Made by a program: the position numbers and the translations under genes. From positions 118,529,593-118,593,592 of the forward strand of contig NC_090378.1 of NCBI RefSeq assembly GCF_036365525.1: DNA of 64,000 bases, given 5' to 3'. This DNA comes from Heterodontus francisci. Taxonomy: Eukaryota. Of this stretch, positions 1 to 64,000 are shown one piece after another; positions within the stretch are counted from its first letter, which is position 1, and the number at the start of each line of letters is the position of its first letter. The notes beneath the pieces are model-generated. The model was not told where the DNA came from. It was given only the letters and a program-made list of their open reading frames with translations, and searched no databases.

Positions 1-3000
1 ATTATATATTATATATAACTGTGGGTTGTGTCAGTAGAGGAGGTGGGACTGTGAGTCCATTATTATATATAATATATAATTGTGGGATGTGTCAGTGCAG
101 GAGGTGGGACTGTGTGTCCAATATTATATATTATATATAACTGTGGGATGTGTCAGTGCGGGAGGTGGGACTGTGTGTCCATTATTATATATTATATATA
201 ACTGTGGAACGTGTCAGTGTGGGAGGTGGGACTATGCGTCCATTATTATATATTATATATAACTGTGGAAAGTGTCAGTCGAGGAGGTGGGACTGTGTGT
301 CCATTATTATATATTATATATAACTGTGGGATGTGTCAGTGCGGGAGGTGGGACTGTGTGTCCATTATTATATATTATATATAACTGTGGGATGTGTCAG
401 TACAGGAGGTGGGACTGTGTGTCCAATATTATGTCTTATATATAACTGTGGAACGTGTCAGTGTGGGAGGTGGGACTATGCGTCCATTATTATATATTAT
501 ATATAACTGTGGAAAGTGTCAGTCGAGGAGGTGGGACTGTGTGTCCATTATTATATATTATATATAACTGTGGGATGTGTCAGAGCGGGAGGTGGGACTG
601 TGTGTCCATTATTATATATTATATATAACTGTGGGATGTGTCAGTACAGGAGGTGGGACTGTGTGTCCAATATTATGTCTTATATATAACTGTGGGACGT
701 GTCAGTCCAGGAGGTGGGACTGTGTGTCCATTATTATATATTAGATATAACTGTGGGATGTGTCAGTACAGGAGGTGGGACTGTGTGTCCATTATTATAT
801 ATTAAATATAACTGTGGGATGTGTCAGTACAGGAGGTGGGACTGTGTGCCCATTATTATATATTATATATAACTGTGGGATGTGTCAGTGCGGGAGGTGG
901 GACTGTGTGTCCATGAACATATATTATATATAACTGTGGGATGTGTCAGTACAGGACGTGGGACTGTGAGCCCATTATTATATATTCTAGATAACAGTGG
1001 GATGTGTCAGTACAGGGGGTGGGACTGTGTGTCCATTATTATATATTATATATAACTGTGGGATGTGTCAGTGCAGGAGGTGGGACTGTGTGTCCATTAT
1101 TATATATTATATATAACTGAGGGATGTGTCAGGACAGGAGGTGGGACTGTGTGTCGATTATAATATATTATATACAACTGTGGGATGTGTCAGTACAGGA
1201 GGTGCGACTGTGTGTCCATTATTATTATTATATATAACTGTGGGATATGTCAGTGCAGGAGGTGGGACTGTATGTCGATTATTATATATTATATATAACT
1301 GTGGGATGTGTCAGAGCGGGAGGTGGGATTTTGTGTCCATTATTATATATAATATATAAATGTGGGATGTGTCAGTGCAGGAGGTGGGACTGTGTGTCCA
1401 TTATTATCTATTATATATAACTGTGGGATGTGTCAGTGCGGGAGGTGGGACTGTGTGTCCATTATTATATATTATATATAACTGTGGGTTGTCTCAGTAG
1501 AGGAGGTGGGACTGTGAGTCCATTATTATATATAATATATAATTGTGGGATGTGTCAGTGCAGGAGGTGGCACTGTGTGTCCAATATTATATATTATATA
1601 TAACTGTGGGTTGTGTCAGTAGAGGAGGTGGGACTGTGAGTCCATTATTATATATAATATATAATTGTGGGATGTGTCAGTGCGGGAGGTGGGACTGTGT
1701 ATCCAATATTATATATTATGTATAACTGTGGGATGTGTCAGTGCAGGAGGTGGGACTGTGTGTCCAATATTATATATTATGTATAACTGTGGGTTGTGTC
1801 AGTAGAGGAGGTGGGACTGTGAGTCCATTATTATATATAATATATAATTGTGGGATGTGTCAGTGCAGGAGGTGGGACTGTGTGTCCAATATTAAATATT
1901 ATATATAACTGTGGGATGTGTCAGTGCGGGAGGTGGGACTGTGTGTCCATTATTATATGTTATATATAACTGTGGAACGTGTCAGTGTGGGAGGTGGGAC
2001 TATGCGTCCATTATTATATATTATATATAACTGTGGAAAGTGTCAGTCGAGGAGGTGGGACTGTGTGTCCATTATTATATATTATATATAACTGTGGGAT
2101 GTGTCAGTGCGGGAGGTGGGACTGTGTGTCCATTATTATATATTATATATAACTGTGGGATGTGTCAGTCCAGGAGGTGGGACTGTGTGTCCATTATTAT
2201 ATATTATATATAACTGTCGAACATGTCAGTCGAGGAGGTGGGACTGTGCGTCCAATATTATATATTATATATAACTGTGGGATGTGTCAGTGCGGGAGGT
2301 GGGACTGTGTGTCCATTATTATATATCATATATAAATGTGGGATGTGTCAGTACAGGAGGTGGGACTGTGTGTCCATTATTATATATTATATATAACTGT
2401 GGGATGTGTCAGTGCAGGAGGTGGGACTGTGTGTCCATTATTATATATTATATATAACTGTCGGATGTGTCAGTGCGGGAGGTGGGACTGTGTGTCCATT
2501 ATTATATATTCTAGATAACTGTCGGATGTGTCAGTACAGGAGGTGGGACTGTGTGTCCATTATTATATATCATATATAAATGTGGGATGTGTCAGTACAG
2601 GAGGTGGGACTGTGTGTCCATTATTATATATTATATATAACTGTGGGATGTGTCAGTGCAGGAGGTGGGACTGTGTGTCCATTATTATATATTATATATA
2701 ACTGTCGGATGTGTCAGTGCGGGAGGTGGGACTGTGTGTCCATTATTATATATTCTAGATAACTGTCGGATGTGTCAGTACAGGAGGTGGGACTGTGTGT
2801 CCAATATTATGTCTTATATATAACTGTGGGATGTGTCAGTGCGGGAGGTGGGACTGTGTGTCCATGAACATATATTATATATAACTGTGGGATGTGTCAG
2901 TACAGGACTTGGGACTGTGAGCCCATTATTATATATTCTAGATAACAGTGGGATCTGTCAGGACAGGAGGTGGGGCTGTGTGTCCAATATTATATATTAT

Positions 3001-6000
3001 ATATAACTGTCGGATGTGTCATAATGGGAGGTGGGACTGTGTTTCCAATATTATATATTATATATAACTGTGGAACGTGTCAGTCGAGGAGGTGGGACTG
3101 TGCGTCCATTATTATATATTATATATAACTGTGGGATGTGTCAGTGCGGGAGGTGGGACTGTGTGTCCATTATTATATATTATATATAACTGTGGAACGT
3201 GTCAGTCGAGGAGGTGGTACTGTGCGTCCATTATTATATATTATATGTAACTGTGGGATGTGTCAGTGCGGGAGGTGGGACTGTCTGTCCATTATTATAT
3301 ATTATATATAACTGTGGAACGTGTCAGTCGAGGAGGTGGCACGGTGCGTCCATTATTATATATTATATATAACTGTGGGATGTGTCAGTGCAGGAGGTGG
3401 GACTGTGTGTCCATTATTATATATTATATATAACTGTGGAACGTGTCAGTCGAGGAGGTGGGACTGTGCGTCCATTATTAGATATTATATATAACTGTGG
3501 GATGTGTCAGTGCGGGAGGTGGGACTGTGTGTCCATTACTATATATTATATATAACTGTGGAACGTGTAAATCAAGGAGGTGGGACTGTGTCTCCATTAT
3601 TATATATTATATATAACTGTGGAAGGTGTCAGTCGAGGAGGTGGGACTGTGCGTCCCTTATTATATATTATATATAACTGTGGAAAGTGTCAGTCGAGGA
3701 GGTGGGACTGTGTGTCCATTATTATATATTATATATAACTGTCGGATGTGTCATAATGGGAGGTGGGACTGTGTTTCCAATATTATATATTATATATAAC
3801 TGTGGAACGTGTCAGTCGAGGAGGTGGGACTGTGCGTCCATTATTATATATTATATATAACTGTGGGATGTGTCAGTGCGGGAGGTGGGACTGTGTGTCC
3901 ATTATTATATATTATATATAACTGTGGAACGTGTCAGTCGAGGAGGTGGTACTGTGCGTCCATTATTATATATTATATGTAACTGTGGGATGTGTCAGTG
4001 CGGGAGGTGGGACTGTCTGTCCATTATTATATATTATATATAACTGTGGAACGTGTCAGTCGAGGAGGTGGCACGGTGCGTCCATTATTATATATTATAT
4101 ATAACTGTGGGATGTGTCAGTGCAGGAGGTGGGACTGTGTGTCCATTATTATATATTATATATAACTGTGGAACGTGTCAGTCGAGGAGGTGGGACTGTG
4201 CGTCCATTATTAGATATTATATATAACTGTGGGATGTGTCAGTGCGGGAGGTGGGACTGTGTGTCCATTACTATATATTATATATAACTGTGGAACGTGT
4301 AAATCCTGGAGGTGGGACTGTGTCTCCATTATTATATATTATATATAACTGTGGAAGGTGTCAGTCGAGGAGGTGGGACTGTGCGTCCCTTATTATATAT
4401 TATATATAACTGTGGAAAGTGTCAGTCGAGGAGGTGGGACTGTGTGTCCATTATTATATATTATATATAACTGTGGGATGTGTCAGTGCGGGAGGTGGGA
4501 CTGTGTGTCCATTATTATATGTTATATATAACTGTGGGATGTGTCAGTACAGGAGGTGGGACTGTGTGTCCATTATTATATATTATATATAACTGTGGAA
4601 CGTGTCAGTCGAGGAGGTGGGACTGTGCGTCCATTATTATATATTATATATAACTGTGGGATGTGTCAGTGCGGGAGGTGGGACTGTGTGTCCATTATTA
4701 TATATTATATATAACTGTCGGATGTGTCAGTGCAGGAGGTGGGACTGTGTGTCCATTATTATATATTATATATAACTGTGGAACGTGTCAGTCGAGGAGG
4801 TGGGACTGTGCGTCCATTATTATATATTATATATAACTGTGGGATGTGTCAGTGCGGGAGGTGGGACTGTGTGTCCATTATTATATATTATATATAACTG
4901 TCGGATGTGTCAGTGCAGGAGGTGGGACTATGTGTCCATTATTATATATTCTAGATAACTGTCGGATGTGTCAGTACAGGAGGTGGGACTGTGTGTCCAA
5001 TATTATGTCTTATATATAACTGTGGGATGTGTCAGTACAGGACGTGGGACTGTGAGCCCATTATTATATATTCTAGATAACAGTGGGATCTGTCAGGACA
5101 GGAGGTGGTGCTGTGTGTCCAATATTATATATTATATATAACTGTCGGATGTGTCAGTACAGGAGGTGGGACAGTGTGTCCAATATTATGTCTTATATAT
5201 CACTGTGGGACGTGTCAGTCCAGGAGGTGGGACTGTGTGTCCATTATTATATATTAGATATAACTGTGGGATGTGTCAGTACAGGAGGTGGGACTGTGTG
5301 TCCATTATTATATATTAAATATAACTGTGGGATGTGTCAGTACAGGAGGTGGGACTGTGTGTCCATTATTATATATTATATATAAATGTGGGATGTGTCA
5401 GTGCAGGAGGTGGGACTGTGTGTCCATTATTATATATTATATATAACTGTGGGATGTGTCAGTGCGGGAGGTGGGACTGTGTGTCCATGAACATATATTA
5501 TATATAACTGTGGGATGTGTCAGTACAGGACGTGGGACTGTGAGCCCATTATTATATATTCTAGATAACAGTGGGATGTGTCAGTACAGGGGGTGGGACT
5601 GTGTGTCCATTATTATATATTATATATAACTGTGGGATGTGTCAGTGCAGGAGGTGGGACTGTGTGTCCATTATTATATATTATATATAACTGAGGGATG
5701 TGTCAGGACAGGAGGTGGGACTGTGTGTCCATTATTATATATTATATATAACTGTGGGATGTGTCAGTGCGGGAGGTGGGACTGTGTGTCGATTATAATA
5801 TATTATATACAACTGTGGGATGTGTCAGTACAGGAGGTGGGACTGTGTGTCCATTATTATATATTATATATAACTGAGGGATGTGTCAGTACAGGAGGTG
5901 CGACTGTGTGTCCATTATTATTATTATATATAACTGTGGGATGTGTCTGTGCAGGAGGTGGGACTGTGTGTCCATTATTATATATTATATATAACTGTGG

Positions 6001-9000
6001 GATGTGTCAGAGCGGGAGGTGGCATTTTGTGTCCATTATTATATATAATATATAAATGTGGGATGTGTCAGTGCAGGAGGTGGGACTGTCTGTCCATTAT
6101 TATATATTATATATAACTGTGGGATGTGTCAGTGCGGGAGGTGGGACTGTGTGTCCATTATTATATATTATATATAACTGTGGGATGTGTCAGTGCGGGA
6201 GGTGGGACTGTGTGTCCATTATTATATATTATATATAACTGTGGGTTGTGTCAGTAGAGGAGGTTGGACTGTGAGTCCATTATTATATATAATATATAAT
6301 TGTGGGATGTGTCAGTGCAGGAGGTGGGACTGTGTGTCCATTCTTATCTATTATATATAACTGTGGGATGTGTCAGTGCGGGAGGTGGGACTGTGTGTCC
6401 ATTATTATATATTATATATAACTGTGGGATGTGTCAGTGCGGGAGGTGGGACTGTGTGTCCATTATTATATATTATATATAACTGTGGGTTGTGTCAGTA
6501 GAGGAGGTGGGACTGTGAGTCCATTATTATATATAATATATAATTGTGGGATGTGTCAGTGCGGGAGGTGGGACTGTGTGTCCATTATTATATATTATAT
6601 ATAACTGTGGGTTGTGTCAGTAGAGGAGGTGGGACTGTGAGTCCATTATTATATATAATATATAATTGTGGGATGTGTCAGTGCGGGAGGTGGGACTGTG
6701 TATCCAATATTATATATTATGTATAACTGTGGGATGTGTCAGTGCAGGAGGTGGGACTGTGTGTCCAATATTATATATTATGTATAACTGTGGGTTGTGT
6801 CAGCAGAGGAGGTGGGACTGTGAGTCCATTATTATATATAATATATAACTGTGGAACGTGTCAGTGTGGGAGGTGGGACTATGCGTCCATTATTATATAT
6901 TATATATAACTGTGGAAAGTGTCAGTCGAGGAGGTGGGACTGTGTGTCCATTATTATATATTATATATAATTGTGGGATGTGTCAGTGCGGGAGGTGGGA
7001 CTGTGTATCCATTATTATATATTATATATAACTGTCGAACGTGTCAGTCGAGGAGGTGGGGCTGTGCGTCCAATATTATATATTATATATAACTGTGGGA
7101 TGCGTCAGTGCGGGAGGTGGGACTGTGTGTCCATTATTATATATCATATATAAATGTGGGATGTGTCAGTGCAGGAGGTGGGACTGTGTGTCCATTATTA
7201 TATATTATATATAACTGTCGGATGTGTCAGTGCGGGAGGTGGGACTGTGTGTCCATTATTATATATTCTAGATAACTGTCGGATGTGTCAGTACAGGAGG
7301 TGGGACTGTGTGTCCAATATTATGTCTTATACATCACTGTGGGATGTGTCAGTGCGGGAGGTGGGACTGTGTGTCCATGAACATATATTATATATAACTG
7401 TGGGATGTGTCAGTACAGGACTTGGGACTGTGAGCCCATTATTATATATTCTAGGTAACTGTGGGATCTGTCAGGACAGGAGGTGGGGCTGTGTGTCCAA
7501 TATTATATATTATATATAACTGTCGGATGTGTCAGTACAGGAGGTGGGACTGTGTGTCCAATATTATGTCTTATATATAACTGTGGGACGTGTCAGTCCA
7601 GGAGGTGGGACTGTGTGTCCATTATTATATATTAGATATAACTGTGGGATGTGTCAGTACAGGAGGTGGGACTGTGTGTCCATTATTATATATTATATAT
7701 AACTGTTGAATGTGTCAGTACAGGAGGTGGGACTGTGTGTCCATTATTATATATTATATATAAATGTGGGATGTGTCAGTGCAGGAGGTGGGACTGTGTG
7801 TCCATTATTATATATTATATATAACTGTGGGATGTGTCAGTACAGGACGTGGGACTGTGAGCCCATTATTATATATTCTAGATAACAGTGGGATGTGTCA
7901 GTACAGGGGGTGGGACTGTGTGTCCATTATTATATATTATATATAACTGTGGGATGTGTCAGTGCAGGAGGTGGGACTGTGTGTCCATTATTATATATTA
8001 TATATAACTGAGGGATGTGTCAGGACAGGAGGTGGGACTGTGTGTCCATTATTATATATTATATATAACTGTGGGATGTGTCAGTGCGGGAGGTGGGACT
8101 GTGTGTCGATTATAATATATTATATACAACTGTGGGATGTGTCAGTACAGGAGGTGGGACTGTGTGTCGATTATTATATATTATATATAACTGTGGGATG
8201 TGTCAGTGCGGGAGGTGGGACTGTGTGTCCATTATTATATATTATATATAAATGTGGGATGTGTCAGAGCAGGAGGTGGGACTGTGTGTCCATTATTATC
8301 TATTATATATAACTGTGGGATGTGTCAGTGCGGGAGGTGGGACTGTGAGTCCATTATTATATATAATATATAATTGTGGGATGTGTCAGTGCAGGAGGTG
8401 GGACTGTGTGTCCAATATTATATATTATATATAACTGTGGGATGTGTCAGTGCGGGAGGTGGGACTGTGTGTCCAATATTATATATTATATATAACTGTG
8501 GGTTGTGTCAGTAGAGGAGGTGGGACTGTGAGTCCATTATTATATATAATATATAACTGTGGGATGTGTCAGTGCGGGAGGTGGGACTGTGTGTCCAATA
8601 TTATATATTATGTATAACTGTGGGTTGTGTCAGTAGAGGAGGTGGGACTGTGAGTCCATTATTATATATAATATATAATTGTGGGATGTGTCAGTGCAGG
8701 AGGTGGGACTGTGTGTCCAATATTATATATTATGTATAACTGTGGGATGTGTCAGTGCAGGAGGTGGGACTGTGTATCCATTATTATATATTATATATAA
8801 CTGTGGGATGTGTCAGTGCAGGAGGTGGGACTGTGTGTCCAATATTATATATTATGTATAACTGTGGGTTGTGTCAGTAGAGGAGGTGGGACTGTGTGTC
8901 CAATATTATATATTATGTATAACTGTGGGATGTGTCAGTGCAGGAGGTGGGACTGTGTGTCCAATATTATATATTATATATAACTGTGGGATGTGTCAGT

Positions 9001-12000
9001 GCGGGAGGTGGGACTGTGTGTCCATTATTATATATCATATATATAACTGTGGGATGTGTCAGTGCGGGAGGTGGGACTGTGTGTCCATTATTATATATTA
9101 TATATAACTGTGGGTTGTGTCAGTAGAGGAGGTGGGACTGTGTGTCCATTATTATATATTATATATAACTGTGGGATGTGTCAGTACAGGAGGTGGAACT
9201 GTTGTCCATTATTATATTTTATATATAAAGCTGTGGAACGTGTCAGTGCAGGAGGTGGAACCATGTGTCCATTATTATATATCAAATATAACTGTGGAAC
9301 GTGTCAGTCGAGGAGGTGGGACTGTGTGTCCATTATTATATAATATATATAACTGTCGGTTGTGTCAGTACAGGAGGTGGGAATGTGTGTTTATTATTAC
9401 ATATTATATATAACTGTGGGACGTGTCAGTACAGGAGGTGGGACTGTGTGTCCATTATAATATTATATATAACTGTGGGATGTGTCAGTACAGGAGGTGG
9501 GACTGTGTGTCTATTATTATATATTATATATAACTGTGGGATGTGTCAGTACAGGAGGTGGGACTGTGTGTCTATTATTATATATTATATATAATTGTGG
9601 GATATGTCAGTACAGGAGGTGGGACTGTGTGTCCATTATTGTAGATTATATATAACTGTGAGATGTGTCAGTACAGAAGGTGGGACTGTGTGTCCATTAT
9701 TATATATTATATATAACTGTGGGATGTGTCAGTACAGGAGGTGGGACTGTGTGTCCATTATTATATATTATATATAACTGTGGGATGTGTCAGTACAGGA
9801 GGTGGGACTCTGTGTCTATTATTGTATATGTTATATAACTGTGAGATGTGTCAGTACAGAAGGTGGGACTGTGTGTCCATTATTATATATTATATATAAC
9901 TGTGGGATGTGTCAGTACAGGAGGTGGGACTGTGTGTCTATTATTGTATATGATATATAACTGTGAGATGTGTCAGTACAGAAGGTAGGACTGTGTGTCC
10001 ATTATTATATATGATATATAACTGTGAGATGTGTCAGTACAGGAGGTGGGACTGTGTATCCATTATTATATATTATATATAACTGTGGGATGTGTCAGTG
10101 CAGGAGGTGGGACTGTGTGTCCAATATTATATATTATATATAACTGTGGGATGTGTCAGTGCGGGAGGTAGGACTGTGTGTCCAATATTATATATTATAT
10201 ATAACTGTGGGTTGTGTCAGAAGAGGAGGTGGGACTGTGAGTCCATTATTATATATAATATATAATTGTGGGATGTGTCAGTGCGGGAGGTGGGACTGTG
10301 TGTCCATTATTATATATTATATATAACTGTGGGTTGTGTCAGTAGAGGAGGTGGGACTGTGAGTCCAATATTATATATTATGTATAACTGTGGGTTGTGT
10401 CAGTAGAGGAGGTGGGACTGTGAGTCCATTATTATATATAATATATAATTGTGGGATGTGTCAGTGCGGGAGGTGGGACTGTGTATCCAATATTATATAT
10501 TATGTATAACTGTGGGATGTGTCAGTGCAGGAGGTGGGACTGTGTGTCCAATATTATATATTATGTATAACTGTGGGTTGTGTCAGTAGAGGAGGTGGGA
10601 CTGTGAGTCCATTATTATATATAATATATAATTGTGGGATGTGTCAGTGCAGGAGGTGGGACTGTGTGTCCATTATTATATATTATATATAACTGTGGAA
10701 CGTGTCAGTGTGGGAGGTGGGACTATACGTCCATTATTATATATTATATATAACTGTGGAAAGTGTCAGTCGAGGAGGTGGGACTGTGTGTCCATTATTA
10801 TATATTATATATAACTGTGGGATGTGTCAGTGCGGGAGGTGGGACTGTGTGTCCATTATTATATATTATATATAACTGTGGGATGTGTCAGTCCAGGAGG
10901 TGGGACTGTGTGTCCATTATTATATATTATATATAACTGTGGGATGTGTCAGTGCGGGAGGTGGGACTGTGTGTCCATTATTATATATTATATATAACTG
11001 TGGGATGTGTCAGTGCAGGAGGTGGGACTGTGTGTCCAATATTATATATTATATATAACTGTGGGATGTGTCAGTGCGGGAGGTGGGACTGTGTGTCCAT
11101 TATTATATATTATATATAACTGTGGAACGTGTCAGTGTGGGAGGTGGGACTATGCGTCCATTATTATATATTATATATAACTGTGGAAAGTGTCAGTCGA
11201 GGAGGTGGGACTGTGTGTCCATTATTATATATTATATATAACTGTGGGATGTGTCAGTGCGGGAGGTGGGACTGTGTGTCCATTATTATATATTATATAT
11301 AACTGTGGGATGTGTCAGTCCAGGAGGTGGGACTGTGTGTCCATTATTATATATTATATATAACTGTCGAACGTGTCAGTCGAGGAGGTGGGACTGTGCG
11401 TCCAATATTATATATTATATATAACTGTGGGATGTGTCAGTGCGGGAGGTGGGACTGTGTGTCCATTATTATATATCATATATAAATGTGGGATGTGTCA
11501 GTACAGGAGGTGGGACTGTGTGTCCATTATTATATATTATATATAACTGTGGGATGTGTCAGTGCAGGAGGTGGGACTGTGTGTCCATTATTATATATTA
11601 TATATAACTGTCGGATGTGTCAGTGCGGGAGGTGGGACTGTGTGTCCATTATTATATATTCTAGATAACTGTCGGATGTGTCAGTACAGGAGGTGGGACT
11701 GTGTGTCCATTATTATATATCATATATAAATGTGGGATGTGTCAGTACAGGAGGTGGGACTGTGTGTCCATTATTATATATTATATATAACTGTGGGATG
11801 TGTCAGTGCAGGAGGTGGGACTGTGTGTCCATTATTATATATTATATATAACTGTCGGATGTGTCAGTGCGGGAGGTGGGACTGTGTGTCCATTATTATA
11901 TATTCTAGATAACTGTCGGATGTGTCAGTACAGGAGGTGGGACTGTGTGTCCAATATTATGTCTTATATATAACTGTGGGATGTGTCAGTGCGGGAGGTG

Positions 12001-15000
12001 GGACTGTGTGTCCATGAACATATATTATATATAACTGTGGGATGTGTCAGTACAGGACTTGGGACTGTGAGCCCATTATTATATATTCCAGAGAACAGTG
12101 GGATCTGTCAGGACAGGAGGTGGGGCTGTGTGTCCAATATTATATATTATATATAACTGTCGGATGTGTCATAATGGGAGGTGGGACTGTGTGTCCATGA
12201 ACATATATTATATATAACTGTGGGATGTGTCAGTACAGGACTTGGGACTGTGAGCCCATTATTATATATTCTAGATAACAGTGGGATCTGTCAGGACAGG
12301 AGGTGGGACTGTGTGTCCAATATTATATATTATATATAACTGTGGAACGTGTCAGTCGAGGAGGTGGGACTGTGCGTCCATTATTATATATTATATATAA
12401 CTGTGGAACGTGTAAATCAAGGAGGTGGGACTATGTCTCCATTATTATATATTATATATAACTGTGGAAGGTGTCAGTCGAGGAGGTGGGACTGTGCGTC
12501 CCTTATTATATATTATATATAACTGTGGAAAGTGTCAGTCGAGGAGGTGGGACTGTGTGTCCATTACTATATATTATATAACACTGTGGAACGTGTAAAT
12601 CAAGGAGGTGGGACTATGTCTCCATTATTATATATTATATATAACTGTGGAAGGTGTCAGTCGAGGAGGTGGGACTGTGCGTCCCTTATTATATATTATA
12701 TATAACTGTGGAAAGTGTCAGTCGAGGAGGTGGGACTGTGTGTCCATTATTATATATTATATATAACTGTGGGATGTGTCAGTGCGGGAGGTGGGACTGT
12801 GTGTCCATTATGAGATGTTATATATAACTGTGGGATGTGTCAGTCGAGGAGGTGGTACTGTGCGTCCATTATTAAATATTATATATAACTGTGGGATGTG
12901 TCAGTGCGGGAGGTGGGACTGTGTGTCCATTACTATATATTATATATAACTGTGGAACGTGTAAATCAAGGAGGTGGGACTATGTCTCCATTATTATATA
13001 TTATATATAACTGTGGAAGGTGTCAGTCGAGGAGGTGGGACTGTGCGTCCCTTATTATATATTATATATAACTGTGGAAAGTGTCAGTCGAGGAGGTGGG
13101 ACTGTGTGTCCATTATTATATATTATATATAACTGTCGGATGTGTCAGTGCGGGAGGTGGGACTGTGTGTCCATTATTATATGTTATATATAACTGTGGG
13201 ATTTGTCAGTACAGGAGGTGGGACTGTGTGTCCATTATTATATATTATATATAACTGTGGAACGTGTCAGTCGAGGAGGTGGGACTGTGCGTCCATTATT
13301 ATATATTATATATAACTGTGGGATGTGTCAGTACAGGAGGTGGGACTGTGTGTCCATTATTATATATTATATATAACTGTCGGATGTGTCAGTGCAGGAG
13401 GTGGGACTGTGTGTCCATTATTATATATTCTAGATAACTGTCGGATGTGTCAGTACAGGAGGTGGGACTGTGTGTCCAATATTATGTCTTATATATAACT
13501 GTGGGATGTGTCAGTACAGGACGTGGGACTGTGAGCCCATTATTATATATTCTAGATAACAGTGGGATCTGTCAGGACAGGAGGTGGTGCTGTGTGTCCA
13601 ATATTATGTCTTATATATCACTGTGGGACGTGTCAGTCCAGGAGGTGGGACTGTGTGTCCATTATTATATATTAGATATAACTGTGGGATGTGTCAGTAC
13701 AGGAGGTGGGACTGTGTGTCCATTATTATATATTAAATATAACTGTGGGATGTGTCAGTACAGGAGGTGGGACTGTGTGTCCATTATTATATATTATATA
13801 TAAATGTGGGATGTGTCAGTGCAGGAGGTGGGACTGTGTGTCCATTATTATATATTATATATAACTGTGGGATGTGTCAGTGCGGGAGGTGGGACTGTGT
13901 GTCCATGAACATATATTATATATAACTGTGGGATGTGTCAGTACAGGACGTGGGACTGTGAGCCCATTATTATATATTCTAGATAACAGTGGGATGTGTC
14001 AGTACAGGGGGTGGGACTGTGTGTCCATTATTATATATTATATATAACTATGGGATGTGTCAGTGCAGGAGGTGGGACTGTGTGTCCATTATTATATATT
14101 ATATATAACTGAGGGATGTGTCAGGACAGGAGGTGGGACTGTGTGTCCATTATTATATATTATATATAACTGTGGGATGTGTCAGTGCGGGAGGTGGGAC
14201 TGTGTGTCGATTATAATATATTATATACAACTGTGGGATGTTTCAGTACAGGAGGTGGGACTGTGTGTCCATTATTATATATTATATATAACTGAGGGAT
14301 GTGTCAGTACAGGAGGTGCGACTGTGTGTCCATTATTATTATTATATATAACTGTGGGATGTGTCTGTGCAGGAGGTGGGACTGTGTGTCGATTATTATA
14401 TATTATATATAACTGTGGGATGTGTCAGAGCGGGAGGTGGGATTTTGTGTCCATTATTATATATAATATATAAATGTGGGATGTGTCAGTGCAGGAGGTG
14501 GGACTGTGTGTCCATTATTATCTATTATATATAACTGTGGGATGTGTCAGTGCGGGAGGTGGGACTGTGTGTCCATTATTATATATTATATATAACTGTG
14601 GGATGTGTCAGTGCGGGAGGTGGGACTGTGTGTCCATTATTATATATTATATATAACTGTGGGTTGTGTCAGTAGAGGAGGTGGGACTGTGAGTCCATTA
14701 TTATATATAATATATAATTGTGGGATGTGTCAGTGCAGGAGGTGGGACTGTGTGTCCAATATTATATATTATATATAACTGTGGGATGTGTCAGTGCGGG
14801 AGGTAGGACTGTGTGTCCAATATTATATATTATATATAACTGTGGGTTGTGTCAGTAGAGGAGGTGGGACTGTGAGTCCATTATTATATATAATATATAA
14901 TTGTGGGATGTGTCAGTGCGGGAGGTGGGACTGTGTGTCCATTATTATATATTATATATAACTGTGGGTTGTGTCAGTAGAGGAGGTGGGACTGTGTGTC

Positions 15001-18000
15001 CATTATTATATATTATATATAACTGTGGGATGTGTCAGTGCGGGAGGTGGGACTGTGTATCCAATATTATATATTATATATAACTGTGGGTTGTGTCAGT
15101 AGAGGAGGTGGGACTGTGTGTCCATTATTATATATTATATATAACTGTGGGTTGTGTCAGTAGAGGAGGTGGGACTGTGAGTCCATTATTATATATAATA
15201 TATAATTGTGGGATGTGTCAGTGCGGGAGGTGGGACTGTGTATCCAATATTATATATTATGTATAACTGTGGGATGTGTCAGTGCAGGAGGTGGGACTGT
15301 GTGTCCAATATTATATATTATGTATAACTGTGGGTTGTGTCAGTAGAGGAGGTGGGACTGTGAGTCCATTATTATATATAATATATAATTGTGGGATGTG
15401 TCAGTGCAGGAGGTGGGACTGTGTGTCCAATATTATATATTATATATAACTGTGGGATGTGTCAGTGCGGGAGGTGGGACTGTGTGTCCATTATTATATA
15501 TTATATATAACTGTGGAACGTGTCAGTGTGGGAGGTGGGACTATGCGTCCATTATTATATATTATATATAACTGTGGAAAGTGTCAGTCGAGGAGGTGGG
15601 ACTGTGTGTCCATTATTATATATTATATATAATTGTGGGATGTGTCAGTGCGGGAGGTGGGACCGTGTGTCCATTATTATATATTATATATAACTGTGGG
15701 ATGTGTCAGTACAGGAGGTGGGACTGTGTGTCCATTATTATATATTATATATAACTGTCGAACGTGTCAGTCGAGGAGGTGGGACTGTGCGTCCAATATT
15801 ATATATTATATATAACTGTGGGATGCGTCAGTGCGGGAGGTGGGACTGTGTGTCCATTATTATATATCATATATAAATGTGGGATGTGTCAGTGCAGGAG
15901 GTGGGACTGTGTGTCCATTATTATATATTATATATAACTGTCGGATGTGTCAGTGCGGGAGGTGGGACTGTGTGTCCATTATTATATATTCTAGATAACT
16001 GTCGGATGTGTCAGTACAGGAGGTGGGACTGTGTGTCCAATATTATGTCTTATACATAACTGTGGGATGTGTCAGTGCGGGAGGTGGGACTGTGTGTCCA
16101 TGAACATATATTATATATAACTGTGGGATGTGTCAGTACAGGACTTGGGACTGTGAGCCCATTATTATATATTCTAGGTAACAGTGGGATCTGTCAGGAC
16201 AGGAGGTGGGGCTGTGTGTCCAATATTATATATTATATATAACTGTCGGATGTGTCAGTCCAGGAGGTGGGACTGTGTGTCCAATATTATGTCTTATATA
16301 TAACTCTGGGACGTGTCAGTCCAGGAGGTGGGACTCTGTGTCCATTATTATATATTAGATATAACTGTGGGATGTGTCAGTACAGGAGGTGGGACTGTGT
16401 GTCCATTATTATATATTATATATAACTGTTGAATGTGTCAGTACAGGAGGTGGGACTGTGTGTCCATTATTATATATTATATATAAATGTGGGATGTGTC
16501 AGTGCAGGAGGTGGGACTGTGTGTCCATTATTATATATTATATATAACTGTGGGATGTGTCAGTACAGGACGTGGGACTGTGAGCCCATTATTATATATT
16601 CTAGATGACAGTGGGATGTGTCAGTACAGGGGGTGGGACTGTGTGTCCATTATTATATATTATATATAACTGTGGGATGTGTCAGTGCAGGAGGTGGGAC
16701 TGTGTGTCCATTATTATATATTATATATAACTGAGGGAAGTGTCAGGACAGGAGGTGGGACTGTGTGTCCATTATTATATATTATATATAACTGTGGGAT
16801 GTGTCAGTGCGGGAGGTGGGACTGTGTGTCGATTATAATATATTATATACAACTGTGGGATGTGTCAGTGCAGGAGGTGGGACTGTGTGTCCATTATTAT
16901 TATTAGATATAACAGTGGGATGTGTCAGTGCAGGAGGTGGGACTGTGTGTCGATTATTATATATTATATATAACTGTGGGATGTGTCAGTGCGGGAGGTG
17001 GGACTGTGTGTCCATTATTATATATTATATATAAATGTGGGATGTGTCAGAGCAGGAGGTGGGACTGTGTGTCCATTATTATCTATTATATATAACTGTG
17101 GGATGTGTCAGTGCGGGAGGTGGGACTGTGAGTCCATTATTATATATAATATATAATTGTGGGATGTGTCAGTGCAGGAGGTGGGACTGTGTGTCCAATA
17201 TTATATATTATATATAACTGTGGGATGTGTCAGTGCGGGAGGTGGGACTGTGTGTCCAATATTATATATTATATATAACTGTGGGTTGTGTCAGTAGAGG
17301 AGGTGGGACTGTGAGTCCATTATTATATATAATATATAATTGTGGGATGTGTCAGTGCGGGAGGTGGGACTGTGTGTCCATTATTATATATTATATATAA
17401 CTGTGGGTTGTGTCAGTAGAGGAGGTGGGACTGTGAGTCCATTATTATATATAATATATAATTGTGGGATGTGTCAGTGCGGGAGGTGGGACTGTGTATC
17501 CAATATTATATATTATGTATAACTGTGGGATGTGTCAGTGCGGGAGGTGGGACTGTGTGTCCAATATTATATAATATGTATAACTGTGGGTTGTGTCAGT
17601 AGAGGAGGTGGGACTGTGAGTCCATTATTATATATAATATATAATTGTGGGATGTGTCAGTGCAGGAGGTGGGACTGTGTGTCCAATATTATATATTATG
17701 TATAACTGTGGGTTGTGTCAGTAGAGGAGGTGGGACTGTGAGTCCATTATTATATATAATATATAATTGTGGGATGTGTCAGTGCAGGAGGTGGGACTGT
17801 GTGTCCAATATTATATATTATGTATAACTGTGGGTTGTGTCAGTAGAGGAGGTGGGACTGTGTGTCCAATATTATATATTATGTATAACTGTGGGATGTG
17901 TCAGTGCAGGAGGTGGGACTGTGTGTCCAATATTATATATTATATATAACTGTGGGATGTGTCAGTGCGGGAGGTGGGACTGTGTGTCCATTATTATATA

Positions 18001-21000
18001 TTATATATAACTGTGGGATGTGTCAGTGCGGGAGGTGGGACTGTGTGTCCATTATTATATATTATATATAACTGTGGGTTGTGTCAGTAGAGGAGGTGGG
18101 ACTGTGAGTCCATTATTACATATAATATATAATTGTGGGATGTGTCAGTGCAGGAGGTGGAACTGTTGTCCATTATTATATTTTATATATAAAGCTGTGG
18201 AACGTGTCAATGCAGGAGGTGGAACCATGTGTCCATTATTATATATCAAATATAACTGTGGAACGTGTCAGTCGAGGAGGTGGGACTGTGTGTCCATTAT
18301 TATATAATATATATAACTGTCGGTTGTGTCAGTACGGGAGGTGGGAATGTGTGTTTATTATTACATATTATATATAACTGTGGGACGTGTCAGTACAGGA
18401 GGTGGGACTGTGTGTCCATTGTAATATTATATATAACTGTGGGATGTGTCAGTACAGGAGGTGGGACTGTGTGTCTATTATTATATATTATATATAATTG
18501 TGGGATATGTCAGTACAGGAGGTGGGACTGTGTGCCCATTATTGTAGATTATATATAACTGTGAGATGTGTCAGTACAGAAGGTGGGACTGTGTGTCCAT
18601 TATTATATATTATATATAACTGTGGGATGTGTCAGTACAGGAGGTGGGACTGTGTGTCCATTATTATATATTACATATAACTGTGGGATGTGTCAGTACA
18701 GGAGGTGGGACTGTGTGTCTATTATTGTATATGTTATATAACTGTGAGATGTGTCAGTACAGAAGGTGGGACTGTGTGTCCATTATTATATATTATATAT
18801 AACTGTGGGATGTGTCAGTACAGGAGGTGGGACTGTGTGTCTATTATTGTATATGATATATAACTGTGAGATGTGTCAGTACAGAAGGTAGGACTGTGTG
18901 TCCATTATTATATATGATATATAACTGTGAGATGTGTCAGTACAGGAGGTGGGACTGTGTATCCATTATTATATATTATATATAACTGTGGGATATCTCA
19001 GTATAGGAGGTGGGACTGTGTGTCCATAATTATATATTATATATAACTGTGCGATATGTCAGTGCAGGAGGTGGGACTGTGTGTCCATAATTATATATTA
19101 TATATAACTGTGGGACGTGTCAGTGCAGGAGGTGGGACTGTGTGTCCATAATTATATATTATGTATAACTGTGGGTTGTGTCAGTAGAGGAGGTGGGACT
19201 GTGAGTCCATTATTATATATAATATATAATTGTGGGATGTGTCAGTGCAGGAGGTGGGACTGTGTGTCCAATATTATATATTATGTATAACTGTGGGTTG
19301 TGTCAGTAGAGGAGGTGGGACTGTGTGTCCAATATTATATATTATGTATAACTGTGGGATGTGTCAGTGCAGGAGGTGGGACTGTGTGTCCAATATTATG
19401 TATTATATATAACTGTGGGATGTGTCAGTGCGGGAGGTGGGACTGTGTGTCCATTATTATATATTATATATAACTGTGGGATGTGTCAGTGCGGGAGCTG
19501 GGACTGTGTGTCCATTATTATATATTATATATAACTGTGGGTTGTGTCAGTGGAGGAGGTGGGACTGTGAGTCCATTATTATATATTCTATATAATTGTG
19601 GGATGTGTCAGTGCAGGAGGTGGGACTGTTGTCCATTATTATATTTTATATATAAAGCTGTGGAACGTGTCAGTGCAGGAGGTGGAACCATGTGTCCATT
19701 ATTATATATCAAATATAACTGTGGAACGTGTCAGTCGAGGAGGTGGGACTGTGTGTCCATTATTATATAATATATATAACTGTCGGTTGTGTCAGTACAG
19801 GAGGTGGGAATGTGTGTTTATTATTACATATTATATATAACTGTGGGACGTGTCAGTACAGGAGGTGGGACTGTGTGTCCATTAGAATATTATATATAAC
19901 TGTGGGATGTGTCAGTACAGGAGGTGGGACTGTGTGTCCATTATTATATATTATATATAACTGTGGGATGTGTCAGTACAGGAGGTGGGACTGTGTGTCT
20001 ATTATTATATATTATATATAATTGTGGGATATGTCAGTACAGGAGGTGGGACTGTGTGTCCATTATTGTAGATTATATATAACTGTGAGATGTGTCAGTA
20101 CAGAAGGTGGGACTGTGTGTCCATTATTATATATTATATATAACTGTGGGATGTGTCAGTACAGGAGGTGGGACTGTGTGTCCATTATTATATATTATAT
20201 ATAACTGTGGGATGTGTCAGTACAGGAGGTGGGACTGTGTGTCTATTATTGTATATGTTATATAACTGTGAGATGTGTCAGTACAGAAGGTGGGACTGTG
20301 TGTCCATTATTATATATTATATATAACTGTGGGATGTGTCAGTACAGGAGGTGGGACTGTGTGTCTATTATTGTATATGATATATAACTGTGAGATGTGT
20401 CAGTACAGAAGGTAGGACTGTGTGTCCATTATTATATATGATATATAACTGTGAGATGTGTCAGTACAGGAGGTGGGACTGTGTATCCATTATTATATAT
20501 TATATATAACTGTGGGATATCTCAGTATAGGAGGTGGGACTGTGTGTCCATAATTATATCTTATATATAACTGTGGGATCTGTCAGTGCAGGAGGTGGGA
20601 CTGTGTGTCCATAATTATATATTATATATAACTGTGGGACGTGTCAGTGCAGGAGGTGGGACTGTGTGTCCATAATTATATATTATATATAACTGTGGGA
20701 CGTGTCAGTACAGGAGGTGGGACTGTGTATCCATTATTATATATTATATATAACTGTGGGATATGTCAGTATAGGAGGTGGGACTGTGTGTCCATTATTA
20801 TATATTATATATAACTGAGGGATGTTTCAGTACAGGAGGTGGGACTGTGTGTCCATTATTATATATTACATATAACTGTGGGATGTGTCAGTACAGGAGC
20901 TGGGACTGTGTGTTCATTATTATAGATTATATATAACTGTGGGATGTCTCAGTGCAGGAGGTGGGACTGTGTGTCCAATATGATATATTATATATAACTG

Positions 21001-24000
21001 TGGGATGTGTCAGTGCAGGAGGTGGGACTGTGTGTCCATTATTATATATTATATATAACTGTGGGATGTGTCAGTACAGTAGGTGGGACTGTGAGTCAAT
21101 TATTATATATCATATATAACTGTGGGATGTGTCAGTGCGGGAGGTGGGACTGTGTGTCTATTATTATATATTATATATAACTGTCGGTTGTGTCAGTACA
21201 GGCGGTGGGACTGTGTGTCCATTATAATATTATTTATAACTGTGGGACGTGTCAGTACAGGAGGTGGGACTGTGTGTCCATTATTATATATTATATATAA
21301 ATGTGGAATATGTCAGTATCGGAGGTGGGACTGTGTGTCCATTATTGTATATGACATATGACTGTGAGATGTGTCAGTACAGGAGGTGGGACTCTGTGTC
21401 CATTATTATATATTATATATAACTGTGGGATGTGTCAGTACAGGAGGTGGGACTGTGTGTCCATGATAAGATTATATATAACTGTGGGATGTGTCAGTAC
21501 AGGAGGTGGGACTGTTTGTCCATTATTATATATTATATATAATTGTGGGATATGTCAGTACAGGAGGTGGGACTGTGTGTCCATTATTATATATTATATA
21601 TAACTGTGTGATGTGTCAGTACAGGAGGTGGGACTGTGTGCCCATTATTATATATTATATATAACTGTGGAACGTGTCAGTCGAGGAGGTGGGACTGTGT
21701 GTCCATTAATATATATTATAGAGAACAGTGGGATGTGTCAGTACAGGAGGTGGGACTGTGTGTCCAATATTATATATTATATATAACTGTGGGATGTGTC
21801 AGTGCAGGTGGTGGGACCGTGTGTCCATTATTATATATTGTATATAACTGTGGGATGTGTCAGTAGAGGAGGTGGGACTGTGTGTCCATTATTATATATT
21901 ATATGTAACTGTGGGATGTGTCAGTGCGGGAGGTGGGACTGTGTGTCCAATATTATATATTACATATAACTGTGGGATGTGTCAGTGCGGGAGGTGGGAC
22001 CATGTGTCCATTATTATCTATTATATATAACTGTGGGATGTGTCAGTGCGGGAGGTGGGACCATGTGTCCATTATTATATATAATATATAACTGTGGGTT
22101 GTGTCAGTAGAGGAGGTGGGACTGTGAGTCCATTATTATATATTATATATAACTGTGGGATGTGTCAGTGCAGGAGGTGGCAATGTGTGTCCCTTATTAT
22201 ATATTATATACAACTGTGGGATGTGTCAGTGCGGGAGGTGGGACTGTTGTCCATTATTATATATTATATATAACTGTGGGATGTGTCAGTACAGGAGCTG
22301 GGACTGTCTGTCCATTATTATATATCATATATAACTGTGTGATGTGGCAGTACAGGAGGTGGGACGGTGTGTCCATAATTATATATTATATATAACTGTG
22401 GGACGTGTCAGTACAGGAGGTGGGACTGTGTATCCATTATTATATATTATATATAACTGTGGGATGTGTCAGTGCAGGAGGTGGGACTGTGTCTCCATTA
22501 TTATATATTATATATAACTGTGGGATGTGTCAGTGCGGGAGGTGGGACTGTGTGTCCATTATTATATATTATATATAACTGTGGGATGTGTCAGTACAGG
22601 AGGTGGGACTGTGTGTTCATTCTGATATATTATATATAACTGTGGGACGTGTCAGTGCAGGGCTTGGGACTGTGTATCCATTATTATATATTATATATAA
22701 CTGTGGGATGTGTCAGTACAGGAGGTGGGACTGTGTGTCCATTATTATATATTATATATAACTGTGGGACGTGTCAGTGCAGGGGTTGGGACTGTGTATC
22801 CATTATTATATATTATATATAACTGTGGGATGTGTCAGTACAGGAGGTGGGACTGTGTGTCCATTATTATATATTAAATATAACTGTGGGACGTGTCAGT
22901 GCAGGGGTTGGGACTGTGTATCCATTATTATATATTATATATAACTGTGGGATGTGTCAGTACAGGAGGTGGGACTGTGTATCCATTATTATATATTATA
23001 TATAACTGTGGGATGTGTCAGTGCAGGAGGTGGGACTGTGTCTCCATTATTATATATTATATATAACTGTGGGATGCGTCAGTGCGGGAGGTGGGACTGT
23101 GTGTCCATTATTATATATTATATATAACTGTGGGATGTGTCAGTGCGGGAGGTGGGACTGTGTGTCCATTATTATATATTATATATAACTGTGGGATGTG
23201 TCAGTACAGGAGGTGGGACTGTGTATCCATTATTATATATTATATATAACTGTGGGATGTGTCAGTACAGGAGGTGGGACTGTGTGTCCATTATTATATA
23301 TTAAATATAACTGTGGGATGTGTCAGTACAGGAGGTGGGACTGTGTGTCCATTATTATATATTAAATATAACTGTGGGACGTGTCAGTGCAGGGGTTGGG
23401 ACTGTGTATCCATTATTATATATTATATATAACTGTGGGATGTGTCAGTACAGGAGGTGGGACTGTGTATCCATTATTATATATTATATATAACTGTGGG
23501 ATGTGTCAGTGCAGGAGGTGGGACTGTGTCTCCATTATTATATATTATATATAACTGTGGGATGTGTCAGTGCAGAAGGTGGGACTGTGTCTCCATTATT
23601 ATATATTATATATAACTGTGGGATGTGTCAGTACAGGAGGTGGGACTGTGTGTTCATTATGATATATTATATATAACTGTGGGACGTGTCAGTGCAGGGC
23701 TTGGGACTGTGTATCCATTATTATATATTATATATAACTGTGGGATGTGTCAGTACAGGAGGTGGGACTGTGTGTCCATTATTATATATTATATATAACT
23801 GTGGGACGTGTCAGTGCAGGGGTTGGGACTGTGTGTTCATTATTATATATTATATATAACTGTGGGACGTGTCAGTGCAGGGGTTGGGACTGTGTATCCA
23901 TTATTATATATTATATATAACTGTGGGACGTGTCAGTGCAGGGGTTGGGACTGTGTGTTCATTATTATATATTATATATAACTGTGGGCCGTGTCAGTAC

Positions 24001-27000
24001 AGGAGGTGGGAATGTGTGTCCATTATTATATATTATATATAACTGTGGGATGCGTCAGGACAGGAGGTGGGACTGTGTGTTCATTATTATATATTATATA
24101 TAACTGTGGGCCGTGTCAGTACAGGAGGTGGGACTGTGTGTCCATTATTATATATTATATATAACTGTGGGATGCGTCAGTATAGGAGGTGGGACTGTGC
24201 GTCCATTATTATATATTATATATAACTGTGGGATGCGTCAGTACAGGAGGTGGGACTGTGTGTTCATTATTATATATTATATATAACTGTGGGCCGTGTC
24301 AGTACAGGAGGTGGGACTGTGTATCCATTATTATATATTATATATAACTGTGGGCCGTGTCAGTGCTGGAGGTGGGACTGTGTGTCCATTATTATATATT
24401 ATATATAACTGTGGGCCGTGTCAGTACAGGAGGTGGGACTGTGTATCCATTATTATATATTATATATAACTGTGGGATGTGTCAGTACAGGAGGTGGGAC
24501 TGTGTGTCCATTATTATATATTATATATAACTGTGGGCCGTGTCAGTGCTGGAGGTGGGACTGTGTGTCCATTATTATATATTATATATAACTGTGGGAT
24601 GCGTCAGTACAGGAGGTGGGACTGTGTGTCCATTATTATATATTGTATATAACTGTGGGATGCGTCAGTACAGGAGGTGGGACTGTGTGTCCATTATTAT
24701 ATATTATATATAACTGTGGGATGCGTCAGTACAGGAGGTGGGACTGTGTGTCCATTATTATATATTATATATAACTGTGGGATGTGTCAGTACAGGAGGT
24801 GGGACTGTGTGTCCATTATTATATATTATATATAACAGTGGGACATGTCAGTACAGGAGGTGGGACTGTGTGTCCATTATTATATATTATATATAACTGT
24901 GGGATGCGTCAGTACAGGAGGTGGGACTGTGTGTCCATTATTATATATTATATAGAACTGTGGGATGCGTCAGTACAGGAGGTGGGACTGTGTGTTCATT
25001 ATTATATATTATATATAACTGTGGGATGTGTTAGTACAGGAGGTGGGACTGTGTGTCCATTATTATATATTATATATAACTGTGGGATGCGTCAGTACAG
25101 GAGGTGGGACTGTGTATCCATTATTATATATTATATATAACTGTGGGATGTGTCAGTACAGGAGGTGGGACTGTGTGTCCATTATTATATATTATATATA
25201 ACTGTGGGCCGTGTCAGTGCTGGAGGTGGGACTGTGTGTCCATTATTATATATTATATATAAATGTGGGATGCGTCAGTACAGGAGGTGGGACTGTGTGT
25301 CCATTATTATATATTGTATATAACTGTGGGATGCGTCAGTACAGGAGGTGGGACTGTGTGTCCATTATTATATATTGTATATAACTGTGGGATGCGTCAG
25401 TACAGGAGGTGGGACTGTGTGTCCATTATTATATATTATATATAACTGTGGGATGCGTCAGTACAGGAGGTGGGACTGTGTGTCCATTATTATATATTAT
25501 ATATAACTGTGGGATGCGTCAGTACAGGAGGTGGGACTGTGTGTTCATTATTATATATTATATATAACTGTGGGATGTGTCAGTACAGGAGGTGGGACTG
25601 TGTGTCCATTATTATATATTATATATAACTGTGGGATGTGTCAGTGCAGGAGGTGGGACTGTGTGTCCATTATTATATATTATATATAACTGTGGGATGC
25701 GTCAGTACAGGAGGTGGGACTGTGTATCCATTATTATATATTATATATAACTGTGGGATGTGTCAGTACAGGAGGTGGGACTGTGTGTCCATTATTATAT
25801 ATTATATATAACTGTGGGCCGTGTCAGTGCTGGAGGTGGGACTGTGTGTCCATTATTATATATTATATATAACTGTGGGATGCGTCAGTACAGGAGGTGG
25901 GACTGTGTGTCCATTATTATATATTGTATATAACTGTGGGATGCGTCAGTACAGGAGGTGGGACTGTGTGTCCATTATTATATATTGTATATAACTGTGG
26001 GATGCGTCAGTACAGGAGGTGGGACTGTGTGTCCATTATTATATATTGTATATAACTGTGGGCCGTGTCAGTGCACGAGGTGGGACTGTGTGTCCATTAT
26101 TATATATTGTATATAACTGTGGGATGCGTCAGTACAGGAGGTGGGACTGTGTGTCCATTATTATATATTATATATAACTGTGGGATGCGTCAGTACAGGA
26201 GGTGGGACTGTGTGTCCATTATTATATATTATATATAACTGTGGGATGCGTCAGTACAGGAGGTGGGACTGTGTGTTCATTATTATATATTATATATAAC
26301 TGTGGGATGTGTCAGTACAGGAGGTGGGACTGTGTGTCCATTATTATATATTATATATAACTGTGGGATGTGTCAGTGCAGGAGGTGGGACTGTGTGTCC
26401 ATTATTATATATTATATATAACTGTGGGATGCGTCAGTACAGGAGGTGGGACTGTGTATCCATTATTATATATTATATATAACTGTGGGATGTGTCAGTA
26501 CAGGAGGTGGGACTGTGTGTCCATTATTATATATTATATATAACTGTGGGCCGTGTCAGTGCTGGAGGTGGGACTGTGTGTCCATTATTATATATTATAT
26601 ATAACTGTGGGATGCGTCAGTACAGGAGGTGGGACTGTGTGTCCATTATTATATATTGTATATAACTGTGGGATGCGTCAGTACAGGAGGTGGGACTGTG
26701 TGTCCATTATTATATATTGTATATAACTGTGGGATGCGTCAGTACAGGAGGTGGGACTGTGTGTCCATTATTATATATTGTATATAACTGTGGGCCGTGT
26801 CAGTGCAGGAGGTGGGACTGTGTCTCCATTATTATATATTATATATAACTGTGGGATGTGTCAGTACAGGAGGTGGGACTGTGTATCCATTATTATATAT
26901 TATATATAACTGTGGGATGTGTCAGTGCAGGAGGTGGGACTGTGTCTCCATTATTATATATTATATATAACTGTGGGATGTGTCAGTGCAGAAGGTGGGA

Positions 27001-30000
27001 CTGTGTCTCCATTATTATATATTATATATAACTGTGGGATGTGTCAGTACAGGAGGTGGGACTGTGTGTTCATTATGATATATTATATATAACTGTGGGA
27101 CGTGTCAGTGCAGGGCTTGGGACTGTGTATCCATTATTATATATTATATATAACTGTGGGATGTGTCAGTACAGGAGGTGGGACTGTGTGTCCATTATTA
27201 TATATTATATATAACTGTGGGACGTGTCAGTGCAGGGGTTGGGACTGTGTGTTCATTATTATATATTATATATAACTGTGGGACGTGTCAGTGCAGGGGT
27301 TGGGACTGTGTATCCATTATTATATATTATATATAACTGTGGGACGTGTCAGTGCAGGGGTTGGGACTGTGTGTTCATTATTATATATTATATATAACTG
27401 TGGGCCGTGTCAGTACAGGAGGTGGGAATGTGTGTCCATTATTATATATTATATATAACTGTGGGATGCGTCAGGACAGGAGGTGGGACTGTGTGTTCAT
27501 TATTATATATTATATATAACTGTGGGCCGTGTCAGTACAGGAGGTGGGACTGTGTGTCCATTATTATATATTATATATAACTGTGGGATGCGTCAGTATA
27601 GGAGGTGGGACTGTGCGTCCATTATTATATATTATATATAACTGTGGGATGCGTCAGTACAGGAGGTGGGACTGTGTGTTCATTATTATATATTATATAT
27701 AACTGTGGGCCGTGTCAGTACAGGAGGTGGGACTGTGTATCCATTATTATATATTATATATAACTGTGGGCCGTGTCAGTGCTGGAGGTGGGACTGTGTG
27801 TCCATTATTATATATTATATATAACTGTGGGCCGTGTCAGTACAGGAGGTGGGACTGTGTATCCATTATTATATATTATATATAACTGTGGGATGTGTCA
27901 GTACAGGAGGTGGGACTGTGTGTCCATTATTATATATTATATATAACTGTGGGCCGTGTCAGTGCTGGAGGTGGGACTGTGTGTCCATTATTATATATTA
28001 TATATAACTGTGGGATGCGTCAGTACAGGAGGTGGGACTGTGTGTCCATTATTATATATTGTATATAACTGTGGGATGCGTCAGTACAGGAGGTGGGACT
28101 GTGTGTCCATTATTATATATTATATATAACTGTGGGATGCGTCAGTACAGGAGGTGGGACTGTGTGTCCATTATTATATATTATATATAACTGTGGGATG
28201 TGTCAGTACAGGAGGTGGGACTGTGTGTCCATTATTATATATTATATATAACAGTGGGACATGTCAGTACAGGAGGTGGGACTGTGTGTCCATTATTATA
28301 TATTATATATAACTGTGGGATGCGTCAGTACAGGAGGTGGGACTGTGTGTCCATTATTATATATTATATAGAACTGTGGGATGCGTCAGTACAGGAGGTG
28401 GGACTGTGTGTTCATTATTATATATTATATATAACTGTGGGATGTGTTAGTACAGGAGGTGGGACTGTGTGTCCATTATTATATATTATATATAACTGTG
28501 GGATGCGTCAGTACAGGAGGTGGGACTGTGTATCCATTATTATATATTATATATAACTGTGGGATGTGTCAGTACAGGAGGTGGGACTGTGTGTCCATTA
28601 TTATATATTATATATAACTGTGGGCCGTGTCAGTGCTGGAGGTGGGACTGTGTGTCCATTATTATATATTATATATAAATGTGGGATGCGTCAGTACAGG
28701 AGGTGGGACTGTGTGTCCATTATTATATATTGTATATAACTGTGGGATGCGTCAGTACAGGAGGTGGGACTGTGTGTCCATTATTATATATTGTATATAA
28801 CTGTGGGATGCGTCAGTACAGGAGGTGGGACTGTGTGTCCATTATTATATATTATATATAACTGTGGGATGCGTCAGTACAGGAGGTGGGACTGTGTGTC
28901 CATTATTATATATTATATATAACTGTGGGATGCGTCAGTACAGGAGGTGGGACTGTGTGTTCATTATTATATATTATATATAACTGTGGGATGTGTCAGT
29001 ACAGGAGGTGGGACTGTGTGTCCATTATTATATATTATATATAACTGTGGGATGTGTCAGTGCAGGAGGTGGGACTGTGTGTCCATTATTATATATTATA
29101 TATAACTGTGGGATGCGTCAGTACAGGAGGTGGGACTGTGTATCCATTATTATATATTATATATAACTGTGGGATGTGTCAGTACAGGAGGTGGGACTGT
29201 GTGTCCATTATTATATATTATATATAACTGTGGGCCGTGTCAGTGCTGGAGGTGGGACTGTGTGTCCATTATTATATATTATATATAACTGTGGGATGCG
29301 TCAGTACAGGAGGTGGGACTGTGTGTCCATTATTATATATTGTATATAACTGTGGGATGCGTCAGTACAGGAGGTGGGACTGTGTGTCCATTATTATATA
29401 TTGTATATAACTGTGGGATGCGTCAGTACAGGAGGTGGGACTGTGTGTCCATTATTATATATTGTATATAACTGTGGGCCGTGTCAGTGCACGAGGTGGG
29501 ACTGTGTGTCCATTATTATATATTGTATATAACTGTGGGATGCGTCAGTACAGGAGGTGGGACTGTGTGTCCATTATTATATATTATATATAACTGTGGG
29601 ATGCGTCAGTACAGGAGGTGGGACTGTGTGTCCATTATTATATATTATATATAACTGTGGGATGCGTCAGTACAGGAGGTGGGACTGTGTGTTCATTATT
29701 ATATATTATATATAACTGTGGGATGTGTCAGTACAGGAGGTGGGACTGTGTGTCCATTATTATATATTATATATAACTGTGGGATGTGTCAGTGCAGGAG
29801 GTGGGACTGTGTGTCCATTATTATATATTATATATAACTGTGGGATGCGTCAGTACAGGAGGTGGGACTGTGTATCCATTATTATATATTATATATAACT
29901 GTGGGATGTGTCAGTACAGGAGGTGGGACTGTGTGTCCATTATTATATATTATATATAACTGTGGGCCGTGTCAGTGCTGGAGGTGGGACTGTGTGTCCA

Positions 30001-32437
30001 TTATTATATATTATATATAACTGTGGGATGCGTCAGTACAGGAGGTGGGACTGTGTGTCCATTATTATATATTGTATATAACTGTGGGATGCGTCAGTAC
30101 AGGAGGTGGGACTGTGTGTCCATTATTATATATTGTATATAACTGTGGGATGCGTCAGTACAGGAGGTGGGACTGTGTGTCCATTATTATATATTGTATA
30201 TAACTGTGGGCCGTGTCAGTGCAGGAGGTGGGACTGTGTGTCCATTATTATATATTATATATAACTGTGGGATGCGTCAGTACAGGAGGTGGGACTGTGT
30301 GTCCATTATTATATATTGTATATAACTGTGGAATGCGTCAGTACAGGAGGTGGGACTGTGTGTCCATTATTATATATTGTATATAACTGTGGGATGCGTC
30401 AGTACAGGAGGTGGGACTGTGTGTCCATTATTATATATTGTATATAACTGTGGGATGCGTCAGTACAGGAGGTGGGACTGTGTGTCCATTATTATATATT
30501 GTATATAACTGTGGGATGCGTCAGTACAGGAGGTGGGACTGTGTGTCCATTATTATATATTGTATATAACTGTGGCATGCGTCAGTACAGGAGGTGGGAC
30601 TGTGAGTCCATTATTATATATTGTATATAACTGTGGGATGCGTCAGTACAGGAGGTGGGACTGTGTGTCCATTATTATATATTATATATAACTGTGGGAT
30701 GCGTCAGTACAGGAGGTGGGACTGTGTGTCCATTATTATATATTATATATAACTGTGGGATGCGTCAGTACAGGAGGTGGGACTGTGTGTCCATTATTAT
30801 ATATTATATCTAACTGTGGGCCGTGTCAGTGCTGGAGGTGGGACTGTGTGTCCATTATTATATATTATATATAACTGTGGGATGTGTCAGTACAGGAGGT
30901 GGGACTGTGTGTCCATTATTATATATTATATATTACTGTGGGATGCGTCAGTACAGGAGGTGGGACTGTGTGTCCATTATTATATATTATATATAACTGT
31001 GGGATGCGTCAGTACAGGAGGTGGGACTGTGTGTCCATTATTATATATTATATATAACTGTGGGATGTGTCAGTGCGGGAGGTGGGACTGTGTGTCCATT
31101 ATTATATATTATATATAACTGTGGGATGTGTCAGTACAGGAGGTGGGACTGTGTGTTCATTATGATATATTATATATAACTGTGGGACATGTCAGTGCAG
31201 GGCTTGGGACTGTGTATCCATTATTATATATTATATATAACTGTGGGACGTGTCAGTGCAGGGGTTGGGACTGTGTGTTCATTATTATATATTATATATA
31301 ACTGTGGGCCGTGTCAGTACAGGAGGTGGGACTGTGTGTCCATTATTATTTATTATATATAACTGTGGGATGCGTCAGTACAGGAGGTGGGACTGTGTTT
31401 CCATTATTATATATTATATATAACTGTGGGATGCGTCAGTACAGGAGGTGGGACTGTGTGTTCATTATTATATATTATATATAACTGTGGGCCATGTCAG
31501 TACAGGAGGTGGGACTGTGTGTCCATTATTATATATTATATATAACTGTGGGATGCGTCAGTATAGGAGGTGGGACTGTGCGTCCATTATTATATATTAT
31601 ATATAACTGTGGGATGTGTCAGTACAGGAGGTGGGACTGTGTGTTCATTATTATATATTATATATAACTGTGGGCCATGTCAGTACATGAGGTGGGACTG
31701 TGTGTCCATTATTATATATTATATATAACTGTGGGATGCGTCAGTATAGGAGGTGGGACTGTGCGTCCATTATTATATATTATATATAACTGTGGGATGC
31801 GTCAGTACAGGAGGTGGGACTGTGTATCCATTATTATATATTATATATAACTGTGGGCCGTGTCAGTGCTGGAGGTGGGACTGTGTGTCCATTATTATAT
31901 ATTATATATAACTGTGGGCCGTGTCAGTGCTGGAGGTGGGACTGTGTGTTCATTATTATATATTATATATAACTGTGGGATGTGTCAGTACAGGAGGTGG
32001 GACTGTGTGTCTATTATTATATATTATATATAACTGTGGGATGTGTCAGTACAGGAGGTGGGACTGTGTATCCATTATTATATATTATATATAACTGTGG
32101 GATGTGTCAGTACAGGAGGTGGGACTGTGTGTCTATTATTATATATTATATATAACTGTGGGATGTGTCAGTACAGGAGGTGGGACTGTGTATCCATTAT
32201 TATATATTATATATAACTGTGGGATGTGTCAGTACAGGAGGTGGGACTGTGTGTCCATTATTTTATATTATATATAACTGTGGGATGTGTCAGTACAGGA
32301 GGTGGGTCTGTGTGTCCATTATTTTATATTATATATAACTGTGGGATGTGTCAGTACAGGAGGTGGGTCTGTGTGTCCATTATTTTATATTATATATAAC
32401 TGTGGGATGTGTCAGTACAGGAGGTGGGACTGTGTGT
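1..32437. repeat. 61-bp tandem satellite, at least 530 copies, open at the left window edge; consensus aactgtgggatgtgtcagtRcRggaggtgggactgtgtgtccattattatatattatatat
   Basis: Continuous 61-bp periodicity from position 1 to 32437, with a 42-bp GT-rich part and a 19-bp AT-only part. All ORFs here are frame permutations of the unit. Confidence 0.99.
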
Positions 32438-32442
32438 ATTGA

Positions 32443-32470
32443 GGTTTTTGTACGGCTCTGTCTCACTGTG
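32443..32470 (-). other. Recombination signal sequence, 12-bp spacer (12-RSS), of the V segment
   Basis: Minus strand reads CACAGTG (32470-32464), 12-bp spacer AGACAGAGCCGT, ACAAAAACC (32451-32443). Heptamer and nonamer are both perfect consensus and abut the V coding end. Confidence 0.98.
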
Positions 32471-32779
32471 TACCAGCTGTCTGCCAGCTGTAAGTTTGCT
32501 GACAGTAATAATCTGCGACATCCTCATTCTGTACATTACTGATTGTCAGAGTGAATTTGGTGTTCTGTTGACTGCCGGTGAATCGTTCGGATATTCCTGT
32601 GTATCGAGTTGTTGCATAATAGATCAGGAGAGTGGGTTTCTGACCGTCTCGCTGCTGATACCAAGCTACATAACTGCCTACGGACTGGCTGGCCGTACAG
32701 GTGATCGTTGCGGTCTGTCCCAGTGTCACTGACAGTGCCGGTGGAGACTGGGTCATGATGATGGTGTCTCCACTGATAC
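32471..32779 (-). CDS. IGKV: Immunoglobulin light-chain V exon, kappa-type (cartilaginous-fish type III, NS4-like), unrearranged
   Basis: Open frame (G)[102 protein letters not shown] with the conserved Cys, WYQQ and DYYC motifs. Acceptor ttacccctcag ends at 32780. A 12-RSS on V is the kappa-type configuration. Confidence 0.95.
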
Positions 32780-32965
32780 CTGAGGGGTAATAGAGAAACA
32801 GAGTGAAGTAAGAACTGTCACAGAAAGACCCTGTAAAATGAGATATTATTAGAGACAGTGACCGCTCCTCTTGTTTCATCATTTTCTCTCCAATCACAAG
32901 TCAGTAGAATTGGACTGAAACAAACAGCAGGAAAATATTAACCGTGGAAGGAGAGAGATTTGTAC

Positions 32966-33014
32966 CTGCGACGCACAATGCCAGAGGCCAGATCAGCTGG
33001 ATGGGTGAAATCAT
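32966..33014 (-). CDS. IGKV: Ig leader exon (L-PART1), MISPIQLIWPLALCVA-G
   Basis: ATG at 33014-33012, 16 largely hydrophobic codons plus G, then a GT donor at 32965. The phase-1 intron of 186 bp splices in frame to the V exon. Confidence 0.93.
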
Positions 33015-33074
33015 GGTGCCTGCTCCTGTCTCTGTGCCTGGTTACTGATAAACTCTCCCTTCACTGGGCTCTGC

Positions 33075-33128
33075 TTTATAAAGCTGCAGCCTGTGAGAGT
33101 CTGACTGCCTGTTTCTCAGTATGTAAAT
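33075..33128 (-). promoter_or_regulatory. Ig light-chain V promoter: variant octamer and TATA box
   Basis: TTTATAAA at 33075-33082, about 60 bp upstream of the ATG. ATTTACAT (minus strand, 33128-33121) is one mismatch from the light-chain octamer ATTTGCAT, at the expected position and orientation. Confidence 0.75.
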
Positions 33129-33159
33129 GGTATCACCCAGAGAAAGGCACGTCAGCAAC

Positions 33160-33815
33160 TCTCACTTCCTCTTCTCTCTTTCTGTTTCCCTCACTACCTC
33201 CCTCCTTCTATTTCTCACCCCCTCTCTCTCTGCCTCTTTATCTCCTATCTCAATCCCTTTCCCTCTTTTGCCCTCTCCCTCTCACTCACTGTCTCTCTCT
33301 CCCCCACCCTCCTGAAATCTTTCTCACTCCCCTTCCCTCATTCTCCTTGTCTCTCTCTCCATATCTCTTTCTCTCTTTTTCTGCTTCTCCCCATCCCTAC
33401 CTCTCACTCTTTGTCTCTCTGCCTGCTCTCTGTCCGCTCTCTCTCCCTCATTCTCTGTCTGTATCTCTCTCTGTCTGTGTCTTTGTCTTTCTGCCTACTC
33501 ATCTCTCTCTCCCTCACTCTTTGCCTGTCTCCCCATCTTGTTCTTCCAATCTCACTCTCCCTATTTTGCTCTCTCCTCCTCTCCCTGTCTCCCTGTCTCT
33601 GTCTCTCTCCCTCCCTATCTCTCTATCTCTCTGTCTTTGTTCCTCTGCCTACTCATCTCTCTCCCACCCTCCATTGTTCTGTAATTCTGTAACTGATCTC
33701 TAAAACAGGAGTTATTACTGGAGACTGGAACACTTTGAGGCCTGGTGCAGCAGTTAAATGTCTCCCTCTCTATCTCTCTCTGTCTCACAGCCTCCACCTC
33801 ACTCTCTCTTTCCCA
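33160..33815. repeat. Degenerate (CT)n polypyrimidine tract
   Basis: About 0.5 kb of almost pure C/T on the + strand directly upstream of the V promoter, with a shorter tract near 33760-33815. Confidence 0.9.
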
Positions 33816-34292
33816 CAGTCTCCCAGGTGGAGCACAGTTAAATGAAGGGTAAAACTCCCTCTGCTCTGCCCCACCAATGGATGTTAACCCTTGACACCAG
33901 AAACATGCCTTCTCCTGGAGTAAGGCCCCATTCCCCACAGTGACCATGCTTTGGCCTCTCTCAGTAAGACTGGCAGATTATTGTTAAATTTAGGACAGTT
34001 CTGTGCTGTTGGTCTATTCTCAATGGGACTGGTTTGGACAGAAAGCTCATTTCATGAAGGCCCAGCAGAGAGAGGAGATCCTCACCCCATCAGTGTGAGC
34101 TGGAGGGACAGGACAGAGTCTGACCCACTGCCCCATCCTGTCAGCTCATAACATGTTCAAATCCCTTCCCGTCTCCATCCCCTTCCATGGTCAGGCTCCA
34201 GGTCATTGGAGTTTTACTGGGATGAGGGGCGGACAATCAAACATTTACAACATGAAGGAGCTGTCCTCCACATCAACCATAGTGTCCATGTT

Positions 34293-34546
34293 CCATTGGT
34301 CCTCCAATAGGGACCAGTAAACATGGGCCTCCTTCCCACTGGGCATCCAATAGGGACCAGTAAACATGGGCCTCCATCCCACTGGGCATCCAATAGGGAC
34401 CAGTAAACATGGGCCTCCTTCCCACTGGACCTCCAATAGGGACCAGTAAACATGGGCCTCCATCCCACTGGGCATCCAATAGGGACCAGTAAACATGGGC
34501 CTCCATCCCACTGGGCCTCCAATAGGGACCAGTAAACATGGGCCTC
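34293..34546. repeat. 43-bp minisatellite, about 6 copies (ccaatagggaccagtaaacatgggcctccWtcccactgggcat)
   Basis: ccaatagg recurs at 34304, 34347, 34390, 34433, 34476 and 34519. Confidence 0.97.
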
Positions 34547-35227
34547 TGTTTTCCTCCATGGCCTCACTCCTCCCTACCTTTGCCTCCTGCTGCAGACTCA
34601 CATTCCCTCTCTCACTCTTCCATCTTCTGACACTGCTTTCCTGCCCATCGCTGCTTCCTTCATCCCACCATTGACAGCAGGGTCTTCAGATGCCTCGGCC
34701 CTGCTCTCTGAACTCCCGCCATTAATCCCTCTCCCTCTCCAGGTCTCTCTCTGCTCCATCAAACTCTATCCTTTCACCCAAGCCTTTGATCACTCTTCCT
34801 AAAGACCCCTCACCACCTCCTCCGTTCCTCATACTGCAGCTCTGTGAAGCATCTTGTGACGTTTTGTATATTATAGGCGCTATATAAATTCAAGTTGGGT
34901 GTGGATTTCGGGTGGGGACAGAATTGGATACAGTGGTGATGGTCCCTGTAGTCAAATATCCTGTTGACAGGGTCCAGGCTTATAGACACAGAATGGGGAA
35001 GTGGGTGAGGTAGGAATGTGCTGTCGGGGCCCATGGAACTGTCACCCCAGCATGAAGTGTCGCTCAGGAGGGGAGAGGGAATGTTCGGAGTCCTGAGCTC
35101 CATTTCCCACACCAGGCATTTTGTCTTCCAATGAATGAATGAGATGCCAATTTCGAGCCCAGGTTAGGGACAGTCTCGTACTGTGGGCCCAGGTCTAGAA
35201 GAGGGAATTGGAGATATACCTGAAAAG

Positions 35228-35332
35228 GAAAGATTTGCTGGGTTATAGGGCCAGAGAGGGGCAGTGGGACTAATTGGGTAGCTCACAGGCACGATGGGCT
35301 GAATGGCCTCCTTCTGTGCTGTAAAATTCTAG
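35228..35332 (+). mobile_element. CR1-type LINE/SINE 3' tail remnant
   Basis: gatgggctgaatggcctccttctgtgctgtaa resembles the shark CR1 3' terminal motif, also seen near 37145 and 41642. Confidence 0.6.
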
Positions 35333-35639
35333 ATAGTGTGTGCGGTTCACAGTTTTCTCCCGTGTCATTAACAAACGTCCAGCTGCTCCAAGCTCCTTCT
35401 TTCACTTCCTCTGTTGGTTAAGTTTCAATCTTCCGATCTGACAGTCTTTGCAGTTATTTTTTACATTGGGGATTTCTGCTGTGGTCTGAGTCTCTAATAA
35501 TAACCGTCCAATCAGTGAAAATAACAGCAGCTGAGAGCAGTCAGCACTGAGGACCCAGTCTCACTGGGAAACACATTGGGAAGATCAAAGCTGATTGTTT
35601 AGTGAATTCTCTGAATACTCTTGACTCCCCCACCAGAGG

Positions 35640-36144
35640 AAACAGTTTCTCTTGATCTCTCTGAATCATTTTAATCCTTTATTCATCTTAAATACCTCAA
35701 TGAGATCACCCCTAAATTCTCTGAACTCAAGGGAATACAAGCCTAGTCTATACAATCTGTCCTGATAATTTAACCCTTTCAGTCCCGGTATCATTCTGGT
35801 GAATCTGTGCTGCACCCCCTCCAAGGCCAATCTCTCCTTCCTGAGGTGCGGGGCCCAGAACTGAACACAGTTACTCCAGATGCAGTTAAACCAGAGCTTT
35901 ATACAACTGGAGTAAAACCCCTTTGTATTCCAGTCCCCTTGATAGAAAGACCAACATTCCATTAGCCTTATTCAATATGTTTTGTACCTGTCACTAGATT
36001 TTAGTACTTTCTGTACTTGGACCCTTAAATCTCTCTGTTCCTCCACAGTTCTCAGCTTCTCACCATTTAGAAATTACTCTGATTTATCTTTCTCAGGTCC
36101 AAACTGGATGACCTCACACTGTCCACATTGAACTCCATCTGCCA
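35640..36144 (-). mobile_element. CR1 LINE ORF2 C-terminal fragment, degraded
   Basis: Translates CVQFWAPHLRKERLALEGVQHRFTRMIPGLKGLNYQDRLYRLGLYSLEFR, with WQMEFNVD upstream. Confidence 0.85.
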
Positions 36145-36620
36145 TTGTCTTCGGTCCCCATCACAAACTCCATTCCCGAGCCACTGATTCCATCCCTCTC
36201 CCAGGGACTGTCTGAGACTGAACCAGGCAGTTCACAGCCATGGCATTGTAGTTGATGCTGAGATGTGTTACTGACCACATAAACCACATCATCACGAAAA
36301 CCACCTATTTCCACATTGCTAACATTACCAGTTTCTACCACACCTCAGCTCATCCACTGCTGAAACCCTCATCCATGCATTTATTACCTCTAGACTTGAG
36401 TATTCCAATGCTCTCCTGACAGGTCTCACACATTCTACCCACTGTAAACTTGATCTCATCTAAAACTCTGCTGCCTGCGTTCGAACTCGCAGAAAGTCCT
36501 GTCCTGTTCCCCCATCACCTCGATGCTCATTGGACAACATTGTCTCCTGGTTCGGCAATGGCTCAGTTTTAAAATTCTCATCCTTGTTATCAAATCCCTC
36601 CCTATCTCTGGAACCTCCTC
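36145..36620 (+). mobile_element. L2-clade LINE fragment between two CR1 pieces
   Basis: About 36343-36430 translates LSSSTAETLIHAFITSRLEYSNALLTGL, the typical L2 ORF2 C-terminal motif. Confidence 0.7.
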
Positions 36621-37095
36621 CAAGCTGCTGAACTTAGTGTCATCAGCAATCTTGGATAGATGTCTCTATTCCTTCATCCAAGTCATTGATCAATATAGTG
36701 AAAAGTTGAGGCTCCAGCACAGATCCCTGGGGACACCACGATTCACATCTTGCTAATTGGAGTAAATACACATTATCCCTACTCTCTGTCTCCTACCTCC
36801 TAACCAATTCCTTACCCATGTCAAAACATTTCCTCACATTCCATATGCTTCCATTTTGCGAACAGTCTCTTGTGTGGAACCTTCTCAAATGCCTTCTGGA
36901 AATCCATATAAATAACATCCATAGACATTCCCTTATCGACCACATTAGTGACCGCTTCAAAAAATACAACTCGGTTAGTTAAACATGTTTCACCCTTTTT
37001 AAATCCGTGCTGACTCTCTCTGATCAGTTTATATTTGTCAGTCATTCTGTCCCTAATAACAGATTCAAATAACTTCCCCAAAACAGATGTTAAAC
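36621..37095 (-). mobile_element. CR1 LINE reverse-transcriptase fragment, probably the same copy as 35640-36144
   Basis: GKLFESVIRD...RESQHGFKKG...DVIYMDFQKAFEKVPHKRL, plus the ADD catalytic motif (KIADDTK) near 36632-36652. Confidence 0.85.
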
Positions 37096-37337
37096 TGAGA
37101 TGTTAGTCGTGAATTACTCAAGCAAACAGCCGTCAGAGAGACGAGGGCTGAACGGCCTCCTCCTGTGCTGTAGAATTATACTGCTTTTTGGCTGAAACAT
37201 GTGGATTGGAACAGGAGGTGTGCTGGAGTTTAAACAATGAGTTAAATATGGAGGTAGTGTCATTAGTGGGTAATGCACAGTCTACATTGTGTCCAGGACC
37301 CTCTCTAAAAGATGTCTTTCTCTTTTTCCTTTTTCAG

Positions 37338-37428
37338 GTCCAGGGCTGTAATTAAGGAGCTGAAAGAATATTTAGTGAAGAAGTTTCCGGACTGTGCGGT
37401 GTGTGTGAAGGTGTTCGGCAGTGACTGA
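37338..37428 (+). other. Candidate isolated terminal coding exon (SRAVIKELKEYLVKKFPDCAVCVKVFGSD*)
   Basis: Strong polypyrimidine acceptor tctttctctttttcctttttcag followed by a protein-like frame ending in TGA. Protein not identified. Confidence 0.35.
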
Positions 37429-37720
37429 TGATTACAGCTCCTTGTTCAGTCTGCTCCGCCCTCACCACTGATCAAGCCATGTAACCTCCTGTCACACTGA
37501 GTGAAATTACAATCGATATCATAGTGTCAGTCACAGAAAACAACAGCATCACAGTCTGAGTCACTGGGACAGACATCACTGCCGCACATCAAAGAACAGA
37601 CCCCTTATCCCCTCTCACCATGTTCATAAACCATACAGTAGAGAAAATATACTGACAAACACCACCTTATATTAAACACTCACACCCATAGAACACCATC
37701 AGAGGTAGAGGATGGGACAG

Positions 37721-37780
37721 AGATTGAGAGAGATAGATAGAAAGAGAGAGTGAGATGGAGAGAGAGAGAGAGAGATAGAC
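37721..37780. repeat. (GA)n/(GATA)n microsatellite
   Basis: agagatagatagaaagagagagtgagatggagagagagagagagagatag. Confidence 0.85.
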
Positions 37781-37803
37781 TCTGTGTCAGCTCCTGTACA
37801 TGT

Positions 37804-40800
37804 TTTTTCTTATTCATTCATGGGATGTGGGCATCACTGGCTAGGCCAGCATTTATTGTCCATCCCTAATTGCCCTTGAGAAGGTGATGGTGAGCTGCCT
37901 TCTTGAACCGCTGCAGTCCATTTGGGGTAGGTATACCCACAGTGCTGTTAAGAAGGGAGTTCCAGGATTTTGACCCAACGACAGTGAAGAAATGGGAATA
38001 TAGTTCCAAGTCAGGATGGTGTGTGACTTGGAGGGGAACTTGCAGGTGGTCGTGTTCCCATGCATCTGCTGCCCTTGTCCATCTAGGTGGTAGATGTCAC
38101 AGGTTTGGAAGGTGTTGCCTAAGGAGGCTTGGTGTCTTACTGCAGTGCATCTTGTAGATGGTACACACTGCTGCCATTGTAGGTCTCTTGTGGAGGGAGT
38201 GAATGTTTGTGGATGGGGTGCCAATCAAGCAGGCTGCTTTGTCCTGGATGGTATCGAGCTTCTTGAGTGTTGTTGGAGCTGTACCCATCCAGGCAAGTGG
38301 AGAGTATTCCATCACACTCCTGACTTGTGCCTTGTAGATGGTGGACAGGCTTTGGGGAGTCAGGAGGTGAGTTACCCGCCACAGGATTCCTAGCCTCTGA
38401 CCTGCTCTTGTAGCCACGGTATTTATATGGCTACTTCAGTTCAGTTTCTGGTCAATGGTAACCCCCAGGATATTGATTGTGGAGCATTCCGCGATTGTAA
38501 TGCCATTGAATGTCAAGGGAAAATATTTAGATTCTTACTTGTTGGAGATGGTCAGTGCCTGGCACTTGTGTGGCGCGAATGTTACTTGCCACTTATTAGC
38601 CCAAGCCTGGATATTGTCCAGGTCTTGCTGCATTTCTACACGGACTGCTTCAGTATCTGAGGAGTCACAAATGGTGCTGAACATTGTGCAATCATCAGCG
38701 AACATCCCCACTTCTGACCTTATAATTGAAGGAAGCTCATTGATGAAGCAGCTGAAGATGGTTGGGCCCAGGACACTACCCTACAGAACTCCTGCAGTGT
38801 TGTCCTGGAGCTCAGATGATTGATCTCCAACAACCACAACCATCTTCCTTTGTGCTAGGTATGACTCCAGCCAGTGGAGGGTTTCCCCCTGATTCCCATT
38901 GACCTCAGTTTTGCTCGGGCTCTTTGATGCCATACTCTGTCAAATGCTGCCTTGATGTCAAGGGCGGTCACTCTCACCTCACCTCTTGAGTTCAGCTCTT
39001 TTGTCCATGTTTGAACCAAGGCTGTAATGAGGTCAGGAGCTGAGTGGCCCTAGCGGAACCCAAACTGAGCGTCACTGAGCCGGTTATTGCTAAGCAGGTG
39101 CCGCTTGATGGCACTGTTGATGACACCTTCCATCACTTTACCGATGATTGCGAGTCGGCTGATGGGGCGGTAATTGGCCGGGTTGGATTTGTCCAGCTTT
39201 TTGTGTATAGGACATACCTGGGCAATTTTCCACATTGCAGGGTAGATGCCAGTGTTGTACCTGAACTGGAACAGCTTGGCTATGGGCGCAACAAGTTCTG
39301 GAGCACAGGCCTTCAGTATTGTTGTTGGAATGTTATCAGGGCCCATAGCTTTTGCAGTATCCAGTGCCTTCAGTTGTATCTTGATATCACGCGGAGTGAA
39401 TCGCATTGGCTGCAGTCTGGCATCTGTGATGTTGGGGACTTCAGGAGGAGGCTGAGATGGATCATCTACTCAGGACTTTTGGCTGAAGATTGTTGCAAAT
39501 GGTTCAGCCTTATCTTTTGCACTGATGTGCTGGGCTCCCCCATCATTGAGGTTGGGGATATTTGTGGAGCCTCCTCTTCCAGTTAGTTGTTTAATTGTCC
39601 ACCACCATTCACGACTGGATGTGGCAGGACTGCAGAGCTTAGATCTGATCCGTTGGTTATGGGATTGCTTAGCTCTGTCTATCGCATGCTGCTTACGCAG
39701 TTTGGCAGGCAAGTAGTCCTGTGTTGTAGCTCCACCGGGTTGGCACCTCATTTTGAGGTATGCCTGGTGCTTCTCCTGGCATGCCCTCCTGCACTCTTCA
39801 TTGAACCAGGGTTGATCCCCCGGCTTGATGGTAATGATAGAGTGGGGGATATGCCAGGCCATGAGGTTACAGATTGTGATTGAGTACAATTCTGCTGCTG
39901 CTGATGGCCCATAGTGCCTCATGGATGCCCAGTTTTGAGTTGCTAGATCTGTTCAAAATTTATCCCATTTAGCACGGTGCTAGTGCTACACAACATGATG
40001 GAGGGTATCTTCAATACGAAGACGGGACTTCGTCTCCACATTGATTGTGCGGTGGTCACTCCGACCAATACTGTCATGGACAGAAGCATCTGTGGCAGGC
40101 AGCTTGGTGAGGATGAGGTCAAGTATGTTTTACCCTATTATTGGTTCACTCACCACCTACTGCAGACAGTCTTGCAGCTATGTCATTTAGGACTTGGCCA
40201 GCTCAGTCAGTAGTGGTGCTACCGAGCTACTCTTGGTGATGGACATTGAAGACTCCCACCCAGAGTATATTCTGTGCCCTTGCCAGCTTCAGTGTTTCCT
40301 CCAAGTGCTGTTCAACATGGAGGAGTACTGCTTCATCAGCTGAGGGGGGCAGTAGGTGTTAATCAGCAGGAGGTTTCTTTGCCCATGTTTAACCTGATGC
40401 CATGAGACTTCATGGGGTCTGGAGTCACAGTTGAGGACACCCTCCCAACTGTATACCACTGTGCTGTCCCCTCTGCTGGTTCTGTCCTGCCGGTGGGACA
40501 GGACACAGGCGGGGATGGGGATGGTGATGGCAGTATCCGGGGCATTGTCTGCAAGGTATGATTACGTGAGTATATCTATGTCAGGCTGTTGCTTGACTAG
40601 TCTGTGGGACAGCTCTCCCAATTTTGGCACAATCCCTAGGTGTTAGGAAGGAGGGCTTTGCAGGGTTGACAGGACTGGATTTTTCGTTGTCATTTCTGGT
40701 GCCCAGGTCAATGATGTGTGGTCCGTCCAGTTTCATTCCTTATTGACTTTGTAGCAACTAGATACAACTGAGTGGCTTGCTAGGCCATCTCAGAAGGCAT

Positions 40801-41060
40801 TAAGTATAAAACGCATTGGGACTGGAATCACATATAGGCCAGACCAAGTATGGATGGCAGATTTCCTTCCCTAAAGGGCATTAGAGAACCAGATGGGCTT
40901 TGACAACAATCGGCAATGGTTTCATAGCCATCATTAATTCCAGATTTATTAACTGAATGCAAGTTTCACCTTCTGCACTGATGGGATTTGAACCCATCTC
41001 CCCAGAGTAATACCCTGGGTCGCTCGTCCAGTGACAATACCACTACACCACCACCTCCCC
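37804..41060 (-). mobile_element. About 3.26-kb single-ORF (APE + RT) non-LTR retrotransposon of the CR1/L2 group with a tRNA-derived 5' head, degraded
   Basis: RT motifs KAMGPDNIP...WKIAQVCPIHKK...NYRPIS...QFGFR and IYKAQVRSVMEYS. APE N-terminal motif QQPDIDILT near 40565-40590. A-rich tail at 37804. A and B boxes at the 5' end. ACATGT direct repeat at 37798-37803 and 41061-41066. Confidence 0.85.
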
Positions 41061-41066
41061 ACATGT

Positions 41067-41680
41067 AAGAGTGAAGAAGTCTTATTGCAGTTCGATCGGA
41101 CCTTGCTGAGACCACACCTGGTGAACTGTGGACAGTTTTGGTCTCTTTACCTAAGGCAGGATATACTGGCCTTGGAAGGAGTGCAGCAAAGATTCACCAG
41201 ACTGATTCCTGGGATGAGGGGATTGTCCTATGAGGAGAGATTGAGTAGACTGGGACATTATTCCCTGAAATGTAGAAGAATGAGAGGTGATCTGATTGAA
41301 AGATATACAATTTGTAATGTGATTGACAGGGTAGATACTGGGAGGATGTTTTCGCCTGGCTGGGGAATCTAGAACTAGGGGTCCCAGTCTCAGAATAAGG
41401 GGTCGGCCATTTCGGACTGAGATGAGGAGAAATTTCTTCACTCAAGATGTTGTGAATCTTTGGAATCTTTGGAATTCTGTATCCCAGAGAGCTGTGGATG
41501 CTCAGTCCTTGAGTATATTGAAGACAGGGGTCCATACATTTTTGGTTACAACAGAAATTAAGGAATAGGGGATAGTACGGGAAGGTGGAATTGAGTGAGA
41601 AGACCAGCCATGATCATATTGAATGGTGGAGTAGATTCAAAGGGCCGAATGGCCTCCCCTGCTCCTATTTCTGATGTGAT
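41067..41680 (+). mobile_element. 5'-truncated CR1 LINE (ORF2 C-terminus and 3' UTR)
   Basis: LLRPHLVNCGQFWSLYLRQDILALEGVQQRFTRLIPGMRGLSYEERLSRLG, and the 3' motif gggccgaatggcctcccctgctcctatttct. Confidence 0.9.
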
Positions 41681-41898
41681 TATAATTGTGTCAGTGTGTG
41701 TTAATAATAAATGGGTTTCCTCTATTTTAACTGGTCATTATTTAATGATTGAGCTGTTACCCAGGATAAGCTGCAGAAGGTCCAGTTTCTAACCCGAAAC
41801 TCACCACTCGGGCTCTTGGTCAACATGAACTGGTTACTGTCCCGCCCTCCCTGACTAGTCTCTGAGTTGCTGTATTTAAAATGTACATTTTCCTTTAA

Positions 41899-43156
41899 TC
41901 CATCCAGTGCAGTCTCCAGCCAGGGCTCCATTCATCCAGTGCAGTCTCCAGCCAGGGCTCCGTTCATCCAGTGCAGTCTCCAACCAAGGCTCCATTCATC
42001 CAGTGCATTCTCCAGCCAGGGCTCCATTCATCCAGTGCAGTCTCCAGCCAGGGCTCCATTCATCCAGTGCAGTCTCCAGCCAGGGCTCCATTCATCCAAT
42101 GCAGTCTCCAGCCAGGGCTCCATTCATCCAGTGCAGTCTCCAGCCAGGGCTCCATTCATCCAATGCAGTCTCCAGCCAGGGCTCCATTCATCCAGTGCAG
42201 TCTCCAGTCAGGGGTCCATTCATCCAATGCAGTCTCCAGCCAGGGCTCCATTCATCCAGTGCAGTCTCCAGCCAGGCCTCCATTCATCCAGTGCAGTCTC
42301 CAGCCAGGGCTCCATTCATCCAGTGCAGTCTCCAGCCAGGGCTCCGTTCATCCAGTGCAGTCTCCAACCAAGGCTCCATTCATCCAGTGCATTCTCCAGC
42401 CAGGGCTCCATTCATCCAGTGCAGTCTCCAGCCAGGGCTCCATTCATCCAGTGCAGTCTCCAGCCAGGGCTCCATTCATCCAATGCAGTCTCCAGCCAGG
42501 GCTCCATTCATCCAGTGCAGTCTCCAGCCAGGGCTCCATTCATCCAATGCAGTCTCCAGCCAGGGCTCCATTCATCCAGTGCAGTCTCCAGTCAGGGGTC
42601 CATTCATCCAATGCAGTCTCCAGCCAGGGCTCCATTCATCCAGTGCAGTCTCCAGCCAGGCCTCCATTCATCCAATGCAGTCTCCAGCCAGGGCTCCATT
42701 CATCCAGTGCAGTCTCCAGCCAGGGCTCCATTCATCCAGTGCAGTCTCCAGTCAGGGCTCCATTCATCCAGTGCAGTCTCCAGGCCAGGGCTCCATTCAT
42801 CCAGTGCAGTCTCCAGCCAAGGCTCCATTCATCCAGTGCAGTCTCCAGCCAGGGTTCCATTCATCCAGTGCAGTCTCCAGCCAAGGCTCCATTCATCCAC
42901 TGCAGTCTGCAGCCAGGGCTCCATTCAACCACTGCAGTCTCCAGCCAGGGCTCCATTCATCCAGTGCCGTCTCCAGCCAGGGCTCCATTCATCCAGTGCA
43001 GTCTCTAGCCAGGGCTCCATTCATCCAGTGCAGTCTCCAGCCAGGGCTCCATTCATCCAGTGCAGTCTCCAGCCAGGGCTCCATTCATCCAGTGCAGGCT
43101 CCAGCCAGGGCTCCGTCCATCCAGTGCCGTCTCCAGCCAAGGCTCCATTCATCCAT
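41899..43156. repeat. 32-bp minisatellite, about 39 copies (ccattcatccagtgcagtctccagccagggct)
   Basis: 32-bp period. Rare variants recur at +384 bp (12 units), e.g. caaccaagg at 41981 and 42365. Confidence 0.98.
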
Positions 43157-43284
43157 CACATCAGTAAAACGTACAAGGTGAAAACCATCGAACTGTAATA
43201 GTGGAGACTGTCGTCAGGATGGGGGAGCAGGGAGCTGCATGGATTGGTGGAGGGACATCCTCTTTCCTCTCAGATACACACCTC

Positions 43285-43797
43285 CCTGAGCTCCATCCCT
43301 CCCTCCATCCGAGCTCCATCCCTCCCTCTATCTGATCTCCATCCCTCCATCTATCTGAGCTCCATCCCTCCCTCTATCTGAGCTCCATCCCTCCCTCTGT
43401 CTGAGCTCCATCCCTCACTCTATCTGAGCTTCATCCCTCCCTGTGTCCGAGCTCCATCCCTCCCTCTGTCTGAGCTCCATCCCTCCCTCTATCTGAGCTC
43501 CATCCCTCCCTCCATCCGAGCTCCATCCCTCCCTCTATCTGATCTCCATCCCTCCATCTATCTGAGCTCCATCCCTCCCTCTATCTGAGCTCCATCCCTC
43601 CCTCTGTCTGAGCTCCATCCCTCCCTCTGTCTGAGCTCCATCCCTCCCTCTATCTGAGCTTCATCCCTCCCTGTGTCTGAGCTCCATCCCTCCCTCTGTC
43701 TGAGCTCCATCCCTCCCTCTATCTGAGCTTCATCCCTCCCTGTGTCTGAGCTCCATCCCTCCCTCTGTCTGAGCTCCATCCCTCCCTCTATTTGAGC
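43285..43797. repeat. 23-bp minisatellite, about 22 copies (ctgagctccatccctccctctRt)
   Basis: ctgagctcc recurs every 23 bp, e.g. at 43562 and 43585. Confidence 0.97.
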
Positions 43798-44149
43798 TGC
43801 TGGGAGTCAGACCTGAGTTTGTTACATTTAATACCATTCAGAATAATGTCTGCATATTTTAAGTGTAAGTTTGATGAAATAAATTTGAACAGCACCAAAA
43901 ACATTACAAATGGCTACTACATTTGGCAAAGTAGAAACCACAGCATTGTGTCAATGAGCATAGAACTAATGAAAGGGAGAATAAAAACTTTATGAATATG
44001 ATTATCAGAAATGTGTCATTATTATATTTAAAAAGGTCTCCTTGTCAGTAAAGATATATCCTGTTGAGTAATATATGCAGACAGGCTGTGCTAAAGTTGG
44101 ACAATGTTGAGATGTTGATTTCATGTTTTAACAATAAGCAGAATTAAGT

Positions 44150-44830
44150 TAACAAGATGTGAACAAGATGAGCAGAAATTGTTTACAGATGCTGATGACA
44201 GCCTCTGTGTTCCTCAGAGGGTCCCAGTTGTGTTGTTCACAAACCATGTTTTGCAGCCAGGCTGCTCTTCTTAAAGGCAGGCTGTCCCTTTTAAAGGAAA
44301 TCTGAACTGAATAATATTGCTGCAGTTTAAATGATGCCAAACAGAATGCCAGGGGAGGGAGGGGCTTCAAGGATGACAGAGGCATGAACAGTGGAGGTGG
44401 GTAGGAGCAGAGATACCATGGTTCTTCAGGGGGTGGGGGTTGCGGTTAGGATGCATTGGTGGGTGTGTGAGGGTGAGGTGGAGTATTTGACTGTCAGGAG
44501 TGAATCCTGAGTGCTCGGGATTGTTACTGGGTGAGTGATGGGGGTGTGGTACAATGAGCAGGAGGAGAGGTTGGTGCTGTGCTTGGTGGGAGATGTCCTG
44601 TGAAGATACATTCACTGACCTTGACCACCCTGTGAGGTCACTGAACTTCTCGCGACACTGCTGTCAGGTCCTCAGGTCCAGACTCCAGGAATTGACCTCC
44701 CTGGTCATCGCTCCCATTCTCTTCTGAGAGTATTGCTTTGAGGGCCTCCTGGCTCCTTGTGCAAACATTGATTCTCTCCTCCTTTGTACCTCCTCTATTA
44801 ATGTCTCCAGTGTCACATCGGGAAACTTGG
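44150..44830 (-). mobile_element. Degraded PIF/Harbinger-type DNA transposon remnant (Myb/SANT-like piece)
   Basis: Minus strand 44663-44631 translates QQCREKFSDLT, resembling the QCRKKFNDL helix of Harbinger Myb/SANT proteins. Boundaries uncertain. Confidence 0.4.
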
Positions 44831-44852
44831 GAGCCCTCTCTCTGCTCTCCAG

Positions 44853-47497
44853 CCTGTGTTTTCAGGTACATCACACTTCACAGTCCAGTCTGTGTACTCA
44901 AGTAGATCACACTTCACAGTCCAGTCTGTGCACTCAGATACATCACACTTCACAATCCAGTCTGTGTACTCAGGAACATCACACTTCACAATCCAGTCTG
45001 TGTACTCAGATACATCACACTTCACAATCCAGTCTGTGTACTCAGATACATCACACTTCACAATCCAGTCTGTGTACTCAGGAACATCACACTTCACAAT
45101 CCAGTCTGTGTACTCAGATACATCACACTTCACAATCCAGTCTGTGTACTCAAGTAGATCACACTTCACAATCCAGTCTGTGTACTCAGGTACATCACAC
45201 TTCACAATCCAGTCTGTGTACTCAGATACATCACACTTCACAATCCAGTCTGTGTACTCAGATACATCACACTTCACAATCCAGTCTGTGTACTCAGGAA
45301 CATCACACTTCACAATCCAGTCTGTGTACTCAGATACATCACACTTCACAATCCAGTCTGTGTACTCAAGTAGATCACACTTCACAATCCAGTCTGTGTA
45401 CTCAGGTACATCACACTTCACAATCCAGTCTGTGTACTCAGATACATCACACTTCACAATCCAGTCTGTGTACTCAGATACATCACACTTCACAATCCAG
45501 TCTGTGTACTCAACTAGATCACACTTCACAATCCAGTCTGTGTACTCAGGTACATCACACTTCACAATCCAGTCTGTGTACTCAGATACATCACACTTCA
45601 CAATCCAGTCTGTGTACTCAGGAACATCACACTTCACAATCCAATCTGTGTACTCAGGTACATCACACGTCACAGTCCAGTCTGTGTACTCAGGTACATC
45701 ACACTTCACAATCCAGTCTGTGTCCTCAAGTAGATCACACTTCACAATCCAGTCTGTGTACTCAGGTACATCACACTTCACAGTCCAGTCTGTGTACTCA
45801 GGTACATCACACTTCACAATCCAGTCTGTGTACTCAGGTACATCACACTTCACAATCCAATCTATGTACTCAGGAACATCACAATTCACAATCCGGTCTG
45901 CATACTCAGGTACATCACACTTCACCATCCAGTCTGTGTACTCAGGTACATCACACTTCACAATCCAGTCTGTGTTCTCAGGAACATCACACTTCACAAT
46001 CCAGTCTGTGTACTCAGGTACATCACACTTCACAGTCCAGTTTGTGTACTCAGGTACATCACACTTCACAGTCCAGTCTGTGTACTCAGGTACATCACAC
46101 TTCACAATCCAGTCTGTGTACTCAGGTACATCACACTTCACAATCCAGTCTGTGTACTCAGGTACATCACACTTCACAGTCCAGTCTGTGTACTCAGGTA
46201 CATCACACTTCACAGTCCAGTCTGTGTACTCAGGTACATCACACTTCACAGTCCAGTCTGTGTACTCAGGTACATCACACTTCACAGTTGAGTCTGTGTA
46301 CTCAGGTACATCACACTTCACAATCCAGTCTGTGTACTCAGGTACATCACACTTCACAGTCCAGTCTGTGTACTCAGGTACATCACACTTCACAATCCAG
46401 TCTGTGTACTCAAGTAGATCACACTTCACAATCCAGTCTGTGTACTCAGGTACATCACACTTCACAATCCAGTCTGTGTACTCAGATACATCACACTTCA
46501 CAATCCAGTCTGTGTACTCAGATACATCACACTTCACAATCCAGTCTGTGTACTCAACTGGATCACACTTCACAATCCAGTCTGTGTACTCAGGTACATC
46601 ACACTTCACAATCCAGTCTGTGTACTCAGATACATCACACTTCACAATCCAGTCTGTGTACTCAGGAACATCACACTTCACAATCCAATCTGTGTACTCA
46701 GGTACATCACACTTCACAATCCAGTCTGTGTACTCAGGTACATCACACGTCACAGTCCAGTCTGTGTACTCAGGTACATCACACTTCACAATCCAGTCTG
46801 TGTCCTCAAGTAGATCACACTTCACAATCCAGTCTGTGTACTCAGGTACATCACACTTCACAGTCCAGTCTGTGTACTCAGGTACATCACACTTCACAAT
46901 CCAGTCTGTGTACTCAGGTACATCACACTTCACAATCCAATCTATGTACTCAGGAACATCACAATTCACAATCCGGTCTGCATACTCAGGTACATCACAC
47001 TTCACCATCCAGTCTGTGTACTCAGGTACATCACACTTCACAATCCAGTCTGTGTTCTCAGGAACATCACACTTCACAATCCAGTCTGTGTACTCAGGTA
47101 CATCACACTTCACAGTCCAGTCTGTGTACTCAGGTACATCACACTTCACAGTCCAGTCTGTGTACTCAGGTACATCACACTTCACAGTCCAGTCTGTGTA
47201 CTCAGGTACATCACACTTCACAATCCAGTCTGTGTACTCAGGTACATCACACTTCACAGTCCAGTCTGTGTACTCAGGTACATCACACTTCACAGTCCAG
47301 TCTGTGTACTCAGGTACATCACACTTCACAGTCCAGTCTGTGTACTCAGGTACATCACACTTCACAGTTGAGTCTGTGTACTCAGGTACATCATACTTCA
47401 CAATCCAGTCTGTGTACTCAGGAACATCACACTTCACAGTCCAGTCTGTGTACTCAGGTACATCACACTTCACAATCCAGTCTGTGTACTCAGGTAC
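44853..47497. repeat. 36-bp minisatellite, left arm, about 73 copies (catcacacttcacaRtccagtctgtgtactcaggta)
   Basis: 36-bp period. Rare variants recur at +1080 bp (45661/46741, 45721/46801, 45901/46981). Confidence 0.98.
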
Positions 47498-48878
47498 TTT
47501 TTTTTTTTATTTCCAAAATATACTTTATTCATAAAAATCTGTAAAAATTACATTGCCAAACAGTTTCCAAACTGCACCAAAAAATACAAACATTGCAAGG
47601 GAGATCAGTTTCATTCAATACTGTCATGAGTTTCTTCCCAACCCCTCCGTTTCACAATTGTCATGTCAATTACAGTTTTACATTTACAACAATTCAGAAT
47701 ATTAACGATACAGTTCGAGGGGTTTCCCATGGATCCAGCCCCTCAGTCCAGCTTGGTGGGGGAACCTTACACTGTGGTCTTTCCCCATTGAGCCTTTGCT
47801 GCGGCTGCCCCAAGCTTTAGTGCGTCCCTCAGCACGTAGTCCTGGACCTTGGAATGTGCCAGTCTGCAACATTCGGTGGTGGACAACTCTTTGCGCTGGA
47901 AGACCAGCAAGTTTCGGGCAGACCAAAGGGCGTCTTTCACCGAATTGATAGTCCTCCAGCAGCAGTTGATGTTTGTCTCGGTGTGCGTCCCTGGGAACAG
48001 CCCGTAGAGCACAGACTCCTGTGTTACAGAGCTGCTTGGGATGAACCTTGACAAAAACCACTGCATCTCTTTCCACACCTGCTTTGCAAAGGCACATTCC
48101 AGGAGGAGGTGGGCGACCGTCTCTTCCCCACCACAGCCAACGCGGGGGCACTGTGCGGAGGGGGCGAGACTTCGGGTGTGCATGAAGGATCTGACGGGGA
48201 GGGCCCTTCTCACCACCAGCCAAGCTACGTCTTGGTGCTTGTTTGAAAGTTCTGGTGATGAGGCATTCCGCCAAATGACTTTGACGGTCTGCTCGGGGAA
48301 CCATCCGACAGGATCCACCGTTTCCTTTTCCCGTAGGGCCTTGAGGACATTCCGTGCAGACCACTGCCTGATGGACCGGTGGTCAAAGATGTTTTTCCGC
48401 AGAAACTGCTCCACGAAGGATAGGTGGTACGGCGCCGCCCAACTGCATGGTGCGTTCCGCGGCAATGTGACCAGGCCCATCCTTCGCAACACCGGGGACA
48501 GATAGAACCTCAGCACGTAGTGACACTTGGAGTTTGCGTACTGGGGATCTACACATAGCTTGATGCAGCCGCACACGAAGGTGGTCATCAGGATGAGGGC
48601 CACGTTGGGTACATTTTTCCCGCCCATGTCCAGAGATTTGAACATCGTGTCCCTCCGGACCCGGTCCATTTTAGATCCCCAGACGAAGCGGAAAATGGCT
48701 CGGGTGACTGCCACGGCGCAGGAGTGGGATATGGGCCAGACCTGCGCCACGTAGAGCAACAACGTGAGCGCCTCGCACCTGATGACCAGGTTCTTACCCA
48801 CAATGGAGAGAGATCGCTGCCCCCACATGCCCAACTTTTGTCGTACCTTGGCTACTCGCTCCTCCCATGTTTTGGTAC
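47498..48878 (-). mobile_element. 5'-truncated Tx1/L1-clade LINE, young, inserted into the 36-bp array
   Basis: Uninterrupted ORF 47767-48834 (WGQRSLSIVGKNLVIR..., zf-RVT-like CPRVGCGGEETVAHLLLECAF). CpG-rich, with a 3' UTR containing AATAAA and a poly(A) tail (T-run at 47498-47508). Confidence 0.92.
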
Positions 48879-49179
48879 TTCACAGTTGAGTCTGTGTACT
48901 CAGGTACATCACACTTCACAGTCCAGTCTGTGTACTCAGGTACATCACACTTCACAGTCCAGTCTGTGTACTCAGGTACATCACACTTCACAGTCCAGAC
49001 TGTGTACTCAGGTACATCACACTTCACAGTCCAGTCTGTGTACTCAGGTACATCACACTTCACAGTCCAGTCTGTGTACTCAGGTACATAACACTTCACA
49101 ATCCAGTCTGTGTACTCAGATACATCACACTTCACAATCCAGTCTGTGTACTCAGGAACATCACACTTCACAATCCAGT
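48877..49179. repeat. 36-bp minisatellite, right arm, about 8 copies
   Basis: The same unit resumes immediately after the LINE. Confidence 0.97.
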
Positions 49180-49849
49180 ATGAATACAACATGCAGTGTT
49201 TCACTCACAAGTCTTATCTTAATTCTACTTTATCTACATCTACATTCCATTCATACTGCCACTGAATCAGAGGACATCAAAGATACATAAAAGTGATATC
49301 AGAATAACCACATGGAGCCAGCAAAGGCTCTTTATTCCTCTCTATCCCTTCAAATCATCCTGTTCCAATGGTTACATTGCCCTCTGAAGCTCCATGATTA
49401 TATTGCTGTTACAAATTCCTCTGATGATTTGAATAATATAAACACAAGTGAGCAGATTAACATTTCCAGAGTATCAGAGACATGGATGAGTGAATTGCAG
49501 TACAAGTAGAGGCCACCCCAATGTCTGAGTGCTCCAGTCGAAGCTCAGACTGTGGTATTGTAATCTGAGCTTGCTGCCACACAGGCTCAGACTGCTGCCA
49601 TCATGGCTGTGGATGCCAGTGCTCAAAGGGGCTTGCAGGCTCACCCAGCAGCCCAGCACCAAGTCCAGCTTGATGGAGTACTGCTTCAAAAGATACCTAA
49701 CTCGGAGAATTGGGGATTGAGGGAATTCAGTGCAATGACTGAAGAGATTCTATTCTGATCTTTGACAAAACACGGAGCAGTAGAGTGATGGAGCGGGAGA
49801 CAGCGAGACCTGGTGATCAGCTCTAAGTGTTTCTAGATAATAGTCTAGA

Positions 49850-52800
49850 AAGTAAAACATGGCAGGGAACCTCAGCCCTGTGGAATACACATCCTGTGTC
49901 ATGTGGGAAATCCTGGACACTTCTCATGACCTGGATGACCACATGTACAGGAAGTGTCACCGGTTACAGCAGCTCGAGCTCTGGGTTTCGGAGTTTGAGC
50001 ACTGACTGGAGTCACGATGCAGCATCCACGAGGCTGAGAGCTTTCTGGAGGTGGTCACCCTACAGTTTAAAAATGTGCTGGCAGAGGGGGAATGGGTGAG
50101 GGCCAGAAGAACAAGGAGGACCAGGCATGCAGGACAGTGATCCCATGAGTGCATCTCACTCTCCAACTGGTATTCAGTTCTGAATACTGGTCAGAGTGAT
50201 GGTTCCACTGGGGAGTGCAGGCAGAGCCAAGTCCACAGCACCATGGGTGACTCAGCTGTACAGGGAGGGAGGAAGAAGAGTGGAAGAGCAATAGTGGGAG
50301 GGGATTCGATAGTGAGGAGAATAGACAGGCACTTCTGTGACTGCAGAGGTGTCTCCATGATGGTATGTTGCCTCCCTGGTGCCAGGGACAAGGATATCAC
50401 TGAGCGACTGCAGGACATTCTGACGGGGGAGAGTGAACAGCCAGAGGTCGTGGTCCATATTGGCACCAATGACAGAGGCAGAAGGAGGGATGAGGTTCTG
50501 AAGCAGAATTTAGGCAGCTTGGAGGGAGATTGAAAAGCAGAACCTCAAAAGTATTAATCTCCAGATTACTCCCAGTGCCACGTATTAGTGATTACAGAAA
50601 TAGGAAGATAGAACTGATGAATACATAGAGCTGGAGAGATTATGCAGGAGGGAGGGCTTTAGATTCCTGAGGCTTTGGGACTGCTTCTGGAGGAGGTGGG
50701 ACCTGTACAAGACGGACTGTTTGCAAATCAACAGGGCCGGGACCAATATCCTCGCAGTGAGTTTTACTCGTGCTGTTGGGGAGAGTTTAAACTAGCTGAG
50801 CACAGGGATGGGAACCTGAGAGTAGATTCAGAAGAGAGAGAAGAAAAGTTCGAAATGGAAGGCAGTAAATTAGTCAGCGTCTTTGGAAGGCAGAGAAAAC
50901 GAAGGTTAGAAAATAAACAAGGGAGTTTGACAGAGCTAAATAATATATCCTTCAATACAAGTTGAGGAAATAAGGCAGATGAGCTGACAGCACAGATTGA
51001 CACATGGCAGTATGATATTATAGCGATTACTGAGACATGGCTGAAAGAAGGGCAGGAATGGCAGCTCAACATTCCTAGTTACAGGGATTTCAGACGAGAC
51101 AGAGATGGGGATATCTCAGGAGGGGGTGAGTTGCAATATTGATTAAAGAAACAATTATAGCTGTGAGGAGAGAAGATATGGTAGAAGGATAAACAAATGT
51201 TGCCATATGGGTTGAACTGAAGAACAAAACAGGGGCAATCACACTACTGGGAGTGTGCTATAGACCCTGAAACTGTTAGGAGAGAGAAGAGCAAATATGT
51301 GGACAAATTTCAGAACTGCAAAAACAATTAAACAGTGGGGGATTTCAACTGCCCCAATATTAACTGGGGTAGAGTTTATGTGAAAGACTCAGTGGTCACA
51401 GAATTCTTCAAATGCATTGAGGAGAACATTGTTATCCAGTATGTATCAAGTCCAAAAAGAGGGATTGTGAGACTGGACAAAATTTTAGGGAATGAAGCTG
51501 GGCAGGTGGAAGGGGGATCGGACGGGGCGCACTTTGATGGAAGTGATCATAATTCAGTTTGATTTAGAATAGTTATGGAAAAGGACAAAGACAGACCAGG
51601 AATAAAAGTTCTCAACTGGGGAAAGCTAATTTTACTAAGCTGAAATGTGATTTAGCTATATGGGATTGGAAACAGTTACTTGAAAGTAAATCAGTGCTGG
51701 ATCAGTGGGAGGCATTCAAGGAAGAGATAGTGAGGGTTCAGAGCAAGTTTAGTTTAGAGAGAGATACAGCACTGAAACAGGCCCTTCGGCCCACCAAGTC
51801 TGTGCCGACCATCAACCACCCATTTATACTAATCCTACACTAATCCCATATTCCTACCACATCCCCACCTGTCCCTATATATTTCCCTACCACCTACCTA
51901 TACTAGGGGCAATTTATAATGGCCAATTAACCTATCAACCTGCAAGTCTTTGGCATGTGGGAGGAAACCGGAGCACCCGGAGGAAACCCACGCTGACACA
52001 GGGAGAACTTGCAAACTCCGCACAGGCAGTACCCAGAATCGAACCCAGGTCCCTGGAGCTGTGAGGCTGCGGTGCTAACCACTGCGCCACTGTGCCGCCC
52101 TTAAAGAAATATGTTCCCTTAAAGAAAAAGTGTGGGACTAACAAATCCAGAGTCTTGTGGATGTCAAGGGGCTGAAAGGAGAGGATAAAGTAAAACAGGA
52201 AGATTAATGACAGATACCAAGGCAGAAAATCGAGAGGAGTATAAAAAGTGTAGGGGTGAAATTAAAAAGGAAATTAGGAAAGCAAAGAGAGGGCATGAAA
52301 AAAATTGGCAAGTCAAGTAAAATCAAGAAAACTAAAGGTTGTTTTATAAATACAGAAAGGCAGGATTATAATGAAAGAAAGAGTAGAGCCTATTTGGGTC
52401 CACCAGGGTAACCTGTGGATGAAGGAGGAGGATTCGCATTTGTTTTCACTAAAGAGAGGGATGATACAGAAATTGCAATCAGGGAGGAGGAGTGTGCAAT
52501 GTTAGATAAAACTAATATAATGAGATGAGATATTAAGGGATTTAACATGTTTGAAAGTGGTTAAATCACCAAGCCCAGATGAAATGCATCCTAGGCTGTT
52601 AAATGAAGCAAGAGAAGAAACAGCAGAGGCTCTGACCATCATTTTCCAATATTCTCTGTCTACAGGTGTGGTGCCAGAGGACTGGAGGACAGTTCACATT
52701 GTCCCATTGTTTAAAACGGGAGAAAGGAATAGACCGAGTAATTATAGGCCAGTCAGCCTACCTCCGGTGGTGGGAAAAATATTGGAAAAAGCTCTGAGGG

Positions 52801-53192
52801 ACAGGATAAATCTTCATTTAGTCATACATGGATTAGTCAAAGATATTCAGCATGGATTTGTTAAGGGAAGGTTGTGTCTGACTAACGTGATTGAATTTTT
52901 TGAAGAGGAAACAAGGAGGGTCGATGAGGGTAGTGCATTTGATGTAGTCTATATGGATTATACCTAGGTTTATGATAAAGTCCCAGATGACAGACTGGTC
53001 ATGAAAGAAAAAGCCCAGGGGACCAAGGCAAAGTGACAAGATGGATTCAAAATTGGCTCAGAGGCAGGAAACAAAGGATAATGGTTGATGGGTGTTTTTG
53101 TGACTGGAAGACTGTTTCCAAATGGGTTCTGCAGGGTTCAGTACCAGGTCCCTTGCTTTTTGCAGGATATATCAATGATTTGGACTTCAATG
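49850..53192 (+). mobile_element. Long degraded CR1 LINE (ORF1 esterase, ORF2 endonuclease and RT), 3' part missing
   Basis: ORF1 SGNH-esterase motifs GDSIVR...CLPGA...VVVHIGTND. APE motifs GDFNCPNINW and SDHN. RT motifs SPSPDEMHPRLL...NYRPVSL...QHGFVKGR...QGSVPGPLLF. Many stops and frameshifts. Confidence 0.9.
51746..52100 (-). mobile_element. tRNA-derived V-SINE (HE1-like shark SINE), full length, nested in CR1
   Basis: A box TGGCGCAGTGG, B box GGTTCGATTC, V-core gtgcggagtttgcaagttctccc...gggtttcctccgggtgctccggtttcctcccaca, CR1-type tail gggccgaagggcctg, ending in (TAAAC)n. Confidence 0.92.
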
Positions 53193-53636
53193 TAAAGGCC
53201 TGTGACCCGACCGGGACCCGACGACATGTGTTGGGTTCAGGTCGGGTTGGGCCCCTCTTCCAGGTCCGGCTTTCGGGCTCAGGTCGGGCCGGGTTCGGGT
53301 CCGGGTCCGGGTCCGGGTCAGGCCGGACACAGATGGTTATTGCTCTGCTGGTCAGTATTAAAATTAAATAAAACGTACCTGAGCTGGGAGTGCGGGACGT
53401 CAAGCAGGGAAACTGAGTGTGTGCAGTTAGTGAGTGACGTCTCTATGATGCCATCACACACATGCTGCAGCTTCCTGGACGTTCCGAGTCGGAAGGTAAG
53501 TAAAGGGATAGTCGAGTCGGGCTCGGGTCGGGCTTGGGGCAAAATCGGAGGGACTCAGGCCGGGTCGGGCTCGGGTCCACTGTGGTTCGGTCTGGTTTGG
53601 GTTGGGTTCTTTTTCCCTAACCTGAGCAGGTCTTTA
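53193..53636. mobile_element. Non-autonomous hAT-type DNA transposon (MITE), 444 bp
   Basis: Imperfect TIRs TAAAGGCCTG...CAGGTCTTTA, 8-bp TSD cttcaatg (53185-53192) and cttcaatc (53637-53644), and many subterminal TCGGG/CCGGG motifs. Confidence 0.85.
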
Positions 53637-53919
53637 CTTCAATCAGGCACAGAAATCAAATACCTGTACATTGAAACTTTACTGCCTTAATGCAGACAGT
53701 TCTATACAAAAGCATTGCCAGATTCCAAAATGCTGTTAACATAAAAATATACCTTATCTTCATGTGACCGGCTGACAAAATTTATGGCCTGACACTCCTG
53801 TGATGCATCTTGGACAATTTTATGATGTTGATAAAAGCGAGATAAATAAAGTTATTATTACTGTTACTACCTCTGACAGAACCTTTTTCAAATGTAATTC
53901 TTTGTGATCAAAATATAAA

Positions 53920-54025
53920 TGGGATCTAATGAAAGATCACAGACATGAAACACTAACTCAGTTTCTCTCTCCAGAGATGCTGCCAGACTTCCTGAGTATT
54001 TTCAGCATTTTCTGTTTTTATTTCA
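53920..54025 (+). mobile_element. Penelope-like element terminal remnant with a degenerate hammerhead core
   Basis: ctaatgaaagatcacagacatgaaac...ctctctccagagatgctgccagacttcctgagtattttcagcattttctgttttt matches, from memory, the abundant shark Penelope-derived repeat. Confidence 0.55.
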
Positions 54026-56999
54026 ATAAGTTGCATTACAGGCCCAGGATGGAATCGAGCAGGTGATTCTAATAAATTGCAAAAACTATTCATTATATCG
54101 GGCCATTGTTGAGTGACCAACTACCAAGTGCTACCTGAATCAGCAGTAAACTCTTTCTGTACAGCGTAGCAACTTTAGTATTCTTTCAGTGTTTTTGCTG
54201 ATGAATCCCTTTCCCTCATGTCGGCTATTTCACGGGACAGATGTCACAGACAGCACTCCAAGCAAGAGCAGTGACCAGCCGAAATCCCCTCAGAGCGGGA
54301 GCTCGGGGGAGAACATGGACTTGGTCAGTGATTTGATTTATGTGAAATACAAGCTTGGCTTGTTTTGTGTAATATTTTATATCCTTTAAATATGTTCGAA
54401 GGAAGCTTTGCGTGTTAAAACATATTGTCACACTAATAACCAAAATCTTTAATTTTAATTCTTTTAAGATCATTAATGACTTCATGGTTGACCATAAAGT
54501 TAGCACCTGGGCTGTGACTGTAGCAGCTTAAAGTGCATAGTCCATCAAAAACGGTATTTTGGGATCAAATCTAGTAAACTGCTGCCCAAATCGCAACAAC
54601 GTAATACACCTCCCTGCATGCACACCAGATTCCCTCTTGAATGCAGGCTTTGTTTTTTCTATAGTTGACCTTTAGTTGCTATTTAGCATCTTCTCTACAG
54701 AAGGGTGGTGTTTCCTGGAAGTTTATCAGTAAGCTGGTATCATTGGTTTTAGTAGAAAGTGTCTCTCACCTGTTCCCTGGAAATTTCAGCAATTCAGTCT
54801 TTTAGCAGTTCAGTTAACCATTATTATATCTGTTCTGCATCTTTAGGGTCCTATTTCTGCTTTAAAATACCCTCCCTATTTATGGATTCTCCTCTTTTGG
54901 TCCTTATACACCCCCTCTTCAGTGCCTTTATTGCTTCTTCATTACCAATATTCTGCACTCACCTGGTAAGAGCTGCATTAGAATGAACTGAGTGATTTGA
55001 CTCCTAATTTCCTTACTTCTAACTCTCTCTATTTCTAGTTCTTGCTGTCTCTTTCTGTCTCTCGAGCTCTTGCCTGCATGTGCGCTGGCTGGCTTTCTCA
55101 TTCAGGCAAGCTCACCAATACTTTTTTGCACTCATGCTCTTTCTTGACTTGTTCAAGCCGAGCAGCACCACAGGATATGTTTTAACTTCATCCTATATAG
55201 GTGGATGCTGCAAAGTTACAATGAGTAACTGGGTGAGGCAGGCAAGTAAATATCTGCATAGATATAGGAGTGTTCAAATACTGAGTGTTCAACTGAAAAG
55301 CAAAGGGATTATTTGATAACTTAGAGTTAAAACAGTAGCATAAGTATTCAAATGTAATGGCCGTGATGAATTTGTGCATGCCATGTGCTAACAATCTAAC
55401 TGGGTAATTTACAAACGTGCTAAATGATGAACTGTCAATGTTGGCTTATCAACCAGTGGATGTGAGATGGCGGCATCATTCTTCGGAGCAGATTTTGGCT
55501 GAGCGAGGGAGGAAAACCAATGGAAAGATTTCACAGTTTAACTATCATGGAATCATGCATTACTTCCCCTTCTCAAGACCAAGCTGTTGTATCCACAATG
55601 CCTCCATTTTTTTTGCGGGGTGGGGTGTGGTAAGTGCCAGGGAGTTTCATGGCACAATAGATGTAACTGGGAAGAGGGAACTTTCTGAGATATAATCATT
55701 GACACACTTTATCAAAAACAAATTTCTGCAGTCATCTGAATTATCGTCTCATTCACCCATTCGCCCTGTGGACACTGTCTCCTCGAGAGTATCATCCTCG
55801 CTGAGTAGTGTGTCGTCATCATCATCATCATCGTCCCACACTCCCAAGGTTCCCAGGCGTTCCATCTTCGCAGCCGTCTGCAGTTGGATTCAGAAGTGTT
55901 CTGTTAGAACAACTTCCGGCAATTGGGCTCTCAAGTGTTCTGCCTCAGTGACTGCCTGCATTTCAAAAGTGGCATTTCCTGGGTGCAGGCAGAAGAATGG
56001 CCACGATAACATCGGAATCAGGCAAGAGGATGACGATCTGCACCAAAGCACTTTGGTAAGTACATGGATTGTTTCTATTAGTCATGTTCATGCTGCTCAA
56101 TGGCTGTTGCTTCGGTCAATATATTCACAGACATTTAAAAAAAGTTCCTCTTGTATTTAAGAAAAAAATTACCTCAGACCATTTGTTGCCATCTAGTCAT
56201 ATTGAAGATGGCGGTGTGGCTGCTATTAGTGCTAATTCGCAATGTCTAATTTCCACATTGTTGATATCTTTTCTGTCTCTTGAGTATTTTGGCCATCATT
56301 TCAACTTTCTTTTGGAATGTTGCAGCACTGTTTGAGTTTTGCTGACATTACTCATTAAATGTACAGGCCACACCAAGGTGTGGCACACTCATACCCTTAT
56401 TCAGGGAATGAGCTGAAATCTATTAATTTCTGATTTCTCCCCATCCTTGTACCTGATTGCAACAATGTCCCAAGCAGGTACAGATTGAACGCTGGGTTCT
56501 ACAATTAGTGTGTAGCTAACCACAGGCACCTCCTGTTAGTTAATTGAGTAATAATAGCAGAGTCCTTGAACAGTTTTTCTTCCTTGGCCTTGGCTCACGT
56601 GAAGTTTCAAAGATGGGAAGAGAGCAAATGAAAAATAGGAGTGGAGAAAGGTACAGTCCAAAATAGAATTGTCACCATGTGACTGATTCAAAAATGACTA
56701 ATCAAACCTAAACATTATTGGTCACATGGGTAACACGCTGGCCATATAACTTAATGACCCACTCGTATATTTTATGTTGGGAAAAATTATTTCAAGCCTC
56801 TTTGATTGAAAACATGGAATCAGTCCATTGCAAGATATGAAATGGGAATTTTTAATACAGCAGAGTGGGTGTATAAAGGCAACGAATGGTCAGAATTTTC
56901 ATCTTATTACTGATCTAATCAGCCTTTACAGCCTGTATCAAATCTTCACATCACCTTCTCTGCTGTAAGGAGAACAACCACAGCTTTGAGTTAGAATTT

Positions 57000-57275
57000 C
57001 AGGTGAGAAAGGAGGAATGAGAGGAGAGGGAGAGAGAGAGTGCTTTCCAGAGGGAAAAGTTTGAGAAGGAATTACAAGCACAAAAAGACAGTGAAATCAG
57101 ACAGATAGAATTGGTGAGGGAAAAATTGTCTTTACGTAGTGGAGAAGCCGCTGGTAATTTAAATGATCCTAGTCCAGAGACAAGCTGTGATTTCTTACGC
57201 TATTCCTGGTTAGTATCCAAATTTGAAGATGATGATATTGAAGCCTTGTCTCACATACTTTGAGAAGAGGTTGCT
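57000..57275 (+). mobile_element. Degraded Gypsy gag fragment related to the element at 59325-63660
   Basis: An E/R-rich stretch followed by LVSKFEDDDIEA and, after a frameshift, YFEK, paralleling PKFNDEDVEAFFVSFEK of ORF 62402-62683. Confidence 0.5.
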
Positions 57276-58202
57276 GAGACAGAACACTTGCGAACCTTGC
57301 CTTTTGGAAAGGTTTTGCACTTTTTATAAAATATATTCATGAAATGTAATTAATTTTCTATTTCTTCATGTTACTGACCAAGATAGGACACCTGTTATTT
57401 TGCAGAGAGCCTCATCCAATCAGACCCTGGAAACAGAACCTCCAGAGAATTCTCAGTTCACACAGACCATTTCACAAGATCGAGGTGAGGGGTGAAAATT
57501 GTCTCAATTTGATAAATCTATCCCAAAAGATACATAAACCTCTGCCAGCAGATTTATATTTTCTTCTGATTTCACAAAAAGCTGGGAAAATCCAGATTCT
57601 TATAATTGAACTAACCCAACTGCACTCAGCAGGATCCAACTTGGAGTCATTTAGCTTCACATTACTCAGTAACAAGCTATTTGTCAGCACCTAATGAAAA
57701 CATAAAGCCTCCTCCAGTTTAGTGGCTCATGTCAGCTAATCCCTCGAAAAGCTATATTGTGTCATAGGTACAAATCTGGAGTTGATTGTGGATTTAACTA
57801 AAAATAATTCAGAATTTATCAGCATTATTCTGGTTTCTTCATTGTAATTCAAATTGATTATTCAACAATGCATTAAACATTTTATTTTACTGAAATCAAG
57901 AACCATCTTTTTTCAGTTGGCTGCAGAGCACCTTGACGATGAAGCAGGAAGATTCAATGGGGTCCTCAGCACCTAATGTGCTAATCAGTGACACCCTCCC
58001 CACCACCTTTTCTGGTGAAAAGTGGAGACCAGAAAAAAGTTGAAGACAGGATCAGCCTTCATGGCTGTGATTCTCTCATGATTAAAAATCCTGTCAACTC
58101 CCACTGTCCAGATTCCACCAAGCAGAAGGCCTCATTAGGTGAGGATTCCCAGTGCCTGTGGAATGATATTCCAGTCAGAGTTTTAAAAAATTCTCTGGAT
58201 AC

Positions 58203-58375
58203 AAGCATCACTGGTAAAGCTGTCATTTATTGTTCATCCCTCATTGCCCTGAGAAGGTGGTGGGACAGGCCCTATCATTGAGCCGCTGCTGTTTTTTTGA
58301 TGATGGTGTTTCCCCATTTGTATTAGGTAGGGAATTCCAAGATTCAGACACAACAATGAAGGAAGAATGACGTTT
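58203..58375 (-). mobile_element. 3'-end fragment of the same LINE family as 37804-41060
   Basis: gcatcactgg...catttattgttcatccctcattgccctgagaaggtggtg aligns by eye with 37831-37892. Confidence 0.7.
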
Positions 58376-58384
58376 GTCAATGTT

Positions 58385-58673
58385 TTGCAGTGGTAACTCA
58401 ATAGCTGTTTAACTGTTGGACCAGAGTAAAAACCCAATTGTTCATTCATGTTCTTTAAGAAAGGAAACCTGATATCCTTACCTGGCCTGGCCCATGCATG
58501 GTTGACCCTTAACTGCCCTCTGAAGAGGCTTAGCAAGCCACCTAATTCTATCAAACTGTGAAGAAAAAGGCAGCCAGTACTGATCTTCTCGGGGGGGGGG
58601 GGGGGTAACTAAGGACAGGGAATAAATTCTGGTTGTGCCAGCAATACTCATATCCTGAGAATGGATTTTAAAA
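58385..58673 (+). mobile_element. Internally deleted, SINE-like derivative of the 37804-41060 LINE family
   Basis: 58428-58545 aligns with the reverse complement of about 40770-40905 (5' UTR). It is joined directly to 58560-58673, which aligns with the reverse complement of about 37804-37905 (3' tail). Confidence 0.7.
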
Positions 58674-59324
58674 TGTTTTTCTTTTCAGTTATTGGGCCTA
58701 TGCAATAATGGTGTAAACCTTCAAACTTTTCACTTGTGGGTTTGTGATACATTCTGAATCCTTGCAACAAATTCTAATCCTATTACTCTCAGCCATTCAT
58801 AATTCTACATCTAGATTATAGTTGGATGCTTTATCCAATCAACACGATAAAAATGTATGTGTAAATACCAATGTACATTTCTCCTGCTTTTCAGAGTTGG
58901 TGATATCAGAGAAGGCCAATGTGTTCCGTGCTTGGTACCCTGCGAACCTTGACCTTCTCCTGAGAATTCCAAACACAGACGAACTGGCTTGGCTGCAAAC
59001 GCAATCGTGCTCGACACTACCCAGAGCACCCAAAGAGGGAACCTTGATGCATACACTAAGCAGGATTACACTGTGAGGAGACAAACGTTTTATGCAGGTG
59101 TGATCTACCACTCAGTAGTGGGATAGCCCTTGAGATCTTTAGCAGACCTTTCCTGCCTTCTCTTATTTTTCCAGTTCTTCAATCTCTTCTGCAGGCACAG
59201 AATCAAACTTATCTTCAACAAAGGACAACTGCAAGAAATTAGAAAAAAGTTTATGATTGCCATTATGTTCCAATTGTTTTGAATTCATGTTCAGCTTTAT
59301 ATTTTACTGTTATTTTGTATACAT

Positions 59325-62300
59325 TGTTATGACTAAGTGAGAAAGGTGTCGAGGGCTCCTTTTCAACCTTCACCTGGACTACTGCAGCAGGATTTAATTT
59401 GAAACACACTGTGTTTTGAGCTCCCTCTTGGTGAATCCTTGTTCACCGCTTTCCAATTATAAGACAAAGAAATGAGCACAAACAGGCATTCTTAGGTTTA
59501 AAGAGAAGTGAAATTTATTAAAACTTAAATTTGAACTCTAATCCGGTTAACGCCTACGGATACACGCCGCGCCCCTCGCTAGCATGCATACGCGATATGC
59601 ACATGCAAATAGAGACAGAAAAGAGCAGAAGAAAGATAAAGTGAAGAGGTCTGAGGCAATCTCTGAACAGTTTCTTGTTACTGTGCTTCGAACTCACTGT
59701 AGAGTCCTTTTGTAGGCAGTTCTTGCTGGAGGTAATTCTTGCTTTTCGTTGGGGCCCAGTATTCTTCTTAAACCTTGTTCCCTGTAGGAGACATTTCTCT
59801 CTTTTAGGGTTCCATTGTCTACAATGGATTCCAAAGCTGGGGAGAATGAGATGAGAGGAGACAAGATAGAGATGTTCCCAATCCAGGAGCCAGCAGCTTT
59901 CTGTCTTCAGATTCTCTGTGGCGAGTTCAAAACCTGCAACAGCCAGTTCGTCATATGACTAAACTGGTCTGATCATGTCTTCTGTGTACTGGGAGGAGGG
60001 ACAGGTTCCTTTATTCCAACATTGTCTGCTAGTGTGCAAAAATGTCTTTCCGGCTAGGGGCCTGGCAATTCCTTGTAATAGACCCTCTTTTCTTCCCAGC
60101 AACAATTTGAAGTTTAATGTCCATGTGGCAAAATTTATGTGCCTCATTCTTGGCTGGTGGGGGCCTGCACAACACCTTCAGACCCTGGGGAATGAAATGC
60201 GATTTGAAAAAAAGATATTTCATTAAAAGGTGCGAGAGAAAGAAAACCATGTATTTCGCTCATTCATTTCCATGCATTCATAAATCTTAAAGCTTAATAA
60301 AATTGTCTTTTCTGGGTGCTGCTTTAATTTCCCCTTTTTGGCATCCCAGCAACCAGGTGGTTCTTTGGGGAAGCTTTTCTTCAGTTTGCCCAATGCCCAA
60401 TTACTTCAGGGGATGTTTGGTTCCCTTTTTCTCTGACTGTAAGGGAAAATTCTTTGTTAATCTGCCCTTTGTTCTCTGAGACACTCATACCTGTAGGTAG
60501 TTGTGCAGACTTGACCGTATTCTCCTGTGGCACTTTGGCTAGGTGAGGCATCACCCTCATGGTTTCTGTGCCTCCCCTAGAGGTCTCTCTTTATCGCTGC
60601 AGGTTCCTGTAAATGATGTTAGCAATTCTGGTGGGGTGCTTCTAGAGTCTGCATTTACGTAGGAGGATGTGGGGTCCAACTTTTCACACTTTTCGGGGTT
60701 GGCTGACCAGACAGTAGGGATTTTCTTCAGGACTTTCTCTCGGGCTTCCTTTAACCTGCCCTCTTGGTCACTTTTTCCCCTACTTTTTCTGAACTTTTGC
60801 CAGCCTTGCACCTGCCTGTCCCTTTTTGTTCTTGGTCGAGGTCCCTTACAGTGCACCAGCCTTCAGATGGAGGGTCTGCCTAACACCAGTACAGGACATA
60901 GGGATGCATGTTTCATCGTAGGTCGGGGTTTCCCCTCAATCTGCCATATGTAGCAACTCCTCCAGTACTCCGCCATATCTTTGTGCAGTTTTGGCCAGTC
61001 AAACTGCTGTCTTATGCGGGCTTTGGTCTTTCGTATACTGACATGTACAGCCACTGTGGTCTCGTAGGCCCTTCTTAATATTTCCAACCGGTACCTCTGC
61101 GGAACCACTAATTGGTGAACTAATGCCCTCTCCTTGCTCTCAGGTCTGTGAGGAGAACTCCATTTCCTCATCAGTACCTCATTCTTTAAATAGTAGCAAT
61201 TAGGGACTCCCTCTGCTTCTCTTTCAGACCAGACAACCCATGCTAACTCTCGCAATACTGGGTCAGCTTGCTGAGCCACAGCTAGGGATAATCCATTTAA
61301 TTCATTCCCTGGGTCTTCTAACTTTCCAAAGAATGTCTCGGACAGGCAGACCTCATGGTCATCTGCCTGCAGTGCAAATGCAGTAATTTCTGGGGGAGCT
61401 GGTTTGATCATGGCCCGATCCACTACACATTCAGGGAAACTGCAGGAGACCATCTCCTGCCACTGCCCTGTCTTTCTGACCTCCTGTGGTCTTTCTTTCA
61501 CTACTTGGTGGGGGGGTTGGGGCTACCACCTTCACCCTCGCCAGATCATTACCACGGAACAGGTCAATCTTGTCCACAGACAAACTAGGGACAATCCCTA
61601 CGGTCACTGATCTCGAAACAACGTTGCACTCCAGGTGCACCCGGTAATCAGGTACAGTTATACACTGCCCTCCAACACCATTCACAACCATTTTGGTATT
61701 CACTGCACTCCCTGGGGGAAAGGTCAGGCCTTTTCCCAGTAAAAGGGATCTAGTGGGTCCTGTGTCCCTGAGAATTACTCTGGGCTTGCTGGCCTCACTC
61801 GAGGGGTATGGGGTTAATTTCCCTTCAAACACAAAACCCTGATAGCCTTCAGGAATCCTATCAGCTTTTCCAGCACTGGCTGTAGTAAGCTTCCTGGGTT
61901 GCATTCTTGCTGCAGTTAAAGCCACAGCTTGTTCTGTGTTTTGCACCAGGTCCCCGTCTTCACTGAGCAGGTGTGCCCTGATTAATCCTATCGATTTTCC
62001 CTTTAGTTTCCAGCAGTCAGCTTTTAAATACCCTGCTTTATTACAATGGAAGCACACAGGTCTCCGAGTCTCACTCTTGCTCACTGCACCTTCCTTTTTG
62101 TCTGGAGGAGGGCCCCCTGTGTCTCCTGCTTTCCTTTCTCTCCCAGGATTGCCTGGGTGGAGATCACCTTCCCACCCTTTGTCCTTTTCGGATTTGTGGG
62201 AGTGATTAGGAAAGGTTTTCCCCTGGGAAACCGACCTATAAATTAAAGCAAACACATCAGCCAGAATGGCCTCTTGCCAGCCTCTCTGGACGCACTGCTC

Positions 62301-63660
62301 CACTATATGGGTCTTTATTGAGAGTGGGAGAGAGATTTTTAATTCCTCCAACAGAACTACTTCCCTGAGATTCACATAGCTTTGCGGTATTTTAAGAGCC
62401 CTCAGCCACTGGTCAAAAGCCAGCTGCTTACTTCTTTTAAACTCCAGGTAGGTTTGATTAGCTTGCTTCCTGAGGGTTCATATGCCCCAAGGATAGCCTT
62501 TTTGGTCAGTGCATAATTTGCTGAACTCTTATCTAGCAACAAGGAATGAACCTCATGGGCTTTTCCAGTTTGCTTGCTTTGAAGTAAAAGAGACCAGGTC
62601 TCAGCTGGCCATTTCAGCTGCCTTGCCAGTTTCTCAAAAGACACAAAAAAGGCCTCCACATCTTCATCATTGAATTTTGGCATTAGTTATGTAAGTTTTA
62701 GCAATTTTTTGCCCAGCCTGAATTATGCTCCTCCATATTGGCCATGCTTGCACTGAGGTTACTCTGTCACCCCTGAGTTAACTCAAGCCGCTTCAGCTCT
62801 CTTTCTTCGGATTCTTTCTGGAATATTCTTTCTCTCTCTCGCTCCTCTCTCTCTTGTTCCTTCTCCTGTCTTTCTCTCTCTTTTGCCTTTCATTCTCTTC
62901 TCATTCCTTTCTGGAAGGCTCTCTCTTTCTTTTCCCATTCTTTTTTGGAAGCCTCTCTCTTTCTCTTCACATTCCTTTGGAAGGCTCTCTCTTTCTCCCA
63001 CTCTCTTTCCTCAAAGCCAAGTTTCCGCTGTTCCAATTGTACCTTTGCGAACAATACCCTGTCGAATTCTGCTTCTGACCCTGTTTCTGCTTCTTCAGAT
63101 TCAAGGAGACAATAGTTGGCCACTAGCCTTCGGAGTTCAGACTTCCTAGTACTGTGATCCCACACTGCTCAGCCGTGTTCCTCAACACCTCCATAGACAG
63201 TGCTTTTAAGTTATCCCAAGTTACTTCACCCTGGCTTGGAGAGCTGCTAGCTTCAGTTGCAGACATGTTAGTATTCAATCACACACGACCAGGAGAAAAC
63301 CTGTATTGAAAACTTGCTCTTTTTGATTGTGAACAATTAGGTTTCCCATTTCCAATTTCTCTTGTTTGTCTATGGGTAAAGTTACGGACACAGGCACCCA
63401 AATTTCTATTATGACCAGGTGAGAAAGGTGTCTGGGGATCCGCTTCAGCCTTCACCTGGTCTTCCTGTAACAGGCTTTACTTTTAAACATGCCGTGTTTT
63501 GAGCTCCCCCTTTGGTGAATCCTTGTTCACCACTTTCCAAATATAAGGCAAAGAAATGAGCACAAACAGGCTTTTTTAGGTTTAAAGAAGAAAAGTCAAA
63601 TTTATTAAAATTTAAATGGTAATTCGGTTAACGCCTACGGATACACATCATGCCCCACGC
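59325..63660 (-). mobile_element. Internally deleted Gypsy LTR retrotransposon, Gmr1-like domain order
   Basis: 3' LTR 59325-60174 (TGTTATG...CACAACA) and a homologous partial 5' LTR 63407 to about 63660. Degenerate tRNA-Pro-like PBS next to 63406. Gag with SCAN-like region, knuckle CFHCNKAGYLKADC, protease ILRDTG, then the integrase zinc-binding domain. No RT or RNase H. Confidence 0.88.
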
Positions 63661-64000
63661 TCTGCAGAGTGTTTCCGATTGTGTGAGGTTCATTTAGCCT
63701 TGCTGGTCACAACCGAACCCACTTATTTACGGTCGAAGGTCTGGGCTTACCTTCATGAATCACACTGAAGGATGATGAATAATGCAATCGATGCAGGTTT
63801 CAGATTTCGAATAATGAAAGTATGTTCAATATGTACTGCGGATCTCAGTGTGGCAAAACCCATGCTAATGTTCCTATATGACTAACAACAAATCGATTAC
63901 TTCCCCTTGGACTTCTTAAACTAAGCCCCTCTGTGTTCCCTAACTCACAGTCGGTTAATTCCCAACACTACACTAACCCCCTTTTCTAAAGTTTGGTCGG

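What the first reader, a model, noticed from the sequence alone, without database searches (positions are those of the whole stretch)
1..32779. Intact Ig kappa-type V segment whose RSS opens directly onto a satellite of at least 32 kb instead of a J segment
Seen: the last 61-bp unit ends at 32437, 5 bp from the RSS nonamer (32443). I found no J segment, canonical 23-RSS, C exon or unique sequence in the 32.4 kb downstream, while the leader, splice sites, frame and RSS are intact. Established: cartilaginous-fish light-chain genes are V-J-C miniloci with V and J usually well under 1 kb apart. Inference: either the V-J intervening sequence has expanded into a macrosatellite, so V must recombine over more than 32 kb and array length could tune or silence the cluster, or this V is an orphan at a satellite boundary.
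Basis: partly seen in the sequence, partly recalled or inferred. Interest (0 to 1): 0.85.

Follow-up and report, generated by a model that had tools for sequence, protein, structure and literature searches.

The report
Shark kappa V gene abutting giant satellite
An intact horn-shark antibody light-chain V gene is followed, 5 bases after its recombination signal, by at least 32 kb of a 61-base repeat where about 0.5 kb of spacer and a J segment are expected; the gene family is still joined to J and heavily expressed, but this copy's own J and C lie outside the window and were not seen.

Summary
An uninterrupted 61-bp satellite (about 532 units) fills window 1-32437. It ends 5 bp from the nonamer of a perfect 12-RSS (CACAGTG-12-ACAAAAACC, 32470-32443, minus strand). 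That RSS closes an intact Ig kappa (type III/NS4) V gene of Heterodontus francisci: leader 33014-32966, 186-nt intron, V exon 32779-32471.

No J, C exon, canonical 23-RSS or unique DNA lies in the array or in the 31 kb upstream. In nurse shark the same interval is about 500 bp.

An RNA run of the species shows the leader intron spliced and family V exons joined to a J (TFGKGTKL) at very high depth. A minority of that depth carries this copy's rare leader letter. The satellite is also abundant in a second, closely similar organism, and nearly absent in a shark whose V is 90% alike.

Most likely (0.7) this is one of many horn-shark kappa clusters whose V-J interval has swollen into a macrosatellite that V-J joining excises. 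The scan noted the same layout at eight or more other places on this chromosome, two with J visible about 51 kb away. I could not check those.

Not shown here: this copy's J-C, a DNA read spanning the junction, or any regulatory role. The weak 23-RSS look of the units shows no extra conservation.

The parts
1..32437 (.). 61-bp satellite, about 532 head-to-tail units, running off the left end of the window. The + strand is G-rich (GC skew about +0.45).
   Evidence: TRF; composition; anchor spacings 59-63 bp only; 5.3% mean divergence from consensus, no higher-order repeat, and the V-proximal units closest to consensus.
23366..30331 (.). Recent tandem duplication inside the array: a 3416-bp (56-unit) block present twice at 99.8% identity.
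   Evidence: Self-blast and offset identity.
32438..32442 (-). 5-bp non-repeat junction between the satellite and the RSS nonamer.
   Evidence: Sequence.
32443..32470 (-). 12-RSS: heptamer CACAGTG 32470-32464, 12-bp spacer 32463-32452, nonamer ACAAAAACC 32451-32443.
   Evidence: Exact consensus match and the only one in the window.
32471..32779 (-). V exon, kappa type III/NS4 family. It has an unusually long germline 3' end (…[11 protein letters not shown]).
   Evidence: Pfam V-set 1.9e-18; 96% identity to a horn-shark RefSeq kappa model over 99 aa; very deep RNA contig cover.
32780..32965 (-). Leader intron, 186 nt, GT..AG.
   Evidence: Sequence. RNA joints skip 186 nt at these borders. Nurse-shark NS4 genes have the same intron length (PMC2193156).
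32966..33014 (-). Leader exon (MISPIQLIWPLALCVA-G) with a rare Leu where the family has Phe (32976).
   Evidence: tblastn; other-letter table.
33075..33128 (-). Promoter-like elements: octamer variant ATTTACAT (33128-33121) and TATAAA (33080-33075).
   Evidence: Motif scan. Function is inferred only.

Best explanation
This is one cluster of the horn shark (Heterodontus francisci) Ig kappa (type III/NS4) light-chain family. The DNA between the V 12-RSS and the J 23-RSS is about 0.5 kb in nurse shark. Here it has been replaced or swollen by a 61-bp macrosatellite.

The V gene is intact and of an expressed type. Its J and C are expected on the minus strand beyond the left edge of the window, so the array is longer than 32.4 kb. 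RAG-mediated V-J joining would delete the entire array as an excision product and leave an ordinary VJ-C gene. The satellite would then be tolerated passenger DNA in a segment that is thrown away in every B cell that uses the cluster. It turns over by unequal exchange.

Shown: the anatomy, family membership, family splicing and V-J joining in RNA, and satellite abundance in two organisms.
Inferred: J-C beyond the array for this copy, deletion of the array on joining, and the passenger status of the repeat.
For: - Anatomy.
- V-set domain and kappa relatives, best hit Heterodontus francisci at 97%.
- A V-side 12-RSS, which is the kappa polarity.
- RNA-like run X1: exon depth is more than 10^4 times intron depth. 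Joints skip exactly the 186-nt leader intron. Loose ends at 32484-32487 read, on the V strand, ACGTTCGGTAAAGGAACCAAGCTC = TFGKGTKL, the J of the horn-shark cDNA and RefSeq models.
- About 8% of RNA depth at 32976 keeps this copy's rare leader letter, while all listed DNA contigs read the family letter. RNA cover stops before the RSS, so these are not read-through germline transcripts.
- Satellite contigs are thousands of times deeper than V flanks in DNA of organism A and also of organism B, as expected if dozens of clusters each carry hundreds of units.
- A 99.8% identical 3.4-kb internal duplication shows ongoing array turnover.
- Scan notes report the same V-5 bp-satellite layout at eight or more other sites on this chromosome, and V-48 kb-J at two. 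These are leads, not checked here.
Against: - No J, 23-RSS or C was seen for this copy.
- The two RefSeq V-J-C models are other copies, 94-95% identical to this V.
- Reads were laid at >=88% likeness, so paralogues co-map. The RNA evidence is therefore for the family, and only suggestive for this copy.
- Most transcripts diverge from this V 13-16 nt before its germline end.
- No listed DNA contig bridges the junction.
Confidence: 0.7

Rival explanations
1. Orphan V. This V with its RSS sits at the edge of a satellite block but has lost, or never had, its own J-C. It is unused, or used only by rare joining to the J of another cluster.
For: No J or C is found within 32.4 kb downstream or 31 kb upstream. 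No RefSeq V-J-C model is built on this copy. It has an atypical long 3' coding end that most transcripts lack.
Against: The open frame, splice sites, promoter-like elements and consensus RSS are all intact. The rare leader letter is present in RNA contigs without RSS read-through. Scan notes describe the same junction at sister loci where J was seen (unchecked).
Confidence: 0.15
2. Assembly artefact. The V-satellite junction or the array length is a mis-join or an over- or under-expansion of a repeat by the assembler.
For: I found no listed DNA contig bridging 32437/32443. A 3.4-kb block is duplicated at 99.8%, which could be an assembler duplication.
Against: Units differ by about 9% from one another, with many private variants and small indels. 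That makes the array assemblable from long accurate reads. The window has no N. No loose end at the RSS-satellite border is listed for DNA contigs (the list is truncated). The same junction is noted repeatedly elsewhere (unchecked).
Confidence: 0.07
3. Functional cryptic-RSS array. Each unit reads CACAGTT-23-ACACAGTCC in the same orientation as the V RSS, so it is convergent with the expected J RSS. RAG working from J would meet hundreds of decoy signals before the V. That would lower or gate rearrangement of the cluster.
For: 354 of about 530 units keep CAC, at most 1 heptamer mismatch, a 23-bp spacing and at most 3 nonamer mismatches, only on the V-sense strand. There are 7 matches at <=3 mismatches in total, against 0.73 expected by chance.
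Against: The nonamer-like element lacks the A-tract (6/9 match). RSS-like positions are not better conserved than other parts of the unit (rank 13 of 61 circular shifts). The listed RNA loose ends at the V end all show the true J, none shows satellite. A random 61-mer has roughly a 1-3% chance of holding such a match (my estimate).
Confidence: 0.08

Closest known systems
Nurse-shark NS4 (kappa, type III) split V-J-C light-chain clusters (Lee et al. 2000, PMC2193156)
   Same: Same isotype: 76-79% V identity to nurse-shark and bamboo-shark chains. Also shared are the split leader with a 186-nt intron, the V-side 12-RSS, the octamer-type promoter, the J reading FGKGTKL, and one V per cluster.
   Different: The V-J intervening sequence is 502-524 bp there. 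Here the first 32.4 kb or more after the RSS is a 61-bp satellite, and J is not within the window.
Horn-shark kappa cDNA and RefSeq models (WKK30311.1; XP_067894067.1, XP_067894095.1)
   Same: 88-95% identical over the V region, including the family motif GSQQN(T/L)K. The leader is identical except for one residue.
   Different: This copy has Leu for Phe in the leader, CDR1 SVGSY, and a longer germline CDR3 end (YSWQTAG). None of those records is this gene.
Mammalian Ig kappa translocon loci, where V-J distances of tens of kb to Mb are bridged by RAG and joining excises the interval
   Same: The V 12-RSS and J 23-RSS are separated by tens of kb, and deletional joining removes the intervening DNA.
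   Different: There the interval holds other V genes and regulatory elements (my knowledge). Here it is a single homogeneous satellite within a one-V, one-J cluster.

Membership tests
Cartilaginous-fish Ig kappa (type III/NS4) V-J-C cluster | Ig V-set domain with conserved Cys23, Trp41 and Cys104, closest to named shark kappa chains | tested here: met
   Pfam V-set 1.9e-18. Best hits are horn-shark, basking-shark, catshark and nurse-shark kappa chains. The invariant columns include C27, W39 and C92 of the exon translation.
Cartilaginous-fish Ig kappa (type III/NS4) V-J-C cluster | V segment ends in a 12-spacer RSS (kappa polarity) | tested here: met
   CACAGTG-12-ACAAAAACC with 0 mismatches at 32470-32443.
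Cartilaginous-fish Ig kappa (type III/NS4) V-J-C cluster | Split leader, with the intron spliced in RNA | tested here: met
   186-nt GT..AG intron. RNA joints skip 186 nt. This is shown for the family, not proven for this copy.
Cartilaginous-fish Ig kappa (type III/NS4) V-J-C cluster | One J with a 23-RSS and one C exon downstream on the same strand | tested here: inconclusive
   None is in the window. The array runs off the window's left end, and neighbouring DNA could not be fetched.
Cartilaginous-fish Ig kappa (type III/NS4) V-J-C cluster | Minicluster geometry: V-J intervening sequence of about 0.5 kb | tested here: not met
   At least 32.4 kb of satellite follows the RSS, against 502-524 bp in nurse shark.
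Functional 23-RSS (for the satellite units) | Heptamer with CAC adjacent to the flank, at a 23-bp spacing from a nonamer | tested here: met
   473 of 517 units keep CAC. 354 of about 530 units keep <=1 heptamer mismatch, a 23-bp spacing and <=3 nonamer mismatches.
Functional 23-RSS (for the satellite units) | A-rich nonamer close to ACAAAAACC | tested here: not met
   The consensus is ACACAGTCC, 6/9, with the central A-tract broken. Only 2 units reach <=2 mismatches.
Functional 23-RSS (for the satellite units) | Signal positions under stronger constraint than the rest of the unit | tested here: not met
   Mean non-consensus frequency is 0.031, against 0.053 averaged over all shifts. That ranks 13 of 61.
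Functional 23-RSS (for the satellite units) | Cleavage or joining by RAG | not testable with these tools
   Needs lymphocyte DNA junction sequencing or a substrate assay.

The most novel reading that the evidence does not exclude
The 61-bp satellite is not passive filler. It is an array of hundreds of V-oriented cryptic recombination signals lying between J and V in every horn-shark kappa cluster. RAG acting from J would meet them first, so array length and unit quality would set the per-cluster probability of productive joining. That would help a genome with dozens of independent kappa clusters express only one.
Probability: 0.08. Interest if true: 0.9.

Novelty: new variant of a known kind. 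Interest (0 to 1): 0.6.

Why it matters
Shark light-chain genes are the textbook miniclusters. V, J and C sit within a few kb, and this is taken as the ancestral layout, in which V-J joining needs no long-range mechanism.

A kappa family whose V-J interval is a macrosatellite of tens of kb, yet which is still joined and highly expressed, would change that picture. Short V-J spacing would not be required in sharks. It would also give a natural system for asking how RAG finds its partner signal across a repetitive interval, and whether array length varies between clusters or individuals with usage.

I found no paper describing this. For this window the value is corroborative: it is one more, partial, example.

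Tried and rejected
- **A RefSeq model for this copy.** I looked for a full V-J-C model on this exact V. Both cluster members are other copies.
- **Scan notes to the left.** I asked the index for notes on the DNA left of the window.
- **Array structure.** Fixed-phase unit cutting failed because of small indels, so I replaced it with anchored cutting. I found no higher-order repeat and no array-wide large duplication, only one local 3.4-kb duplication.
- **Inverted J-C.** I considered a J-C upstream of V that would join by inversion. There is none in 33,100-64,000.
- **Pseudo-J reading.** On the + strand the unit flank reads T-G-G-G-T. This is the same cryptic signal seen from the other strand, it points toward V, and it does not match the family's FGKGT J. 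I treat it as coincidence.
- **Copy number from depth.** I did not use contig depth to count copies, because the tool warns against it.
Full report
**What is in the sequence**

Tandem Repeats Finder reports one array from 1 to 32437: period 61, 531.9 copies, 91% matches. The region has a distinct composition, about 39% GC and GC skew about +0.45, which changes abruptly after 32,000.

I cut the array at a conserved 16-mer anchor. This gives 519 anchors whose spacings are 61 bp (491 times), 59-63 bp (14 times), or 122 bp where one anchor was too diverged (13 times). So nothing but satellite lies in these 32.4 kb.

Other features of the array:
- Units differ from their consensus by 5.3% on average.
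- There is no higher-order periodicity.
- Unlike most satellite edges, the units nearest the V gene are the closest to consensus, at 1-2 mismatches.
- One block of 3416 bp (56 units) is present twice in tandem at 99.8% identity (23366-26915 and 26782-30331). The array has therefore changed length recently, or the assembler duplicated a block.

**The V gene**

All features are on the minus strand:

| Feature | Coordinates | Note |
|---|---|---|
| Leader exon | 33014-32966 | |
| Leader intron | 32965-32780 | 186 nt, GT..AG |
| V exon | 32779-32471 | open frame |
| Heptamer CACAGTG | 32470-32464 | |
| Spacer | 32463-32452 | 12 bp |
| Nonamer ACAAAAACC | 32451-32443 | |
| Junction | 32442-32438 | 5 bp, then the first satellite unit |

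The RSS matches the consensus at all 16 positions and is the only such site in the window. The exon is a V-set domain (Pfam 1.9e-18).

The best database relatives are 'immunoglobulin kappa light chain-like' of Heterodontus francisci (97% in the search, 94-96% in alignments). After that come a horn-shark kappa cDNA and kappa chains of basking shark, catshark, spiny dogfish, nurse shark and epaulette shark. The window is therefore horn-shark DNA, and the gene is a type III/NS4 kappa V. A V-side 12-RSS is the kappa polarity.

An octamer variant ATTTACAT lies 114 nt upstream of the ATG and a TATAAA 66 nt upstream.

**What is absent**

- tblastn with five full-length shark kappa chains at E<=10 finds only the leader and V exon in all 64 kb.
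- A scan for CACAGTG-23-ACAAAAACC finds only 3-mismatch sites inside the satellite, plus a spurious overlap with the V RSS.
- No [FW]GxG[TS] motif lies next to a heptamer.
- The 31 kb upstream of V consists of minisatellites and decayed LINE and LTR retroelement pieces.

**Baseline from the literature**

In nurse shark, split NS4 (kappa) genes have a 186-bp leader intron and a V-J intervening sequence of 502-524 bp (PMC2193156). Reviews and a 2025 analysis of chromosome-level elasmobranch assemblies still describe all shark IgL genes as miniclusters (PMC5192425; PMC12227049). Four full-text searches found no paper describing a satellite in a shark V-J interval.

**Reads**

The junction-plus-V stretch is held by runs of one organism (A). 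Four of these look like DNA and four like RNA, all from one sample. Several other organisms hold it in small part.

I laid Logan contigs of four runs on 32316-33150 at >=88% likeness. At that threshold paralogous kappa genes co-map, so the results describe the family first.

*X1 (organism A) is real RNA.*
- Summed depth is in the millions over the V exon and in the hundreds of thousands to about 1.2 million over the leader exon. It is about 105 over the intron and 87 upstream of the promoter.
- Contig joints skip 186 nt exactly at the intron borders.
- Contigs leave the reference at 32484-32487. Read on the V strand, they continue as ACGTTCGGTAAAGGAACCAAGCTC = TFGKGTKL. That is the J of the horn-shark cDNA and RefSeq models.
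- So the family is rearranged to J and strongly expressed.

*Two observations bear on this copy in particular.*
- At 32976 the window encodes Leu in the leader, where every DNA contig of X2, X9 and X10 and 92% of RNA depth encode Phe. The remaining ~8% of RNA depth keeps the window's letter.
- Depth over the copy's unusual 3' end (32471-32483) is a few percent of the V-body depth, and the RSS itself is essentially uncovered in RNA.
- Together these suggest, but do not prove, that this copy or a very small subfamily yields rearranged mRNA and not read-through germline transcripts. The tool warns that contig depth is a poor measure, so I rely only on presence.

*X2 (DNA of organism A).* Satellite contigs are thousands of times deeper than the V flank. 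None of the few listed pieces bridges 32437/32443, so I did not independently confirm the junction.

*X9 (organism B).* It holds the same satellite, 88-99% alike and about a thousand times deeper than its V contigs. It also holds a V contig 98% alike whose end reads …ACCCCTA followed by CACAG. That is a family member with the ordinary short CDR3 end.

*X10 (organism C).* It has leader, intron and V at 90% likeness, with the 3-nt deletion typical of non-Heterodontus sharks (compare). Of the satellite it has only one 35-nt match.

The satellite is thus shared by A and B but is not a general shark repeat. Organism names are coded, so I cannot date it.

**Is the satellite an array of recombination signals?**

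On the V-sense strand the consensus unit reads CACAGTT, then 23 nt, then ACACAGTCC. This is the same orientation as the V RSS, so it would be convergent with a J RSS at the far end.

- 354 of about 530 units keep CAC, at most one heptamer mismatch, and at most three nonamer mismatches. No unit does so with a 12-bp spacer or on the other strand.
- However, the nonamer-like element lacks the A-tract.
- The 16 signal-like positions are not better conserved than other 16-position masks of the same shape (rank 13 of 61).
- All listed RNA loose ends at the V end show the true J.

I therefore see resemblance without any sign of selection or use.

**What the scan noted before**

On the same chromosome, other readers and follow-up agents recorded the same layout: an intact kappa V, an RSS, 2-10 bp, then tens of kb of 61-bp satellite. 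They noted it at eight or more places, from 2.8 Mb before to 5.8 Mb beyond this window. At two of them V and J lay in one window, about 51 kb apart, with a 48-kb array between.

These are unchecked AI notes, and I could not re-examine those loci. They moved my prior from 'orphan V' (my first guess) to 'expanded V-J interval'. So the scan has found this before on other DNA of this genome, and the present window is a further, incomplete instance.

**Verdict**

- *Observation:* confirmed.
- *Most likely (0.7):* this is a working-type kappa cluster whose V-J interval is a macrosatellite of more than 32 kb. Joining would remove it, and J-C lie beyond the window's left edge.
- *Rivals:* orphan V (0.15), misassembly (0.07), and a functional decoy-signal array (0.08), which is compatible with the main reading.
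- *Not shown:* this copy's J-C, a spanning DNA read, copy-specific VJ transcripts, or any effect of the array on recombination.
- *Class:* a new variant of a known kind (the shark kappa minicluster), of real interest to comparative immunologists. This window adds corroboration, not the key proof.

Noticed in passing
window 32471-32490 (minus strand): The germline V ends with an unusually long CDR3 contribution (…TAC AGC TGG CAG ACA GCT GGT A) that contains CAGCTGG twice. Most family transcripts diverge at 32484-32487. A 98%-alike V contig in organism B ends …ACCCCTA before the heptamer. This copy's 3' end therefore looks like a private insertion or duplication at the coding end.
   Followed up: partly
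window 32976 (leader exon): There is a private Leu codon (TTG) where RefSeq models, the cDNA, all DNA contigs of three organisms and 92% of RNA depth have Phe (TTC). It is a usable copy-specific marker.
   Followed up: partly
window 23366-30331: A 3416-bp (56-unit) block of the satellite is duplicated in tandem at 99.8% identity. This is either a recent unequal exchange or an assembler duplication.
   Followed up: yes
window 32403-32437, contig of run X10 (organism C): In a shark that lacks the satellite, a low-depth contig matches only the G-rich 35 nt of the unit. That match is preceded by TTTTTGT plus 23 other letters. It could be a single-copy progenitor of the repeat next to a nonamer-like motif. 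Only 30 of its 104 flanking letters were shown.
   Followed up: no
window 33150-33700: A long CT-rich, low-complexity tract begins right upstream of the V promoter-like elements.
   Followed up: no
window 34303-34546, 41901-43155, 43286-43798, 44848-47497, 48877-49179: There are five further minisatellites, with periods of 43, 32, 23, 36 and 36. The two 36-mer arrays flank a LINE-like ORF with a zf-RVT domain (47767-48834, minus strand), as if the element had inserted into the array.
   Followed up: partly
window 35600-41400, 52500-53000, 60860-62700: Decayed retroelement pieces: reverse-transcriptase fragments, and an LTR-element integrase zinc-binding domain (60863-61501) next to a gag-like ORF with a zinc knuckle. 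No cellular gene was seen upstream of V.
   Followed up: partly
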